64,000 nucleotides of DNA from Candidatus Cloacimonadales bacterium (GTDB taxonomy: Bacteria > Cloacimonadota > Cloacimonadia > Cloacimonadales > JAIOQZ01). The position numbers were made by a program, and so were the translations under genes. The stretch lies in assembly GCA_963662655.2 (NCBI GenBank), contig CAXXTU010000002.1:3072001-3136000 (forward strand), written 5' to 3'. Positions 1 to 64,000 of the stretch are shown here, piece by piece. How positions within the stretch are numbered: position 1 is the stretch's first letter; the number at the start of each line of letters is the position of its first letter. Under the pieces are notes generated by a model, which worked only from the letters and a program-made list of their open reading frames with translations, was not told where the DNA came from and ran no database searches.

Positions 1-64
1 AGTTCATAAATATACGAACGGCAAAGACGGGGTCAAACTTTTTCTAGCGGAAGCTTACAAAGAT

Positions 65-1168
65 TCAGGATTGTTCTAAAATGCCCCGTACTTTTTTCGC
101 GATTGCAAGGGAGGCGGTGAGTCCGGGGGATTCGATGCCCATCAGGTTGATGAAGCGCGGCAAACCGCGCTCGGATTCTTCACGAATATAGAAATCCCTG
201 AAAGCTCCGCCGGGTTTCTGGAGTTTAGGGCGGATGCCGCAGTCGTCGGGAGAAAAGAACTCGGGATCTACATCGATGTACTGAGTGACGGCTGCGAGAA
301 ATTCCGGCTTGTTCCTCTCGTCCATCGCGTAATTGATCTCGTTCACGTAATAGGCGTTGGGGCCGAACCGGACTTCGCCGTTCAGGTTGATTGTCAGGTG
401 GATTCCCAGAAATTTCCCCTGCGGGTCCGGCATGGGATAAACCAGATGCTTGATTCCCGAAAGATGGGTCGTCTTGAAATACTCCCCTTTGCACCAGTGG
501 ATTTGCAAGTCGGATGCAACGGTATCGATTCCGGCCATTTTCGCGATTTGCTCAGAAAACAATCCGCCGCAGTTGATCAGGATTCTCGTCTGGAAGATTT
601 CACCACCGGGAAAATGCACCCGGTAACCGTCTTCGATCTTCTCGATGTTCTCGACCGGCATATCGTATATGACGAAACCGTCCTTCTCCTCGATCAGGTC
701 GGCGAGTCTCTTCATATAGGAATGCGTGTCGAAAATTCCCGTGGATGGAACCCACAGCCCCCTGATGGCCGTAACCGTCGGTTCGATCTCATGACACTGA
801 TCGCCGTCGATCAATTGCAGCCCTTCAACACGATTGTTCACTCCATTACGATGGAGGGCTTCCAGCGCTACGAGCTCGTCTTCCTTGGTGGCCACGACAA
901 TCTTACCGCAATTGGCGTGAGGGATGTCGTATTTCTGGCAGAAATCGTAGAGCATGCCGTTGCCTTCGAGGCAAAGCAGCGCTTTATCTGTGTTCTGCGG
1001 ATAATAGATGCCCGAGTGGATCACTTCGCTGTTCCGGCTGCTGGTGTGCCTTCCAAAAGAGTCTTCCTTTTCCACAACGACCACGTCGCCGCATGTTCCC
1101 GCAAGCTCGTATCCGATGGCGAGTCCAACAGCTCCCGCACCGATAATCAGGACATCCATCTGTTCCAT
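65..1168 (-). CDS. FAD-dependent oxidoreductase, L-2-hydroxyglutarate oxidase (LhgO)-like
   Basis: GAGAVG dinucleotide motif, 'TSSRNSEVIHSG', 'GIRPKL' and 'GIESPGLTASLAIA' are typical of the LhgO/DAO family. Confidence 0.8.
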   Translation of the reverse strand: MEQMDVLIIGAGAVGLAIGYELAGTCGDVVVVEKEDSFGRHTSSRNSEVIHSGIYYPQNTDKALLCLEGNGMLYDFCQKYDIPHANCGKIVVATKEDELVALEALHRNGVNNRVEGLQLIDGDQCHEIEPTVTAIRGLWVPSTGIFDTHSYMKRLADLIEEKDGFVIYDMPVENIEKIEDGYRVHFPGGEIFQTRILINCGGLFSEQIAKMAGIDTVASDLQIHWCKGEYFKTTHLSGIKHLVYPMPDPQGKFLGIHLTINLNGEVRFGPNAYYVNEINYAMDERNKPEFLAAVTQYIDVDPEFFSPDDCGIRPKLQKPGGAFRDFYIREESERGLPRFINLMGIESPGLTASLAIAKKVRGILEQS

Positions 1169-1185
1169 GTGATTGTATACCTTAC

Positions 1186-2040
1186 TTAGAGTCGTATGTT
1201 GTCGATAAGCCGTGTTGCGCCCATCTTCACCGCGATGAGAATCCGATCCCCCGGCCTCACGCGATCCACGGATTGCAGAGTCTGGGAGTCAACCATCTCG
1301 ATGTAATCGATCACGCCGCCATTCTTCTCAATATGGTCTTCCATCTTCGAGCGAAGCTCCGGGGATTCGTTGATGCCGCCCATGAAGGCTTTCTTTGCCA
1401 TATCCAGCGATTCGGAGAGGCATAACGCCCGTTTTCGCTGATCGGGATCGAGATATTTGTTACGTGAGGACATCGCGAGTCCATCCGGTTCCCTGACGAT
1501 GGGGCAGCGGACGATCCTCGTGGAGAAATTCAGGTCGCGAATCATGGTTTCCAGCACAACGATCTGCTGAAAATCCTTCTCACCCATATACATGAAATCC
1601 GGATTGACGATGTTCATCAGCTTGGCAACGACGGTCGCGACGCCGCGAAAATGGGTCGGGCGCGACTTCCCGCAGAGGATTCCCGAGATATCGTCTACCG
1701 CGATGAATGTCTTGTAGCCGGCGGGGTACATGCTCTCGTTGCTTGGGAAAAACACGTAATCTACGCCTTCATTCCGCAGAAGCTCGAGATCGTGATCCAG
1801 GTCGCGGGGGTATTTGTCGAGGTCTTCCCCCGGGGCGAACTGGGTGGGATTGACGAAGATGCTCACGAAAACGACATCGCAGCTCTCTTTCGCGGCTCTC
1901 ACCAGGCTGAGATGCCCTTCGTGGAGATAGCCCATAGTGGGAACGAAGCCGATCGTCTTCCCTTCACGCACGAGTTTGTTCGAGCGTTCCCGGGTTTCTT
2001 CGATGGTCTCGATTACCGTGAGGCTCATAGCACGTGCCAT
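1186..2040 (-). CDS. panC: pantoate--beta-alanine ligase (true start may be the ATG at 2028)
   Basis: 'GFVPTMGYLHEGHLSL', 'SIFVNPTQF', 'GEKDFQQ', 'DGLAMSSRN', 'RLIDN'. Confidence 0.97.
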   Translation of the reverse strand: MARAMSLTVIETIEETRERSNKLVREGKTIGFVPTMGYLHEGHLSLVRAAKESCDVVFVSIFVNPTQFAPGEDLDKYPRDLDHDLELLRNEGVDYVFFPSNESMYPAGYKTFIAVDDISGILCGKSRPTHFRGVATVVAKLMNIVNPDFMYMGEKDFQQIVVLETMIRDLNFSTRIVRCPIVREPDGLAMSSRNKYLDPDQRKRALCLSESLDMAKKAFMGGINESPELRSKMEDHIEKNGGVIDYIEMVDSQTLQSVDRVRPGDRILIAVKMGATRLIDNIRL

Positions 2041-2384
2041 TTCTTGTTGTCGGGGCTGTCGATCACCACGACGTTTGGCCGGTATTCTTTCATCTCGGTC
2101 TCGTCGAGCATGCCGTAGTTGACAACGATGATCTTGTCGCCGCGATGGACCATGCGTGCCGCAGCGCCATTCACGCCGATGATGCCGGAGCCGGCTTCAC
2201 CCTTCAAAATATATGTCTCGAACCGGTTGCCGTTTTCGATATCGAAGATGGCCACCTGCTCGAATTCAACCATTCCGGTCGCTTTCAAAATGTCTTCGTC
2301 GATGGTTATACTGCCGACGTAATCGAGGTCGGTCTCGGTTATCACCGCTCGATGTATCTTCGAGAGCAGTTTTGAGCGTAACAT
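2025..2384 (-). CDS. panD: aspartate 1-decarboxylase (pyruvoyl)
   Basis: 'SKIHRA', G-S self-cleavage site 'YVGSITID', 'NGNRFETY', 'NGAAA'; adjacent to panC. Confidence 0.97.
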   Translation of the reverse strand: MLRSKLLSKIHRAVITETDLDYVGSITIDEDILKATGMVEFEQVAIFDIENGNRFETYILKGEAGSGIIGVNGAAARMVHRGDKIIVVNYGMLDETEMKEYRPNVVVIDSPDNKKWHVL

Positions 2385-2404
2385 ATTCTCCTGCCTTTAT
2401 CCTG

Positions 2405-2515
2405 ATTACCTCTCGAGGTAATGCAATTATTTATCGATCCTTCACCTTCTTAGAAAAGGTAGATGAATCGGGCGCAATCTACCAGTAAAATTTACGGTTA
2501 CGCCCTTGAGGTAAT
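2405..2515. promoter_or_regulatory. palindromic operator-like or structured leader upstream of panD-panC
   Basis: Perfect palindrome ATTACCTC-TC-GAGGTAAT (2405-2422), a related GTTACGCCCTTGAGGTAAT (2497-2515), and an inverted pair GGTAGAT...ATCTACC between them. Confidence 0.35.
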
Positions 2516-2653
2516 TCTTTGGATTGGCCGGATTCGTCAATGTATTTTTGGGATGAGATGATTGCCGGGACACAAGACATCATACCAACAAACCCCGATG
2601 CGTTTGGGACGGACTTGTCTTCAGGGAATCTTATGTAAAACCTCTGGGATGCG

Positions 2654-3238
2654 TCAATCGTAGATTTCTTCTACCTTCTTGAGAACAGGCACCAGTTCGT
2701 ATTCGATCATGTCCGCGAGGAGGATCCAGTCTTTGTTCTGCTGGACGTCGATCAGCTCGCTGAGCTTGGCGCTGAACATCCTGACGTATTCCTGTCCCTT
2801 GTGCTCACCGATCGGGGTGGTGTTGAAGTCTCGCCCCATGAGAACGAAAGCTTCCTGCAAGACGGTGAAGAAGGCTTGCAGGTTCTCGATGGATTGAACC
2901 AGCCGCGAATTGGCCGTCGTTTCGTCCTCCAGGCGGAATCCTTCGGCGGTCAGCTCGAGGTCTTGCACCAGCTTACCGAGCTGCTCGCGGGTGTCGTTGA
3001 AGGCATTGCGGCCGATGACGGCGGCGTCTTCAGTGGCGATGTCCATCTCGTCCTCGTTCATCAGGAAGATGCGATCCTGCTTCTGATGCCAGTTTTTTTC
3101 CAGAGGTCTATCGTTCAGCTTGATATCGATGATGAGCTGTGTAGGTGGAAGATTCAAGCTGGAAAGCGCTTTGCCCAGATGATCGACTGTTGCGATCTCA
3201 AACGTTTTCTCCATTCCGTTAACGCGGATTTTCATCAA
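2654..3238 (-). CDS. hypothetical protein (short beta-rich N-terminus, helical C-terminus ending 'LADMIEYELVP'), last gene of the glycosyltransferase operon
   Basis: 194-aa ORF overlapping the GT9 stop, GGAGG RBS. Confidence 0.65.
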   Translation of the reverse strand: MMKIRVNGMEKTFEIATVDHLGKALSSLNLPPTQLIIDIKLNDRPLEKNWHQKQDRIFLMNEDEMDIATEDAAVIGRNAFNDTREQLGKLVQDLELTAEGFRLEDETTANSRLVQSIENLQAFFTVLQEAFVLMGRDFNTTPIGEHKGQEYVRMFSAKLSELIDVQQNKDWILLADMIEYELVPVLKKVEEIYD

Positions 3239-4865
3239 GGGCCTCCTTGGTGTAATCTTTTAATAGACGTAACATCACGCCGAGCTGAAGCTCCAGGTTC
3301 CGGTAGAGCGTGATCGTACTCCTCAGAAGCTGGTTCATGTCGTCTCCGGTGAGGGCGCTCTCGCGGAACTCGGCATAATGGAAAACATCGAAGAACCCGT
3401 CGATGCCCCTGGCGGAGTCAAATATCTCGTTTTTCAGCTTTTTAACAGAGCTCCACGCGCTTCTGATTTTGTCAATTGATTTCTTGTCGCGATGGTTGAT
3501 ATCGCGCAAGGCTTCCAGTTGCGTAATATAATCTGCAACCAGCCTTTGCAGATTTCCGAGCAAGGATTTCTCCTCCGTATAATCATGCGAAGAAAGGAAA
3601 TAGTGCTCCTTCAGGTACGCAATGGTTTTCGCAGCCCAGTCGGTCTTGGGATCGATGTCCGTGAGAAGGCTCAACGCCCAAACGGCCCGTTTGAACTCGA
3701 AGAACAGCTCGCGTTTGCGGATGGCGCGCTTTCGGGCTGGAACCTGATGCTGGAGCCCGAAGATGTCTTTGACACCCCTCCACGTAAGGACTTGCTCGTA
3801 AGATTGCACGGCTTCATTGCGCAGCATCGCGCTTGCTGCTTCATACACGGTTTCCGGGGTAATGTAATGGTGGCAGTTCAGGTGACTGCATTGCGTATCG
3901 AAGCGGCAGGGATGGCACTCGATATCCGCTTGCAGAATGATCGACTTCTCGCTGTAGGGTCCCGTCTCCCATAGACTCACCGGCCCGAGCGACAGGTTGA
4001 GTATGGGGATGTCGCAGGCCGCGGCGATATGCATGGGGCCGGTATCGTTGGTGATTAGAAGATCGAGTCCCGCGATGACGGCAGTCAGTTGATCGAGGTT
4101 GCAGCCGCCAATCAGGTCGATAAAGTTTTCGTGCCGGATGTCTCCAAAAAGCGGTTTGAGAGAAGCTTCCTTGTATCCGCCCAAGAGCAGGATTTTGCAG
4201 GATCGTTCTCGTAAAAGCATCTGCATCACCCGGTGGAATTTCTCCGGCTCCCAGGCCTTGTTCGACTGGCTGGCTCCAATGTGAAATCCAACCACCGGTA
4301 TTCCGGAAAGGCTCTTGGATTGCCAGAGTTGATCCTTGAAATTCCCGGCCTCTTCCGAGTAATTGAGACGGAAAAGTTCATGCCTTACCCGCGCTCCGCC
4401 GACACCTGCGAAGATATCCACCAGATTGAAGGTGCGGTCGCCCAGATTGTGTTCGTTTGCCAGATGTGCGGCGGTCCACTCGGAATTGATGGACTGCTCG
4501 CGGTCGCGATTCATGTGCATGCCCAGGATTTTTTTCGCCGGGATCAGCGCACAGAGGATGGAAGATTGTATGGACACCACCGGATTGACCACGATGTCGT
4601 AACGCCGTTCATTCAACTGAGCCGCGACACGCTGGATTTCCAGGAAAGCGGGACGGAAATCGCTCTGGATTTCTTCGACGACCGGCTTGTCGTCAATGGT
4701 GAACACGTTGTGCAAGCGCGGGAAGTTTTCGAGGATTTTCTTGAACGAGGACATCGCCAGATAATCGATCTCGGCGTCGGGGTACTTCTCGTAAAGACCG
4801 TTGACCAGCCCGAGTGTCTGGATGATGTCTCCCATGCGGGTCAGGTTGATGATGAGGATTCTCAT
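3219..4865 (-). CDS. glycosyltransferase family 9 (heptosyltransferase-like) with C-terminal helical extension
   Basis: 'LTRMGDIIQT', 'GASQSNKAW', 'LITNDTGPMHIAAA', 'CHPC...C...C'. Confidence 0.85.
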   Translation of the reverse strand: MRILIINLTRMGDIIQTLGLVNGLYEKYPDAEIDYLAMSSFKKILENFPRLHNVFTIDDKPVVEEIQSDFRPAFLEIQRVAAQLNERRYDIVVNPVVSIQSSILCALIPAKKILGMHMNRDREQSINSEWTAAHLANEHNLGDRTFNLVDIFAGVGGARVRHELFRLNYSEEAGNFKDQLWQSKSLSGIPVVGFHIGASQSNKAWEPEKFHRVMQMLLRERSCKILLLGGYKEASLKPLFGDIRHENFIDLIGGCNLDQLTAVIAGLDLLITNDTGPMHIAAACDIPILNLSLGPVSLWETGPYSEKSIILQADIECHPCRFDTQCSHLNCHHYITPETVYEAASAMLRNEAVQSYEQVLTWRGVKDIFGLQHQVPARKRAIRKRELFFEFKRAVWALSLLTDIDPKTDWAAKTIAYLKEHYFLSSHDYTEEKSLLGNLQRLVADYITQLEALRDINHRDKKSIDKIRSAWSSVKKLKNEIFDSARGIDGFFDVFHYAEFRESALTGDDMNQLLRSTITLYRNLELQLGVMLRLLKDYTKEALDENPR

Positions 4866-6574
4866 GATTCGTTCCTGTAAAATGTGTCCAGCAGCAGGAG
4901 GATGGCCTCGTGGTACTTCAGCCGCCCCTTTTGCTCTTTGATTGCTTCGGTGAGGGCAGGCAACGAACGGGTCTGTTCGGGTGGAAGGGACTGGATAAAA
5001 CGCTTCAGTTCGGGATCGTTCGCCTTGTGAAGGAAGTCGTCCATGCTGCCTCTTTCGCTGGAAAGTTTGTCGCTGAGACGCGGTATTTCTCGCATGAGGT
5101 CCATCACGATGCTACGCATCCGGTGCGTGTAGGTGTGGCGCTCGAGGACCTTTCTTCGGCCGATCTCGGCTATCCGTTTACGCTCGTCGGGATGGGCGAG
5201 ATAGTAATCGATCTTGCTGCGCAAATCCGCTAAGGAATCGAAGGTGACGATCTCTTCGCCCTCGGTGAACACCTCGGGCAGAAGCAGGCGCCGGTCCACC
5301 AGTTGGAATCCTCCGCAGGCCATGATCTCGAAAGTGCGCGGATTGATGAAATCGCCGTCGATCTCAAAGAGGTCGCGATTCATGGAGGAATGAAGGTTTA
5401 TGTTGATTTTGGTAGCGTTGTAGATTTTAACGGAGTCCTCGATAGAGATACGTTCGCCGTTTCGCTGGACAAATCCTTCCAGAGCGGGGTGATCCCAGTC
5501 GGTGCCCCATATCTTCAGATCGTAGTCCAGGAGTTGCGCGAACATCTCCCGCCGGTTGGGGTAACCGGCCCCCATGAAGGATACATCCGAGCCAAACTCG
5601 TCTCGTTCGGCCTTCGAAAGCTGCAACGGACGGTGAATTTCTTCATCCGCTGCCATGGGCAGGTATTTCGGCGACTGGGCTCCCAGTTGGGTAAGCTGTG
5701 GCAGGAAGCCTTCCTTTTGAATGCCGTAGAAGCGTTCGAAATGCGGGGCGTATTCGCGCCAATAGGAGAAACGACGGTAGTCTTCCACAAACCAGAATAC
5801 GCTGATGGCACGGTTCTCGTGTCGCATTCGTTGCAGAAGGGGGATCGTCACGGGCGATTGTGCTGGGAAGAAGGCAATATGCGGCTGGAATCTCCTGAGC
5901 TCGTGCAGGTAGATATCGGATAGCATGCCGGTGAGTTGGGCGGCCATCTGTCCCGAAAAGTCGCGATCGTCCAGCGCGATAAACTTCTGCAGGAGCGGAT
6001 TGGCGACGGTGTTATCAACCGTTTTGACCTCGCAGCCGAGTCGTTTGAAAGCGTTAGCGATATATTCTGCCGTTGTGAGCGAGCCGCCGTAGACGGGGAA
6101 GTCGATCAGAACCCGGATCTGACGAAAATCCAGGATTTCATGTCGCGAAGAGGCTTCCGCCTTTTTCTCTCGCATCGTTCGCAGGAGGTTCTCCACATGA
6201 TGGGGATACTTCCGCCGCATGGAGGGGAGGTCGTAGAGCGGCAGTTCACCGAGCCCCCTGAAGTCCTCGATATGTGAAGAAATGGTAACGTGCTCCGGGA
6301 AGTCGAGTCGACGATTTTGCTTAAACGCCTGGATCATTTCCTGGTTCGGTTCGAATATGTGGATGCGCCTGTAACGATCCACCAATGGCTGGATATGATA
6401 AGCGAAACCGAGACCGAATACCACGATCTCCCGGCAATCCGGGTGGTTTTGCAGAAAACGTTCCGCGAGTTTATCCCCTTCCTCTGCGGGAGCGTACTGG
6501 CTGTGCAGGGAAAGCCCGTCCAGAACCGGAATCGGGTTGCCGTCTTTCGCTGTGATGATTTCGATTGGGAGCAT
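4862..6574 (-). CDS. CgeB/DUF3880-type glycosyltransferase with Maf-like N-terminus
   Basis: N-terminal 'LHSQYAP.EE...VFGLGFAYH'; C-terminal 'DVSFMGAGYPNR', 'NPRTFEIMACG', 'HTYTHR'. Confidence 0.8.
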   Translation of the reverse strand: MLPIEIITAKDGNPIPVLDGLSLHSQYAPAEEGDKLAERFLQNHPDCREIVVFGLGFAYHIQPLVDRYRRIHIFEPNQEMIQAFKQNRRLDFPEHVTISSHIEDFRGLGELPLYDLPSMRRKYPHHVENLLRTMREKKAEASSRHEILDFRQIRVLIDFPVYGGSLTTAEYIANAFKRLGCEVKTVDNTVANPLLQKFIALDDRDFSGQMAAQLTGMLSDIYLHELRRFQPHIAFFPAQSPVTIPLLQRMRHENRAISVFWFVEDYRRFSYWREYAPHFERFYGIQKEGFLPQLTQLGAQSPKYLPMAADEEIHRPLQLSKAERDEFGSDVSFMGAGYPNRREMFAQLLDYDLKIWGTDWDHPALEGFVQRNGERISIEDSVKIYNATKININLHSSMNRDLFEIDGDFINPRTFEIMACGGFQLVDRRLLLPEVFTEGEEIVTFDSLADLRSKIDYYLAHPDERKRIAEIGRRKVLERHTYTHRMRSIVMDLMREIPRLSDKLSSERGSMDDFLHKANDPELKRFIQSLPPEQTRSLPALTEAIKEQKGRLKYHEAILLLLDTFYRNES

Positions 6575-6605
6575 AAAACCTCCTGTGAATTGGAAGCGAG
6601 AATTT

Positions 6606-7700
6606 CTACTCTGTTAAAGAGAATGATATTTTAAGCTTGTTCCCAATATTCTGTTTAAGATACTTGTCATGTTGCAATCTACCGACGACGATCCCTGGAG
6701 AAATCCCAATGCTTTCAGCAAAGCGTTCAATTGGAGCAAGAGATTTTCCGTCCCATTTTTGGATGAAACGCTGAAATTCTTTTGGAGGAATAAGAAAGTC
6801 TGCGGCAAAAGAATTGGCCTCTTCCTCTTTTTCACTCGTGTAGCTATCGGAGTCTATGAATGCATTGGACTTTCCATGCTTCAATATGTGGCATGCTTCA
6901 TGAAAGAATGTGAACCAGAAGTGATCGTTCGTTTTATACCTAAGACTCAGCTGCATCACCGCCTTTTTTTTCCCACGAATCCACCGAGTCGCTCCCCACA
7001 CATGGGTTTTCTTCAACTCTTGGACAAACACGACTGCAATCCCTGTGTCCGAAAACATTGAAACCAGTCTGCTTTGGATAACATTGAAGTCAGCGCATGT
7101 CGTTAAATTTTTTGCATCCTGAAGCTTTTGCTTGAATAATTGCTTATCATAAGGCCTGCAATTGATCTTCTGCGCAAGGATTTCCCCTCTTCTCAGCCAC
7201 GCTGATACCGCTAAATAATTCTTGGTAAAGCGATCTGAATCATGGAAATTTGCTGCCTGACATTCATTCCAGACTTCTTCTTGGGCCTCGGGAGAATCAA
7301 CCTGATAGAAGTTTAAAACGATCCCTAATTGCTTCGTTGGATTGTCACCTTTTTCAATCCATCCATTTTTGATCATTTCACGTACGGGAACTTCCTTCAG
7401 CCATTTCGTATTTTTTTCAAATCGCTCTTTCTCTTCCTGGCGTTTACAATGCTCCTGATACATTTGCTCAAGATTATTCCAAAACATTGCAGGTTTTCCA
7501 AACACACGCTCAAGCTTCAGGGCCGTTTCTTGGGTTAATGGAGCCTTAGCCTGGATTATTTCATTTATTGTTTTAGGAGTTAATCCCGTGCGCACAGCCA
7601 ATTCTTTCTGCGTCATTTCGTATGCATCAATGTATTCTTCCAATATTTCACCAGGGGGAACAGAATAATCTGGAGAGAAGATATTCTTTGCATTACTCAT
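6606..7700 (-). CDS. higA: HigA-family antitoxin: Xre HTH fused to ImmA/IrrE-like metallopeptidase domain
   Basis: 'PPGEILEEY...MTQKELA.R.G', 'FWNNLE..Y', 'FWFTFFHEACH' (HExxH), 'EEEANSFAA'. Confidence 0.85.
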   Translation of the reverse strand: MSNAKNIFSPDYSVPPGEILEEYIDAYEMTQKELAVRTGLTPKTINEIIQAKAPLTQETALKLERVFGKPAMFWNNLEQMYQEHCKRQEEKERFEKNTKWLKEVPVREMIKNGWIEKGDNPTKQLGIVLNFYQVDSPEAQEEVWNECQAANFHDSDRFTKNYLAVSAWLRRGEILAQKINCRPYDKQLFKQKLQDAKNLTTCADFNVIQSRLVSMFSDTGIAVVFVQELKKTHVWGATRWIRGKKKAVMQLSLRYKTNDHFWFTFFHEACHILKHGKSNAFIDSDSYTSEKEEEANSFAADFLIPPKEFQRFIQKWDGKSLAPIERFAESIGISPGIVVGRLQHDKYLKQNIGNKLKISFSLTE

Positions 7701-8034
7701 GATAATTCTCCACTTTTAAAATCTTTATCGAATCGACTCTTGCCCAGTCCAAACCTCCATCCGGTAAGGCTGGAGGTTGTTCAAAGTCAGGCATGAATAG
7801 TAATCGATAGGGATGTTTCAAATCAATCGCAAGTATCCCCTTACGATTTCCTGTTAGTTCGTGACACCTCTCGGGTTTTTGTTTCGGGGTGAAATAACTC
7901 AAATTCTCCGCAGCTTCAAGTGCCGTCATTCTCTTCATAATAATCTTTGCCTGTTCATCTCCGAATTCCCTTCGAAGTTCTTTCTGAGACACAAAGATTT
8001 TTTTCATTTTTTCCGTAGAAAACGTAATTTGCAT
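7693..8034 (-). CDS. higB: HigB/RelE-family toxin (plasmid-maintenance killer type)
   Basis: 'PERCHELTGNRKG.LAIDLKHPYRLLF', ends 'ENYH'; upstream of and overlapping higA. Confidence 0.85.
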   Translation of the reverse strand: MQITFSTEKMKKIFVSQKELRREFGDEQAKIIMKRMTALEAAENLSYFTPKQKPERCHELTGNRKGILAIDLKHPYRLLFMPDFEQPPALPDGGLDWARVDSIKILKVENYHE

Positions 8035-8056
8035 TCATTCCCCTGTCAAGATATTT

Positions 8057-8075
8057 ATTAACCCGATGGGTTAAT
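8057..8075. promoter_or_regulatory. probable HigA autoregulatory operator
   Basis: Inverted repeat ATTAACCC-GAT-GGGTTAAT just upstream of the higB start. Confidence 0.55.
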
Positions 8076-8179
8076 TTTTTATCAAGGAAACTCAAAAACA
8101 TCTTGAACAATCGAAGCGCGACAAGCTACAATTGTCAATATTAAACCAAGTAGAAAAAAACTGCACAACCCCAAATTGA

Positions 8180-9238
8180 TCACTCGTCGAAATACGCACA
8201 GAGCTCCTTTTCACGCTTCGCTTCCGAGAATATCTCCATGATACGGCTTCTTGCCATCCTTCCTTGCTCCTCAGAGGAATTCAGCGCGTCCTTGATTGCC
8301 TGCGCGGCAGCCTCGGGATCAGGCTTGGCGAGAACGATTCCCGTATCTCCGATCGCTTTGGGAATGCCGTTGACATTCGAGCCGACGGGGACGCACTCGC
8401 AGAGCATGGCTTCGCACAGGGTGTTGGGTAAGCCTTCGCTCAGGGAGAGCTGGCAAAATACTTTCGCTCGTGAGTAGTAATCCGGTAGCTCCCGGTTGGG
8501 TACGAAGGAATGAATCTCGAGGTTGTTGGCGGTATTCCGCTTCCGCGCGTAATCAATCATCTCCTTTTGCAAACCGATGATGACGAAGCGGGTTTCGGGA
8601 AGAAGGTTGGCTGCTTCGATGAGAAGGTCAAAACCCTTGCGGCGGAATGGACGCATTTTAGAGGCGATGCCGACGGTCAGAACCATCGGTTCGCGCCCGA
8701 TATCCGGGTTGCGCTTCCATATCTCAGGATCGTAGCCGGTTGGGATGGCCTTCATGAGCGCTTTGGACTTCGGAACGAAGTATCGTACGCCTGTGGGCTG
8801 GTTCTCTTCGGCGTAGGTGTTCACCCCTTCGACCAAAGACTCATCCACTGGAAAAATCGCGTTCGCGAGCCTGTAGGACCATGTAGCGAAGAGGCGACGG
8901 AATCTGTTGGCGGAGGGATGAAAGATGCCGAAGCGGATGGACGGTATGGAGACGGCGTCGTAACCCCCGACGATGATTGCGCAGCGAATGCCTTTCAATC
9001 TGGCGAACAGAGCTGGTAGTAGGGTATGGTAATCGCAGAACCAGACGAGGATGCCGCTTGCGCCGTGCAGATTACGAAGAAGCCAGAGCTTCAATTTGAC
9101 CTGGTAAAGCAGGATGTGCAGGATCGAGGATGAAACCGGGAAGTGGAATACTTTTACGTCAGCATTCCGGCTCAGGATATCGATATCCTTTCGAACAAAC
9201 GTGCTCAACGTGTTATGCACAAGCAAAATCTTCTTCAT
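8180..9238 (-). CDS. glycosyltransferase family 4
   Basis: 'RKGFDLLIEAA', 'EGLPNTLCEAMLCECVPVGS' (EX7E). Confidence 0.9.
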   Translation of the reverse strand: MKKILLVHNTLSTFVRKDIDILSRNADVKVFHFPVSSSILHILLYQVKLKLWLLRNLHGASGILVWFCDYHTLLPALFARLKGIRCAIIVGGYDAVSIPSIRFGIFHPSANRFRRLFATWSYRLANAIFPVDESLVEGVNTYAEENQPTGVRYFVPKSKALMKAIPTGYDPEIWKRNPDIGREPMVLTVGIASKMRPFRRKGFDLLIEAANLLPETRFVIIGLQKEMIDYARKRNTANNLEIHSFVPNRELPDYYSRAKVFCQLSLSEGLPNTLCEAMLCECVPVGSNVNGIPKAIGDTGIVLAKPDPEAAAQAIKDALNSSEEQGRMARSRIMEIFSEAKREKELCAYFDE

Positions 9239-9428
9239 TCCGTCCTCTTTATGCGGTTCGATATATATTAACGTTTCGAGATCAGATGTATGTCCGTGTC
9301 TTTCGGCGTCAAGGAAATCGAAGAATTACCTGATGTAATGAGGCGGAATTGATAAGGTTAATATACAAATGATATAATTGGTGTGTTGGAAGAAGAGGTA
9401 GAGATTGTGTTATTTTGTGTCATCGACC

Positions 9429-9554
9429 GGCGTGGTATCTTCGCCCGATCTGCCGTGCAGACGGGGATATAACACGTCCCTGGGGCTATCGAGCGCAAAA
9501 ATGGGACGTGTAACACCCCGTCTGCACGGCAGATCGAACGAATCTACTCCCGCC
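9429..9554 (-). repeat. dispersed rod-like hairpin element, copy 1 (126 nt)
   Basis: Reverse complement reads GGCGGGAGTAGATTCGTTCGATC...GGTGTTA...TTATATCC...GATCGGGCGAAGATACCACGCC; homologous to copies at 23883, 28640 and 33757. Confidence 0.85.
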
Positions 9555-9572
9555 TCTACGGGAAGTTCCGAG

Positions 9573-9588
9573 TGGCATAAGAGTTGCA
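9573..9588 (+). promoter_or_regulatory. sigma-54 (-24/-12) promoter
   Basis: TGGCATAAGAGTTGCA matches TGGCA-N6-TTGCA (GG-N10-GC), about 40 nt upstream of the peptidase ATG. Confidence 0.6.
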
Positions 9589-9627
9589 ACTATTATTTTG
9601 AAAAGAAATAACATATTGGAGGCTGAT

Positions 9628-12573
9628 ATGAGAAGGATTCATGTTTTGCTTTTTGTTTTGATGTGTGCAACAATGATGTTGCAGGCGGTGGCCCCGGTCG
9701 ATTTCGGCAGGCTGGTGGAGAATTCCCGCAATTTATGCAGGGAGAAGCAGCAGTATGCCGGGCGCTGGATGGAGTATGTGTCTCGCGATACACGGGATAT
9801 GGATAACTACGATGTCCAGTACTACAGGATCAATATGACGCTCGATTTCGAAACGGGATCGATCATAGCCGACAACATCATCGAAGTGATGATTACGGAA
9901 GACAATACACAGTCGATCGAGCTGGAATTCGACGACAGTTTACAGATCACGGATTTGCAGGTGGACGAAGCGACGGCGAGTTTTACGCACGAGGATCGCG
10001 AACTGGTTGTCACGCTTTCCCAAACATACAATGAGGGTGATGTCGTATCGATCAACGTGAAATATCAAGGCAGTCCGGTGATCGACGGCTATCACGGCGG
10101 CGGTTTGTATTTCGCAACGCATGGTGGCGAACCAATAGCGTTCACTTTCGTACAACCCTGTGGTGCGCCGCAATGGTTTCCCTGCAAGGATGTCCCGAAC
10201 GACAAGGCGAATACCGTCGATATCTGGATGACGGTACCGGACGATTATGAACTCGCGGCCAATGGGTTAATTACGGAAGAGGTCGATAACGGCGACGGAA
10301 CCAAGACGGTGAAGTATCACGAATCGTATCCCATCGCGACGTATCTGATTTCGATTGCGTGTACGAATTACGATATCCAGAGCTATACATACGTAACCGG
10401 CGAAACGGAGATGCCGGTGCACAACTTCGTATTTCCCGAGGAACACGATATCCAGGTCGAAACATTCCAGGATATTCTGGAGATGATCGATTTTCTCTCG
10501 GGGATTTACGGACCGTATCCCTTCTTGGAGGAGAAGTACGGGCACGCGTTCGTTCCGGTATTCGGAGGAGCGATGGAGCATCAGACCTGCACAACGTTCG
10601 GGGGTGCGCTTCAGGGAGCCCCATACTATTCAACGGTTTTACATGAATTGACGCATCAATGGACGGGCGACTTGATAACCTGCGATACGTGGGCGTACAT
10701 CTGGCTGAACGAGGGATTTGCCGAATACTCCGAGACGCTCTACACCGAGCACCTCAATGGCTTCGACTGGTATCTCTATCACATGTCGCAGCTCGATACG
10801 GGCGACCTCGACAGCAAGCTGGAGCGAGATATCCTCGATAGTCAGAATGAAGTTCTGGATTGGGTCGTATACGCCAAGGGGGCGTGGGTGCTTCACATGC
10901 TCAGATTCATGCTGGGGGATGAAGTGTTCTTCGATGGGGTGGCCAGCTACACGAGTGATCCCGCTCTGCGTTACGGCACCGCTACGAATGAGGATTTGGA
11001 AGCGCACATGGAGGCGGCAGCCGGCATCGAACTGGACTGGTACTTCGACCAGTGGTATTATCAGTACGGAAGACCAGAATACCGTTATTGCTATTACACT
11101 TCGGTCGTCGAAGATTCGATCAAAATCACGCTGTCGTCGGAGAATACGCAGGACGAGCCATTCGACTTGTATGTGCCTTATAACGTGAACACAACAACAG
11201 GAAGAGTTTGGGCTCCCGGCGGAATCAGTCACTACACCCTCGAGCTCGAAGGGGAATTGGACAGCCTGGTTTGGGATCCGGGTAACCGCATTCTCGATTA
11301 CGGTTTTCACAACATGATACCAGAGCTGGAGGCTCCTGTCAGGCTGCGAGACGCTTCTGTGATGATCGGCCTTCCTGAGTTCTTCGATCCGGACTTTGCC
11401 GGGTATTATGTGTACCGGAGCGAGAATGGATCCGATTGGGACATGGTAACCCCGGAGCCTGTTGAACCGGGGATGTATAACGATGGAAGCGCGGAACCGG
11501 AAAGAACCTATTACTATTGTGTTGCTGCTGTAAGCGGGGAGGATCACACATTCGTCGGACCGAGTTCCAATACGGTTACGATGGAATCTGTCGAATTTAC
11601 ATTCGATCAGGGAATTCTGGCGATCGATATGACGGCCAATTTCCCCGAGAGTTCGCCCATGCCAACCGACGAGGAGACGGACGCGTTTTATCAGGATATT
11701 TTGTCCGAGTACCAAGTCACATGGTGGGACGTAATCGAGGACGGGGATGTGCCTCTTTCCGAGATGGCGAAATACTCATCGATCGTCTTATACTGCGACG
11801 ACATCAATACGATACCGTTCCACGAAGAACTGTATTGCCCGATGGCGTACATGAATGCGGGTGGTAACTTGCTTATATCCTCCTGGAGGCACCTCGAAGA
11901 TTTCAATTACAATCCGTACCGCACCATGCTGCATTTCGATGAATGCCGGTTCAACAACAGTCCTGATTTTGCTGGAACTCTGGCCTATGGCGGTTATCCC
12001 GTTCTCGACGTCGATTCGGAAAAGGTCGAGCTTGCCACGTGGAACGGACTGCTTCCCTACGTGAATTCCATCACGCCTTCCGGGGGTGCCGAAGTTCTCT
12101 ACCGGTACGACTCCGCAAGCGATGATGAAAACTGGGAGAATCAAACATGTGCGATCCGTTTCGCCGGCGATTACAAGCTTTATCTATTGGGATTTCCGCT
12201 GTTCTTCATCCAGAACGAGCAGGCGGAGCAGTTCATGGTTATGGTAATGGACGATTTCGGCGAAGTGCAGGATATTGACGGCGAAGGGATTCCTGCATAT
12301 TCGACATCGCTGAGCAATTACCCCAATCCGTTCAATCCGAGTACGACTGTGCAATTCAGTTTGCAAAGCGGCTGCGAAATCGAGTTGAGCATCTTCAATG
12401 TGCGCGGTCAGAAGATCAAAACGCTTGCGAATGATTATTACGAAAGCGGTTCGCACCAGATACAATGGGACGGAACCGGCTGGGACGGCAAGAAGGTCGG
12501 AAGCGGTGTGTATCTGTACAGACTGGAAACGCCGCACAGCACGATTAGCAAGAAGATGCTTTTGTTGCAATAG
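9628..12573 (+). CDS. secreted M1-family zinc aminopeptidase with FN3-like and C-terminal FlgD-Ig/T9SS-A-like sorting domain
   Basis: Signal peptide, GAMEH, HELTH..18..E ('NEGFAEY'), 'VYAKGAWVLHMLR', C-terminal 'NYPNPFNP'; GGAGG RBS before ATG 9628. Confidence 0.9.
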   Translation: MRRIHVLLFVLMCATMMLQAVAPVDFGRLVENSRNLCREKQQYAGRWMEYVSRDTRDMDNYDVQYYRINMTLDFETGSIIADNIIEVMITEDNTQSIELEFDDSLQITDLQVDEATASFTHEDRELVVTLSQTYNEGDVVSINVKYQGSPVIDGYHGGGLYFATHGGEPIAFTFVQPCGAPQWFPCKDVPNDKANTVDIWMTVPDDYELAANGLITEEVDNGDGTKTVKYHESYPIATYLISIACTNYDIQSYTYVTGETEMPVHNFVFPEEHDIQVETFQDILEMIDFLSGIYGPYPFLEEKYGHAFVPVFGGAMEHQTCTTFGGALQGAPYYSTVLHELTHQWTGDLITCDTWAYIWLNEGFAEYSETLYTEHLNGFDWYLYHMSQLDTGDLDSKLERDILDSQNEVLDWVVYAKGAWVLHMLRFMLGDEVFFDGVASYTSDPALRYGTATNEDLEAHMEAAAGIELDWYFDQWYYQYGRPEYRYCYYTSVVEDSIKITLSSENTQDEPFDLYVPYNVNTTTGRVWAPGGISHYTLELEGELDSLVWDPGNRILDYGFHNMIPELEAPVRLRDASVMIGLPEFFDPDFAGYYVYRSENGSDWDMVTPEPVEPGMYNDGSAEPERTYYYCVAAVSGEDHTFVGPSSNTVTMESVEFTFDQGILAIDMTANFPESSPMPTDEETDAFYQDILSEYQVTWWDVIEDGDVPLSEMAKYSSIVLYCDDINTIPFHEELYCPMAYMNAGGNLLISSWRHLEDFNYNPYRTMLHFDECRFNNSPDFAGTLAYGGYPVLDVDSEKVELATWNGLLPYVNSITPSGGAEVLYRYDSASDDENWENQTCAIRFAGDYKLYLLGFPLFFIQNEQAEQFMVMVMDDFGEVQDIDGEGIPAYSTSLSNYPNPFNPSTTVQFSLQSGCEIELSIFNVRGQKIKTLANDYYESGSHQIQWDGTGWDGKKVGSGVYLYRLETPHSTISKKMLLLQ

Positions 12574-12596
12574 CTTTGTGCGTTCGTTACGTTATG

Positions 12597-12627
12597 GAAG
12601 CCCCGAAGATCGGGGCTTCTCTTTTTT
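12597..12627 (+). terminator. intrinsic terminator
   Basis: GAAGCCCCG-AAGAT-CGGGGCTTC followed by TCTTTTTT after the peptidase stop. Confidence 0.8.
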
Positions 12628-12667
12628 GGGGATGAGCCGACCTGAGGTTGTCTGCCCAGCTTAGCGC

Positions 12668-12773
12668 GGGGGGCGGCGTGTTTGCTGCGCAAACGACTCC
12701 CCTGTTTCGCGTTGGGATTGCCCAACGCGAAACAGGGGAGTCCGGAAGCCTCTGGCTTCCGATGCCGCCCCCC
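12668..12773. repeat. cruciform palindromic element
   Basis: Perfect 22-bp inverted repeat GACTCCCCTGTTTCGCGTTGGG/CCCAACGCGAAACAGGGGAGTC (12695-12742), two side hairpins and a closing GGGGGGCGGCGT/ATGCCGCCCCCC stem. Confidence 0.75.
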
Positions 12774-12884
12774 GAGCGGGACTGTGCTCGGGCTCAATCT
12801 CACGCAACATTTCCATTGACATGAAGATGAGATTGAAAAAATGCTATATGTGTAGCGACGATTTTATACGGGAGGGTCATGTAA

Positions 12885-14159
12885 TTGTATCGAATGAAAT
12901 GGTGTGCTCAAGCCTTGGTTTTTCTGGCCATTGCGGTTAGCGTGGTGGCGCAGGATAGCTGGAATGTGGATTTGGTGTCGCAAACGTATTTCGAGCACGA
13001 TGCACATCTTGAAAACGTGTTGGTAAAAGACAATCTGGCGTTCCTTGTGGACTCAAACACCGGCATTCTCATTTATGATGTATCCCATCCGGCCCAACCA
13101 GTATTTGTGGGCCAATTTTTAACAGTTTCGAGCGCTAGGTGTGTGAGTGTTGTTGGCAATATCATGTATGTCGCGGACGAGGAGTATGGCCTGCATATCG
13201 TGGATGTCGGCAATCCTGCGCACCCGGATTTGGTGGGTGCTTGCGACACGCCCGGCGAGTGCCTCGGCGTGTACGTGCAAGGTGACTACGCCTATATCGC
13301 CGATTCGGGATCAGGTTTACGCATCATCGACGTAAGCGATCCGGTGCTGCCGGTCGAAGTTGGTTCATATTCTCCTGGCGACCACGCGTACGACCTTGTT
13401 GTTTCAGGGAGCTACGCATACATCACGGTCAATGCACTGGGGCTGGTCGTCGTTGAGGTCAGCGATCCCTCGCAGCCTGCGCTTTCGGGATATTTCAATG
13501 GCTGGGGGCCTGTACAGGATGTTCAATTGCATGGAAATAATGCATATATAACAGATACGGCGTACGGCCTCTTCTCGATCGACGTCGGGAATCCGGGTCA
13601 GCCTACCTATCTCGATCACTACGAAAACTCCGGCACGATGCTGGGACTGCATTACTCGGCAGACTATGTGTTTGTCGCAGATTCGGAGTTCGGTTTGTAC
13701 GTGTTCGATGCAACCGATCCATCTTCGCTTGAACTTACCGGATATTACGAAACATCATCGGAAGCCTGTGACGTATATGTCTCAGACAATATCGCTTATG
13801 TCGCCTGTGACGATCATCTGGGAATCTACGACTGCTCGGACGCCATCGGCGTCAATTCGGCGGATGGAGATGCGTCGATCGTAGGCCTGAACTCGATCTG
13901 CAACTACCCCAATCCGTTCAATTCAAGCACGACGATTCAGTACTCCCTTGCCTCATCGGGGAGCGTCAACCTCGGAATATTCAACGTGAAAGGTCAGCGT
14001 GTGAAAACACTTGTCCGTTCGCACCGTGAGGCAGGAGATCATTCCGTTTCCTGGAATGGACTTGACGATATCGGGAAAGCTGCATCCAGTGGGGTGTATT
14101 TCTGTATACTTAAAACAGGCGATGGGATGCAAACAAGGAAAATTCTGCTGATGGAATGA
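12885..14159 (+). CDS. secreted LVIVD-repeat (beta-propeller) protein with C-terminal FlgD-Ig/T9SS-A-like domain
   Basis: Repeats 'AY.AD...GL.IIDVSDP..P..VG', signal peptide, 'NYPNPFN' tail. Confidence 0.85.
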   Translation: MYRMKWCAQALVFLAIAVSVVAQDSWNVDLVSQTYFEHDAHLENVLVKDNLAFLVDSNTGILIYDVSHPAQPVFVGQFLTVSSARCVSVVGNIMYVADEEYGLHIVDVGNPAHPDLVGACDTPGECLGVYVQGDYAYIADSGSGLRIIDVSDPVLPVEVGSYSPGDHAYDLVVSGSYAYITVNALGLVVVEVSDPSQPALSGYFNGWGPVQDVQLHGNNAYITDTAYGLFSIDVGNPGQPTYLDHYENSGTMLGLHYSADYVFVADSEFGLYVFDATDPSSLELTGYYETSSEACDVYVSDNIAYVACDDHLGIYDCSDAIGVNSADGDASIVGLNSICNYPNPFNSSTTIQYSLASSGSVNLGIFNVKGQRVKTLVRSHREAGDHSVSWNGLDDIGKAASSGVYFCILKTGDGMQTRKILLME

Positions 14160-14208
14160 TTTTTTCATACCTCAATCTGAAAATACGAACTGGATACTGG
14201 AGAAGATA

Positions 14209-15990
14209 ATGCCGGGTGTTACGTTGTGCTATGGAAATCCGAGTGATATAGCCGGATTTGTGAATACGTGCCAGAAGAGAGAACGCGAATTACGGGAGAT
14301 ACTTCCGTTTTATTCGTGCGAAATCGAGAAGATCGATCAAAACCTGTGCGTGTTTCTGCATAAGCATTCCGGGCATGACATACACGAACTCTCAACGGAT
14401 CGCTGGACGATTTACTGGGAAAATCCCGTGCGCGAGATCGATCCGGAAGTTGTGAAGGCTGTTTTCGCCGAGTTTGATGAGAATTTCCAATTTGCGGACG
14501 TAAAGCAAACCATTGAACGGAAACTGCAATGCGCGATGAATACCGCGTTCACCTGCATCGCGATTCACCGGCCCCAAAAAACTGTCCTCTTTTTCAATGA
14601 TAGACTCGCTCGTCTTCCGCTCTATCACTATGAGAATAGTAACTTCTTCTTGCTTGGCAGAGACTTCGTGCTCCTGCGCGATAGTTTCAAGGACAGTCGG
14701 ATCGACAGACTTCAGCTTGCTCAATTCATGCTCCTGGGATACGTACCGGGAAAACCTTCGGTCTATGCTGATATACAAGATTGCCGGCCGCAGACATTTG
14801 CCGAAGCGCGTATCGGGAATGAGGTTACCCTCACGATTAGCGACAAGCCTGAAAACCGGGTGCACGGCGAGCTTCAGGAGGTCGATCAAAGCGCCTATCT
14901 GAAGGAACTTACAGATACCTTCCTTGCGGCGACAGAGCGTTGCGCCGGAAAGGACGAGCTGGTGTTGGGCCTGAGCGGTGGTCTGGATTCCAGGGCGATT
15001 GGCGGAGCCTTGCATAAGTTGAGGAAGCATTTCACGTCGTTCACCTACCGCGATCACGACCGCACCGCAACGCGCGATATCCGCTACGCGAAGAAGCTGG
15101 CAAGAAGCTGGAGTTGCCCCTTCCATATCATCGACCTCAATATTGAATCGAATGATGACTGGGCGGCTCTTTTCACGATGAAAGGAGGGGTTAATTACCT
15201 CGGCGTTAGCTTCTTTGGAAAATTTCTCTACGAAGTGCAACGGAGAGTCGGCCACTCCAATTTCGTTTTCTTCACGGGTGACGGCGGTGACAAGGTCATG
15301 CCGGACCTCTACCCGCAAAAAAGCTTGCACTCCGAGAGCGATTTCATCGAGTACCTGTTGAAACGCAACTCTATCCTGCCGCTAAAGGCTGTTTCTCAAG
15401 CGCTTGATATTGAGCCGAATGAAGTTCTCCATGCGCTCCTGAATGAAGTAAAGCAATACCCGGTAGACGGGTGGGATGAGAAATACCGCTTTCTGCTGCT
15501 CGCCGAACGCGGAGGGAGATGGCTGTTCGAGGGAGAGGATCGAAACCGGTTCTTCGCGAGAACGAATACACCGTTTTACGCTTACGATTTCTATCGGCTG
15601 GCCATGCAAGCGCCTCGATCATGGAAGAAGGACAACCGCATGTTCAAAGACCTCCTGAACTCTCTGTCGCCTGTCCTCACGAAGATTCCCAATGCGAATA
15701 CCCTGTTGAGAATCGACGGCAGAGACTACAATCCGATAAACTACTGGAATCTAGTAAATCATCGCGTGTCCAGGAAACTGAATTCGATCAAAAACAGAAA
15801 GGGAAACGGCTATCTGACAACGCACCCGTCCCTGAGGGGCAGAGTTCGCCAGCTCCTTGAATATCCCGAGATTTGTCTGGCTTATCCGGGTTTCGGTAGT
15901 TCTTTTCAGGCGGAAACGCTTTCCATGCTCAACCGTCCCCAGGCATATTACCTTTACACCGTTCTTGCTATCCTCAACGGTCAATCGTAA
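14209..15990 (+). CDS. asparagine synthetase-like protein (ATP pyrophosphatase/amidotransferase family)
   Basis: 'NDRLARLPLYH', PP-loop 'LGLSGGLDSR', 'TGDGGD', 'TPFY'; no N-terminal catalytic Cys. Confidence 0.75.
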   Translation: MPGVTLCYGNPSDIAGFVNTCQKRERELREILPFYSCEIEKIDQNLCVFLHKHSGHDIHELSTDRWTIYWENPVREIDPEVVKAVFAEFDENFQFADVKQTIERKLQCAMNTAFTCIAIHRPQKTVLFFNDRLARLPLYHYENSNFFLLGRDFVLLRDSFKDSRIDRLQLAQFMLLGYVPGKPSVYADIQDCRPQTFAEARIGNEVTLTISDKPENRVHGELQEVDQSAYLKELTDTFLAATERCAGKDELVLGLSGGLDSRAIGGALHKLRKHFTSFTYRDHDRTATRDIRYAKKLARSWSCPFHIIDLNIESNDDWAALFTMKGGVNYLGVSFFGKFLYEVQRRVGHSNFVFFTGDGGDKVMPDLYPQKSLHSESDFIEYLLKRNSILPLKAVSQALDIEPNEVLHALLNEVKQYPVDGWDEKYRFLLLAERGGRWLFEGEDRNRFFARTNTPFYAYDFYRLAMQAPRSWKKDNRMFKDLLNSLSPVLTKIPNANTLLRIDGRDYNPINYWNLVNHRVSRKLNSIKNRKGNGYLTTHPSLRGRVRQLLEYPEICLAYPGFGSSFQAETLSMLNRPQAYYLYTVLAILNGQS

Positions 15991-16180
15991 AACCTTATAA
16001 ATTCTTGAGAAAAGGGATGCCAATGTACCCGCAAAGACAATGAATTCAACTCATTAAATGGCTTCAACCCTATTTAATAGCAGGATGGTACAAGTTTTAT
16101 TTGACAATCTGGGGGCCATTGTGAACATTTAGTGATTTATTTACGATAACATACGTAAGAATACCCTAAAGGAGATATCT

Positions 16181-19100
16181 ATGAAAAAGCGAATGTTACT
16201 TCTGAGCTTTGTCATCGCTGCTTTCAGCATGATGTATGCATTCAGCGGCACAATCACCGAGAACACCCAATGGTCTGATGATATCATCATCACGGGTGAT
16301 GTTACGGTCGCTGCTGGCGTTGTCCTGACGATTGACGCCGGCGTAACCGTTTCATTTACCAGGATCGACGCCAATGAGGATGGCCTTGGCGATATCGACT
16401 TCACTATCAACGGCCGCCTTCTCACGAACGGTACTGCAAACAATCCCGTTATTTTCACTTCGAATGAAGATTCTCCGGTTCCTGGCGACTGGGCCGGTAT
16501 AGATTTCTTGAACACTACGAGTGTCTACTCCATTTTGAATCATACGGAAATCTACTACGCCGTTACGGGTGTTTACATCTCCGATAAATACGTGACATTC
16601 AACGATGGCATGATCGCATATTGCAAGGGTTACGGTATGCACGTGCTCAGTTCGCACGGTGGCCTCACCAGCCTGAACGATCTGATCATTTTCGAAAACA
16701 AACTCACCTCTGGTGGCGAGGGATTTGGTTTCAAAGCGGAATCGGGAGCGATCGTGAACGCGGACGGCCTGATTGTTTCCGCCAACGACGGTTATGGAAT
16801 GGTTATCACCGGAACTAATAGCTGTGTCATTTCAAATAGCCGTGCCGTAAGCAACGGAATGAATGGAGTTTACGTAAACAACGCCTCTCCTCAATTCAGC
16901 AACACCGATATATCTGAGAATGATGATACCGGACTGAGGTTGGTTGGCGCAACATCGGCCCCGGAGTTTCAATATTGTTCAATCAGCTACAATGATGGAT
17001 TCGGTGTAGCGTATGAAGATGGCTGCGATGGCTCCATCATCTATTCCAACATTATCGAGAACACAAACAGCGGTTTGATTATTACCGATAACTCCGTGCC
17101 CACGATCAACTACTGCAATATCTACAATAACGGTCAGAATGCGGAAGCGATTGTCGAGCAAATTCCATCAAGCAGTCTGTACTCCACATCCGGAAGCTCG
17201 AGTACATATTACGCGATGTTTCCCGGATACATGGTCAGCCGGATTCACGTTTCCGGATATGCGGATCATAACAGCTCGAGCGACACCTACGATTTCGACG
17301 TCTATCTCGGCGGATCCGAAGTCTATAACTACTACAGATACACAAGCTCCGACACCAGCTTCGATCTCTGGACAACCATCAATAGCTCATCGACAAGCTA
17401 CTCGTGGTATGTCAATCTTTATACGTACTCGGTATACAGCCAGTATGGCCGGGTCAGCGCGATTGAGTACGATGAGGATTATTTCACGTACCAGCTCACA
17501 TCAACGAATACATCGAGCGGTATCGATGCGAGATTCAACTGGTGGGGACAGGTCAACGGCGTTGACGATCTGATCTTCCAGCAGGTAGCTTCGACCGTCA
17601 ATTACGAAGGCTCTCAGGTCGAAGAAGTAGGTACGGCAGGAACCACATTGACCAACATGGCTCCAGCTTTTACGCTTTCAACTCCCGATTCGCTCGTGCT
17701 CAATCCGTCGAGCCTCAGCATTCAATGGTACGACATCGATATCGAAGATGACGCGATCATCAGCTTGTATTATGACGATGGCCACGATACCACCGGTACC
17801 CTGATCGTTGGAAACATCCATGAAGATTCCGCCACCGATTACTACAACTGGAACTTCGCCAACACACCGCACTCACTGTACTATATCTACGGTGTGATCG
17901 ACGACGGCGAAAATGAACCGGTTGTCTCGTATGCGCCGGGACAGGTGATGGTGGGCCCACTCAGCATCAATGCATCTGACGAACTAACCGGCGAGGCCGG
18001 TTCGCAGATCACCGTACCGATCGAGATGATAAACTCCATCGATCCGTTCGAGATTATCTCCTTCCAGTTCACCCTCGCGTTCGACTACACGCTGTTGACG
18101 GTTGCGGACATCGATAACGACGGAACTCTCACCGACGGCTGGTCGATCAACTACAACGACGAGACCCAGGGCGTTGTAACGGTTAGCGGTTACAGCACGA
18201 ACCATCTGCCCACTGACGGCACGCTCCTGAATATCGTGTTCGACATCGCGAGCGACGCGCTCGACTTCGAAACCTGCCAGCTCAACTTCAGCGATACCGA
18301 AGTGAACGACGGAGCCCGGACCGTTACCGAAAACGACGGAACGTTCACGATCCGCAACGCATACACGATAAGCGGTTTGATCGATTACTTCGCGCCGACT
18401 CGCGTCGCTGTCGATAACGCCAAACTCGTGCTTACCGGCTACGAAAACGACTCGCTTTACACCGACGCATCGGGTAACTACTCGTTTGCTCAGCATCACG
18501 CCGGAAGCTACTCGCTCAATGTCTCTTCAACCCAGGCGATTCCCGAACTGACCATCACCCCTTACGACGCATCGCTTACAGCTCGCGCTGCGCTGGGTCT
18601 GATCATTTTCGACGCGAATCAGGAAACCGCTGCCGACGTCAACGGCGACTACTATCCTACCGTGTACGACGCCGCCCTCATGGCGCAGTACTCCGTCGGC
18701 CTCATCGATGCATTCGACGCAGGTATTTGGGCGTTCAATCCTTCCTCCTACGCGATTACGCTTGGTGGAGCCAGCATCGTTCGCAACTTCACCGGTATTG
18801 TTATCGGTGATCCTTCCGGTAACTACCCGGGCTCGGCGGAACGCACCATTCCGGATATGTGGGATATCGGAACCCTCGCCCGTGACGAAGCCGGTCGCGT
18901 TCGCGTGAACGTACGTTTCGACGATGCGTTCTATTCGTTTGTGAGCCGCATCGATTTCAACCAGGAACAATTCTCTTACGCAGGTTATGAGGTCGCAGGC
19001 GATCTCGAAGATATCCAGGTGGTTGCCAACGTGCAAAACGGCTCGATCCGCGTTGCCGGTTTCGCAACCGGAGAAGTGGGAACCGCGCAGCCGGTTGTCT

Positions 19101-19483
19101 CATTCCTGTTCGATACCCTCGAAGCGGGTGACGACATCGACGTGGCATACTGCATGTTCGACGAAGCGTTCGGCGGAAATGTCGAAGTGCTCGCAGCCGA
19201 TGGCGAAGAAGTTGTACCGGCCAAATTCGGAATTTCGCAGAACTATCCGAACCCGTTCAACCCAGTTACCACCATCTCGTATGATATCGCGAAACCATGC
19301 GACGTGAACATAGAAGTCTATAACGTTAAGGGGCAGAAGGTTACTACGCTGGTAAACGAAAAGAAACAGGCAGGTAGCTACAAGGCTGTATGGAATGCCG
19401 AAAACGTTTCTTCCGGTATCTATTTCTACCGGATCAACGCAGGCGATTTCCACAGCATCCGCAAGATGATACTGATCAAGTAA
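16181..19483 (+). CDS. secreted protein: right-handed beta-helix, cohesin, dockerin-like repeat and C-terminal FlgD-Ig/T9SS-A-like domain
   Basis: PbH1-like repeats 'N...G', cohesin-like 'ITVPI...ISFQFTLAFD...GTLLNIVF', dockerin-like 'ADVNGD...TVYDAALMAQY.VGLI', 'QNYPNPFNP'. Confidence 0.8.
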   Translation: MKKRMLLLSFVIAAFSMMYAFSGTITENTQWSDDIIITGDVTVAAGVVLTIDAGVTVSFTRIDANEDGLGDIDFTINGRLLTNGTANNPVIFTSNEDSPVPGDWAGIDFLNTTSVYSILNHTEIYYAVTGVYISDKYVTFNDGMIAYCKGYGMHVLSSHGGLTSLNDLIIFENKLTSGGEGFGFKAESGAIVNADGLIVSANDGYGMVITGTNSCVISNSRAVSNGMNGVYVNNASPQFSNTDISENDDTGLRLVGATSAPEFQYCSISYNDGFGVAYEDGCDGSIIYSNIIENTNSGLIITDNSVPTINYCNIYNNGQNAEAIVEQIPSSSLYSTSGSSSTYYAMFPGYMVSRIHVSGYADHNSSSDTYDFDVYLGGSEVYNYYRYTSSDTSFDLWTTINSSSTSYSWYVNLYTYSVYSQYGRVSAIEYDEDYFTYQLTSTNTSSGIDARFNWWGQVNGVDDLIFQQVASTVNYEGSQVEEVGTAGTTLTNMAPAFTLSTPDSLVLNPSSLSIQWYDIDIEDDAIISLYYDDGHDTTGTLIVGNIHEDSATDYYNWNFANTPHSLYYIYGVIDDGENEPVVSYAPGQVMVGPLSINASDELTGEAGSQITVPIEMINSIDPFEIISFQFTLAFDYTLLTVADIDNDGTLTDGWSINYNDETQGVVTVSGYSTNHLPTDGTLLNIVFDIASDALDFETCQLNFSDTEVNDGARTVTENDGTFTIRNAYTISGLIDYFAPTRVAVDNAKLVLTGYENDSLYTDASGNYSFAQHHAGSYSLNVSSTQAIPELTITPYDASLTARAALGLIIFDANQETAADVNGDYYPTVYDAALMAQYSVGLIDAFDAGIWAFNPSSYAITLGGASIVRNFTGIVIGDPSGNYPGSAERTIPDMWDIGTLARDEAGRVRVNVRFDDAFYSFVSRIDFNQEQFSYAGYEVAGDLEDIQVVANVQNGSIRVAGFATGEVGTAQPVVSFLFDTLEAGDDIDVAYCMFDEAFGGNVEVLAADGEEVVPAKFGISQNYPNPFNPVTTISYDIAKPCDVNIEVYNVKGQKVTTLVNEKKQAGSYKAVWNAENVSSGIYFYRINAGDFHSIRKMILIK

Positions 19484-19531
19484 TGTCATGGCAGAAGCAT
19501 GATCAACGTGCTTAATCGATGACATGTACGA

Positions 19532-22500
19532 ATGAAATTGTTCTCTCAATCGCAGAAAAGGAAACGATATATGCGAAGAAAAGTATCAAATAGCGGAACA
19601 CCTCGCTGGATCTGGATGTTGCTTCTGCTGACATTCTCCGCGCTGTATGCGACGGACATGGATGTCTGGATGAACGATGCCAGTGCAAACCGGCGCGAAG
19701 CTGTGCAGGTACCTGTGTATGTTTCCGATACATCCGGCTGGGACGTGTTCTCGGTCTATGCGAGAATCACGTTCGATTCCACGCTGGTAACGGTTACAAA
19801 TGTAAGTTCCGACGGCACCCTGACCGATTCATGGGGTGATCCGACATATAATCAGGCCAATGGCGGAGAGATTTCTATCTCCGCTTTCGGCACCCAGGCG
19901 CTCACCGGAGCGGGAACCCTGTTCACGATCGAATTCTGGGTTCCCGAAGGTGGTGACGCTTACACCGATCTTGTTTTCGAGCGACTCCTTCTCAACGAAG
20001 GCGGCTACGATCTCGGGGTTACCGACGGCAGTCTGACGATTACCAACCGCGTACCCTGGTTCGAAACCGTGGATGATCAGATCATCGAAGAAGAAGAATT
20101 GCTCGAACTCGACATCGTGGCGCACGATCCGCAATCGGAAAACATCACGCTCACAACCATCGATCTGCCAACCGGCGCTGGTTTCACCGACAACGGCAAT
20201 GGAGACGGCGACTTCTCCTGGCAGCCCGATCTGCTGCAAAGCGGAGCGTATACGGTGGGATTCGTCGCGGAAAACAACAGCGGTTACGCCGACACACTAT
20301 GGGTGAATATCCAGGTGGTGGAAACGCTGGATGTCTGGCTGGACGACTGGGCAATCATGCCAGGCGACACACAGCCGGTGGGAATCTACGCGAACCAGGC
20401 GACAGACCTGGAAATCTACTCGGTCTTCACGCGCATCCATACAGACCTGAGCATCGTTCGGGCGGTTGGCGCTTCGGCCGTGGGATCCTCCACCGAAGCT
20501 TGGGGCGAACCGACATGGAACGTCCTCCCGGGCGGAGACATCCTGGTTTCGCACTACGGAACCACCCCCATCGAGGGCTCCGAGCCGTTCCTCTACATCG
20601 AATTCGAGGCGACGGGGCAGCTCGAGGATCGTACCACGTTCGATTTCGTGAGCCTGATGTTCAACGAGGGCAATCCGCAGGCGACGTTGCACAATGGCAA
20701 CCTCTACGTTGGTGAGATCGGGCCGCATGTCGATCCGGTCGATCCCATCACGGCAAGCGAAGGCGACCTGGTGCAGTTCACCGTAACTGCCACCGAACCG
20801 CTTTATCAAAACATATACTACGATGCGTCCGGAGTGCCGGCAGGAGCTGATTTCATCGATAACGGCGATGGCACTGCTTCCTTCAACTGGCATACGGACG
20901 ACACTTCGGCGGGTGTCTATCAGGTCGTCGTGACTGCTGAAAACGAAGACGGGATCGAGAAGACCATCCAGGTCGATATCGAAATCCTGAACGTATATCA
21001 GTCACCCACGGTTATTGCACCGATCGGCTTGGTGGAGATCGACCAGAACGAAACCTATACGACGGTGAACCTGAACGAGGTGTTCAACGACCTCGATTCC
21101 TATCCGCTGACTTTCACCGTCTCGGGCGATCAGTATATCGATTACGTGATCAACGCCGATACGACCGTTACCTTTACACCCGAGGTGGACTGGTATGGCT
21201 TGGAAACGCTGTACATCACCGCGGAAGACGAGACAGGACTGACAGCCGTCGATCCCGTTTCGATCAAGGTGATTGGCACGCTGGACACGGTGGAGGATTT
21301 CAACCACGCCGGTCTCAACCCTACGGGCTGGACAGTCATCCACAGCGGAACCACACAGACCCCGTGGCACGCGGTTCAAGACGCTGGCGACGACTACAGC
21401 ATGCGGGTGGAGAACACGTTCTTCGCCACATCCAACGAAATGCTGAAATCTCCGGTGTACAACCTCTCCATATTTACCAGCGTCCAGGTCAGCTTCCTGC
21501 ACGACTTCTCGCCCAATTCCAACTGCAACGCGTATTTCCAGGTTTCCAACACCGGATTAACCTGGACGACGCTCGCATCCTATTCGAGTGCTACAAGCGG
21601 TGTGGTCGAGCTTACACCCGGAAATTACGTAAACCATCAGGCGTACGTTCAATTCAGGTGGTTGTTCAGCTCCAACAGTATCGATACCGCGTACTGGAAT
21701 ATCGATGATTTCTATATAACCGGTATCGTGGATGACAGTACGCCTCCCACGCGAATCACCGATCTGTCCTTCGACGGGCTGGACGGGGAAGCTGTCAAGC
21801 TGAGTTGGACGCCGTGCGAGGACCTCTATTTCTCGCACTATGAAGTGTACTGGTCAACGGACAGCGAAGTCACGACGGACGATCCGGCCTGGAACAATGA
21901 AGACGATTTGTTCCTCAACTCGATCGAAACCGATTCCACGTCCGTTTGCGGAATGCCATTCAATGCATGGTACTGGTTCGCCATTCGCGGCGTCGATACC
22001 AGCGGTAACGTGGGTGCGCTATCGAACACCGTTAGCTGTCTGCTGGCAAAGCCGCTCGAGATCATCGACCCGTATCCAGATCAGGAAACGCATGCCGGAT
22101 ACACCCTAAGAAACGCGACCATCGGCGTTACATTCGACGACGATTATCGTGTCGATCCGGCAACCCTCCAGTATCGCTTCGATGCAAACGGGAACAATGT
22201 GTATGACGCGGGGGAGACATGGCAGTCGATCATCGGCTACCTCTCTGCGGACAGCATCATTGTTCGCGTGAATGCGCTTTATCTGGTGGATGGCGACTCC
22301 CTGAAGTTCGAGTTCAGGGGTGAGGATGAAATCCAGAGTGGTATGGTCTACAGTGGAACTCAGAGCGAAGAAGGCATCGGCGACGATTACTTCGTTCGCA
22401 TCGATGCAACGCTGCCGACGACAATTGCCGATCTCGCTGTCAGCGATACGACTTCCACAAGCGTATCCCTGAGCTGGACTCCGGCAACCGATGTGCATTT

Positions 22501-23746
22501 TGAGCGCTACATCGTCTACTACGGAACCCACGACGGCATCGACGAGAGCGATGCGCAGTGGTCGGTAGCGGACGACGCGAATCTCTCGGATCAGGCGACC
22601 GCGGCAACGACTGTGACTGGCCTGCAACAAGGCATGTTCTATCGTTTCCGCATACTGGCTGTCGATACATTCGGGAATCACGCGGAGTTGTCCAATGAGG
22701 TTATCTCCATTCCTCGTGTGCTAGCGCCGATTTGCGTGAATCCGTATCCCGTACAGGATCCGGTTCCGTGGTCAACAACCGCGACTGTAACCATCGGGTG
22801 TGATTTCAGTGATTACTTCGGCATCGATCCGACCTCCGTCGAATACCGCATCGACACCAACGGAAATGGCGTTTACGACGCTGAAGAAGTATGGCAAAAC
22901 GCAGGATTGGCTGCAAGCCTTCAATCCTCTGGGCAACGGGTGGACCCCGATACGCTTCACGCGCGTGTGGATGTAACTTACTCCGCACAGGGTGAAGGAC
23001 TGTATTACGAGCTCCGCGCTTGGGACATTGATGGATACGGCCCGACATACAGCGGCTCGTCTTCATCCGAAGGCATTGGGGACGACTGGGCGGTTCGCAT
23101 CGATACAACCCCGCCAACATCGATTGGCGCGGCTGCTACAGGTTCCGTGACAAGCCAGAGCATCGAAGTGCTGTGGCTGATTAGCTCGGACCAGTTCTTC
23201 CAGGGCTATCAAGTATTCTACGATACCGAGCCTGGCGTCACGACGGATGATTCCGTGTGGGACTGGACCAATGACGGCAATCTGCAAAATCCGGGTTTTG
23301 GACACGTCTCGTCCAGTGTTACCGGGTTGCTCCCCGGACGAACCTATTACTTCCGCATACGGGCTATTGATGAGGCTGGAAATGCCTGCCCGTTGTCGAT
23401 AGAGGTGAACGGTTCGACCGATAGCGAGTTTGCGCCGCTTGCCCCGCAGAATATCGTGATAGCTACCTCCGGAAACGACGTGACAATCAGTTGGGAGCCG
23501 GTTACCGCGAATACGAACGGCGATCCGGTAAGCATCGGAGCGTACAACATCTATGTCGCCGATGTGCCGGAGTTCCCTGCGAACGCGGGTTACCTGATGA
23601 GTTCCGTTTCAACGACGTCGTTCACCCATCCGAGCGTTCTGACGGTCGCCGATCACATCTATTACAAGATTACGGCGGTGGAAGCGACGCGGGAAACGAG
23701 AACCGATGAGCAGACGGCAAGGAAGTTGCTGAATCTGAAAGAGTAA
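19532..23746 (+). CDS. large secreted scaffold-like protein: two cohesins, Ig (He_PIG-like) repeats, three FN3 domains; start may be 19571
   Basis: Two cohesin-like units ('V.V...FSVYARITFD...GTL...F'), repeats 'LP.GA.F.DNG.G...F.W', three FN3-like units ('L.W....D..F..Y.VY.....Y.F.I.A.D..GN'). Confidence 0.75.
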   Translation: MKLFSQSQKRKRYMRRKVSNSGTPRWIWMLLLLTFSALYATDMDVWMNDASANRREAVQVPVYVSDTSGWDVFSVYARITFDSTLVTVTNVSSDGTLTDSWGDPTYNQANGGEISISAFGTQALTGAGTLFTIEFWVPEGGDAYTDLVFERLLLNEGGYDLGVTDGSLTITNRVPWFETVDDQIIEEEELLELDIVAHDPQSENITLTTIDLPTGAGFTDNGNGDGDFSWQPDLLQSGAYTVGFVAENNSGYADTLWVNIQVVETLDVWLDDWAIMPGDTQPVGIYANQATDLEIYSVFTRIHTDLSIVRAVGASAVGSSTEAWGEPTWNVLPGGDILVSHYGTTPIEGSEPFLYIEFEATGQLEDRTTFDFVSLMFNEGNPQATLHNGNLYVGEIGPHVDPVDPITASEGDLVQFTVTATEPLYQNIYYDASGVPAGADFIDNGDGTASFNWHTDDTSAGVYQVVVTAENEDGIEKTIQVDIEILNVYQSPTVIAPIGLVEIDQNETYTTVNLNEVFNDLDSYPLTFTVSGDQYIDYVINADTTVTFTPEVDWYGLETLYITAEDETGLTAVDPVSIKVIGTLDTVEDFNHAGLNPTGWTVIHSGTTQTPWHAVQDAGDDYSMRVENTFFATSNEMLKSPVYNLSIFTSVQVSFLHDFSPNSNCNAYFQVSNTGLTWTTLASYSSATSGVVELTPGNYVNHQAYVQFRWLFSSNSIDTAYWNIDDFYITGIVDDSTPPTRITDLSFDGLDGEAVKLSWTPCEDLYFSHYEVYWSTDSEVTTDDPAWNNEDDLFLNSIETDSTSVCGMPFNAWYWFAIRGVDTSGNVGALSNTVSCLLAKPLEIIDPYPDQETHAGYTLRNATIGVTFDDDYRVDPATLQYRFDANGNNVYDAGETWQSIIGYLSADSIIVRVNALYLVDGDSLKFEFRGEDEIQSGMVYSGTQSEEGIGDDYFVRIDATLPTTIADLAVSDTTSTSVSLSWTPATDVHFERYIVYYGTHDGIDESDAQWSVADDANLSDQATAATTVTGLQQGMFYRFRILAVDTFGNHAELSNEVISIPRVLAPICVNPYPVQDPVPWSTTATVTIGCDFSDYFGIDPTSVEYRIDTNGNGVYDAEEVWQNAGLAASLQSSGQRVDPDTLHARVDVTYSAQGEGLYYELRAWDIDGYGPTYSGSSSSEGIGDDWAVRIDTTPPTSIGAAATGSVTSQSIEVLWLISSDQFFQGYQVFYDTEPGVTTDDSVWDWTNDGNLQNPGFGHVSSSVTGLLPGRTYYFRIRAIDEAGNACPLSIEVNGSTDSEFAPLAPQNIVIATSGNDVTISWEPVTANTNGDPVSIGAYNIYVADVPEFPANAGYLMSSVSTTSFTHPSVLTVADHIYYKITAVEATRETRTDEQTARKLLNLKE

Positions 23747-23795
23747 ATTACGAAACAAATACGTGGCGGTACCTTTTCCCGCTCAGGATATGGAC

Positions 23796-23822
23796 AAAGC
23801 CAGCGGACCCCCGCTGGCTTTG
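23796..23822 (+). terminator. probable (bidirectional) intrinsic terminator
   Basis: AAAGCCAGCGG-loop-CCGCTGGCTTTT downstream of the 19532-23746 ORF. Confidence 0.65.
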
Positions 23823-23882
23823 CCGCTGTAACACGATTCCCCGAGTCAATAACCACCACATTCCCGAATCACTCCTTGCAAA

Positions 23883-24008
23883 GGCGGGAGCAGATTCGTT
23901 CGATCTGACGCGAGAACGTGGTGTTATGCACCTTATCATCTCGTTCGATAGCTCAAAGGTGCATTATATCCACGTTGGAGCGGCATGATCGGGCGAAGGT
24001 GCCACGCC
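23883..24008 (+). repeat. dispersed rod-like hairpin element, copy 2 (126 nt)
   Basis: GGCGGGAGCAGATTCGTTCGATC...CGTGGTGTTATGCACC...GGTGCATTATATCCACG...GATCGGGCGAAGGTGCCACGCC. Confidence 0.85.
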
Positions 24009-24074
24009 GCAATCCAGTAGCACAATTTCAAATAAAAACATTGCCGAAAATACATCGCTCAAGAGAATGGAATT

Positions 24075-24716
24075 ATGCTGGAAATATTGAACTCATTCTT
24101 GGAAAAGTACCGGTTGATCCGGGGACGCAGACTCCTGATGAAGGGGCATGCCCATAAAGCGCTCGATTACTTCGAGAAAATCGTCGTGCAGAATCCTTGC
24201 GACCAGAATCTCTTCATGCTCTCGCTCGCGCTGGTTGCGCTCAATCGCTACAAGGAAGCGGAGAAGCATCTGGAGACTGTCTACAACGCGCACGGCCAAA
24301 ACGAGCTCGTGCTTCTCTCGTACGCCGAGTGCCTTACCATGCTGCGTAAATGGGACAGCGCCGAAGTCGTGTTTGCTCAGCTTACACGGTTGCAGCCGGA
24401 TTATCCACGCTATCGCGAGTATCTCGATATGATCCGGGATTCGGTAAAGCGCGATCGCTTTGTGATCTCTCGTGAATTCTACGCGAAAGCACAGCTTCAG
24501 GTGGAAGAAAAGCTATACGAGCAAGCGCTGGATAACCTGATGAAAGCGCACCAAGTCGACCCGGAAAACGCTACGGTGGTCAACAATATTGGGTCAGTAC
24601 TGCTACTGATGAGAAAGCCGGCAAGCGAAGCGCTCGAGTGGTTCGAGAAAGCCCTTGCGCTCGATCCCGAGAACCACCGATTCCGCGAGAATCTTCAACA
24701 CATCAAGCGAAAATAA
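24075..24716 (+). CDS. tetratricopeptide repeat protein
   Basis: TPR patterns 'A...FEKALALDPEN', 'NNIGSVLL'. Confidence 0.8.
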   Translation: MLEILNSFLEKYRLIRGRRLLMKGHAHKALDYFEKIVVQNPCDQNLFMLSLALVALNRYKEAEKHLETVYNAHGQNELVLLSYAECLTMLRKWDSAEVVFAQLTRLQPDYPRYREYLDMIRDSVKRDRFVISREFYAKAQLQVEEKLYEQALDNLMKAHQVDPENATVVNNIGSVLLLMRKPASEALEWFEKALALDPENHRFRENLQHIKRK

Positions 24717-24725
24717 TATCGTCAG

Positions 24726-25214
24726 ATGAAACAGCCTTTTGTAAGATTCCTGCTGATTGTTTTCCTCATCGTATTCTTGATTCTGAACCCGCTCTCAACG
24801 CGTCTGATGACCCTCGGTACTGCGCTTTTCTATAAGCTCGAGCCAACCTATTTCTACCGGATGATCGGCGCGGAAAGCTCGTTCCTGTTCTGGGCGCATT
24901 CCCACAAAGACGCCATTGGCTTGGGCCAGGTGAAGGAAGAAACTGCCCGGTATATATTTCCCGGATTCCCCCGGTTGTTGCTATGGTTCCCCCCGGCAAA
25001 CCTGCAAATCTCCGCCACCTATCTGAAATACCTCCTCAAACGCTACAACAACAACTGGAGTATTGCGTTAGCCGCCTACAACTGGGGTGAGACGAACGTC
25101 GATCGAACGCTGAGAGATAACGGCGTAACTGTAGAAAAAACAAAGGACTACCGTTACCTCTTCTCGAATATCCCGGAAACCAGTAAATTCCTGAACAAGA
25201 TTATGCAGAAGTAA
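24726..25214 (+). CDS. lytic transglycosylase (SLT domain) with N-terminal membrane anchor
   Basis: 'AESSF', 'AIGLGQV...TA', 'ALAAYNWG', 'PET..F'. Confidence 0.85.
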   Translation: MKQPFVRFLLIVFLIVFLILNPLSTRLMTLGTALFYKLEPTYFYRMIGAESSFLFWAHSHKDAIGLGQVKEETARYIFPGFPRLLLWFPPANLQISATYLKYLLKRYNNNWSIALAAYNWGETNVDRTLRDNGVTVEKTKDYRYLFSNIPETSKFLNKIMQK

Positions 25215-25318
25215 ACGAAGTCTCGGTTTTGAGTGGTCTGAGAATTGCATAAATATCGATGAAATATATGAAATAGGGAAGTTTTTGCCGGTTGCTGAGC
25301 AACCGAAGGAAATAATTC

Positions 25319-26386
25319 ATGGCGGACGAAGCACAAGAAAAAACTGAGAAACCTACCCCGCGACGCAAAAGCAAGGCGAGGAAGGACGGCAACGTAGCGC
25401 AGAGCCAGGAGGTTCACACAGCCTTCTTTCTGTTTCTGATGTTGCTCTATTTCAGTCTGATGGGCGGCTGGATGATGTCGCAGTTCCAGCTGCACACCGA
25501 TCTGATGCTTCGAGCCATCGGGACGCCAATTACGTTCCTGAGCATACGGGAAATCTACGTCCAGGCAATCAAGTACCTTTTCGTCGTCTTCGCGCCCATC
25601 TCCCTCGTTCTGCTTGTGTCGGCGTTTGTCAGCTCATTCGTCCAGTTCGGCTGGCTCTTCTCGACAAACTCCCTCAAGCTGAAGTGGAATTCCGTGTTCA
25701 ACTTTAAAAACCAGTTCAAGAACATGTTCTCCATGGAAGCGCTTCAGCGACTGGTGAAGAGCGTTCTCAAGCTGGTGATCCTTCTGTTTATCGCCTACAT
25801 GACCGTTCGCCCGAAGTTGCAGGCCTTTATGGCGCTACCGGATATGGAAGTCGCGCAGATTTTCGCGTTTGCCGGAAAGCTGGTTCTGAAGCTCCTTCTG
25901 AACATTCTCATCGCATATATCTTCATCGCAATTGCCGATTTTGCCGTGACGCACTACCTGCACACCAAGAAATTGAAGATGTCGAAATCGGAAGTGAAAG
26001 ACGAGCGTCGGCAGATGGAAGGCGACCCGCAAGTAAAGAACAAGATTCGTCAGCTCATGTTCCAGACGACACTCAAGCGCATGATGGAAAAGGTTCCCGA
26101 AGCCGATGTGGTCATTACAAACCCGATCCATCTGGCGGTGGCGATCCGCTACAACATCCACCAGGACGACGCGCCGGTTGTCGTAGCAAAAGGCAAGAGA
26201 CTTATCGCGGAGCGCATCAAGGAACTGGCGCGACAAAACAATATCCCCATCGTGGAAGATAAACCACTGGCAAGGTTGCTGTTCAAGACGACCCAAATCG
26301 GTCAGCAGATCAGCGTGGAGCTTTACGGAGCGGTCGCTGAAATCCTTGCCTATGTATACAACATGAAGAAAAAGCGAGTGATCTGA
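25319..26386 (+). CDS. flhB: flagellar export apparatus protein FlhB
   Basis: 'EKTEKPTPRR...AR.DG.VA.S.E', four TM segments, 'LKMSK.EVKDE...EGDP..K', autocleavage motif variant NPIH, 'AVAEILAYVY'. Confidence 0.93.
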   Translation: MADEAQEKTEKPTPRRKSKARKDGNVAQSQEVHTAFFLFLMLLYFSLMGGWMMSQFQLHTDLMLRAIGTPITFLSIREIYVQAIKYLFVVFAPISLVLLVSAFVSSFVQFGWLFSTNSLKLKWNSVFNFKNQFKNMFSMEALQRLVKSVLKLVILLFIAYMTVRPKLQAFMALPDMEVAQIFAFAGKLVLKLLLNILIAYIFIAIADFAVTHYLHTKKLKMSKSEVKDERRQMEGDPQVKNKIRQLMFQTTLKRMMEKVPEADVVITNPIHLAVAIRYNIHQDDAPVVVAKGKRLIAERIKELARQNNIPIVEDKPLARLLFKTTQIGQQISVELYGAVAEILAYVYNMKKKRVI

Positions 26387-26387
26387 T

Positions 26388-28472
26388 ATGCTGGACACAA
26401 AGTCTGATCTTCAAGCCAAACTGGCGCGCAAAAGCGACTTCATGGTCGGTGCCGGGATCGTCCTGATCCTGCTGGTCATGATGGTCCCAATGCCCAAGCT
26501 GTTAATCGACATACTCCTGGTGTTCAACTTCATGATGGCGTTCATCATCCTGCTGGCGCCCATCTACATCCTCAGGCCGAGCGAATTTTCCGTCTTTCCC
26601 GGATTGCTCTTGGTCATTACGTTGTTCAGGCTTTCGCTCAACGTGGCCACGACGCGCCTCATCCTGGGCGAAGCGGACGCCGGCGCTATCATCCAGGCGT
26701 TCGGTTCATTCCTGATTCGCGGTAACTACATCGTCGGCCTGATCATCTTCTTGATCCTGTTCATCATCAACTTCAAGGTTATCACCGCCGGTTCCAGCCG
26801 CGTGGCTGAAGTTGCCGCCCGTTTCACTTTGGACGCGATGCCCGGTAAGCAGATGGCTGTCGACGCCGACCTGAACAACGGGATCATCACCGAAGCGGAA
26901 GCACGCAAGATGCGAGACGACATCCGTCGCGACGGAGATTTCTACGGAGCGATGGACGGTGCCGCCAAGTTCGTGAAAGGCGACGCCACCGCCGGACTCA
27001 TCATCACCGTCCTGAACATCATCGGCGGTATCATCATCGGTATGGTTCAATTGAAGATGACTCTTGTGAATGCGCTCCAGACCTATACGATCCTGACGGT
27101 CGGTGACGGACTCGTGGCGCAGATTCCCGCGATTCTCATCTCCTCCGCGACCGGTATCATCGTTACACGTGCCGGCACGAAATCGAACCTCGGCGAAGAG
27201 TTGATCACGCAGGTTTTCAACGAGCCCAAAGCGCTCTATGTGTCCGCAGCGGTGATCGTCCTCTTCGGATTTGTACCCGGAATGCCGTGGTACCTCTTCG
27301 GGCCCATGGGTTTGGGACTCGGGCTTTTTGCCTGGTTCCTCGGGAAATCGATGAAGATGAAGCAGGAAGAAGACGAGCAGGTCGAAGTCCCGGTCGAAGC
27401 CGAGCCGCAGGGTCCTCCGGACATGAGCGAGTACCTTCAGGTCGATGCTCTCGAGCTGGAAATCGGGTACAGCCTCATCTCCCTCGTGGACGAGAACCAG
27501 AAGGGAGATTTGCTGGATCGCATCACCAGCCTGCGAAAACAGATCGCGCTGGAGATTGGTATTATTGTTCCGCCCATTCGCGTTCGTGACAACATTTCGC
27601 TGGTTCCGAACCAGTATCTGATAAAAATTCGCGGTGAGCAGATCAGCTCCGGCGATTGTCTCGTAAACCACTTCCTGGCGCTCGATCCGGGAACCGTCGA
27701 AAAGCCCATCAAGGGCATCGAAACCCGAGAACCCGCATTCGGGCTTCCGGCAATCTGGATTTCGGAAGACAAGAAGGATATCGCCGAGATGCACGGCTAC
27801 ACGGTGATCGAACCCGCCGCGATGATCGCGACTCACATTTCCGAGATTGTTAAGTCCGGCGCGGATCAGATCATTACCCGCCAGGATGTCCAGAAGCTGC
27901 TGGAAAACGTCAAGAAGGACAATGAAGCGGTGGTCAACGAACTCGTACCCGGCATGCTCTCCATCGGCGCGGTCGAGCAGGTTCTCAAGAACCTCCTGCA
28001 CGAAGGCGTCCCCATCCGCGATATGGTGACCATCCTCGAAACGCTCGCGGACTACGCGCCGTTCGTCAAAGACGTCGACTCGCTTACCGAATATGTCCGC
28101 TACGCCCTGGCGCGGACGATTGCCCGAAGGTTCATCGCCAGCGACGGCACAGTCTATGGAATCACGCTTTCGCCGCAACTGGAGCAGCTTATCAACGACG
28201 TCGTGCAGCGCAACAAGCAGAAGCCCGGGCAGGTGAGTATCCCGCCGAACATCGTCAATTCCATGTACGACGACCTCGCCCAGGCAGTCAAGGAGATGAA
28301 CCGGACCGGTCTCCAGCCGTTGTTGATGGTAGCTCCGTCCATACGGCGGTATGTAAAACGGCTGATCGAACCCGCCATCGCGACCCTGCCGGTGATTTCG
28401 TTCAACGAGATTCCCACCCACATCCCGCTGCAATCCCGCATACAGGTCGATCTGGACCCGAAAGCGGCGTAG
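26388..28472 (+). CDS. flhA: flagellar export apparatus protein FlhA
   Basis: 'FSVFP.LLL..TLFRLSLNVATTRLIL', 'RVAEVAARFTLDAMPGKQMA.DADL', 'FYGAMDGAAKFVKGD', 'LELEIGYSLI.LVD', 'T.EPAFGLPA.WI'. Confidence 0.95.
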   Translation: MLDTKSDLQAKLARKSDFMVGAGIVLILLVMMVPMPKLLIDILLVFNFMMAFIILLAPIYILRPSEFSVFPGLLLVITLFRLSLNVATTRLILGEADAGAIIQAFGSFLIRGNYIVGLIIFLILFIINFKVITAGSSRVAEVAARFTLDAMPGKQMAVDADLNNGIITEAEARKMRDDIRRDGDFYGAMDGAAKFVKGDATAGLIITVLNIIGGIIIGMVQLKMTLVNALQTYTILTVGDGLVAQIPAILISSATGIIVTRAGTKSNLGEELITQVFNEPKALYVSAAVIVLFGFVPGMPWYLFGPMGLGLGLFAWFLGKSMKMKQEEDEQVEVPVEAEPQGPPDMSEYLQVDALELEIGYSLISLVDENQKGDLLDRITSLRKQIALEIGIIVPPIRVRDNISLVPNQYLIKIRGEQISSGDCLVNHFLALDPGTVEKPIKGIETREPAFGLPAIWISEDKKDIAEMHGYTVIEPAAMIATHISEIVKSGADQIITRQDVQKLLENVKKDNEAVVNELVPGMLSIGAVEQVLKNLLHEGVPIRDMVTILETLADYAPFVKDVDSLTEYVRYALARTIARRFIASDGTVYGITLSPQLEQLINDVVQRNKQKPGQVSIPPNIVNSMYDDLAQAVKEMNRTGLQPLLMVAPSIRRYVKRLIEPAIATLPVISFNEIPTHIPLQSRIQVDLDPKAA

Positions 28473-28572
28473 GGAAGAGGAAATCGGAGACGAATTGTCA
28501 CGCTGAGTTGCTTCTGTGACATCGGATATACCTAGTGTCTTTTTATATGTTGTGCTGGTCCCATTTTCGTTG

Positions 28573-28597
28573 TGTCATGCTGAGCGGAGTCGAAGCA
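28573..28597 (+). repeat. short REP-like repeat TGTCAYSCTGAGCGNAGTCGAAG (partial copy also at 28496-28507)
   Basis: TGTCATGCTGAGCGGAGTCGAAGCA; same motif at 52780-52805 and 63292-63316. Confidence 0.75.
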
Positions 28598-28639
28598 TAA
28601 AAAATCCCCCCCCCTCCAATTTAAAAGCGAGCCCTGATA

Positions 28640-28821
28640 GACGCGAGCAGATTCGTTCGATCGTCCGCGCAGGCGTGGTGTTGCACGTCGAAAATTCTGC
28701 TTTCGTGTAACGAAAACGATATCTTCGAACGAAAGTTTTTTGCGGAGCGAAATAACGAGAGTGGATTTATAGACGTGCTATATCCACGCTGGAGCGGAAG
28801 ATCGGGCGAAGATGCCGTGTC
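28640..28821 (+). repeat. dispersed rod-like hairpin element, copy 3 (182 nt, with central insert)
   Basis: GACGCGAGCAGATTCGTTCGATC...CGTGGTGTTGCACGTC...GACGTGCTATATCCACG...GATCGGGCGAAGATGCCGTGTC. Confidence 0.85.
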
Positions 28822-28827
28822 GTTCGG

Positions 28828-29844
28828 CTATATCAGGCGGATCCCTTTCGTTGAAAAGGCGTTCAGGTTGAGGTCGGCGAAATCTTCCTGCTTGTACTTC
28901 TCGATGGCTGCGATGGCGATCATGGCCGCGTTGTCCGTGCAGTAAACCGGAGCGGGAATGTACAGTTCAGCGTCCATTTTACGGGCGGCTTTTTGCATCT
29001 CGAACCGCAATAAGCTGTTCGCGGTTACGCCTCCGGCCAGCAGGATTCGCTTGATCTTGTTCTGGCGCGCAAACCGGACAGTTTTCTTCACCAGAGGTTC
29101 TACGATCGCAGCTTGAACGGATGCGGCGATGTCGCTGCGATGCTGCTCGATGAATTCCGGCGTGTTTTTTTCTATGTATTGCATGGCGGCTGTCTTCATG
29201 CCGCTGTAGCTGAAATGGAAGTTGTCATTCTGATCGAGCGCTCGTGGAAAGCGATAGAACTTTGGATCGCCGTTTTTCGCTGCCTTGTCGATGGCCGGTC
29301 CCCCCGGATACCCGAGATCGAGGATCTTCGCAATCTTGTCGAACGCCTCGCCGGCAGCATCGTCCAGTGTCTGCCCGATCAATCGGTAGTCGCTTTCGTC
29401 ATGGAACCAGACCAACTCCGTGTGACCACCCGAGACGACAAGTGCGAGATAGGGAGGCTTCAACTCTGGATGCTCGATTCGGTTCGCGTTGATATGCCCG
29501 ATCATGTGGTTAACCGCAATGAGCGGAATACCGAGTCCCCACGCATAGCTTTTTGCGAAGGATACGCCCACCAGCAACGCACCGATCAAGCCGGGATTGA
29601 CCGATACGGCCACCGCGCAGAGCTCTTCGGGCCTGGTGCCCGATTCTTCCAGCGCTCTTTGCACGATGGGCATGATGTTTTTGAGATGAACGCGTGAAGC
29701 CAGTTCCGGCACCACGCCACCGTACAATTTATGTACTTCCTGCGAGGACACGATATTCGCGTGGACCTTGTAGTCAAGATCGACGATCGAGGCCGACGTG
29801 TCATCGCATGAGGTTTCGATTCCGAGAATCTTAGTCCGTTTCAA
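28828..29844 (-). CDS. tsaD: tRNA N6-threonylcarbamoyltransferase TsaD (probable TTG start at 29844)
   Basis: 'ILGIETSCDDT', 'GGVVPELASR.H', 'NHMIGH', 'VSGGHT', 'DDAAGEAFDK', 'CTDNAAMIA'. Confidence 0.96.
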   Translation of the reverse strand: MKRTKILGIETSCDDTSASIVDLDYKVHANIVSSQEVHKLYGGVVPELASRVHLKNIMPIVQRALEESGTRPEELCAVAVSVNPGLIGALLVGVSFAKSYAWGLGIPLIAVNHMIGHINANRIEHPELKPPYLALVVSGGHTELVWFHDESDYRLIGQTLDDAAGEAFDKIAKILDLGYPGGPAIDKAAKNGDPKFYRFPRALDQNDNFHFSYSGMKTAAMQYIEKNTPEFIEQHRSDIAASVQAAIVEPLVKKTVRFARQNKIKRILLAGGVTANSLLRFEMQKAARKMDAELYIPAPVYCTDNAAMIAIAAIEKYKQEDFADLNLNAFSTKGIRLI

Positions 29845-30790
29845 TTTTCCTGACCTGTATCCTTTCGGGAGTGAATTCGATGATCTTGACATCAGCCGGA
29901 GGATTGAACTCGATCTTTAACTCATCCCCGGTTTTCACACCTTCGAGGTTAACGAATGGGTTCAGTTCCTCTCCATCCATCTCGTCCAGCATGTCTTTTC
30001 GCCCTCTCACGAGCGCCGAAACCTTTTGCGGCATGATCTCGAACTCCGAAGAGCGTGGATTGAAGATGGGAATCAGCGGAATGGTTACGGTAACGTACTG
30101 CGCCGTGGAAATATCGATCTTGATCTTATCGGCCAGAAGCTTCACGGAGGGATCGGGGCTCACGAGCGATACCGTGGCGATGTAGTCTTTCACCATCCTC
30201 TTCGATATCGGCTCGGTCGATATCCGATCAACCGATTTGAGCAATTTCTGAGGCCCCTTAACGTCTACCCGCGATATGTTGATGATCATGTTCTTCTCGT
30301 TGAAATAAGCCCGGTCGTCCGCACTCGCGAAAATCAGTTCCACCGGCTTTTTGACGGTTATCACCTTGTCCAGCCTGATCTCGAGCCATTCCTCGAAGTC
30401 GAACTGCATTTTGTCCGAGCGCATCTCCTTGCGCATCTTCACCGGAACGTAAAGGTCCTCCCGCGTAACTCGAACGGTGTTGCTTCCTTCGGAAAACCGC
30501 TGCGCATCGATGCTGATATACGCGTTGTTGCCCTCGGAAGCTTGCAGGGATGTGTTGTTTCCCTGGAAAAACTGCTGTACCTTGAGCTTGAAGAGGTCGT
30601 ACCCCTTGCCCTCGATCTCAATCTGAATCTCGTCCTGGTTCATGCCGACCAGTATCATATCCTGAGGAATGTCGCGCAGTTTAACCGGCACGCGGAAATG
30701 GATCGTCTGCTCCTTCATGAGTTCCTGTTGGGCCCAGAGGAACACGGCGATCGCCAGCGCGAAGATCTTCAGGAACAAATTCTTTCCCAT
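29831..30790 (-). CDS. YbbR/CdaR-like membrane-anchored protein
   Basis: N-terminal 'NLFLKIFAL.IAVFLW', beta-rich repeats 'V.V.GP..LL', 'P..I.V'; located upstream of tsaD. Confidence 0.75.
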   Translation of the reverse strand: MGKNLFLKIFALAIAVFLWAQQELMKEQTIHFRVPVKLRDIPQDMILVGMNQDEIQIEIEGKGYDLFKLKVQQFFQGNNTSLQASEGNNAYISIDAQRFSEGSNTVRVTREDLYVPVKMRKEMRSDKMQFDFEEWLEIRLDKVITVKKPVELIFASADDRAYFNEKNMIINISRVDVKGPQKLLKSVDRISTEPISKRMVKDYIATVSLVSPDPSVKLLADKIKIDISTAQYVTVTIPLIPIFNPRSSEFEIMPQKVSALVRGRKDMLDEMDGEELNPFVNLEGVKTGDELKIEFNPPADVKIIEFTPERIQVRKIETD

Positions 30791-31019
30791 TGATTATCCT
30801 GTGTTTTTATTCAAATTACATCTTTATAGATACGATTTTTTTTGTCAAAGCGTATTCTGTCATACCTCACATGCGACCCTGCCCCGTTAACCGGTACCGA
30901 CGCTCTTTTTGTAGAACGTCAACTCAGAAAAATATTTACAAAAATTTTCAAGCAATTTAACATTGCCATGTTGGATATATCACAAACTTGATTTGGCATT
31001 GCGAAGACAGGAGGCTCTG

Positions 31020-33746
31020 ATGAAATACCATTCGTTGTTTTTCAGCTTGTGCGTGTTCGCACTTCTTTTTTCTCCCCTATATTCCACCGACGGAAGTGAG
31101 TTCAACGATAATAGCATAAATACATCTCCGATGCCTCTCCTGACAATCTCCGGTCGTTGCGTTGCGAACAGTGAGCCCGACATGGGGCTGGCGAATGTGC
31201 AAATCAGCCTGACTGGATACGAAACGCATCAGACAACCACGGATGGCTCCGGTTTCTTTACGCTGGATAACGTCACCTCGGGCCATACATACGAGCTGAC
31301 GGCATCCCTCTATGGATTCATCGACGGCGTCTTCGAGGTCGTTCTGGAGGATGAAGATATCGATCTGGGGGACATGATTCTCCTAACAAGACCGCCACAT
31401 CCGTCAAATGTTACCGCAACGATCAGTCCGGACTATACTTACGTGACCATTTCATGGTCACTGAACTCGGAGGAATACGTTGAATACCGCTACGATGACG
31501 GTAGTGTTGTCGGTCAGCTCGGATATCAAAACGCGAGCGAAAATGTGCGGCTGGGCTCGGTGCATTTACGTGACGCAGCGATCGATGGCTTGTCCTGGTA
31601 TCTCACGGATGACTTGGTTTCCCATTCAACCGTGAACCTGTACATCTACGGCCTGGACGAGAGCGGAGTCCCCAACGCCGACGATGTTCTCTATGAGATC
31701 ACCGGGGTGCAGAGCGAGGACAACACCTGGAACACACTGGAGATCGAAAATCCTGTTGAAGCTCCCGATGGATTCTTCATCGGAATCAATACGCCGGATC
31801 GGTTTGTTTCTCTCGGCACGGATGACGGGTTTGGCGATCCTTACACATATATCGCAGGAACGCAGTGGGCAACGAATTCTGTTAGCACAAACGAGTGGTA
31901 TACAACGGGTGATCTTGGCTTTCCCAACAATTTAGCGATACGCGCGATGGGGACCGACAACGGCGGGATCGAGCGACCTGTGCAACGCGCAAAGAACAAT
32001 CCGGTTGCGCGGGATGCCGTGCCTGTACGGATCGATGGCCATCGCATGAAGACTCAATCGGACCATGCAAACTCGACGAGTCTTGCCGGATCGCAGGAGC
32101 GATCTGCGCCGCGGAACGATCGTACTTTGCACTACGCTGTATACCGTGTGGAGGAAGGGGATGAGGATGATCCGAGTAACTGGGAATACCTTAACGAAGA
32201 CGAATTCCCTTATTCTGACACAACGTATGTAGATACGGACTGGCCAGTGTATGGGATTTTCTGCTGGGCTGTGATCGCGTATGATAACGGGATTATGAGT
32301 GAGTGCGGTTTCTCTAATTATATTCCCTATACACCGTCATATTATGTCGAGATTAATGTAACAACCAATTCCGGCGACAGCCCGATCGACGCTTTCTACC
32401 GGTTCGAGAATCATGATGGAGACGAGAATCACCTCTACACCGGTCAGGTTCCTGCAAGTGGAACGGTTTTCCTGCCGGCGGTCTGGTATGGCATGTATGA
32501 TTTAACTGTTCGCAAGCCGGGCTTTGATGATTACGAAGCGCTCAATCTGATCGTCGATGATCCCGAGAATGGCAGCGAATTCGATGTGGAGCTTATCGAA
32601 ACGTTGCTGCCTGTCGAGTATGGTTATTATGAGGTCGATGGTGGTATGCTGATGATCTGGTGGAACCCGCCGGATCCATATAGCGGAGAGGAATTTACGG
32701 AGGGATTCGAGGAAGGCGACCTCCTTGAAGGCTGGATTGCTACGGGCGTTTCGACCGACGAAAGTCAAACCGAGCCTTCCTACTTCCATGTCACCGATTA
32801 CGAAGGTGATACATTCAGTCCTTTGGGATCGTATCATGCAGGGCTCTGGTGGTCGGAAGAGCATCAGGACGAATGGCTGATTACCCCTGAGTTTATATGC
32901 GATTCCGATACCTACATCAACTGGAAATGCGTTGCGTACGAAGGCTCAACGCATAACGACCACTATTATTTGAAAGTCTCCACCAACGGCGGTTCGAGCT
33001 GGGACACTCTCTGGGATGCATCGGAGCTGAGTGGCGGATGGAACTACTACGATTATGCGTATGATGTAAGTCTCGGCGAATACAATGAACAGAACATCAA
33101 AGTCGCATGGCACTGTGTGGATGGCGATTCGAATGATGGATTATGGTATAGCTTCTTCGTGGACAACATTACCGTTAGCAATGGCAGAAACATCATCCAT
33201 TTCGATGCAAAGGACCTGGCGCAAGAAACTCGATCGGGCAAGGCGAAGAAAGCGGCGAGCGCCTCGCGTGACCGCCATCTGCTCGGTTATCGCCTCACCA
33301 GAAACAATCTCCCACTTGAAGACCTCTGGGAAGAGAATGAGTATATCGACGAAGACGGATTCCCGGGATGCGTTTATCATGTTTATGCCGTGTATTCCAC
33401 AGGGGAATCAGAGCCCTTTATTATCATAATACCCCATGGAACTAACGACGACGATGCCGTGCAAATCTCAACCAAGCTCATGGGCAATTGCCCCAATCCC
33501 TTCAACCCTGAGACGCGCATCGATTATTCGCTGTCCACGCCGGGTATGGTCTCGCTCGATATCTACAACACGAAGGGGCAACTCGTGAAAAGGCTGGAGA
33601 ATACGCGTCGCGATGCCGGTAAATACAGCGTGATATGGCATGGCGATAACGATTCGGGTAAGTGCGTCGCTTCAGGAATCTACTTCTGCAATCTGAAGGT
33701 GGATGGAAAACAGCTCGGTATGATCAAGATGGCTTTATTGAAGTAG
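31020..33746 (+). CDS. secreted multidomain protein (carboxypeptidase-regulatory-like, cleaved-adhesin-like, C-terminal FlgD-Ig/T9SS-A-like domain)
   Basis: Signal peptide after GGAGG RBS; 'TTTDGSGFFTL', 'EGFEEG', 'DEWLITP', 'VSTNGGSSW', 'GNCPNPFNPET'. Confidence 0.8.
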   Translation: MKYHSLFFSLCVFALLFSPLYSTDGSEFNDNSINTSPMPLLTISGRCVANSEPDMGLANVQISLTGYETHQTTTDGSGFFTLDNVTSGHTYELTASLYGFIDGVFEVVLEDEDIDLGDMILLTRPPHPSNVTATISPDYTYVTISWSLNSEEYVEYRYDDGSVVGQLGYQNASENVRLGSVHLRDAAIDGLSWYLTDDLVSHSTVNLYIYGLDESGVPNADDVLYEITGVQSEDNTWNTLEIENPVEAPDGFFIGINTPDRFVSLGTDDGFGDPYTYIAGTQWATNSVSTNEWYTTGDLGFPNNLAIRAMGTDNGGIERPVQRAKNNPVARDAVPVRIDGHRMKTQSDHANSTSLAGSQERSAPRNDRTLHYAVYRVEEGDEDDPSNWEYLNEDEFPYSDTTYVDTDWPVYGIFCWAVIAYDNGIMSECGFSNYIPYTPSYYVEINVTTNSGDSPIDAFYRFENHDGDENHLYTGQVPASGTVFLPAVWYGMYDLTVRKPGFDDYEALNLIVDDPENGSEFDVELIETLLPVEYGYYEVDGGMLMIWWNPPDPYSGEEFTEGFEEGDLLEGWIATGVSTDESQTEPSYFHVTDYEGDTFSPLGSYHAGLWWSEEHQDEWLITPEFICDSDTYINWKCVAYEGSTHNDHYYLKVSTNGGSSWDTLWDASELSGGWNYYDYAYDVSLGEYNEQNIKVAWHCVDGDSNDGLWYSFFVDNITVSNGRNIIHFDAKDLAQETRSGKAKKAASASRDRHLLGYRLTRNNLPLEDLWEENEYIDEDGFPGCVYHVYAVYSTGESEPFIIIIPHGTNDDDAVQISTKLMGNCPNPFNPETRIDYSLSTPGMVSLDIYNTKGQLVKRLENTRRDAGKYSVIWHGDNDSGKCVASGIYFCNLKVDGKQLGMIKMALLK

Positions 33747-33756
33747 CTGCCCGAGA

Positions 33757-33936
33757 GTCGTGAGCAGGTTCGTTTGATCTGGCGCGAAGACGTGGTGTTA
33801 TGCATCCTATTTTCGGCTTTGCGAAGCGAAGCGAAAACATGAGCGTTGTGATTTCAAACAATGAAATCATGTTAGCGGATAATCAGGTGCATTATATCCA
33901 CGTAGGAGCGGCAGGATCGGACGAAGATGCCACGAC
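33757..33936 (+). repeat. dispersed rod-like hairpin element, copy 4 (180 nt, carries a nested second element)
   Basis: GTCGTGAGCAGGTTCGTTTGATC...CGTGGTGTTATGCA...TGCATTATATCCACG...GATCGGACGAAGATGCCACGAC. Confidence 0.85.
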
Positions 33937-33974
33937 GGAAAGCCAATGGCTGTCTCCCTTGAATCCGTGTCTCA

Positions 33975-36218
33975 TTATGATTGCTTGAACTTCTTGAGCT
34001 TCCGGCAGAGCGTGCTTTCCGTCAGACCCAATAACTTCGCGGCGTTTTTCTGCGATTGATTGGTGCTTTCCAGCGCAGCAAAAATCGTTCTCCGCTCGAC
34101 GTCCTCCAGATTGAACGTACCGAAGTCCGTTGCATCTTGTTTGCGCTCGGCCTCTTGCAGATCAGGCAATGATTGGGCCGTGAGGTTGTTGGAGTTCTCC
34201 AGAATCATGCTCCTCTCAACGATATTCTTGAGCTCCCTGATGTTTCCCGGGAATTTGTACTGACGCAGAGCAGCGATGTACGATTCGTCAATGCCTACGT
34301 TCCTCTTGTTCAAGACCTTTGACATCTCGAAAACGAAATGCTCGATCAACCGGTCGAGGTCTTCCATCCTCTCGCGCAGCGGCGGAATCGTTATATGAAT
34401 GGCATTGATTCGGTGCAGCAAATCGAGCCTGAACTGATTTTGCAAGATCAACTCATTGAGGTCTTTATTCGTCGATGCAACGATTCGCACATCGACTTTT
34501 ATTGACTTGTCGCTGCCGACCGGCGTGAGTTTCCCAGATTCGATCACACGCAGGAGTTTGGACTGAATTTCCACGGGCATATCCCCGATTTCATCCAGGT
34601 ATAGCGTCCCTCCGTTAGCCTGCTCGAAGAATCCTGCTTTATTGTAAACTGCACCGGTAAAAGCCCCTTCCACATGACCGAAAAACTCGCTCTCGGCCAG
34701 GGATGACGTTATTGCGCTGCAATTGACGGTTACAAGCCGCTGGTCCTTTCTTTCACTATTGAAGTGTATCAGGCGGGACAGAATCTCCTTGCCTGTTCCC
34801 GATTCTCCTGTGATGAGGACGTTGATATTGTTGATCTTCGATGCCTTTTTCGCCATATCCACGGCGTACCGAAGCTTCTTGCTGTTTCCAATCAACTGAT
34901 GCTTGATGCTCTTCTGTAAATTCTGCTCCAGAAGTCCTTTGATTCGCTCTCGCCGGAGGATGCTCTCATTGAACGTGTCGTAGAAATCCTGATTCTGAAC
35001 CTGCAATTGCTTCTTGTAGTACTGGCGCTGCTGCGTGATCAAATCGTCCAGGACATCGCAGGCTTTTTCGTACTCTTTCTTATTCATATAGTAGTACGCA
35101 AGCAGGTTCTGCGCTTTGATGTACATTTCATCTAGATTATTCTTCTTGAGGTAGTTGGCATTTTCTTCAATTTCCTGCTTCATACCTTCCGAGAATTGTC
35201 CGTTCATCAGTTTATAGTACAGGATGTTGTTTCGCACAAGCCGCTGCTGAAACTCGTCGTTCAGTTCGCAGGAAATCTCGTAGGCTTTCTGGAAGCTCTC
35301 GATTGCCAGATCGTTCTTCTCGAGTTTCCCATAGATGAGCCCGAGATTGTTGTATATTTTCTTTATTGTCTGCTTGTTGGCTGTCTTGCCCAGTAGTTCC
35401 AATGCCTTCAGGCTGCATTGCTCCGCGAGATCAAAATCCCCCGTGCTTCGGTAGCACAACGACAGATTGGAGTATGCCAATCCTTGCTCCGTGAACATTT
35501 CGGGATTGTTTGCAAGCTCGATCAATTCCTCGAACACGGATATTGCCTCGGGAAGTTCCCCAAAGTTCTTGAGGATCAAACCATAGTCGTTCAGGGGCGA
35601 GAAAAGGTAAATATCAATGCCTATCTCTTTGAAATAGGTAATTGCCTTGACCAGGCTCTCCTTGGCATCGAGATAAAAACCTTGACGCAAATTCAACTCC
35701 CCGAGACCGAAAAGGCTGAAGGCGGTAATTTTCTTGTCCTGATGCTTGCTTCCCAGTGAAAGACAGCGGAGAAATTCCTTCTCGCCTTCCTCGTACATGC
35801 GATTGATCATGTAGGAATAGCCCAGGAAATAGTAAGCCAACAAGTAGCCATCCGGATCGTGCTTCTCGAAAAGTCGCACTGATTCTTCAATAAATGACAG
35901 CCCGGCTTTGTAATCCCCTGCGATGTTGTGGATTTTGCTGATTATCGCAACAACGTATGCCTCGATCGACTTCCAGTCTTCCTTTTCCGCAGCCCTTCTC
36001 AAGCTGTGGAGCTTGATCAGGCATTCCTTCGCGGTGCCCGAGTGTCCCCTCAGTTGCTGTTCCAGCGAATCAACAACGATCTTTTCCGCCTCGCTCAGGC
36101 TTTGCTTCTTCAATAAGTCAATCTGCGATCGATTAATGATCGGCTCACCGGCTATAGTGTATAGTTTTGTAAGGATTTCCCGTATCATTACACCCCCAGT
36201 TTGGGCAATCATCCACAT
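33975..36218 (-). CDS. sigma-54-dependent enhancer-binding protein with N-terminal TPR array and Fis HTH (start may be 36188)
   Basis: TPRs, Walker A 'GESGTGKE', 'GAFTGA', 'LYLDEIGDM', 'FPGNIREL', HTH 'AAKLLGL..STL'. Confidence 0.93.
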   Translation of the reverse strand: MWMIAQTGGVMIREILTKLYTIAGEPIINRSQIDLLKKQSLSEAEKIVVDSLEQQLRGHSGTAKECLIKLHSLRRAAEKEDWKSIEAYVVAIISKIHNIAGDYKAGLSFIEESVRLFEKHDPDGYLLAYYFLGYSYMINRMYEEGEKEFLRCLSLGSKHQDKKITAFSLFGLGELNLRQGFYLDAKESLVKAITYFKEIGIDIYLFSPLNDYGLILKNFGELPEAISVFEELIELANNPEMFTEQGLAYSNLSLCYRSTGDFDLAEQCSLKALELLGKTANKQTIKKIYNNLGLIYGKLEKNDLAIESFQKAYEISCELNDEFQQRLVRNNILYYKLMNGQFSEGMKQEIEENANYLKKNNLDEMYIKAQNLLAYYYMNKKEYEKACDVLDDLITQQRQYYKKQLQVQNQDFYDTFNESILRRERIKGLLEQNLQKSIKHQLIGNSKKLRYAVDMAKKASKINNINVLITGESGTGKEILSRLIHFNSERKDQRLVTVNCSAITSSLAESEFFGHVEGAFTGAVYNKAGFFEQANGGTLYLDEIGDMPVEIQSKLLRVIESGKLTPVGSDKSIKVDVRIVASTNKDLNELILQNQFRLDLLHRINAIHITIPPLRERMEDLDRLIEHFVFEMSKVLNKRNVGIDESYIAALRQYKFPGNIRELKNIVERSMILENSNNLTAQSLPDLQEAERKQDATDFGTFNLEDVERRTIFAALESTNQSQKNAAKLLGLTESTLCRKLKKFKQS

Positions 36219-36399
36219 CGCGTTTCATTTTGTCAATTGCATTAGTGCAATAATTGCACTGGCGCAATCATTGATGCATGTCAGCTATGAGAGGAGGGTA
36301 TGCGCTACTGTGTTGATACGCAAAAAGTTGTGTCTTTAAACGAATAGACAAAATGCCTTTGGCATAAAAATCCCATATACATGCCCGAGAGGTTTGGCC

Positions 36400-36603
36400 A
36401 TGGAAATTATTAGCATAAGCGATATATTCATCGTTGATCGCGAAAACTTGAAAGCGGTTGGGTTTACCGTCGCATACTCGAATGGACGCTTCATCAACGA
36501 AGTCGAGTTTTACGACGACAACAATCAGGACAACGCATTCTCGGTAATCATCGAGAAACACAACGAAATTCTCGATGTGATGGGGGAAGCTCATCCGCTG
36601 TAA
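36400..36603 (+). CDS. small hypothetical protein (67 aa)
   Basis: ATG preceded by GAGAGG; divergent from the sigma-54 activator. Confidence 0.45.
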   Translation: MEIISISDIFIVDRENLKAVGFTVAYSNGRFINEVEFYDDNNQDNAFSVIIEKHNEILDVMGEAHPL

Positions 36604-36841
36604 GTCTATCCGAAGCATATCGGAAATAGCCTTACAGCGATTATTTTGAATGATAAGTACTTGACGATTCAAAAAGACAATCATTTTTCTGGACAACATT
36701 TTTACCATCTCTTCCTTTGGGTTCTAGGTCATATAGCTATACGCAATATCATGTGAAGCTTTTTCTTAATAAACATAAAAAGATTTGATAACTTATCACA
36801 TGCTGTTTTAATAATATCTAAGGCATTTATAGAGAGGAATA

Positions 36842-37462
36842 ATGGAAAAGCTACGCTGGCAATATGTTAAGGATATCACTTCAATTGCTGTGTTTTCTGT
36901 GGGAATAATATATTTTCTCGACTCAACCTTCGGAAAACCTGTTCCAAGATATTTATATTCTTTGATAATATTCCTTGCAATATGGTTATACAACAAATGT
37001 CTCTGGAAAATTGTATCTCCAAGACAGAATTTTTCAGGAAAGTGGTGGGGTTATACAAACTACACTTGTCTTCAAAGACACGTTGTTAAAACAGAATCTG
37101 AATTGCCTACTACAAGGCAACATGATATTGCGATTAATCAGTCCCCGTTTGAAATTAGGATTGAATCTTCAGAAGGAGCTGGGATGGTTTACTGGAAGTC
37201 TGAGTCAATGCAATTAGAAGGGAACACAATAAAAATGTCTTATCTTGTTACACGAAAACAGGATGATATTCAATTGGGTTTCCCAAAGATCACTAAAGGA
37301 ATTGAAGAACTTGAGGTTGTAGAAATAAATTTCTGGGGAATGCCAACAAGAATGAAAGGGACATTTCATCATGCAGCTTTGGATCAATGCAATTTGTACA
37401 GTGGAGAAACCGAGTATTTCAAGAAAAGGAAGAAAAATGCGATTCAGAAGGAGCCAAAATAA
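36842..37462 (+). CDS. Cap15-like (SMODS-associated 2TM + beta-barrel) membrane protein
   Basis: Two N-terminal TM helices, then 'YNKCLWK....NFSGKWWG', 'I.I.Q....I.I', 'MSY', 'MKGTF', 'G' beta-strand pattern; AT-rich DNA; GAGAGGA RBS. Confidence 0.6.
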   Translation: MEKLRWQYVKDITSIAVFSVGIIYFLDSTFGKPVPRYLYSLIIFLAIWLYNKCLWKIVSPRQNFSGKWWGYTNYTCLQRHVVKTESELPTTRQHDIAINQSPFEIRIESSEGAGMVYWKSESMQLEGNTIKMSYLVTRKQDDIQLGFPKITKGIEELEVVEINFWGMPTRMKGTFHHAALDQCNLYSGETEYFKKRKKNAIQKEPK

Positions 37463-38181
37463 TGGCTGATATTGGAGTTAATCGAGTGATATTGGTAGGG
37501 GCTGGATGTCCTTTAGCAAACTCAATTGCTAAAACTTTATATGGACATGCTGAAATATATGGAATATCTACGAAGGATTTTTCGAATACGTATTACAGCA
37601 AGATAGATATTTTTAATTTTCTTGACGAATCTATTGCAAAAGAACGATTTAATGAAATCACAGAAAGTGTTGAAAGTTTTGTTATAATAACATGCACTGG
37701 AAAATTTCCTTTAAGAAAAAAACTGTCTGAGTATACATGTAAAGACCAAGTTGAAACCTTTGAGTCGAATATTCTTGGTTTCACAATTCCTTACAGATCA
37801 GTAGTAGAAAACGCAAGGAAGGCAAAAAAGGCTCTGTTTATGGTATTTGGGTCTGTTTCTCAATCCTACAAATACCCCAAGCTATCTATTTTCACAGCGA
37901 TGAAAGATGCGCTAAAAACTATCGTTCATACTGCATCTCACGAAGAGTCAAGTAATGATATATGTTTTTGTTTTCTAAATCTTTCTACTCTTGATCAAGA
38001 AAAAGAACAGGCATTTACGAAACTGACTTCGGATAAGTATTTGCCTTGTTCTGTTGTTGCCCAAAATATTCATTCTTTGTTTCTTGGCTTTGATAAACTG
38101 CCATTTTACACGGAGCAAAACAATTATATTCACTCGGATGATTACTACAGTATGGGCTACTTCAGTAGGATTCCAGACTAG
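37462..38181 (+). CDS. atypical short-chain dehydrogenase/reductase-fold protein, catalytic Tyr replaced (FTAMK)
   Basis: 'VILVGAGCPLANSIAK', 'FESN..G', 'FGSVS', 'SIFTAMKDAL'; TAATG coupling to the upstream gene. Confidence 0.65.
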   Translation: MADIGVNRVILVGAGCPLANSIAKTLYGHAEIYGISTKDFSNTYYSKIDIFNFLDESIAKERFNEITESVESFVIITCTGKFPLRKKLSEYTCKDQVETFESNILGFTIPYRSVVENARKAKKALFMVFGSVSQSYKYPKLSIFTAMKDALKTIVHTASHEESSNDICFCFLNLSTLDQEKEQAFTKLTSDKYLPCSVVAQNIHSLFLGFDKLPFYTEQNNYIHSDDYYSMGYFSRIPD

Positions 38182-38229
38182 TCTTTGCTTTTCTCTGGAC
38201 AACCTTTTTCCATCATCCACTCTTGCATC

Positions 38230-38781
38230 ATGAGTAATACAAAACCTAAACTTTTGATCCACACCTGCTGTGGCCCGTGTTTCATCGCGCCGTACCGGCA
38301 TCTGAAAACTGAGGGTGAGTACGACATCCACGCGTTCTGGTTCAATCCGAATATCCATCCGTGGACGGAGAATCGCCGGCGTCTGGAGACGCTGCAGGCG
38401 TTTGCCGAAAAAGAGGAAATTCCACTGATCGTGAAAGACGAGTACCTGCTTGAGGAGTTCCTCCGGCAGAGCGCTTTCAGGGAGATAGACCGTTGCCGTA
38501 GCTGTTACTACGACCGCCTGAAGTACGCTGCCATCATCGCGAAAAAAGGTAACTTCGACTACTTCACTACCACGCTTCTATACAGCAAGTTCCAGAAACA
38601 CGGCCTGATCCGCGATATCGGCGAAGCGCTGGGCAGGGAGTACGGCGTGCCGTTCCTCTACCGCGATTTCCGTGAATACTGGAAGGAAGGCATTGAGCTC
38701 TCGAAGGCGGAGGGGATGTACCGTCAGCAATACTGCGGTTGCATCTACAGCGAAAAAGACCGCTATCTTGGCACCAAATGA
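38230..38781 (+). CDS. queH: epoxyqueuosine reductase QueH
   Basis: 'LLIHTCCGPC', 'FNPNIHP..E', 'RCRSCYYDRL', 'FTTTLLYS', 'YRQQYCGCIYS'. Confidence 0.93.
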   Translation: MSNTKPKLLIHTCCGPCFIAPYRHLKTEGEYDIHAFWFNPNIHPWTENRRRLETLQAFAEKEEIPLIVKDEYLLEEFLRQSAFREIDRCRSCYYDRLKYAAIIAKKGNFDYFTTTLLYSKFQKHGLIRDIGEALGREYGVPFLYRDFREYWKEGIELSKAEGMYRQQYCGCIYSEKDRYLGTK

Positions 38782-39494
38782 GTGAAATCCTGAAAGAAAC
38801 CGATCTCTTCGATCCACTGAAACACTGGCTGGAATACAACGGCTACACGGTTCGCGGTGAAGTGCGCGGCTGCGATGTGATCGCGATGAAAGACGACGAA
38901 GTGATCGCGATCGAGCTTAAGCTGCGTCTGAATCTGGAGCTGATCATCCAGGCGACAAAACGCCAGCGGGTTGCGGAGGCGGTCTATGTCGCGGTACCGG
39001 CAATGCAACGGAAAAACCGCAACTGGCGCGGAATCCGGCATCTATTGCGCAGGCTGGAGGTCGGACTCATCTTCGTTCACTTCAACCTGGAAGAACCGCA
39101 AGTGGAGATCGTCTTCCACCCGGTGTCTTACCAGAAGCGACGCTTCAAAAAGCCCCGCGCGCTGGTGATCCGGGAGATCGAAGGCAGGCAGGAGAATTTC
39201 AACAAGGGCGGTTCCGTCCGGAAGAAAATCGTTACCGCGTACCGGCAGGAAGCCATACACATCGCGTGCTGCCTGGAGCGTCTTGGGGATATGAGTCCCA
39301 AAGCCATGCGCGAACTCGGCACCGGCGATCGAACAACTGCAATCCTGGGCAGTAACTTCTACGGATGGTTCGCGCGGGTGAGTCGGGGCATATACAGCTT
39401 GACAGCCAGGGGGCGGAGTGATCTGGTGAAATACGCGCATATCGCGAATGTGTTTTATAATGAGCTCGACTCGACGGAGAACGACAATGGATAA
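38778..39494 (+). CDS. DUF2161-family putative PD-(D/E)XK protein
   Basis: 'ETDLF.PLK..LE..GY.V.GEV..CD', 'IELK..LNL.L..QA..RQ', 'TAYRQEA', 'NFYGWF.RV.RGIY.LT'. Confidence 0.8.
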   Translation: MSEILKETDLFDPLKHWLEYNGYTVRGEVRGCDVIAMKDDEVIAIELKLRLNLELIIQATKRQRVAEAVYVAVPAMQRKNRNWRGIRHLLRRLEVGLIFVHFNLEEPQVEIVFHPVSYQKRRFKKPRALVIREIEGRQENFNKGGSVRKKIVTAYRQEAIHIACCLERLGDMSPKAMRELGTGDRTTAILGSNFYGWFARVSRGIYSLTARGRSDLVKYAHIANVFYNELDSTENDNG

Positions 39495-40200
39495 ACTGGA
39501 TCAGGCAATCGGGATTTTACGCAAGGATCCCGTATGGAACGCCAACATACTCAATTTCATCGAAGACAATCCGATTCAATACCTCGATATCGAAGGTGAA
39601 TCGGTTATCGTGGTGGGCGAAGACCTCCACCCGCGCGGATTTATCGCAAGCAAGAATGCCGATGAGGTGAAAGCGTTGATGCAGCGATTCCCGGAAATCA
39701 TCACCCGGTTTTCCGCACTGGAAGAGTGGGTTTTGCCTCTGGTGGCCCGTGGAAGGGAGATGCCGCACTACGTTCCGGCAGCGCAGTTCATTCTTCCCGA
39801 CGATGTCCGGTTCGATCCACCCCGGTCTGAAATCGAATCGCTACGCTCCGAGGACGCCGATACGGTATTGAAATATATGACGTTCCACAGCGATTCGATC
39901 GAATCTTACATCGCCGACCGGATTGCGAACACGAAAACAGCGGCCATTCGCAAAGATGGAAAGCTCGTCGCTTGGAGCATGCTGCACCGCGATGGTGCGT
40001 TGGGATTCCTTAGCGTTCTGCCCGAGTATCGCAAGCAAGGTCTGGCACATGACCTGACCGTCTACCTCATCGAAAAAGTGCGCGAAAGAGGTCGCGTTCC
40101 CATGGTGCAGGTACAGCCCAAGAGCGTTGAATCGAAGCGTCTCGGAGAGAAGATGGGGTTCGTCTATCAGAAATCGCTCGTTTGGATAGACTTCAAGTAG
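39487..40200 (+). CDS. GNAT-family acetyltransferase (FR47-like)
   Basis: 'LSVLPEYRKQGLA', 'S.RL.EKMGF'. Confidence 0.85.
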   Translation: MDKLDQAIGILRKDPVWNANILNFIEDNPIQYLDIEGESVIVVGEDLHPRGFIASKNADEVKALMQRFPEIITRFSALEEWVLPLVARGREMPHYVPAAQFILPDDVRFDPPRSEIESLRSEDADTVLKYMTFHSDSIESYIADRIANTKTAAIRKDGKLVAWSMLHRDGALGFLSVLPEYRKQGLAHDLTVYLIEKVRERGRVPMVQVQPKSVESKRLGEKMGFVYQKSLVWIDFK

Positions 40201-40211
40201 TAGGCGGCTCG

Positions 40212-41396
40212 ATGAATGTATTATTTATCTCGCCGTTGTACTCGACATTCATTCATTCGCAGGTGGTGCGATTGCTGGAGATGGAAGATATCTCCGGCAG
40301 GGCCGAGTTCCTGGTTCGGGCCTACGCCTGGATGAGGAGTCCCAAGTACAGATGTTCGTTTTCCCCGGATAAATTGAGAGTAGTAATTCCGGAAGAGCTA
40401 TCACACCTTCTGGTCTACCCGAATTTCCCGCGGGACTGGCTACTGCATCGCAATGCAGACTGGATCGCTGGCCGCATCCTGCAGCGCTACAAGGAGGGGG
40501 CGTTCGATCTGATTCATGCCCACACACTGCATCCGGCAGGAACCGCGGCGATTAAAATCGCCCGAAAATGGGGTATCCCGGTTGTCATCACCACGCATGG
40601 AGCCGATTTCTATCGCTTGCGCTCCGAGGTGACGAAAACCCGGGCAGGTCGTCCCTACGATCCGCAGACTGCGCGCCTCGTGCGTAGCGCACTCCACGAA
40701 GCGAATCGGATTATCGCCGTGTCACCATCTTTTGCGGAAGAGATCGCGAGCGCTTTTCCGCAAGCCAGCGTGGAAATGATTCCCAATAGCTACGACAGCA
40801 CGATATTCACCCCTGGCGATAAACAACTGGCTAGAAAAGAGCTATCCATTCCCGAGGACGAAGAAATGCTCCTCAGCGTCGGGCATTACACGAAGACAAA
40901 GGGCTTCGAGTATCTGATCGGCGCTGTTCCTTGTCTGGTGGAGAAGCATCCACGGCTCAATCTGCATCTGATCGGTTCCGGCGAGCTGAAAGAGAGCTTC
41001 ATCGAGTTGATTCGTACGCTCGGTATGGAGAAACATGTCCAATTGCACCCACCCGTGCAGCACGAAAAGCTCACCACCTGGTACCGGGCAACCGATATCT
41101 ACTTGCAGCCGTCGTTGAGCGAGACCTTCGGTCTGACGCTTGCGGAGGCGCAGGCCTGCGGAGCTCCGGCAATCGCATCACTGACCGCCGGACCGAAGTA
41201 TATTCTGGGCAAGACCAACGGCGGCATCCTGGTTGCGCCCATGGACACGGATGCACTGGTACGAGAGACGGGAATGCTCCTCGAATGCGCAAACGTACGT
41301 GAATTGCATGCCCAAATGGCTACTGACAACGCGAAACTGCACCTGACGTATCAGGAAGTGAAGATTCGTGAACTCTACCGGGAATTGCTGAAGTAA
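40212..41396 (+). CDS. glycosyltransferase family 4 (TuaC-like)
   Basis: 'DLIHAH', 'VITTHGAD', 'KGFEYLI', 'ETFGLTLAEAQACG'. Confidence 0.9.
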   Translation: MNVLFISPLYSTFIHSQVVRLLEMEDISGRAEFLVRAYAWMRSPKYRCSFSPDKLRVVIPEELSHLLVYPNFPRDWLLHRNADWIAGRILQRYKEGAFDLIHAHTLHPAGTAAIKIARKWGIPVVITTHGADFYRLRSEVTKTRAGRPYDPQTARLVRSALHEANRIIAVSPSFAEEIASAFPQASVEMIPNSYDSTIFTPGDKQLARKELSIPEDEEMLLSVGHYTKTKGFEYLIGAVPCLVEKHPRLNLHLIGSGELKESFIELIRTLGMEKHVQLHPPVQHEKLTTWYRATDIYLQPSLSETFGLTLAEAQACGAPAIASLTAGPKYILGKTNGGILVAPMDTDALVRETGMLLECANVRELHAQMATDNAKLHLTYQEVKIRELYRELLK

Positions 41397-41611
41397 TCCA
41401 TTCAAGAAAAAATGTTTGCGATCCTTCGTAACCTTTACTGAATGATTGCTCAGTTTATGGTGACAAATAATGATAATCGCACTTCCCGAACCACAAAAAC
41501 AGATTGACAGAATAAACGCTAACAGGGTTAGTGTAATGTTCATTATTATGATTGGATCAACCCATGAATAAATGCATATATAGAATATCTTGCGAGAGGA
41601 ATGTGGGAGAA

Positions 41612-42352
41612 ATGAATCAGGATAAACAAGTGAAAATAGCACTTATAACAGGGGCTGCAAGGGGAATAGGCGCAGCAATTGCAAAACAACTCAGTGCGGA
41701 CGGATACACGATTTGGGCAAATTATCGCAGCAATCACGAATCTGCAAACAAACTGAAGGAAGAGATCGAAGCCGGCGGAGGCGAATGCGTTCTCCTTCCG
41801 TTCGACGTAGCCGATGAAGAGCAGGTTAACGAAGTCCTCGGCAAGATGCTTGAAGAAGGCACGCCGGATGTACTCGTCAACAACGCTGGATTCAGTCGCG
41901 ACAGCCTGATTGTGTGGATGTCGAGCGAAGATTGGCAGGCCGTGACGGACGTGACGCTCCGGGGATTTTTCCTTGTAACCAAGCTCGTTCTTCTGGGCAT
42001 GATGAAGCGCCGGAAAGGCTCCATCGTTAACATCGCCTCGACGGGCGGCCAGAGCGGACTCGCAGGCCAGGCGAATTACTCGGCTGCGAAGGCGGGATTG
42101 ATTGGCGCTTCCCGCTCTCTTGCCAAGGAAGTTATCAAGCGCAACATTCGCGTCAACTGCGTGGCTCCCGGTTTCATCGAGACCGAAATGACCGCCGAGC
42201 TCCCGGTTGAAGAAATCAAGAAGACCATTCCGGCCGGCCGTTTTGGCAAAGTTGAAGAGGTTGCATCCGTCGTGAGCTTCCTGTGCTCGGATGCGGCGTC
42301 GTATATCGTGGGCGAAACCATCTCCGTCAACGGCGGAATCTTCACGCCGTAA
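41612..42352 (+). CDS. fabG: 3-oxoacyl-ACP reductase, first gene of the type II FAS/PKS cluster
   Basis: 'TGAARGIG', 'NNAG', 'NYSAAK', 'VAPGFIET'. Confidence 0.9.
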   Translation: MNQDKQVKIALITGAARGIGAAIAKQLSADGYTIWANYRSNHESANKLKEEIEAGGGECVLLPFDVADEEQVNEVLGKMLEEGTPDVLVNNAGFSRDSLIVWMSSEDWQAVTDVTLRGFFLVTKLVLLGMMKRRKGSIVNIASTGGQSGLAGQANYSAAKAGLIGASRSLAKEVIKRNIRVNCVAPGFIETEMTAELPVEEIKKTIPAGRFGKVEEVASVVSFLCSDAASYIVGETISVNGGIFTP

Positions 42353-42367
42353 TCCAGAGGTTGAACC

Positions 42368-43582
42368 ATGTACGATGTAGCAATAACCGGAATTGGAATT
42401 GTATCCTGTATCGGAACGGGCGTCAAGAAAGTCACCGAGTCTCTCCGCAACGGGAGATCGGGAATCGGCATCGATCCACAGCGTAAAGAACTCGGATTCC
42501 GCAGTCCCCTCACCGGAATCATCAGCGATTTTGAACCACCAGACCTTTCTCGCAAAAAAAGAAAAACACTCAGCGACTTCGGTTTGCAATGCTACGCTGC
42601 CGCTCTCGAGGCAGTGGAGATGTCGGGCTGGGGCGAAGAAGATATCCAGACGGACCGCACCGGACTGATCATCGGCAACGATTCGTCATCCGTCGCCAAT
42701 ATCGAACCTTACGAAGTGGTGATGAAAGAACGCTCGACGTTCCCCGTCGGCGCAACGGTCATTTTCCAAGCGCTCACTTCGACCGTGACCATGAACTTGA
42801 ACACGCTTTTTGGAACGCGTGGCGCGTCCTGGACCATCTCGGGCGCATGCGCCAGCGGCGGACACGCGGTGGGACAGGCAGCCGATCTCATTGCGCTTGG
42901 CAGGCAGGATCGGATGATCTGCGGAGGCGTTCAGGAGATAAGCTGGCAATCGGTTTGCAGCTTCGATGCGACCAACGCCTTCTCGGTTCGCGAACACGAT
43001 CCGCTGACAGCATGCCGTCCATTCGACAAAAACCGCGATGGCCTGGTGCCCAGCGGCGGCGCGGCTGTTATCACGCTCGAGCGCGGTGATCTCGCCCGAA
43101 AACGCGGCGCGAACATCCTCGGATGGGTTCGCGGTTACGCGTTCTCCTCCGATGGCGAGAATCTGGCGGTCCCATCCGGCGAAGGCTTGCAGCGCTGCAT
43201 CCAGTCGTGCCTGGACAACGCCGGATACAATCCCGACAAGATAGACTATATCAATGCGCACGCCACCTCAACGCCAGTCGGCGATCACAAGGAGGCCTGG
43301 GCTATAAAAAACACCTTCAAAGCGGACGCCCCCTGGGTTTCTTCCACGAAATCCATGACCGGCCACGAGATGTGGATGTCCGGCGCGGCGCAGGTTGTTT
43401 ATACCACGCTGATGGCGCAAAACGGATTCATCGCGCCCAACCTCAACTACCGCAATCCGGATGAGGATATGCCCACGCTGAAGATCGCAACGGAAACCAT
43501 TTCACAGAAGATTAAATTGGCTCTTCTCAATTCCGCTGGCTTCGGAGGAACCAATTCCTGCCTGATTATCGAATGCGAATGA
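42368..43582 (+). CDS. beta-ketoacyl-ACP synthase (FabB/F-like) 1
   Basis: Cys-His-His triad: 'GACASG', 'NAHATST', 'TGHEM'; 'GFGGTN'. Confidence 0.92.
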   Translation: MYDVAITGIGIVSCIGTGVKKVTESLRNGRSGIGIDPQRKELGFRSPLTGIISDFEPPDLSRKKRKTLSDFGLQCYAAALEAVEMSGWGEEDIQTDRTGLIIGNDSSSVANIEPYEVVMKERSTFPVGATVIFQALTSTVTMNLNTLFGTRGASWTISGACASGGHAVGQAADLIALGRQDRMICGGVQEISWQSVCSFDATNAFSVREHDPLTACRPFDKNRDGLVPSGGAAVITLERGDLARKRGANILGWVRGYAFSSDGENLAVPSGEGLQRCIQSCLDNAGYNPDKIDYINAHATSTPVGDHKEAWAIKNTFKADAPWVSSTKSMTGHEMWMSGAAQVVYTTLMAQNGFIAPNLNYRNPDEDMPTLKIATETISQKIKLALLNSAGFGGTNSCLIIECE

Positions 43583-45030
43583 AGAAGTACGACTGTATCG
43601 TAATCGGAGCTGGCGCCAGTGGTTGCACCGCGGCTCTGTTGCTCGCGAAATGCGGGAAAAAAGTAGCGCTTGTCGAATCGCACCACACGTTGATGCCCCT
43701 CTTGAAGCGTTTCAAGCGCCAGGGTTTCTGGTGCGATCCCGGATTCCACTATACGGGCGGTTTGCATGAAGATGGCAAGATGAACGTTTTCATGCGCTAT
43801 TTCGGTATGGACGACTTGATTAAGCCGGTTATGATGGATCCCGATGGTTTCGACGCGATCCGCTTCAAGGACCGGGAATACGCGATTCCCTGGGGAATGG
43901 ATCGCCTGCACGACTACCTTTGCAGCGAGTTCCCGAAATCGAAACCCGCGATCGAGAAATACCTCACCTATTTCCACGATCTCAACATGCACACCGCTTT
44001 TACGAATTACGACCTCCCATACGGCTCCTATCCGGAAGACCTGATCGAATCCAAGAGCCTTTACAGGTATCTCCGCGAGAACGGCGCCGAGAAGGAATTG
44101 ATCCAGCTCCTCGGAACGCACGGCTACATCGTTTACGGCGCGGATATGACGAGCGTGCCGACGTTCATGAACGCCTATATCATGTGGTCGTTCTATAACG
44201 GTACGGGGAACTTAGTCCACGGCGGCGATGCGCTTCATGACGCGTTCTCAAAGAGGTTGACGGAAGAAGGCGTCGATATCTTACTGAAATCGCCGGTTAC
44301 CGAAATCAACATCGATTCGAGCCGGAGGGTAAAGGGTGTCGAGATCGCCGGTGAGATGCGCCTCGAATGCGACCATTGCATCTCAACGGTACATCCTCAC
44401 AAACTTCTCGATATATTCCCCCAAAAGGGAATCAAACCCGCATTCCGCAAGCGGGTTCAGGCGATGGAAAATTCGCTCTCCTTCGCGACGATTTTCTACA
44501 AGTGCGAGAACATCCCCGAATCTCTGAAGCGCAGAAACCTTTACGAATATCTTCCCGAGCGCAGAGGCAGTTTGGAAGGTATTCACGCAATCATGAAAAC
44601 ATCTCCAGAAGAAAGAAATGCGCTTACAGTAATCTTACCTGTTGCGGAAAAAGAAATTGATGATTTATTCGCTATTGACAGAAATATCGATATGGAGAAA
44701 TATCAAACGATGAAACAGAGTTTCGCCGAGCGAGCGGATCGGGCGTTGTTTGGCCGGTTCCCCGAGCTTCGCGGACATGCGGAGATTATTGATGTCTCAA
44801 CACCTGTCACATATAATCGATACACGGGAACTCCGCGTGGAACCGCATACGGATTGAAGCAGACCAACCAGTATTTTGCTTTGTCTTCTCGTGCCCCGGT
44901 TCAGGGATTGTACCTCGCGGGGCAGAGCTTGAATCCGGGTGTGCTTGGAGCGATTGTGACCAGCTTCATCGCTACAGGTTTCATCGTCGATCCCGAAACG
45001 ATCTGGAAGGAAATAAGAAAATGTCGATGA
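43579..45030 (+). CDS. phytoene desaturase-like FAD oxidoreductase
   Basis: 'IGAGASG', 'D.GFHYTGGL', 'STP.TY.RYT...G.AYG', 'GLYLAGQS...GV.GA'. Confidence 0.85.
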   Translation: MKKYDCIVIGAGASGCTAALLLAKCGKKVALVESHHTLMPLLKRFKRQGFWCDPGFHYTGGLHEDGKMNVFMRYFGMDDLIKPVMMDPDGFDAIRFKDREYAIPWGMDRLHDYLCSEFPKSKPAIEKYLTYFHDLNMHTAFTNYDLPYGSYPEDLIESKSLYRYLRENGAEKELIQLLGTHGYIVYGADMTSVPTFMNAYIMWSFYNGTGNLVHGGDALHDAFSKRLTEEGVDILLKSPVTEINIDSSRRVKGVEIAGEMRLECDHCISTVHPHKLLDIFPQKGIKPAFRKRVQAMENSLSFATIFYKCENIPESLKRRNLYEYLPERRGSLEGIHAIMKTSPEERNALTVILPVAEKEIDDLFAIDRNIDMEKYQTMKQSFAERADRALFGRFPELRGHAEIIDVSTPVTYNRYTGTPRGTAYGLKQTNQYFALSSRAPVQGLYLAGQSLNPGVLGAIVTSFIATGFIVDPETIWKEIRKCR

Positions 45031-46265
45031 ATCGAGTTGTAATAACCGGTGTCGGAGCGGTATCCCCCTTCGGCCTTGGCGCAGATAAAATGTATGAGAA
45101 CCTTTGCAAGGACAACAATGCCGTTGTCAACCTGCGTTCGATATGGGAGAAACATGTTTCCGATCTCGAGTGCTGGGTCGGCGCCCCTGTGGCGGAACCG
45201 CTCAACGAGAAGGAAATCCCCCGTAAATATCGTAAGCTCATGGGTCGCACGGCGTTCCTGGCTTTTTTCGCAGTTAGGGAAGCGCTGGAAAACGCACGAG
45301 TTCCCGAAGAACTTCTTTCATCGGGCAACGTTGGCGTGAGCTACGGATCGTCCACGGGCAGTATCGACAGCATGACCGACTTCTTCATGGAAATATTCCG
45401 GACGAACGAGTGCCATCAATTGTCCTCGGGTATCTTCTTTCAGGTGATGAGCCATACTGCTGCAGCGAATATCGCGCATATCTTTGGCGTGACGGGACGG
45501 GTCGTCTCTCCCAACGCGGCGTGTGCCTCCGCATTGCAATCGATCGGCGTCGGCTACGAGTACGTGAAATACGGGATGATCGACATGATGATCTGTGGCG
45601 GCGTTGAAGAACTTCACGCCTATACGAGCACCTCGTTCGACATCGTGCAGGGAACTTCCACCAAATTCAACGAAAGGCCGCAGCAGACACCGCGACCATT
45701 CGACAGGGACAGGGACGGAACCGTTTGCGGAGAAGGCGCGGGTTGCCTGATCATCGAGAGCGAGGCCTCCGCGAAGAGACGCGGTGCGAAAATCCTTGCC
45801 GAGATAATCGGATTCGATACTTCTGCAAGCGGTGAACACATGTCGCATTCGCACGCCGAATCAATCGCGCGTTGCATGAGAAGCGCACTCAGGAATGCCA
45901 ATGTCAAGCCGTCCGATGTCGATTACATCAACGCCCATGCAACGGCAACCGTATTGGGGGACATGCACGAGGCGGAAGCGATCGCGGAGATATTCGGAGA
46001 GCACAAGATTCCCGTCAGCAGCATGAAAGGCCATATCGGCCACACACTCGGGGCAAGCGGAGCGCTGGAGCTGGTTGCGTCCACCTACATGATGCGCGAC
46101 GAGCAGATTATTCCTACGAGGAATCTGGAAAATCCGGATGAAGCAGCGCAGGCACTGAACCTTGTTTCCGATCTCAAGCCGACGAAGCTGGACGTGATCA
46201 TGAAGAACAGTTTCGCATTCGGAGGCATCAATACAGCATTATTAATAAGGAGATATAAATCATGA
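45021..46265 (+). CDS. beta-ketoacyl-ACP synthase (FabF-like) 2
   Basis: 'NAACAS', 'NAHATAT', 'GHTLGASG', 'FAFGGIN'. Confidence 0.92.
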   Translation: MSMNRVVITGVGAVSPFGLGADKMYENLCKDNNAVVNLRSIWEKHVSDLECWVGAPVAEPLNEKEIPRKYRKLMGRTAFLAFFAVREALENARVPEELLSSGNVGVSYGSSTGSIDSMTDFFMEIFRTNECHQLSSGIFFQVMSHTAAANIAHIFGVTGRVVSPNAACASALQSIGVGYEYVKYGMIDMMICGGVEELHAYTSTSFDIVQGTSTKFNERPQQTPRPFDRDRDGTVCGEGAGCLIIESEASAKRRGAKILAEIIGFDTSASGEHMSHSHAESIARCMRSALRNANVKPSDVDYINAHATATVLGDMHEAEAIAEIFGEHKIPVSSMKGHIGHTLGASGALELVASTYMMRDEQIIPTRNLENPDEAAQALNLVSDLKPTKLDVIMKNSFAFGGINTALLIRRYKS

Positions 46266-46516
46266 GTGATGAGCAAATCTTGAAAGGAATCACCAGGATT
46301 CTGGTGGACGAATTCGAAATTGAAGAAGATATAATCAACCCCGAAGCGACGCTTTACGACGAGCTTGAACTGGATAGCCTCGATGGCGTCGATCTTATCG
46401 TGATGCTGGAAAACGAATTTAACTTCAAAGTTGATCGCAAGCAGGATGAGGGTACCATCCGTCAAATGAGAACGATTCAGCACATCATCGAGTTCATCAA
46501 ACAGAAAATTGCCTGA
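46262..46516 (+). CDS. acyl carrier protein
   Basis: Acidic, 84 aa, 'LELDSLD' phosphopantetheine site. Confidence 0.93.
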   Translation: MSDEQILKGITRILVDEFEIEEDIINPEATLYDELELDSLDGVDLIVMLENEFNFKVDRKQDEGTIRQMRTIQHIIEFIKQKIA

Positions 46517-46536
46517 TCCGTTTCTCAGAGCCAATC

Positions 46537-47268
46537 ATGCATCTATTGCAGAACTTGTACTACCTTATCGTGATCTCGGCCGTGACAATCGTCTTCGAGA
46601 TATCTTATCATCTTGTCGCGAAGCCTCTTCTGTACCTCCGGGGATATAAGCGGGACGATATCTATCGCATCAAGAACGCCGTTTACGGAAAAGTGTGTGT
46701 AAGGGCTTCTTGGCCGGTGCTAAAGGTGAAGATGAAAGGCCGGAAGAATGTCCCCAAGGGGCAGCCCTGCGTATTTGTATACAACCACCGGAGCAATGTC
46801 GATATCTTTTTCGCTTCGATGGTTCCGCGCAGCAACCTGATGGTGTTCGTGCGATCCTGGCCGTTCCGGCTCCGGTTGTTCGGATGGTCCATGCAACGGG
46901 CGAACTACATCAACAGCGAGACAACCGCTCACGACGAACTGGTTCGGAAAGGGTTGGATCTCGTGGACCGAAAGGTCTCGTTCGTCGTGTTTCCCGAGGG
47001 GCATCGCTCGCGCGACGGTAAGCTCCGGAGATTCTACTCGGGTGCTTTCTATCTCTCGATACACACCGGTATTCCGATTGTTCCCGTGGTCATGACGGGG
47101 ATCGAGAAATTCTTCTCGACGAAGTTCCCCTTCATCAACACTGCCAATGTTGAGATTGAATTGCTGGAACCGGTTTATCCGCAAGATTTCACGGAAGGAC
47201 AGCCCTGGCTGAGAATGCGCAAGCACGTCGAAGGCATCTACCGCAAACATCTGGGAGAGGAGCTTTAA
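46537..47268 (+). CDS. 1-acyl-sn-glycerol-3-phosphate acyltransferase (PlsC-like)
   Basis: 'NHRSNVD' (HX4D), 'FPEGHRS', 'IVPV'. Confidence 0.88.
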   Translation: MHLLQNLYYLIVISAVTIVFEISYHLVAKPLLYLRGYKRDDIYRIKNAVYGKVCVRASWPVLKVKMKGRKNVPKGQPCVFVYNHRSNVDIFFASMVPRSNLMVFVRSWPFRLRLFGWSMQRANYINSETTAHDELVRKGLDLVDRKVSFVVFPEGHRSRDGKLRRFYSGAFYLSIHTGIPIVPVVMTGIEKFFSTKFPFINTANVEIELLEPVYPQDFTEGQPWLRMRKHVEGIYRKHLGEEL

Positions 47269-47270
47269 CG

Positions 47271-48584
47271 ATGGTACGGGATTTTTCTGCAGCAAGATTC
47301 GGAGACGTACAGCACCTGAGCCGAGAAAAGATAGACGATCTCTCTCTGGAACTCCTGAAACAGCACATCGCGTACGCGTATGAGAACAGCCCATTCTACA
47401 AGCGATTTTTCGATGAAAACGGAATGACTCCGGCCGACATCAGAACCATCGAGGATGTTTCCCGCATCCCGACGACGATGAAACATCATCTCGCGGAGAA
47501 CAACATGGATTTTCTCGCTGTTCCGCGGGATCGAATCACCGATGTCTGCATGACATCCGCGACCGTTGGCAACAACCCGACGATGGTGCTTCAGACGGCT
47601 GATGATCTCACGCGACTTGCGCTCAACGAAGAGGTCGCATTCGGCATCAGTGGGATATCCGGCAGCGACATCATCGCGATCGGGGCGGCGATCGATCGCT
47701 GCTTCATGGCGGGGCTCGCCTACTTTCTGGGCGCGCAGCGCATGAAAGCGACCGCAGTTAGGATCGGAGCGGGAAGCGCGGCGCAACACTGGGAGCTCAT
47801 CAAGACAACCGGTGCGACAACGATCGTCGGCGTGCCGTCCTTCATGCTGAAGATCGCGCAGTACGCGCTGGATAACGGCGATGATCCGGCCCAAAGCGGC
47901 ATCAGGAGACTCCTCGCCATCGGTGAGCCCACGCGCGATGCCGGACTCGAGCTTCTTCCTCTGGGCAAAATCCTCGAGGATATCTGGCAGGCTCCATTGC
48001 TTTCCACGTACGCGTCCACCGAAATGGCTACCTCCTTCAACGAATGCGAGATGCAAGCCGGCGGACACCTGCGTCCCGAACTGGCCTACGTAGAAATCCT
48101 GGACGACCAGGGCAATCCCGTTCCACCCGGACAAACCGGTGAAGTCACCGTGACCCCGCTGGGTGTAACCGGAATGCCGCTGATTCGCTTCCGAACGGGC
48201 GACATCGCTTACAAAATCGACGAACCGTGCGCATGCGGGAGAACCACGCCGCGCATATCGCCGGTTCTGGGCAGAAAAAACCAGATGCTCAAGTACAAGG
48301 GCACGCTCCTTTTCCCGAACGCGATTCTCGCTGCGGTCGAGGGACGGGACGGCTTTCTGGGGGGATACGTGATGGCGAATCGCGATTCCCACGGTAACGA
48401 TCTGGTTACCTTCTGCGTCGCGCTCGATCAAGACCGATTGCCGCTGCAAGCGCTCAAAGAAAGGCTTCAGGCCAAGGTGAGGGTCATTCCGCAGATCGAG
48501 ATCATGAGCGAGGACGCCGTTCGCGAGAAAGTCAACCAGACCGGGAAGCGGAAGCGGGTAATTTTCCATGATTATAGGAGCTGA
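47271..48584 (+). CDS. phenylacetate-CoA ligase-like adenylating enzyme
   Basis: 'AYENSPFY', P-loop variant 'TSATVGNP', 'STYASTE', 'PLIRFRTGD'. Confidence 0.85.
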   Translation: MVRDFSAARFGDVQHLSREKIDDLSLELLKQHIAYAYENSPFYKRFFDENGMTPADIRTIEDVSRIPTTMKHHLAENNMDFLAVPRDRITDVCMTSATVGNNPTMVLQTADDLTRLALNEEVAFGISGISGSDIIAIGAAIDRCFMAGLAYFLGAQRMKATAVRIGAGSAAQHWELIKTTGATTIVGVPSFMLKIAQYALDNGDDPAQSGIRRLLAIGEPTRDAGLELLPLGKILEDIWQAPLLSTYASTEMATSFNECEMQAGGHLRPELAYVEILDDQGNPVPPGQTGEVTVTPLGVTGMPLIRFRTGDIAYKIDEPCACGRTTPRISPVLGRKNQMLKYKGTLLFPNAILAAVEGRDGFLGGYVMANRDSHGNDLVTFCVALDQDRLPLQALKERLQAKVRVIPQIEIMSEDAVREKVNQTGKRKRVIFHDYRS

Positions 48585-48585
48585 C

Positions 48586-50181
48586 ATGAAAGATACGATC
48601 ATTTTAACAGGCTACGACCTGACCATAGATGAAATCGTCGCCATCGGGAATGGCGAGAAGCTGGTGGGCATGGAGCCTCGAGCGCTGGAGCGATGTAGAG
48701 CGTCGCGGAAGTTCCTGGAAGAAGAGATTTCCAAGCAGCGCGTCATATACGGCGTCAACACGTCCTTCGGACCCATGTGCAACAAGATTATCGACCACAA
48801 CCACATCGAGACCCTGCAAACCAACCTGATCCGCAGTCACGCCGCTGGTTTGGGCGATCCCCTCAAGCCGGAAATCGCACGGGCGGTCTTCGCGGTGCGA
48901 CTCAACACGCTGGTCAAGGGATACGCGGGCGTCCGGATCGAGCTTCTCGAACTTCTCCAGAACATGATCAACGCCGGCATCGCTCCCTGGATTCCCGAGT
49001 GCGGAAGCGTGGGCGCATCGGGCGACCTGGTCCACCTGGCGCACATGGCGCTGGCGATCATCGGGGAAGGAAACGTGTGGTTCAAGGGCGAAGCGATACC
49101 TGCGGCAGAAGCGCTCGAAGCCTGCGGCCTCCAATCGCTGAACCTCAGCTACAAGGAAGGGCTTGCACTTATCAACGGCACCGCAGCCATGACGGCCATT
49201 GCCGCCTACGCGGTTCACGGAGCGAAAAAAGCGCTGGAAATCGCCTGCGTGAACGCCGCCTACGCGGTGGAGATTTTCGGAGGCATCGACGACGCCTTCG
49301 AACGCCATCTGCACGCAGTCAAGCCGCATCCGGGTCAGGTATGGATCGCGGATCGCGTTCGCGGACTCTACGAAGGCTCGCGCAACATCACCTTGCGTGA
49401 AAACATGCACGAGATTATCCGCAGCAAGCAAAAGGGCGACGAGCAGGTCTTCGAGACAGACATCAACGTCCAGGACGTCTATTCCATCCGCTGCACTCCA
49501 CAAGTTCTTGCACCGGTGAAGGAAGCGCTCGATTTCGCGCACGACACGGTTGTTCGCGAGGCCAATTCGTCCAACGACAACCCCATCATCATCCCCGAGA
49601 AGCGGAAGATCATTCACGGCGGCAACTTCCACGGCCAGAGCATCAGCTTCGCCATGGACATGCTGGCCATCGCGCTTTCCACCATGTGCAACCTCTCGGA
49701 GCGTCGCCTGAACAAGCTCCTGGATCGTAACCTCAACGAAGGGCTTCCCGAGCACCTGATCCCGGGAACCGTGGGACTCACCATGGGATTCATGGGCGCG
49801 CAATACCTATCCACATCTACCACGGCCGAAAACCGTCAGATGGCGGCCCCAATGAGCACGAACACCATCTCTTGCAACGCTTCCAACCAGGATGTCGTCA
49901 GCATGGGAACCGTCTCCGCAAGGCGCACGTACCGGATGCTCAACAACACTTCCTATATCCTTACCATGGAAACGCTCGCGGACATGCAGGCGCTTTCCTT
50001 CCGCAATGCCGACAAGATGGGAAAACAGACCGGAAAGATATACCAGGCGTTGAATTCGCAATTCAAGGTTTATGACAACACACGTATCTTCCACGACGAT
50101 CTCGCAGCTTTCAGAGAGCTGATTTTCAACGACAAAGATTTATTCGACATCATTTCCCGGGAGGAAACGAAAGAATCATGA
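48586..50181 (+). CDS. MIO-dependent aromatic amino acid ammonia-lyase (HAL/PAL/TAL family)
   Basis: 'YGVNTSFG', 'NLIRSHA', 'GSVGASGDL' (ASG), 'KEGLALING', 'QDVYSIRC', 'GGNFHG', 'NQDVVSMG'. Confidence 0.92.
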   Translation: MKDTIILTGYDLTIDEIVAIGNGEKLVGMEPRALERCRASRKFLEEEISKQRVIYGVNTSFGPMCNKIIDHNHIETLQTNLIRSHAAGLGDPLKPEIARAVFAVRLNTLVKGYAGVRIELLELLQNMINAGIAPWIPECGSVGASGDLVHLAHMALAIIGEGNVWFKGEAIPAAEALEACGLQSLNLSYKEGLALINGTAAMTAIAAYAVHGAKKALEIACVNAAYAVEIFGGIDDAFERHLHAVKPHPGQVWIADRVRGLYEGSRNITLRENMHEIIRSKQKGDEQVFETDINVQDVYSIRCTPQVLAPVKEALDFAHDTVVREANSSNDNPIIIPEKRKIIHGGNFHGQSISFAMDMLAIALSTMCNLSERRLNKLLDRNLNEGLPEHLIPGTVGLTMGFMGAQYLSTSTTAENRQMAAPMSTNTISCNASNQDVVSMGTVSARRTYRMLNNTSYILTMETLADMQALSFRNADKMGKQTGKIYQALNSQFKVYDNTRIFHDDLAAFRELIFNDKDLFDIISREETKES

Positions 50182-51053
50182 TACCGATGGAGCTTCCCCT
50201 AAAAGCAGAACAGCTAATCCCCCAGCGTGGTAAAATGAAGCTGATCGATCAGCTTGTGTGGGTTTCAGCAGAAGAAGCTTGCGCCGAGACGGACATGTCC
50301 GGCAAGAAGATGTTCCTGACACCGTCCAGGCACGTATTGCCATCGGCGATTATCGAGCTGGCAGCGCAGTCGACCGCGTGTTTCTCCGGCTATATCCGCC
50401 TGCTGGAGGACGAAGGCAGCGCGAGGTCCGGCTATCTCGTGGGCTTGCAGGATTTTGTATTCGATGAGTTGCCCTGTTGCGCAGAGAAACTCTCGTTCAA
50501 GCTCAAACAGGAGAGCTCGATCGGTTTCTACAGCCTGACAAGCGTTATCGTGTTCTCGAACGATACGCAAATCGCCACCGGCCTGCTCAAGACATGGGAA
50601 GAGGATGGCCAGCCGCAGATTCCCGAGATCGATACCCCCACGTTGGCATCAGGATCGCCAGTATCTGTTCACGGCAATTTCGCTCCCATCGAGAAGGATA
50701 TTCTTCGTAACGTTCAATCCGTGGAGAAATTGGAGCACAGTATCAAGGCGAATCTTTGCTATCGCCCCGATTTCAAGGGATTCGATGGCCATTTCGAGGC
50801 ATATCCCGTGCTTCCGGGAATTCTGATACTTCAGACGGTCGAGACGCTTTGCGAAAGCTTGCTGAAACGTCCGTACCGGATCATGCAGGTGTCGAGCGCG
50901 AAGTTCGCACATCTCTCTTTCCCGGGGGAGATGCTTGAATACGATATCAAACTTACCGAAATAGAAGATGATCGCTTGCGCGCCGTTGTGCGGGTAAGCG
51001 GCGGAACAGAATTAAAGGCCAGATTCACACTTGATCTGGCAGAAACGAGTTAG
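50178..51053 (+). CDS. double hot-dog 3-hydroxyacyl-ACP dehydratase-like (ApeP-like + FabZ/ApeI-like)
   Basis: N-terminal 'LIPQR..M.LID', 'IELAAQ', 'GYLVG'; C-terminal 'FDGHF..YPVLPG'. Confidence 0.8.
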   Translation: MIPMELPLKAEQLIPQRGKMKLIDQLVWVSAEEACAETDMSGKKMFLTPSRHVLPSAIIELAAQSTACFSGYIRLLEDEGSARSGYLVGLQDFVFDELPCCAEKLSFKLKQESSIGFYSLTSVIVFSNDTQIATGLLKTWEEDGQPQIPEIDTPTLASGSPVSVHGNFAPIEKDILRNVQSVEKLEHSIKANLCYRPDFKGFDGHFEAYPVLPGILILQTVETLCESLLKRPYRIMQVSSAKFAHLSFPGEMLEYDIKLTEIEDDRLRAVVRVSGGTELKARFTLDLAETS

Positions 51054-51055
51054 AG

Positions 51056-51529
51056 ATGAGTCGCAGAAGCAAGAAGCAATATTTTGTCGAGGAACCGGGC
51101 GCACCGGCGCCGCTTGTGGCCGAGTGCACGCGCGTGGTTCGCTTTGAAGAAGTCGATCCGCTTACCATCGTGTGGCACGGGCGTTACCCCAGCTTTCTGG
51201 AAGATGGCCGGGCCGCTTTCGGGCGCAAGTTCGATATGGGATATCTGGATATGTATCACGCCGGCTTTCTGGCGCCCATCGTCCAGATGCACATCGACAA
51301 CCACAACCCGCTCCAGTTCGGCGAGGAATTCCTCATTCGCGCCAGACTCCACTGGTCGCAGGCCGTGCGCATGAATTTCAGCTACGAGATTCTGAAGGAT
51401 GGCGACATCCCCGTAGCAACCGGATACACGGTGCAGCTTTTCACCGATTTCCAGCGCAATATCATGCTGGTCCGGCCCGACTACATCGAGGATTTCATGA
51501 AGCAATGGCAGGAAGGAAAGCTGCAATGA
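51056..51529 (+). CDS. acyl-CoA/ACP thioesterase (4HBT/YbgC family)
   Basis: 'VRFEEVD..IVWHG.Y..FLE.GR'. Confidence 0.88.
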   Translation: MSRRSKKQYFVEEPGAPAPLVAECTRVVRFEEVDPLTIVWHGRYPSFLEDGRAAFGRKFDMGYLDMYHAGFLAPIVQMHIDNHNPLQFGEEFLIRARLHWSQAVRMNFSYEILKDGDIPVATGYTVQLFTDFQRNIMLVRPDYIEDFMKQWQEGKLQ

Positions 51530-53526
51530 AGAAGGTTTTTATCAGCGCATGCGATATCGTAACCGGCCTCGGAAGCGGATTGGATTATAACTTCCGCAAG
51601 TTGATGGCCGGGGAGACTGCCATCGACGCGATCGGTCATTTCGATACCGGGCGTTTGCTTTTCCACAAGGCTTCCGTCGCGAAGCACGTTCGCGAGAGAA
51701 ATCCCGAGAGCGTTACCCTCGCGCTGGCGCTGGAGGCAGTCCGCGATCTGCCGGAACTCCCGCGAGACACGATGGTCATCTGGGCCGGCGTGAAGAGCGA
51801 TGCCGAGTACGTTGAGGCCGAGGCAGCGTACGGGTCCAACATCCCATATCTTCCCGAGCATTACATCGAAGCCTTACAAACGAAACTGAATCTTTCGGGC
51901 GATCACCTGAGCTGCAACGCGGCCTGCGCGGCATCGACCGTGGCAATATCGCTGGCGGCACAGATGATCTCCTCGGGACAGCGAAACAGCGTGCTGGTCG
52001 TCGCTGCCGATCTGGCGAGTCGCTTCACCCATACGGGATTTTCTGCGCTGCGAGCGCTTTCGCCCACCGATTGCCGTCCCTTTGACGAGAATCGCGATGG
52101 TTTGTGCCTCGGTGACGGAGCCGTTGCCATCTGGATGACCGACGGGACCGAATATCCCAGGCTGGCTGAAATCGCCGGCTGGGGTGTCGCCAACGATGCG
52201 AATCACATTACCGGACCCGCCCGGGACGGATGCGGTCTGATCGCGGCCATCGAGCAAGCTCTGCGAATGAGCGATACCGGTTGCGACAGCGTGGAAGCCT
52301 TCTGCGCGCACGGTACCGGAACAGTCTACAACGACGCAATGGAACTTACTGCCATCGAGACTGTCTTCGGCGACAGGAAATTCCCCGTCTTCGGTATAAA
52401 GGGTGCCATCGGGCACACCATGGGCGCAGCGGGAGCCATAGAAGTCGCGCTATGTACAAAGATTCTGGAAGGTGAACGCATTCCTCCCACCTGCGGAGTT
52501 CTCAATCTGGAGCCTCGCGCCGTTGAACGCGTCAGTTACCTCGCACAGACTTTCCCGGGACATAACATTCTTACCACCAATTCCGGTTTCGGTGGCGTGA
52601 ACGCGGCAATCATCCTGAAGCATACCGACGCGGATAAGCCGCTCGACAGAGATTCACAAAGCGATTGGCCGGATACCAACGCAGGCGCTCAAACGAATCG
52701 AGACTCCAGTACTCCCTGTCATCCTGAGCTATCTCAACCAGACATAAATTCTCCCTGTCATCCTGAGCTCCCTTTTCCCTGTCATCCTGAGCGGAGTCGA
52801 AGGACAGGCCCCGGAGCGTTACACCTCCGCGTCCTCGGCGGAAGCTGGATCAGCGCAGCCGCCCCCGCCATGCTGAATCAGGCATCTTCCTTCGAGTTCA
52901 TCGATGGCGAACTTCAGCTCCCACCGGCGCGTGGACTCTTCACGCCTCCGCTGGTTCGCTACGGGCGTTTCGACCCCTACACGAAGACCGGCCTGGCTGC
53001 GATGGCGCTCGCCTTGAAGGATGCCGGACTCGACGAGTTCGATGAAAAACGCGACATCGGCGTAATCCTCTCCACCCATTGGGAAAGCCTGGATACGGAT
53101 CGGAAGTATCACGAGACGACTCTCGCCGACGGCGGTATCGCCTCGAGCCCCAACCTGTTCTCCTATACCTTGCCGAACGTGGTGATTGGCGAATGCGCCG
53201 CTTACTACAAGCTGATGGGACCCACCTTCACCGTGAATGAAACCGGTGACCGCGGCGGAGCCGCCCTGAAGCCTGCTCTCGACATGATCGAGGCGGGACT
53301 GAGCGGCACGATTGTAGTCGGCTGGCTCGATAGTCCGCCGGAATCCATGCTGACCGGGGTGCAAACGTTACCCCAGCGCGGCGCTCTGTATATTGTTTTC
53401 CAGCGCGCGGCGCATGACGAAAAATACGATTATCAATATATAAACGGTTTCCTGAGCGATCCTGATGGAGGGACGTTCTCCAGCTTGACGGCAATCGCTC
53501 GCGATCAAATCCAAAAAAAAGGCTGA
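51526..53526 (+). CDS. beta-ketoacyl synthase fused to a chain-length-factor-like domain via a repeat-derived linker
   Basis: ATGA overlap with the thioesterase; KS motifs 'NAACAAS', 'AHGTGT', 'GHTMG', 'GFGGVN'; C-terminal 'RYGRFD..TK', 'SSPNLFSYTLPN' lacking the triad. Confidence 0.82.
   Translation: MKKVFISACDIVTGLGSGLDYNFRKLMAGETAIDAIGHFDTGRLLFHKASVAKHVRERNPESVTLALALEAVRDLPELPRDTMVIWAGVKSDAEYVEAEAAYGSNIPYLPEHYIEALQTKLNLSGDHLSCNAACAASTVAISLAAQMISSGQRNSVLVVAADLASRFTHTGFSALRALSPTDCRPFDENRDGLCLGDGAVAIWMTDGTEYPRLAEIAGWGVANDANHITGPARDGCGLIAAIEQALRMSDTGCDSVEAFCAHGTGTVYNDAMELTAIETVFGDRKFPVFGIKGAIGHTMGAAGAIEVALCTKILEGERIPPTCGVLNLEPRAVERVSYLAQTFPGHNILTTNSGFGGVNAAIILKHTDADKPLDRDSQSDWPDTNAGAQTNRDSSTPCHPELSQPDINSPCHPELPFPCHPERSRRTGPGALHLRVLGGSWISAAAPAMLNQASSFEFIDGELQLPPARGLFTPPLVRYGRFDPYTKTGLAAMALALKDAGLDEFDEKRDIGVILSTHWESLDTDRKYHETTLADGGIASSPNLFSYTLPNVVIGECAAYYKLMGPTFTVNETGDRGGAALKPALDMIEAGLSGTIVVGWLDSPPESMLTGVQTLPQRGALYIVFQRAAHDEKYDYQYINGFLSDPDGGTFSSLTAIARDQIQKKG
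52714..52805 (+). repeat. three tandem REP-like units inside the KS-CLF ORF
   Basis: CCCTGTCATCCTGAGC three times, the last extended to ...GGAGTCGAAGGAC; read as PCHPEL, PCHPEL, PCHPERSRR. Confidence 0.85.
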
Positions 53527-53530
53527 CACG

Positions 53531-54796
53531 ATGAAATTTAAACTGATATATCCAAAATGGCGAAAGCTCGAGATGCAAACGCCCTTCTTCCTGCCGCCGC
53601 ACGGACCCGTGGTTATGGCTGCGGCAGTTCCGGCGGATGTAGAGATCGAATTTGTGGACGACAATGTGCAGGACTTACAGCTTGAAGACAGCCCAGACCT
53701 TGTCGGGCTCTCCATTATGCTCACCGCGCAGCTTCCACGCGCGTTTGAAATCGCCCGGCACTATCGCGAGCGCGGTATTCCGGTGATGGCCGGTGGAATC
53801 TCGGCGAACCTCCACTCCGAAGAGGTGAGGCAGCACGTGGACAGCATCTTCCTTGGCGAGTCCGAAGGTAGACTGGAGCAGGTCTTCGACGACCTGCGAA
53901 ACGGCGAACTCAAGCCGCTTTACGACTACCATCTCAATTTCCCGCCGATAGAATCCGTCGGTACGGCGAAGAGGGATATCCTCGATCACAGCAAGTACGT
54001 CTATCGCGGAACCAAGATGCTCGACCTCGTTCACGCCTCGCGCGGATGCAGGTTCAACTGCTTCCCATGCTGTACGCCATACCTCGGGGGACGCCAGTTC
54101 CGTCCGCGCCCCATCGAGACGGTGATCAAGGAAATGCGGGAGATCGACAACAACCGCATGTTTATCGTGGATAACTCGCTGGCGCAGGACACGAACTGGG
54201 AGAGGGATCTCTTCAAGGCGATGATCCCGCTCAAGAAGAAGTTTGTGAGCCATCCGATCGAGCGAAACGATGAAATCCTCGAGCTGGCTTATCAGGCCGG
54301 CGCGTGGTATGTGTATCAGGCCGTATTCGATACTTCCGATTTCATTCGCGAAACAATCCGCATGTACAAGGATCACGGTATCGGCATCGAAGGAACCATC
54401 ATCCTGGGAACCGACGATCAGGACGAGGACTACATCAAGCGCCTGGTCGATTTCCTGCTGGAAGTGGAACTCGACACCGCGGAATTCACCATCCTGACAC
54501 CGTTCATGCACACGCCGATCCGCGCGCAGCTCGAAAAGGAAGGACGCCTCTTCTCCAGCAACTGGGAAGACTACACCTGCGACCGTGTGGTGTTCCAGCC
54601 CAAGAAGATGACGCCGTCCAAGCTGCAAGAGATGTACTACTACGCCTGGGAAACATTCTACCAGGACGAAACCCAGGAGCTCAAGATGGGTAAGCTCTTC
54701 CACAAGCTGATGCAGCGTGAACTCGCCGACGGAACGTACATAGCGCCGGATATGTCTCGCAGACGCAGAAGGGTACCGCGTGAATCGACCAATTGA
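53531..54796 (+). CDS. B12-binding radical SAM protein 1
   Basis: Cobalamin-binding N-terminus ('LVGLS', 'VMAGG', 'GESE'), 'SRGCRFNCFPC' (CX3CX2C). Confidence 0.9.
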   Translation: MKFKLIYPKWRKLEMQTPFFLPPHGPVVMAAAVPADVEIEFVDDNVQDLQLEDSPDLVGLSIMLTAQLPRAFEIARHYRERGIPVMAGGISANLHSEEVRQHVDSIFLGESEGRLEQVFDDLRNGELKPLYDYHLNFPPIESVGTAKRDILDHSKYVYRGTKMLDLVHASRGCRFNCFPCCTPYLGGRQFRPRPIETVIKEMREIDNNRMFIVDNSLAQDTNWERDLFKAMIPLKKKFVSHPIERNDEILELAYQAGAWYVYQAVFDTSDFIRETIRMYKDHGIGIEGTIILGTDDQDEDYIKRLVDFLLEVELDTAEFTILTPFMHTPIRAQLEKEGRLFSSNWEDYTCDRVVFQPKKMTPSKLQEMYYYAWETFYQDETQELKMGKLFHKLMQRELADGTYIAPDMSRRRRRVPRESTN

Positions 54797-54800
54797 CCCC

Positions 54801-56153
54801 ATGCATAAAATTTTACTCCTTTCCTGTAATACGACGCAAGAGCCCTATCCGGTGTATCCACTGGGTATGGCCATGATCTCGCACGCAGCGCGCAGAGCCG
54901 GATACGAGGTTTTCCAGCGCGACGTCCTGGTCAACGAGAACTGGCAGCAGGAGATCGTCGATCTGCTCGACCGGGAAGACCTCCTGATGGTTGGGTTGTC
55001 AATCCGCAACATCGATGACGTGAACTACTGCAAAGGGGACGTGTATTTCCGGCAGTACCGCGATATCGTGCGTTTCCTGCGGGAGCACACTGATCTGCCG
55101 ATCGTAATGGGCGGTTCGGCCTACTCGATCTTTCCAAAGCAGATGCTGGATGTATGCAAAGCGGATTACGGCATCGTTGGAGAAGGGGAGAAGCTGTTCG
55201 TTCAACTGGCCGACGCGCTGAAAGACGGCAATCCACCCGCTGAAAGAATCCTGCGCGAAAGCGATTACATCCCGCCGCAGGAATTGATCCCCACCGAACG
55301 CGATGACGCGCTTGCAGCCTATTACATCAATAGAGGCGGTATGCTCAGCGTTCAGAGCAAGCGCGGGTGTCCGCATCGCTGCTTGTACTGCTCCTACCCG
55401 ACGCTGGAGGGAACGAGGTATCGCTTCCGTTCCCCGAAGGACGTTGTGGACGAAATCGATCTGCTCAAGGAAAAATACAACGCCGACTACCTTTCTTTCA
55501 CCGATTCGGTGTTCAATGACGTACAGGGCAAGTACCTGGAGATCGCGAAAGAGCTGGTCAGGCGGGGAAACAAGACGCCCTGGATGGCCTTCTTTCGCCC
55601 ATCCGATTTCACCGAGGAAGAGGTGCTTCTGCTTAAAGAATCTGGCCTGCACGCGGTGGAATGGGGTACCGACGCCACCAGCGACACGACCCTTGCGGGG
55701 CTCCAGAAAGGATTCTCCTGGAAGCAGGTGCAGCACTCGAACAGGCTCTTTGTCGAAGCCGGGGTCGCGAACGCGCATTTCGCGGTGTTCGGAGGCCCGG
55801 GGGAAACGCCGGAGACGGTCGAGGAAGGCATCCGTAATCTGGAAAGCCTCGAAAACTGCGTCGTTTTCGCTTCCATTGGCATCCGTGTATTTCCCGATAC
55901 GCCGATATGGGGGCAGCTGATCGAGTCAGGCGAGGTCAAGCCGGAGGATAATCTGCTGGAACCCTGGTGGTACTTCTCGCCGCATGTCGATAAGGAATGG
56001 CTTCATCAGCGTTTGCTGAAAGCCTTCGGGGATCGTCGCGATCGCGTGTATCCGGACGGCGAGCAGCTCGACATGATCAAGGCGTTTCACACCATGGGTT
56101 ACCGCGGTCCCGTTTGGAATATGATCCTCGCGAAAAAAAGCACCAGGCGGTAA
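54801..56153 (+). CDS. lipid-biosynthesis B12-binding radical SAM protein (TIGR04072-like)
   Basis: 'ILLLSCNT..EPYPVYPLG', 'GLSIRNID', 'KRGCPHRCLYC'. Confidence 0.85.
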   Translation: MHKILLLSCNTTQEPYPVYPLGMAMISHAARRAGYEVFQRDVLVNENWQQEIVDLLDREDLLMVGLSIRNIDDVNYCKGDVYFRQYRDIVRFLREHTDLPIVMGGSAYSIFPKQMLDVCKADYGIVGEGEKLFVQLADALKDGNPPAERILRESDYIPPQELIPTERDDALAAYYINRGGMLSVQSKRGCPHRCLYCSYPTLEGTRYRFRSPKDVVDEIDLLKEKYNADYLSFTDSVFNDVQGKYLEIAKELVRRGNKTPWMAFFRPSDFTEEEVLLLKESGLHAVEWGTDATSDTTLAGLQKGFSWKQVQHSNRLFVEAGVANAHFAVFGGPGETPETVEEGIRNLESLENCVVFASIGIRVFPDTPIWGQLIESGEVKPEDNLLEPWWYFSPHVDKEWLHQRLLKAFGDRRDRVYPDGEQLDMIKAFHTMGYRGPVWNMILAKKSTRR

Positions 56154-56156
56154 CGA

Positions 56157-57602
56157 ATGAATCCCAAAGCTCTTTATTTGATACACCCGCTGGGCGAGAA
56201 CTGGATGCCCGGCGAGATCGATATGTCTCGCGTGGCCAACATCATGCCTCCGCTGGGACTTTGCAGCATTTCCGCCTGGATGGAAAAGCATGGCTGGAAA
56301 ACGGAAATCTACGATTGCTATGCCTTTCCGGGCGACGACAAGCGTCTTTTTCAGCCAAATCCTGCGCGATAGACCGGCCTGGATCGGTTTCAGCACAACC
56401 ACGTCGAGTTTCCCGGACGCGATTCGTCTGGCGAACCACTGCCGGGATATCCTCCCCGAGGCGAGCATCGTTTTCGGAGGCGTGCATGTCTCCGCATTGC
56501 GAGAGCAGCTCATGCGGGATTATCCCGTGATCGATTATTGCGTTGTGGGAGAAGGCGAGCAAACGCTCCTCGAGCTGATGAATCGGGAGGCTCCGGTCTT
56601 TCAGAAATCCAGGGCTTGATCTGGCGCAATGGCGACGAGGTGGTTTTCAACGGGCATCGCGAGAAACTCCTCGAGCTGGATTCGCTCCCCATTCCGGCCT
56701 ACCACAAGCTGCACGATTTTCCCAACGCGTACATGCTCCCCATCTTCAATTATCCCAAAGCGCCCGGAACCACCATCATCACCAGTCGTGGCTGCCCGTT
56801 CCGGTGCTCTTATTGCGACCGCAGCGTATTCATGAGCTCGTATCGATATAATTCTGCGGATTACATTCTGGAGATGATGCGCTACCTGAACAAGACCTAC
56901 GGTATGCGTCACGTTAACATCTACGACGACACATTCACCTTGCAGCGCAAGCGCATCGAGGAATTCTGCGAGAAGAAGATCGCCTCCGGACTCAAGATGA
57001 CTTTCAACTGCGCCGCCCGTGCGGAGCAGGTCGATCCCGAGCTTCTTCGCATGATGAAGAAGGCGGGGTGCTGGATGATCAGTCTGGGCATCGAAACCGG
57101 CGATCCCGAACTCCTGAAGAAGCATCGCTACTACGGCGGCAAGAAGCCTGACGACGCACTGGACATGAATCGCAAGGCGGTGGAGATGATCCGCAAGGCC
57201 GGTATCCGCGCGAAAGGACTCTTCATGCTTGGGCTTCCCGGTGAAACAGAGGAGAGCGTTGAGCGCAGCATCAAGTATGTGCTGAGCCTTCCGCTGGATG
57301 ATTTCAACCTCTCCAAGTTCACGCCGTTCCCCGGGTCTCCCGCGTATCAGACGATTCGCGAGTACGGTGAATTCGACGAGAACTGGGCGCTGATGAACGC
57401 GCTGAACTTCGTCTTCGTGGCGAAAGGCTTCACCAAAGAACGCCTGGAGGAGCGGCACCGCGAATTTTATCGCCGGTACTACCAGCGTCATCGCGTCATG
57501 ATGAATTACGTCACCATGCTGTGGAAATCGCCGGATAGCTGGCGCAGATTCCTCAAGGACCTGCCGCTGTTCCTCCGGTTCCGAAAGCAATACGAAAAGT
57601 AA
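56157..57602 (+). pseudogene. B12-binding radical SAM protein 3, interrupted by two compensating frameshifts (pseudogene or sequencing error)
   Basis: Three overlapping ORFs join into one protein: MNPK...PPLGL...DDKRLF | SQILRDRP.WIGFS...GGVH...GEGEQTLLELM | ESGG...SRGCPFRCSYC. Confidence 0.8.
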
Positions 57603-57603
57603 G

Positions 57604-58833
57604 ATGTCCGGGATAAACATTCTGATCGTCATTCCGGTGTTCAACAACCGGACAACCATTCGCGATGTTGCAAAGCGCGCTTTGGCAACGGGCTATCCTG
57701 TACTTGTGGTCAACGACGGCTGCACCGATGGCAGCGTGGATGCACTGAGTGGGATCGAGGAAGAGAGAAGTCGAAGGACGGCACCGGCAGGCAGGATGGC
57801 TGCGATCCAACTCCACCAAACCGGCTTCTCGCAAAACCGCGGAAAGGGAGCCGCTATCATGGAAGGTTGTCGTTGGGCGACGGAGCACGGATACACGCAC
57901 ATCCTCACCATCGATGCCGACGGACAGCACCATCCTGAGGAAATCCCCCAATTCGTGAAGGCAGCGAACGAGTTTCCGCTATCTATCGTGATCGGCACTC
58001 GCGATTTCGACAGCGACGCCGTCCCGGGCTCCAGCAAGTTCGGTAGAAAGTTCTCCAACTTCTGGATTCGCGTATGCACCGGGCAGTCGGTTTCCGACAG
58101 CCAGAGCGGCTATCGCGTTTATCCCGTTGAGGCTCTGCGATTGCTCAGGATCAAGGGGAAACGCTACAACTTTGAGGTGGAAGTGATCGTGCGCGGCATC
58201 TGGGCCGGGCTGGAGATCAGGGAAGTCCCAATCGCCGTCGAGTATAGCGAAAAGACCATCGAGGCGTCCCATTTTCATCCGTTCAAGGACAACGCCCGCA
58301 TCTCCATGACCTACACGCGGCTGGTCCTTCGCAATTTCGTTCCACTGCCGCATAAACTGCTCTTCGGCACGAGACAGAAGAACGCACTGAAGATTTATCT
58401 TACCAATCCGTGGAAGACCCTGAAGATGCTGTTCACCGAGAAGCTCGAGCCGCGAGAGCTTGCGCTCGCCGTGGGGACCGGTGTTCTGCTGGCGACACTG
58501 CCGCTCATCGGATTTCATGGTGTGGCGATTGTATTCGTGGCCACGCGAATGAAGGTAAATCGCCTGGTCGCGCTCAGCATGAATCATTTCTGCGGACCGC
58601 CATTCGTTCCGGCGCTATCCATACTTGTTGGGTACTATGTTCGCAACGGACAGTTCCTGACCCAATTCAATTGGGAAACGCTGGGACATCAGGCATTGCA
58701 GCGTGTCGGCGATTACATCGTCGGATCAACGATCCTCGGGCCCATCCTGGCTGTTCTGTCCGGGTTCGGGATTCTTGGTGCGACGTGGGCCTACCGGCGC
58801 GTATTCGGGAGGGGGAAGCATGTCCGAGCGTAA
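57604..58833 (+). CDS. glycosyltransferase family 2 fused to DUF2062 membrane domain
   Basis: 'IPVFNN', 'VNDGCTD', 'NRGKG', 'DADGQH', 'DSQSGYR.YP', 'SHFHPFKD', then a hydrophobic C-terminal domain. Confidence 0.88.
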   Translation: MSGINILIVIPVFNNRTTIRDVAKRALATGYPVLVVNDGCTDGSVDALSGIEEERSRRTAPAGRMAAIQLHQTGFSQNRGKGAAIMEGCRWATEHGYTHILTIDADGQHHPEEIPQFVKAANEFPLSIVIGTRDFDSDAVPGSSKFGRKFSNFWIRVCTGQSVSDSQSGYRVYPVEALRLLRIKGKRYNFEVEVIVRGIWAGLEIREVPIAVEYSEKTIEASHFHPFKDNARISMTYTRLVLRNFVPLPHKLLFGTRQKNALKIYLTNPWKTLKMLFTEKLEPRELALAVGTGVLLATLPLIGFHGVAIVFVATRMKVNRLVALSMNHFCGPPFVPALSILVGYYVRNGQFLTQFNWETLGHQALQRVGDYIVGSTILGPILAVLSGFGILGATWAYRRVFGRGKHVRA

Positions 58834-59725
58834 GGAATCACCCAACCACGGCGGGAAATTCGGTTACGGATTCTTCCATGTCCTCATCCGACTGGTAGGC
58901 CCGTATCCGGCGTATTTCTTCGCGGCGTTCCTGATCCCGTATTACCTGATGAAGGTGTGGTTCTCCTCATCGTCTCCGCGATTCTATCTGAAGAAAAGAT
59001 TCCCCGGTAAACCGGCGGTTGTCCGCTTCTTACTGGGTGGCAAATACCTTCATGAGTTCTCGAAGATTCTGATTGATCAGGCGTGCATGGGTATCCTCGG
59101 ACCGGGAAAATTCCGCATCGAATTCCCTTACTGGGAAGAGCTTTACGCCCTCTCGCAAGAGAAGGACGGCATGGTGCTGCTGACCACCCACTCGGGGACT
59201 TGGCTGGCTGCCATGGCTTCCATGAACCACCTGGACAAGCCGGTCAATTTCCTCCTGCGCGTTCAGGAGCACGACCGCGGTAAGTACTTCTTCGATCTGG
59301 CCAAGGAGAAGGGCATCAAGATTATCTCTCCGGACGGACTCTTCGGCGGCCTGGTGGAATCGGTCAATATGCTCAAGCAAGGCGAATGCGTGTCCATTAT
59401 GGGCGATCGCGCCTGGGGATCGCGCACACGAAAAAGCAGGTTCCTCGGTCACGAAGCGGCTTTCCCCATCACGCCCTACTATCTGACCGTCTCCAGCGAT
59501 GCGCGCCTGGTGATGTTCCTCACCGTACGTACCGGGTCTCTGGCTTTCCGCATCGATCACTACGTCCTCAACGACGAGATCGATCCCGCGCTGACACGCG
59601 ATGGAAAAATGGATGCGCTCTTCGAGCGATATGTTTACCATCTGGAAGAATACGTGAGCGCTTACCCGTTCATGTGGCTGAATTTCTTCGATTTCTGGAG
59701 CGACGACAAAGGCGCGAAGGAGTAA
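58820..59725 (+). CDS. lipid A lauroyl/LpxL-like acyltransferase of aryl-polyene-type clusters
   Basis: 'LLTTHSGTW', 'V.IMGDR', 'FLG.EA.FP..PY', 'YP.MW.NFFDFW'. Confidence 0.82.
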   Translation: MSERKESPNHGGKFGYGFFHVLIRLVGPYPAYFFAAFLIPYYLMKVWFSSSSPRFYLKKRFPGKPAVVRFLLGGKYLHEFSKILIDQACMGILGPGKFRIEFPYWEELYALSQEKDGMVLLTTHSGTWLAAMASMNHLDKPVNFLLRVQEHDRGKYFFDLAKEKGIKIISPDGLFGGLVESVNMLKQGECVSIMGDRAWGSRTRKSRFLGHEAAFPITPYYLTVSSDARLVMFLTVRTGSLAFRIDHYVLNDEIDPALTRDGKMDALFERYVYHLEEYVSAYPFMWLNFFDFWSDDKGAKE

Positions 59726-59727
59726 GA

Positions 59728-60291
59728 GTGAAAATTATCTACCTGCACGGATTCTGCTCGTCGGGACAAAGCTTCAAGGCGCGTGTACTGAGAGAAAACC
59801 TTCCCCGGCACGAGATTATCTCACCCGACTTACCCGATGCCCCCCTCGACGCGATTCGATTCATAGAGGACATGCTTTCCATAGGCCCCGATCTCATTAC
59901 CGGGTCCAGCCTGGGCGGGTTCTATTCGCTCTATTTCGGAATCGTGCACAAAATCCCCGCAGTAATGATCAATCCAGCCCTGGATCCGTGGGAGAAGCTC
60001 TCCTACGCGATCGGCATGCACAAGCGGCTTTACTCGGACAATCTCTTCGAATTCAGGATGGAATACATGGATCAGCTCAAGGAGATTGACCGGAGAATCA
60101 ACGAATCCACGTGTGACCAGAACCTTCTGCACTTCCTGCTCGCCACCGACGACGCGCTCTTCGATCACAATAAGGTGCCGCAGCGATACCCCGAAGCAGC
60201 CACGATCGAGTTTTTCGATGGGGTCGCGCATGATTTCATCGGCTTCGAGAAGACATTGCCGTATTATCAGAATATTGTAAAAAGCCTGTAG
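59728..60291 (+). CDS. YqiA/UPF0227-like alpha/beta-hydrolase (esterase), GTG start
   Basis: 'IIYLHGF.SS..S.KA', 'GSSLGGFY', 'INPA', 'H.F'. Confidence 0.85.
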   Translation: MKIIYLHGFCSSGQSFKARVLRENLPRHEIISPDLPDAPLDAIRFIEDMLSIGPDLITGSSLGGFYSLYFGIVHKIPAVMINPALDPWEKLSYAIGMHKRLYSDNLFEFRMEYMDQLKEIDRRINESTCDQNLLHFLLATDDALFDHNKVPQRYPEAATIEFFDGVAHDFIGFEKTLPYYQNIVKSL

Positions 60292-60685
60292 AAATAGGCA
60301 ATATCCTCCTGCACACTCTGTTCATATTCGTACAATATCCGTACGGCCTTCGACGCCTTTACAATACCTCGAAATCCTCAATCATCGGCTACCAAACGGA
60401 TTAGCCTTTTGGAACAAGGAATGCATCTATGATTGTCAGATCCTTTACTCTATCATTTGTTTATCAGGTTGCCTGCGTGGTCGTTGTGTCGGTAAATTTT
60501 TGAAGATCCTCCTCGACAATTTTCAGAAGCTTCAACCGACAATAATCCCCAATCCACCTAATCCCAAAAACGACGATCCGGAAAGGCAACCTTTTTTTTT
60601 CCGGCATCTCTGCTTAAAATTATCGATTTGATTGACAGTTCCAATGTCTATGCCATACAAAGACATTACGTTTGGGAGGATAATC

Positions 60686-61042
60686 ATGTTTGAACTGCCC
60701 TGGTTCATTATCACCGTAGTCGGATGTTTGCTTGTCGGTTTCTTCGTTACCATCTATCTCATGCGAAGAAAAGGCTACAAGCCAACACCGAACTACCGCG
60801 CGCTGTTTATCATCGGTATCGCGATCATCGTTGTCGGCATGAGCGGAAAGAACATTCCCTTGAGCGGTCTGGGGCTCATCTACATGGCCATCGGGCTTTT
60901 CAACCGCAAAAAATGGGGGGAACAAACCAAGTGGCGCGATCTTCCACCGGCGATGCGAAGGTTCAAGATAGGTATTATTATCGTGCTGGGATTGCTGGTC
61001 GTATTGGGCGTTGTATTCTATCTATTGCAGATGTACCATTAG
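60686..61042 (+). CDS. small integral membrane protein
   Basis: GGAGG RBS, about four hydrophobic segments, 'NYRALFIIG', 'GL.NRKKW'. Confidence 0.7.
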   Translation: MFELPWFIITVVGCLLVGFFVTIYLMRRKGYKPTPNYRALFIIGIAIIVVGMSGKNIPLSGLGLIYMAIGLFNRKKWGEQTKWRDLPPAMRRFKIGIIIVLGLLVVLGVVFYLLQMYH

Positions 61043-62082
61043 GAGAGCGAATTCAGTAACTGAGACAGGGCTTCCTGATTTTCCACTTCAAACCTCACCG
61101 CTACAATAGCGAGCGGCAGGTGGCTCAATTCCAATTGCGAGAGCTTGGCCCAGTCCTTCTCCGTGGTGAGGATCATATCGCAGCCGTGTGCGGCGAGCTC
61201 CTTTTCCAGGCGTGGGATAAAGCCGGGTTGTGTGTAATCGTAGTGATCACCCATTGCGAGGTGATGCTTGAAGTCGATATCGTTGCCTCGCATGGTTTGC
61301 TCGAACGACGATGGATTCCCGATCCCCGATAGCAGCAAGACCTTCTTCTTGCGAACATCCTCCAACGCAATCTCGTTTCCGTCCGCTCCGTAGATTCTAT
61401 CCAGCCGATTTTCGCCCCGCAACACCGGTTTGTTCCATTGATTGCACGGTGGATTCCAGTCACCGCCGTTGATGACGATGCAGTCCGCGTGTTTCAGCGA
61501 GGAAAGTGGTTCGCGCAGGATTCCCGCAGGCAGGACAAATCCGTTTCCGGCTCCTCTTGGGCCGAACACCACGAACATCAAGTCTTTGCTCACCTTCAGG
61601 TGTTGGAAGGAATCGTCCAGCAGGATGCAATCGATCTGGGGCATCGCGTTCATCAGCATAGCGATGGAGTTTCTCCTTTTCGCACCGACCGCAACCGGAA
61701 CGCCGGGGAGTTTTTCCGCCAGCATGCGGGCCTCATCACCGGCTTCCACAGCCTCGGGGAGCACTTCTTGCATATTGGAGATGATGCGGTTATTATATTC
61801 GAACTTACCTCGGTAGCCTCGCAGGCAGATCGCCGGATGCTTGCCGTTCTCCTTCAGATAGCCGGCAAGAAACATGGTGAAGGGCGTTTTTCCGCTTCCG
61901 CCGGAAACAACGTTTCCGATCCCGATAACGCGAGGCGCATTGGGGATCGGCGACGGAGGCTTAAGTCGATAGAAAAGCCTGCGTATGGATTGCACGAGAG
62001 CGTAGAGAAGCGATAGCGGATACAGCGCGCAGGAGAGGACCGAGCGTTGGTAGAGGTGGCTCTGGATGAATTTCTGGCTCAT
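61039..62082 (-). CDS. lpxK: tetraacyldisaccharide 4'-kinase
   Basis: 'IGNVVSGGSGKTP', 'RGYRG', 'GDEA', 'LDDSFQH', 'LPAGILRE', 'GIGNP', 'DH', 'TTEKD'. Confidence 0.93.
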   Translation of the reverse strand: MSQKFIQSHLYQRSVLSCALYPLSLLYALVQSIRRLFYRLKPPSPIPNAPRVIGIGNVVSGGSGKTPFTMFLAGYLKENGKHPAICLRGYRGKFEYNNRIISNMQEVLPEAVEAGDEARMLAEKLPGVPVAVGAKRRNSIAMLMNAMPQIDCILLDDSFQHLKVSKDLMFVVFGPRGAGNGFVLPAGILREPLSSLKHADCIVINGGDWNPPCNQWNKPVLRGENRLDRIYGADGNEIALEDVRKKKVLLLSGIGNPSSFEQTMRGNDIDFKHHLAMGDHYDYTQPGFIPRLEKELAAHGCDMILTTEKDWAKLSQLELSHLPLAIVAVRFEVENQEALSQLLNSLS

Positions 62083-62092
62083 GCCCTTTCCG

Positions 62093-62599
62093 TCAGTGCT
62101 CAATGCCCTCGCGAGCGGGGACGCCTTGCGCAAAGTAGTGTTTGATCTCGCGCATCTCGGTGACGAGGTCGGCGCGGTCGATCACTACCTGGCGAGCGTA
62201 TCGGCCCGTCATCACGAGCTCAGCTTCCGTGGGAATATTCATCAGTTCGAGCTGCTTTTCCACCGGCAGGAGCTTCCACTCGACCGCCACGTTGATCTCG
62301 TCGATGACAATGAGATCGTATGAGCCGGACCGGATCGCGTCCTTCGCCTTCGAGAATGCCAATTCCGCTTCCTCGAAATCGATGGGAGCCGGATGGTTCG
62401 GATCGATCAGCTTGTCCGTTCCGAATTGGAACACGTCGATCCCGTCGATCTTCTCCAGCATGCGGATTTCGCCATACTCCCAGTTTTTCTTCATGAACTG
62501 GATCAGGCAGACTCTTTTCCCGCGCCCGAGCGCCCGGATCGAAAGTCCCAGAGAAGCGGTGGTTTTCCCTTTTCCGTTTCCCGTATAAACGTGAATCAA
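62093..62599 (-). CDS. cobO: cob(I)yrinic acid a,c-diamide adenosyltransferase (BtuR/CobO)
   Basis: 'YTGNGKGKTTA.LG', 'QFMK', 'DEIN', 'TGR', 'ADLVTEM..IKH', 'GIE'. Confidence 0.9.
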   Translation of the reverse strand: MIHVYTGNGKGKTTASLGLSIRALGRGKRVCLIQFMKKNWEYGEIRMLEKIDGIDVFQFGTDKLIDPNHPAPIDFEEAELAFSKAKDAIRSGSYDLIVIDEINVAVEWKLLPVEKQLELMNIPTEAELVMTGRYARQVVIDRADLVTEMREIKHYFAQGVPAREGIEH

Positions 62600-62678
62600 A
62601 ATGTCCTCCTGAAAGGAAAATGAAAGCGCCGGGTTCCGCTCATTGCAGACACCCGGCTATTAAATCGGATTATTGAGC

Positions 62679-63131
62679 TCAATTGTCTTTGAGGATCTCT
62701 TCGTCGTAGATTTTCTCGAAACGAAGCTTGTGCTGGGCTTCTTCCGCCGCGATGCGAAGCAGAACCGCCGAGAGATCGGCATCGTCTACCTGACCCGCAA
62801 GATATTCGTAGAGCGCTTTCGATTTCTCTTCGCGCTTCATCGCGGTGACGATGATATCCTGATAGGTCATTTGCGCCGTTGGTTTCGCTTCAACCAGATA
62901 CTCGCTGATCTGAAGAGTCGGAACCTTTCCTACAGACTTTTCTGAGGTACCTTTCGAGCGAATGCCTTCGAGTACTCGAATGTGGCCGCGCTCCATATCT
63001 TCAAGCTCCGCCAGCATGATTTTCTGGGCAGCGAATTTCGCGATGTCCTGTAAATCGTTATAGAATTGAACCGCTTCTTTCTCGCGTTCTACCGCAAAAT
63101 CGATCACTTCGTTGAATTCTTTCGTTGTCAT
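62679..63131 (-). CDS. ferritin-like/rubrerythrin-domain protein
   Basis: Two diiron units 'E..A..FY...E..H' and 'E......Y...EE..H'. Confidence 0.85.
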   Translation of the reverse strand: MTTKEFNEVIDFAVEREKEAVQFYNDLQDIAKFAAQKIMLAELEDMERGHIRVLEGIRSKGTSEKSVGKVPTLQISEYLVEAKPTAQMTYQDIIVTAMKREEKSKALYEYLAGQVDDADLSAVLLRIAAEEAQHKLRFEKIYDEEILKDN

Positions 63132-63291
63132 AAAGATACTCCTTTATTCTTTTACTGATATCATTTTTGGTAACCATTTATAATAAACTCGATCTCATCG
63201 TTCAAGGCATTTCTGTAAATGTTTTTTTTAAAAGGCCAGTTTCATAAATATCACCCTGGTCAGCAAGGGGCTGTATGCAATACCATCTCAC

Positions 63292-63316
63292 TGTCACCCT
63301 GAGCGTAGTCGAAGGG
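63292..63316 (+). repeat. short REP-like repeat
   Basis: TGTCACCCTGAGCGTAGTCGAAGGG. Confidence 0.75.
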
Positions 63317-63465
63317 TCATTCAATATCGTTTCCCTTATATCGTTTCACGTATTTCAGGTAATGGATATAGTTATCCTCTAACATGCTACAGGGCCCCAA
63401 AAGGGAATGTCCTGCTGCAAAATCCCTCTGAATCCTTTCCGCGAAAGGAGATTTTCGATTAAAAT

Positions 63466-63585
63466 TCCGCTAACATGATTTCGTTGAACGAAATCACAAC
63501 GCTCATGTTTTCGTTTTGACTATGTCAAAGCCGAAAAAGGCTTAAGTTCGAAGTTTTTGTTTTTGCTTCGCAAAAGCCGAAAATA
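63466..63585 (-). repeat. second repeat family, free-standing copy of the insert found in hairpin copy 4
   Basis: Reverse complement shares TATTTTCGGCTTT(T)GCGAAGC and CGAAAACATGAGCGTTGTGATTTC..GAAATCATGTTAGCGGA with 33808-33879. Confidence 0.8.
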
Positions 63586-63611
63586 AAAGCCGCCGGCTTT
63601 CACCGACGGCT
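63585..63611 (-). terminator. intrinsic terminator after rubredoxin
   Basis: AGCCGTCGG-TGAAAG-CCGGCGGCT-TTTATTTT on the minus strand. Confidence 0.7.
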
Positions 63612-63621
63612 CCAAATGTTA

Positions 63622-63762
63622 TTAGTCGATAGGACTGAACATATCCTTGCCGACTCCGCATTCCGGGCATACCCAATCTTCGGGAAGATCGTCGAAAGCC
63701 ACGTTATCGTTCTCGGCTGGATCGTAGATGTATCCACATGCGTCGCATACGTATTTCTGCAT
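63622..63762 (-). CDS. rubredoxin
   Basis: '[15 protein letters not shown]...[14 protein letters not shown]'; GGAGG RBS. Confidence 0.95.
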
Positions 63763-63788
63763 TGTTTCCTCCTGTATTTTCTGAGATA

Positions 63789-64000
63789 TTAATAGTTCTC
63801 TATCCAAACTTCAAAGTAGCTCTTGGGATGAAGGCATACCGGGCATTTTTCCGGCGCTTCAATCGACTCGACGATGTGACCGCAGTTGAGGCATTTCCAG
63901 AAGACTTTTCCGTCTTTCTTGAACACTTCGTGATTCTTGATGTTCGCAAGCAGCTTGCGATAGCGGTCCTCGTGACGAACCTCGACGAGTGCGACCAGGC
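63789..64000 (-). CDS. rbr: rubrerythrin, C-terminal part (runs off the window; not in the ORF track)
   Basis: Manual translation: [20 protein letters not shown]...VFKK....WKCLNCGHI.....[16 protein letters not shown]. Confidence 0.9.

Follow-up and report, generated by a model that had tools for sequence, protein, structure and literature searches.

Related repeat systems

REP, REPIN and BIME sequences, which go with TnpA-REP (RAYT), are gene-less hairpins located 3' of genes as singlets, doublets and mosaics, with conserved mismatches, strand-specificity, a short conserved foot and no target duplication (PMC8266576, PMC3733652). The REP of E. coli requires its conserved mismatch bulge and a single strand (PMC8266576). 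The ends of IS200/IS605 are strand-specific hairpins with a replication-linked orientation and without duplication (PMC5027513, PMC3971601), and their active strand lies on the lagging-strand template (PMC5027513). The attC sites of sedentary integrons are imperfect hairpins with extrahelical bases and a variable terminal structure, whose better-folding, recombinogenic strand lies on the leading-strand template (PMC5371416). ERIC/IRU and Bacillus bcr1 repeats, of 127-155 nt, are dispersed near gene 3' ends and keep a long fold by compensatory changes; their termini are inverted repeats, accompanied by duplications of TA or of 5 bp, and ERIC and bcr1 are present in, or act upon, transcripts (PMC3184786).

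The rod-shaped repeats described here, four of which lie in the window (64,000 nt of contig CAXXTU010000002.1 from a Candidatus Cloacimonadales bacterium), are best read as REPIN/ERIC-like in behaviour. Like REP/REPIN they are gene-less hairpins 3' of genes, single, doubled or in mosaics, with conserved mismatches, strand-specificity, a short conserved foot and no target duplication, but their foot has no GTAG or CGTC tag, only a weak CGA in the source genome and CCT in its congeners (GYAG sits inside the rod, as GCAG in ~106 of 130 copies); their arms are asymmetric instead of two inverted short REPs, their replichore bias is strong, and no RAYT is flanked by a rod, as the Y1 counts below show. 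With IS200/IS605 they have in common the strand-specific hairpin, the replication-linked orientation and the missing duplication, but there is one rod instead of two ends and no TnpA, and, should the better folder be the active strand, the template is the opposite one, a difference that weighs against movement as single-stranded DNA. They match attC in the imperfect hairpin, the extrahelical bases, the variable terminal structure and the template strand of the better folder, but lack IntI, the R-box consensus, the unpaired central spacer and a cassette array, and their primary sequence is strongly conserved; the 3' tail fits G(G/T)T loosely, without an AAC partner, and 80-95% of copies have the neighbouring 6 bp paired. 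They recall ERIC and bcr1 in size, dispersal, closeness to gene 3' ends and compensated fold, but have neither terminal inverted repeats nor duplications.

A lead on kinship, compared by eye, is offered by Geobacter metallireducens, whose Gmet_R1001-R1024 (also GSU0160.1) were listed in 2009 as 'predicted short RNA elements' and are uncharacterised (PMC2700814). These ~113-nt multicopy intergenic rods show, in the reverse complement of several copies, box-1-like CAGATT..AAGATG ends and a central CGCAGGCGT..ACGTCGAG that resembles the rod spacer stem. They differ in phylum, in their number (24 copies) and in a central palindrome, GRCGTAGCGCTGCTACGCC, which takes the place of box 2 and the loop and does not occur in any of the four window copies or in the aligned set. 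Two rod motif strings and one metagenome-type string had no match in the main text of papers.

The repeat family in the window and in the genus

Four intergenic copies, two of them of equal length (126 nt), had been proposed by the sequence-only reading, and the sequence and the list of open reading frames bear out their coordinates and strands (Table 1); a covariance-model search of the window recovers all four and no additional copy. An independent second repeat, module B, occupies the long loops of copies 3 and 4. That reading recognised no known family, and Rfam agrees, with no match in the window at the gathering cut-off and five weak ones within E 10, all of them away from the copies.

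Table 1. Positions of the rod copies and their parts within the window
Feature	Position	Strand	Evidence or partner	Neighbours or remarks
Rod copy 1, 126 nt	9429..9554	-	covariance model, 122 bits	divergent glycosyltransferase gene; T9SS-domain aminopeptidase gene
Rod copy 2, 126 nt	23883..24008	+	covariance model, 112 bits	co-directional spacer; TPR-flhB-flhA genes come next
Rod copy 3, 182 nt	28640..28821	+	covariance model, 102 bits	flhA and tsaD, convergent
Rod copy 4, 180 nt	33757..33936	+	covariance model, 83 bits	T9SS-domain gene; convergent sigma-54 activator gene
Box 1, left arm, copy 2	23890..23905	+	sequence and pair counts; partner arm 23987-24002	
Box 2, left arm (GTGG-TGTT), copy 2	23918..23925	+	sequence and pair counts; partner arm 23965-23973 (TATAT-CCAC)	
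Module B, loop of copy 3	28693..28768	+		ends approximate
Module B, loop of copy 4	33810..33880	+		ends approximate

The genome-wide search that had been suggested finds at least 132 two-armed intergenic copies in the source genome (G000), including those of the window. Congeners hold at least 33 (G001), 33 (G002) and 59 (G003) at distinct places, with 150 candidates scored per genome and reverse-strand duplicates taken out. Present in 3/3 congeners and in none of 148 further genomes examined within the class, the family is a genus-wide set of gene-less rod-shaped repeats. Four pattern matches outside Cloacimonadales failed to score as members, one in viral contigs was ruled out (E 0.35), and the phage and plasmid records searched gave no real match. 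Identity to the nearest neighbour within the family reaches at most 94.5% (median 83.5%), so that there are no recent copies; nearest relatives lie less than 10 kb apart 7 times, against 0.8 expected.

Fold, boxes and the origin of the covariation

Rods are mostly 110-190 nt long, with asymmetric ends (a short conserved 5' foot and a weak 3' tail) and two near-invariant non-canonical boxes, kept at a near-fixed spacing by ~12 bp of free-sequence stem. In copy 2 the left arm of box 1, which follows a bulged A, runs from a 3-bp stem through a tandem G.A, TTCG and two T.G wobbles to CGATC, and box 2 pairs as a bulged T, T-A, G.T, T-A and a T.T mismatch. The tandem G.A and the G.U pairs would suit RNA equally well, which counts against a reading as mobile single-stranded DNA. 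The four window copies fold better than dinucleotide shuffles, with z-scores of -7.1 to -12.7 as RNA and -5.3 to -12.3 as DNA, and in 4/4 the strand named in Table 1 outfolds its complement. Genome-wide the named strand is the better one in 128/130 copies as RNA and 121/130 as DNA, by ~14 kcal/mol and by ~4 of 38 kcal/mol, respectively; the wide RNA margin is a further point against mobile single-stranded DNA.

The base changes read earlier as compensatory are present in the sequence, both in the outer stem (GGCG/CGCC, GACGCG/CGTGTC, GTCGTG/CACGAC) and further in (GCA/TGC versus GTA/TAC, CACGTC/GACGTG versus TGCACC/GGTGCA, CGGGG/CCCCG versus CGTGG/CCACG). In the larger alignment covariation backs one fold: it beats 500/500 shuffles on four of five measures and 499/500 on the fifth, and is higher than in all six slid registers. 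In 43 disjoint sister pairs, for which loop similarity was the sole selection criterion, both sides had changed with pairing kept at 167 positions, whereas the expectation for double changes, paired or not, was 67. The single-stranded fold proposed earlier, whose unpaired or wobble patches are conserved, is supported.

Transversions make up 70 of the 147 Watson-Crick swaps (48%) and 113/195 in loops, and the 28 of 117 spacer stems that are fully paired comprise 26 distinct sequences. In a paralogous doublet, 92.6% identical, the left arm is now the exact complement of a nearly unchanged right arm. At one orthologous G002/G003 site both spacer-stem arms differ and pairing is kept, and a short subfamily carries box 2 with its arms swapped, an arrangement that inversion of a duplex would not produce. 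Because about half of the swaps are transversions and at least one arm has been rewritten from its partner, selection need not lie behind every compensatory change, and rod covariation may stem from arm copying. For ncRNA discovery this is a warning that paralogous hairpins can covary strongly without RNA selection.

Orientation and the proposed mode of spread

The orientation of the rods tracks replication more than transcription. In 95 of 127 source-genome copies (p = 2e-8; origin placed at a DnaA-box cluster) and in 32/33 in G001, the strand that folds better serves as leading-strand template, as it does in 52/57 copies of one subfamily. It persists in convergent and divergent spacers (48/64, p = 8e-5), so that transcription cannot explain orientation there. 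With the strands so close in stability as DNA, plain hairpin stability is a weak cause; another hairpin family of the source genome is also skewed, 18:4, and part of the rod bias may therefore be general. Two of its IS families have no clear strand bias (7:4, 5:4). Module B stands at ~8:6 relative to replication (profile matches plus one further site; a looser pattern, false matches included, gave 16:17).

The explanation given slightly better than even credence is that of a non-autonomous mobile element; a strand-specific trans-acting enzyme is predicted to recognise it at the fork as folded single-stranded DNA, and small mobile elements moved in this form are likely, rather than RNA genes. 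The model proposes that one rod strand folds while single-stranded, and that a protein reads boxes 1 and 2 while remaining indifferent to stem sequence. Strand-dependent insertion, often near the parent, or removal would leave the better-folding strand on the leading-strand template. Arms would be homogenised, one being copied from the other, with many compensatory changes as the outcome, and copies without boxes would cease to spread. Analogy with REP and with the ends of IS200/IS605 points to an HUH/Y1-type enzyme as the likeliest candidate, which may have disappeared from the source genome. The copy number of 132, together with empty orthologous sites, supports the mobile element suggested earlier; the missing target duplication, the strand bias, the signs of arm copying, the swapped box 2, the closeness of nearest relatives and the E. 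coli REP requirement also speak for the model. The family bears on the spread of REP-, REPIN- and ERIC-type repeats and on whether their compensatory changes signal RNA function, and its testable handles are a replichore bias as high as 32 to 1, a pair of invariant mismatch boxes at near-fixed distance and visible arm-to-arm copying.

It could be argued instead, with limited plausibility, that the rods are functional structured RNAs or cis-acting 3'-UTR elements (RNase III substrates, stabilisers or bidirectional terminators) held by selection on RNA structure. Their strong covariation and the part ERIC and bcr1 play in transcripts speak for this, as do a median distance of 25-35 nt to the stop codon and a placement in which copies are scarce in divergent spacers (9/132 versus ~26% of spacers in G000) and plentiful in convergent ones (57/132 versus 16%; home-made gene calls with approximate starts). 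Selection against insertions, however, would equally produce promoter-region avoidance, the replication bias holds where both strands or neither are transcribed, and in co-directional spacers of the main contig the better-folding strand is antisense in 42/63. The sites are also mostly unconserved: the rod is absent from G001 at 9/9 spacers with conserved gene adjacency, and only 26/99 orthologues of flanking genes adjoin a rod in G000. The structured ncRNA family first envisaged is less well supported: the covarying single fold stands, but the replication-linked orientation, the mostly antisense co-directional copies and the mostly unconserved loci weigh against it.

The search for a mover

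No Y1, Y2, IS110, integron integrase or intact RT fits as the mover, and the HUH or RT enzyme suggested earlier was not found in the source genome. Y1 is absent there, and rods come no closer than 5 kb to any of the 11 congener Y1 genes (read at 6 loci, which carry other repeats, and judged by coordinates at 5). The Y2 search was negative in five genomes, its control being equally silent. IntI does not exceed the TIGR02249 cut-off in any of eight family genomes. The two best tyrosine recombinases of the source genome we take to be of the XerC/XerD type; a XerD-type gene adjoining one rod was put down to chance, since 252 of 2922 called genes adjoin one. Among further candidates, with proximity to rods checked roughly (as for Y2), IS110 occurs in G002 only, and DUF559 is missing from the source genome and the four-helix-bundle IVP from G001; neither among these nor for GIY-YIG, likewise checked roughly, nor in any other class named did a rod-flanked gene common to the genus stand out. 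The ends of one multicopy IS, the one compared in full, are unrelated to rod ends. Identifying the mover would add either a new strand-specific DNA enzyme or a host enzyme in a new role.

Slightly less probable than a functional RNA is movement through an RNA copy, in which the rod would be transcribed, fold, and enter the fork by reverse transcription or template switching; copying of the hairpin during reverse transcription would yield the compensatory changes. The better RNA fold of the named strand agrees with this, and so does module B, which lies on that strand in the 20 long copies searched for it (that strand alone) and follows the sense strand when free-standing. Retro-insertion of group II introns can be fork-oriented, a further point in its favour. 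Against it, the sole RT of the source genome has an internal stop and G001 has none, there is neither A-tail nor target duplication, and copy 2, the one copy examined, has no promoter-like or terminator-like site nearby.

Insertion sites and gene adjacency

The empty sites in G001 answer one half of the suggested comparison of orthologous loci; as to the other, no target duplication is found in 130 + 51 copies, nor any direct-repeat signal beyond the self-complementary outer stem. Three presence/absence sites aligned between G002 and G003 are all confounded by other repeats or rearrangement, so that none is a clean empty site at base resolution, and contigs from sequencing runs, from the same sample or near-empty, gave no empty site. 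Compared with the guide and cleavage-site tetranucleotides of IS200/IS605, the approximate rod ends show a short foot and a CAAT/CCAT/ACAT-like tail, weakly conserved. The idea of insertion at the sister fork was rejected (rho 0.00). A few rod sites are common to different species; together with the missing mover, recent copies and clean empty site, they count against the mobile single-stranded DNA reading.

It is rather improbable that the rods are dispersed attC-like sites, folded single-stranded DNA with which a site-specific recombinase inserts cassettes and shuffles operons. The strand rule, the extrahelical bases and the variable terminal loop are those of sedentary integrons, interiors differ at one orthologous site, and in G001 two near-identical rods flank an orphan ORF. 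Gene adjacency is also kept less often at rod spacers than at matched ones (9/34 versus 17.3 expected in G000, 3/18 versus 7.7 in G001). This breakpoint excess, however, is missing in convergent spacers alone (3/16 versus 3/17) and is explicable by ordinary homologous recombination or operon boundaries. Besides the missing IntI, the rods lack both a RYYYAAC/GTTRRRY pair and an unpaired central spacer, and stand singly among housekeeping genes. A search for long rods enclosing a gene was negative in G000 and in the 53% covered of G001, and rejoining of breakpoint genes by a G001 rod was dismissed, the 26/99 flanks being close to the rate expected at breakpoints. A doubtful extension would make the rods a new class of single-stranded DNA element, attC-like without an integron, in which a recombinase, possibly a housekeeping one, would read both mismatch boxes on the folded strand at the fork, spread rods, capture foreign genes between them and shuffle operons throughout the genome, box 1 being a cross-phylum recognition module also present inside MITE shells.

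Least credible is an ordinary MITE interior with decayed terminal repeats and target duplications, its orientation and perfection due only to host replication errors and purifying selection: minority-orientation copies do fold worse, and box 1 lies inside a MITE-like shell at 14 metagenome loci (TTA/TTA or TAA/TAA flanks matched in 10 of 13 complete copies), but the rod ends are asymmetric, no duplication occurs in 181 copies, the stems turn over while the boxes stay uncorrected, and a doublet moved with its ends flush to its rods. Box 1 is common to the rods and the MITE-wrapped metagenome elements, and target duplication is confined to the distant metagenome type.

Architecture and distribution of the rod

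The rod, a dispersed intergenic hairpin repeat, is on balance probably a non-autonomous element that is handled, at the replication fork, as single-stranded DNA in its folded form; this reading fits best. Rod orientation follows replication, sites come and go and stems turn over. Replichore bias together with arm copying is what makes the family worth following. The four window copies described in the sequence-only reading are present and, as it held, all lie between ORFs, beside mutually unrelated genes (glycosyltransferase, T9SS-domain proteins, flhA, tsaD and a sigma-54 activator). Their folds are unbranched, with z-scores between -7 and -13 for RNA folding and between -5 and -12 for DNA folding, and the fold is real and strand-specific. 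That reading did not recognise the rod as a known family, and it has no Rfam entry: Rfam gave no match at the gathering score, none of its weak matches falls on a rod copy, and the motif strings are absent from the main texts of the papers searched. A near-perfect 48-nt hairpin also stands between two T9SS-domain genes (window 12695-12742), where a weak miRNA-family match merely reflects its palindrome.

Arm profiles run over the 3.81-Mb genome containing the window (G000), with left and right arms paired up, located 133 places, 132 of them longer than 80 nt; rods mostly measure 120-140 nt, with a second class of 180-190 nt and a maximum of 400 nt, and their pairwise identity never exceeds 94.5% (nearest-neighbour median 83.5%). 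When 185,579 species genomes were scanned with a pattern, 27 stretches emerged, 23 of them in three Candidatus Cloacimonadales MAGs; the remaining four obtained no score in a covariance model built from 28 copies. In the three congeners of G000 this model located at least 33 (G001), 33 (G002) and 59 (G003) separate places; in 148 further genomes of the class, with 22 candidates scored in each, it located none.

Two near-invariant non-canonical patches, boxes 1 and 2, interrupt stems of variable sequence, and the box 2 arms are exchanged in one short subfamily. Long loops are occupied by a second repeat, module B, which consists of small hairpins with C-GNA-G loops and is also free-standing in tandem arrays (periods of 73 and 92 as measured in congeners, units 98-99% identical). 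At eight G000 sites it starts, on the sense strand, at most 4 nt from the stop codon of a gene with a T9SS-type C-terminal motif at its end, and it is likewise placed after such genes in the congeners.

Features of the rod and associated loci (C2, G000 contig; L numbers, individual loci; counts out of 117 refer to those of 130 rods with both boxes anchorable, so that the ones for box 2 are partly by construction)
Feature	Position	Strand	Detail
Window rods	9429-9554 (-), 23883-24008, 28640-28821, 33757-33936 (+)		
5' foot	outermost		CGA, weak
Outer stem	inside 5' foot		6 bp, paired in 79-95% of copies, sequence variable
Bulged A	inward of outer stem		
Box 1	after bulged A		3-bp stem, tandem G.A, 11-bp stem with two T.G wobbles, these kept in 100/117 and 102/117
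Free-sequence stem	between box 1 and GTGG/CCAC		arms 11-13 nt in 109/117
GTGG/CCAC	inward of free-sequence stem, just before box 2		
Box 2	after GTGG/CCAC		bulged T, T-A, G.T, T-A, T.T mismatch; each in 113-117 of 117
Inner stem	inward of box 2		8-9 bp, then variable loop
3' tail	3' end		weak; ends CAAT, CCAT or ACAT
Module B	window 63465-63584	-	
Module B	G000:C2 184463, 494005, 606883, 772613, 1274011, 2347089, 2446360, 3160081		
Module B	L043, L045-L052		
Skewed hairpin repeat	window 28574, 52781, 63293	+	starts GTCATGCTGAG; ~45 G000 matches
Rod doublet	G000:C2 2349458-2349742 and 2468378-2468660		ends flush to rods
Further opposite-orientation rod pairs	G000:C2 13781, 89999, 1230306, 2254764, 3341168		
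RT-domain gene	L007:1141-2700		only one in G000; one stop codon interrupts
Two multicopy IS	G000:C2 365544-366891 and 475670-477005, with copies		12 and 8 copies, >99% identical

Orientation relative to replication

Rod orientation tracks replication. GC skew and a cluster of DnaA boxes put the G000 origin at 2.768 Mb and its terminus at 0.809 Mb. In 95 of 127 rods of the main contig, the strand that folds better reads as the lagging strand, which makes it the leading-strand template, and it has this template role in 32 of 33 rods of G001, whose replichores were assigned from twenty 20-kb samples. The bias is present in convergent or divergent spacers (48/64), and antisense preference in co-directional spacers adds at most a weak extra effect (p 0.075). 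Subfamilies differ (52/57 in one, 34/53 in another), and rods in the minority orientation fold more poorly. Either insertion or the loss of opposite-orientation copies could be the source of the bias. As strand controls in G000, two IS families gave 7:4 and 5:4; another hairpin family is skewed 18:4, and therefore strand skew is not specific to the rod. One copy of the GTCATGCTGAG hairpin sits directly before the third window rod.

In G000, convergent spacers are favoured (57 of 132 rods against a background of 16%) and divergent ones avoided (9 of 132 against about 26%). In 7 cases, with 0.8 expected, nearest-related rods are no more than 10 kb apart; for sister-fork position no effect is seen.

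Turnover of the stems

The compensatory changes claimed from the window copies extend to 28 copies, in which 175 cells changed on both sides, compared with 61 in shuffles and 19-38 in slid registers. In 43 disjoint pairs of sister rods, picked solely by loop sequence, 167 positions were double-changed with pairing kept and 110 changed on one side with pairing broken; if the two sides changed independently, 67 double changes, paired or not, would be expected. Transversions make up 70 of 147 Watson-Crick swaps, near the loop value of 58%. Stepwise selection on RNA usually passes through G.U, favouring transitions. That the rod is a functional RNA is unlikely. In a paralogous doublet with 92.6% identity across 285 nt, the left arm of one copy is the exact complement of its right arm, and the right arms of the two copies are one base apart; both arms of that stem also differ, with pairing intact, at a site orthologous between G002 and G003. 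From the transversion share, the rewritten doublet arm and this stem difference, we infer that, while the rod is folded, one arm is copied from its partner, boxes 1 and 2 escaping, and that rod stems turn over in this way.

Turnover of sites and the search for a mover

Rod sites also come and go. The orthologous empty sites proposed as a check were found: among 34 rod-bearing spacers of G000 with both flanking orthologues in the G001 sequence compared (2.08 of 3.89 Mb), nine keep their adjacency, and all nine are rod-free in G001. Target-site duplications, for which that comparison was proposed, did not appear: no direct repeats surround 130 G000 and 51 congener rods beyond the self-complementary outer stem. 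Certain sites are common to different species; G002 and G003, the closer pair, yielded no clean empty site, and their rods are embedded in mosaics with other hairpin repeats. Conserved adjacency was lower at rod spacers than at ones matched for orientation and length (9/34 versus 17.3 expected in G000; 3/18 versus 7.7 in G001), a result that is no more than suggestive, since convergent spacers alone show no excess of loss and the gene starts used are approximate. Gene order between G000 and G001 is shuffled in few-kb blocks, and orthologous DNA is about 70-80% identical. A 313-aa ORF without a G000 match is bracketed, in a cassette-like arrangement, by a pair of short, nearly identical rods in direct orientation (G001:C1 444741-446219).

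The HUH or RT mover suggested earlier finds no candidate in G000, which has no Y1 transposase and whose single RT has an internal stop; spread of the rod via RNA is decidedly unlikely. A Y2 search of G000 gave no match, its control also being silent. None of the 11 Y1 genes of the congeners has a rod within 5 kb, and the six inspected have other repeats, and no rod, alongside; several are RAYT-like and flanked by REP-like repeats or arrays (L064, L065, L067, L070, L071, L072). The mover may have been lost from G000, since this genome holds no recent rod copy. Of its two multicopy IS, presumably ISL3-like and IS3-like, the 12-copy one lies within 70 nt of a rod in three copies. Several related prophage regions, which we take to be Mu-like, recur in G000.

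Neither IntI nor IS110 was found in G000. It is very unlikely that rods are recombination sites; they follow the same strand rule as the attC sites of sedentary integrons (PMC5371416) but fail attC membership. As a non-autonomous single-stranded element, the rod would behave much as REPINs and IS200/IS605 ends do (PMC8266576, PMC5027513), but it fails membership of each. The opposite-orientation pairs in G000 resemble REPIN/BIME.

Wider relatives

Fourteen metagenome loci retrieved with a two-arm pattern, and selected for box 1, all match the covariance model (24-40 bits) and have no box 2. They are enclosed by terminal inverted repeats of about 20 bp, and 10 of the 13 copies that are complete have a matching TTA/TTA or TAA/TAA on either side. 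The same MITE-like shell occurs with a different interior on a Desulfosarcina plasmid, which suggests Desulfobacterales-like hosts for the metagenome elements; two rod interiors that differ from each other occur within one shell. The short shell loci (L074-L087, L088:2868-3032) showed no transposase. A decayed MITE is a highly improbable account of the rod. The terminal inverted repeats themselves covary among copies of this shell family. Among 24 elements listed for Geobacter metallireducens as 'predicted short RNA elements' (PMC2700814), some can be recognised by eye as sharing the ends of box 1 and the motif of the central stem.
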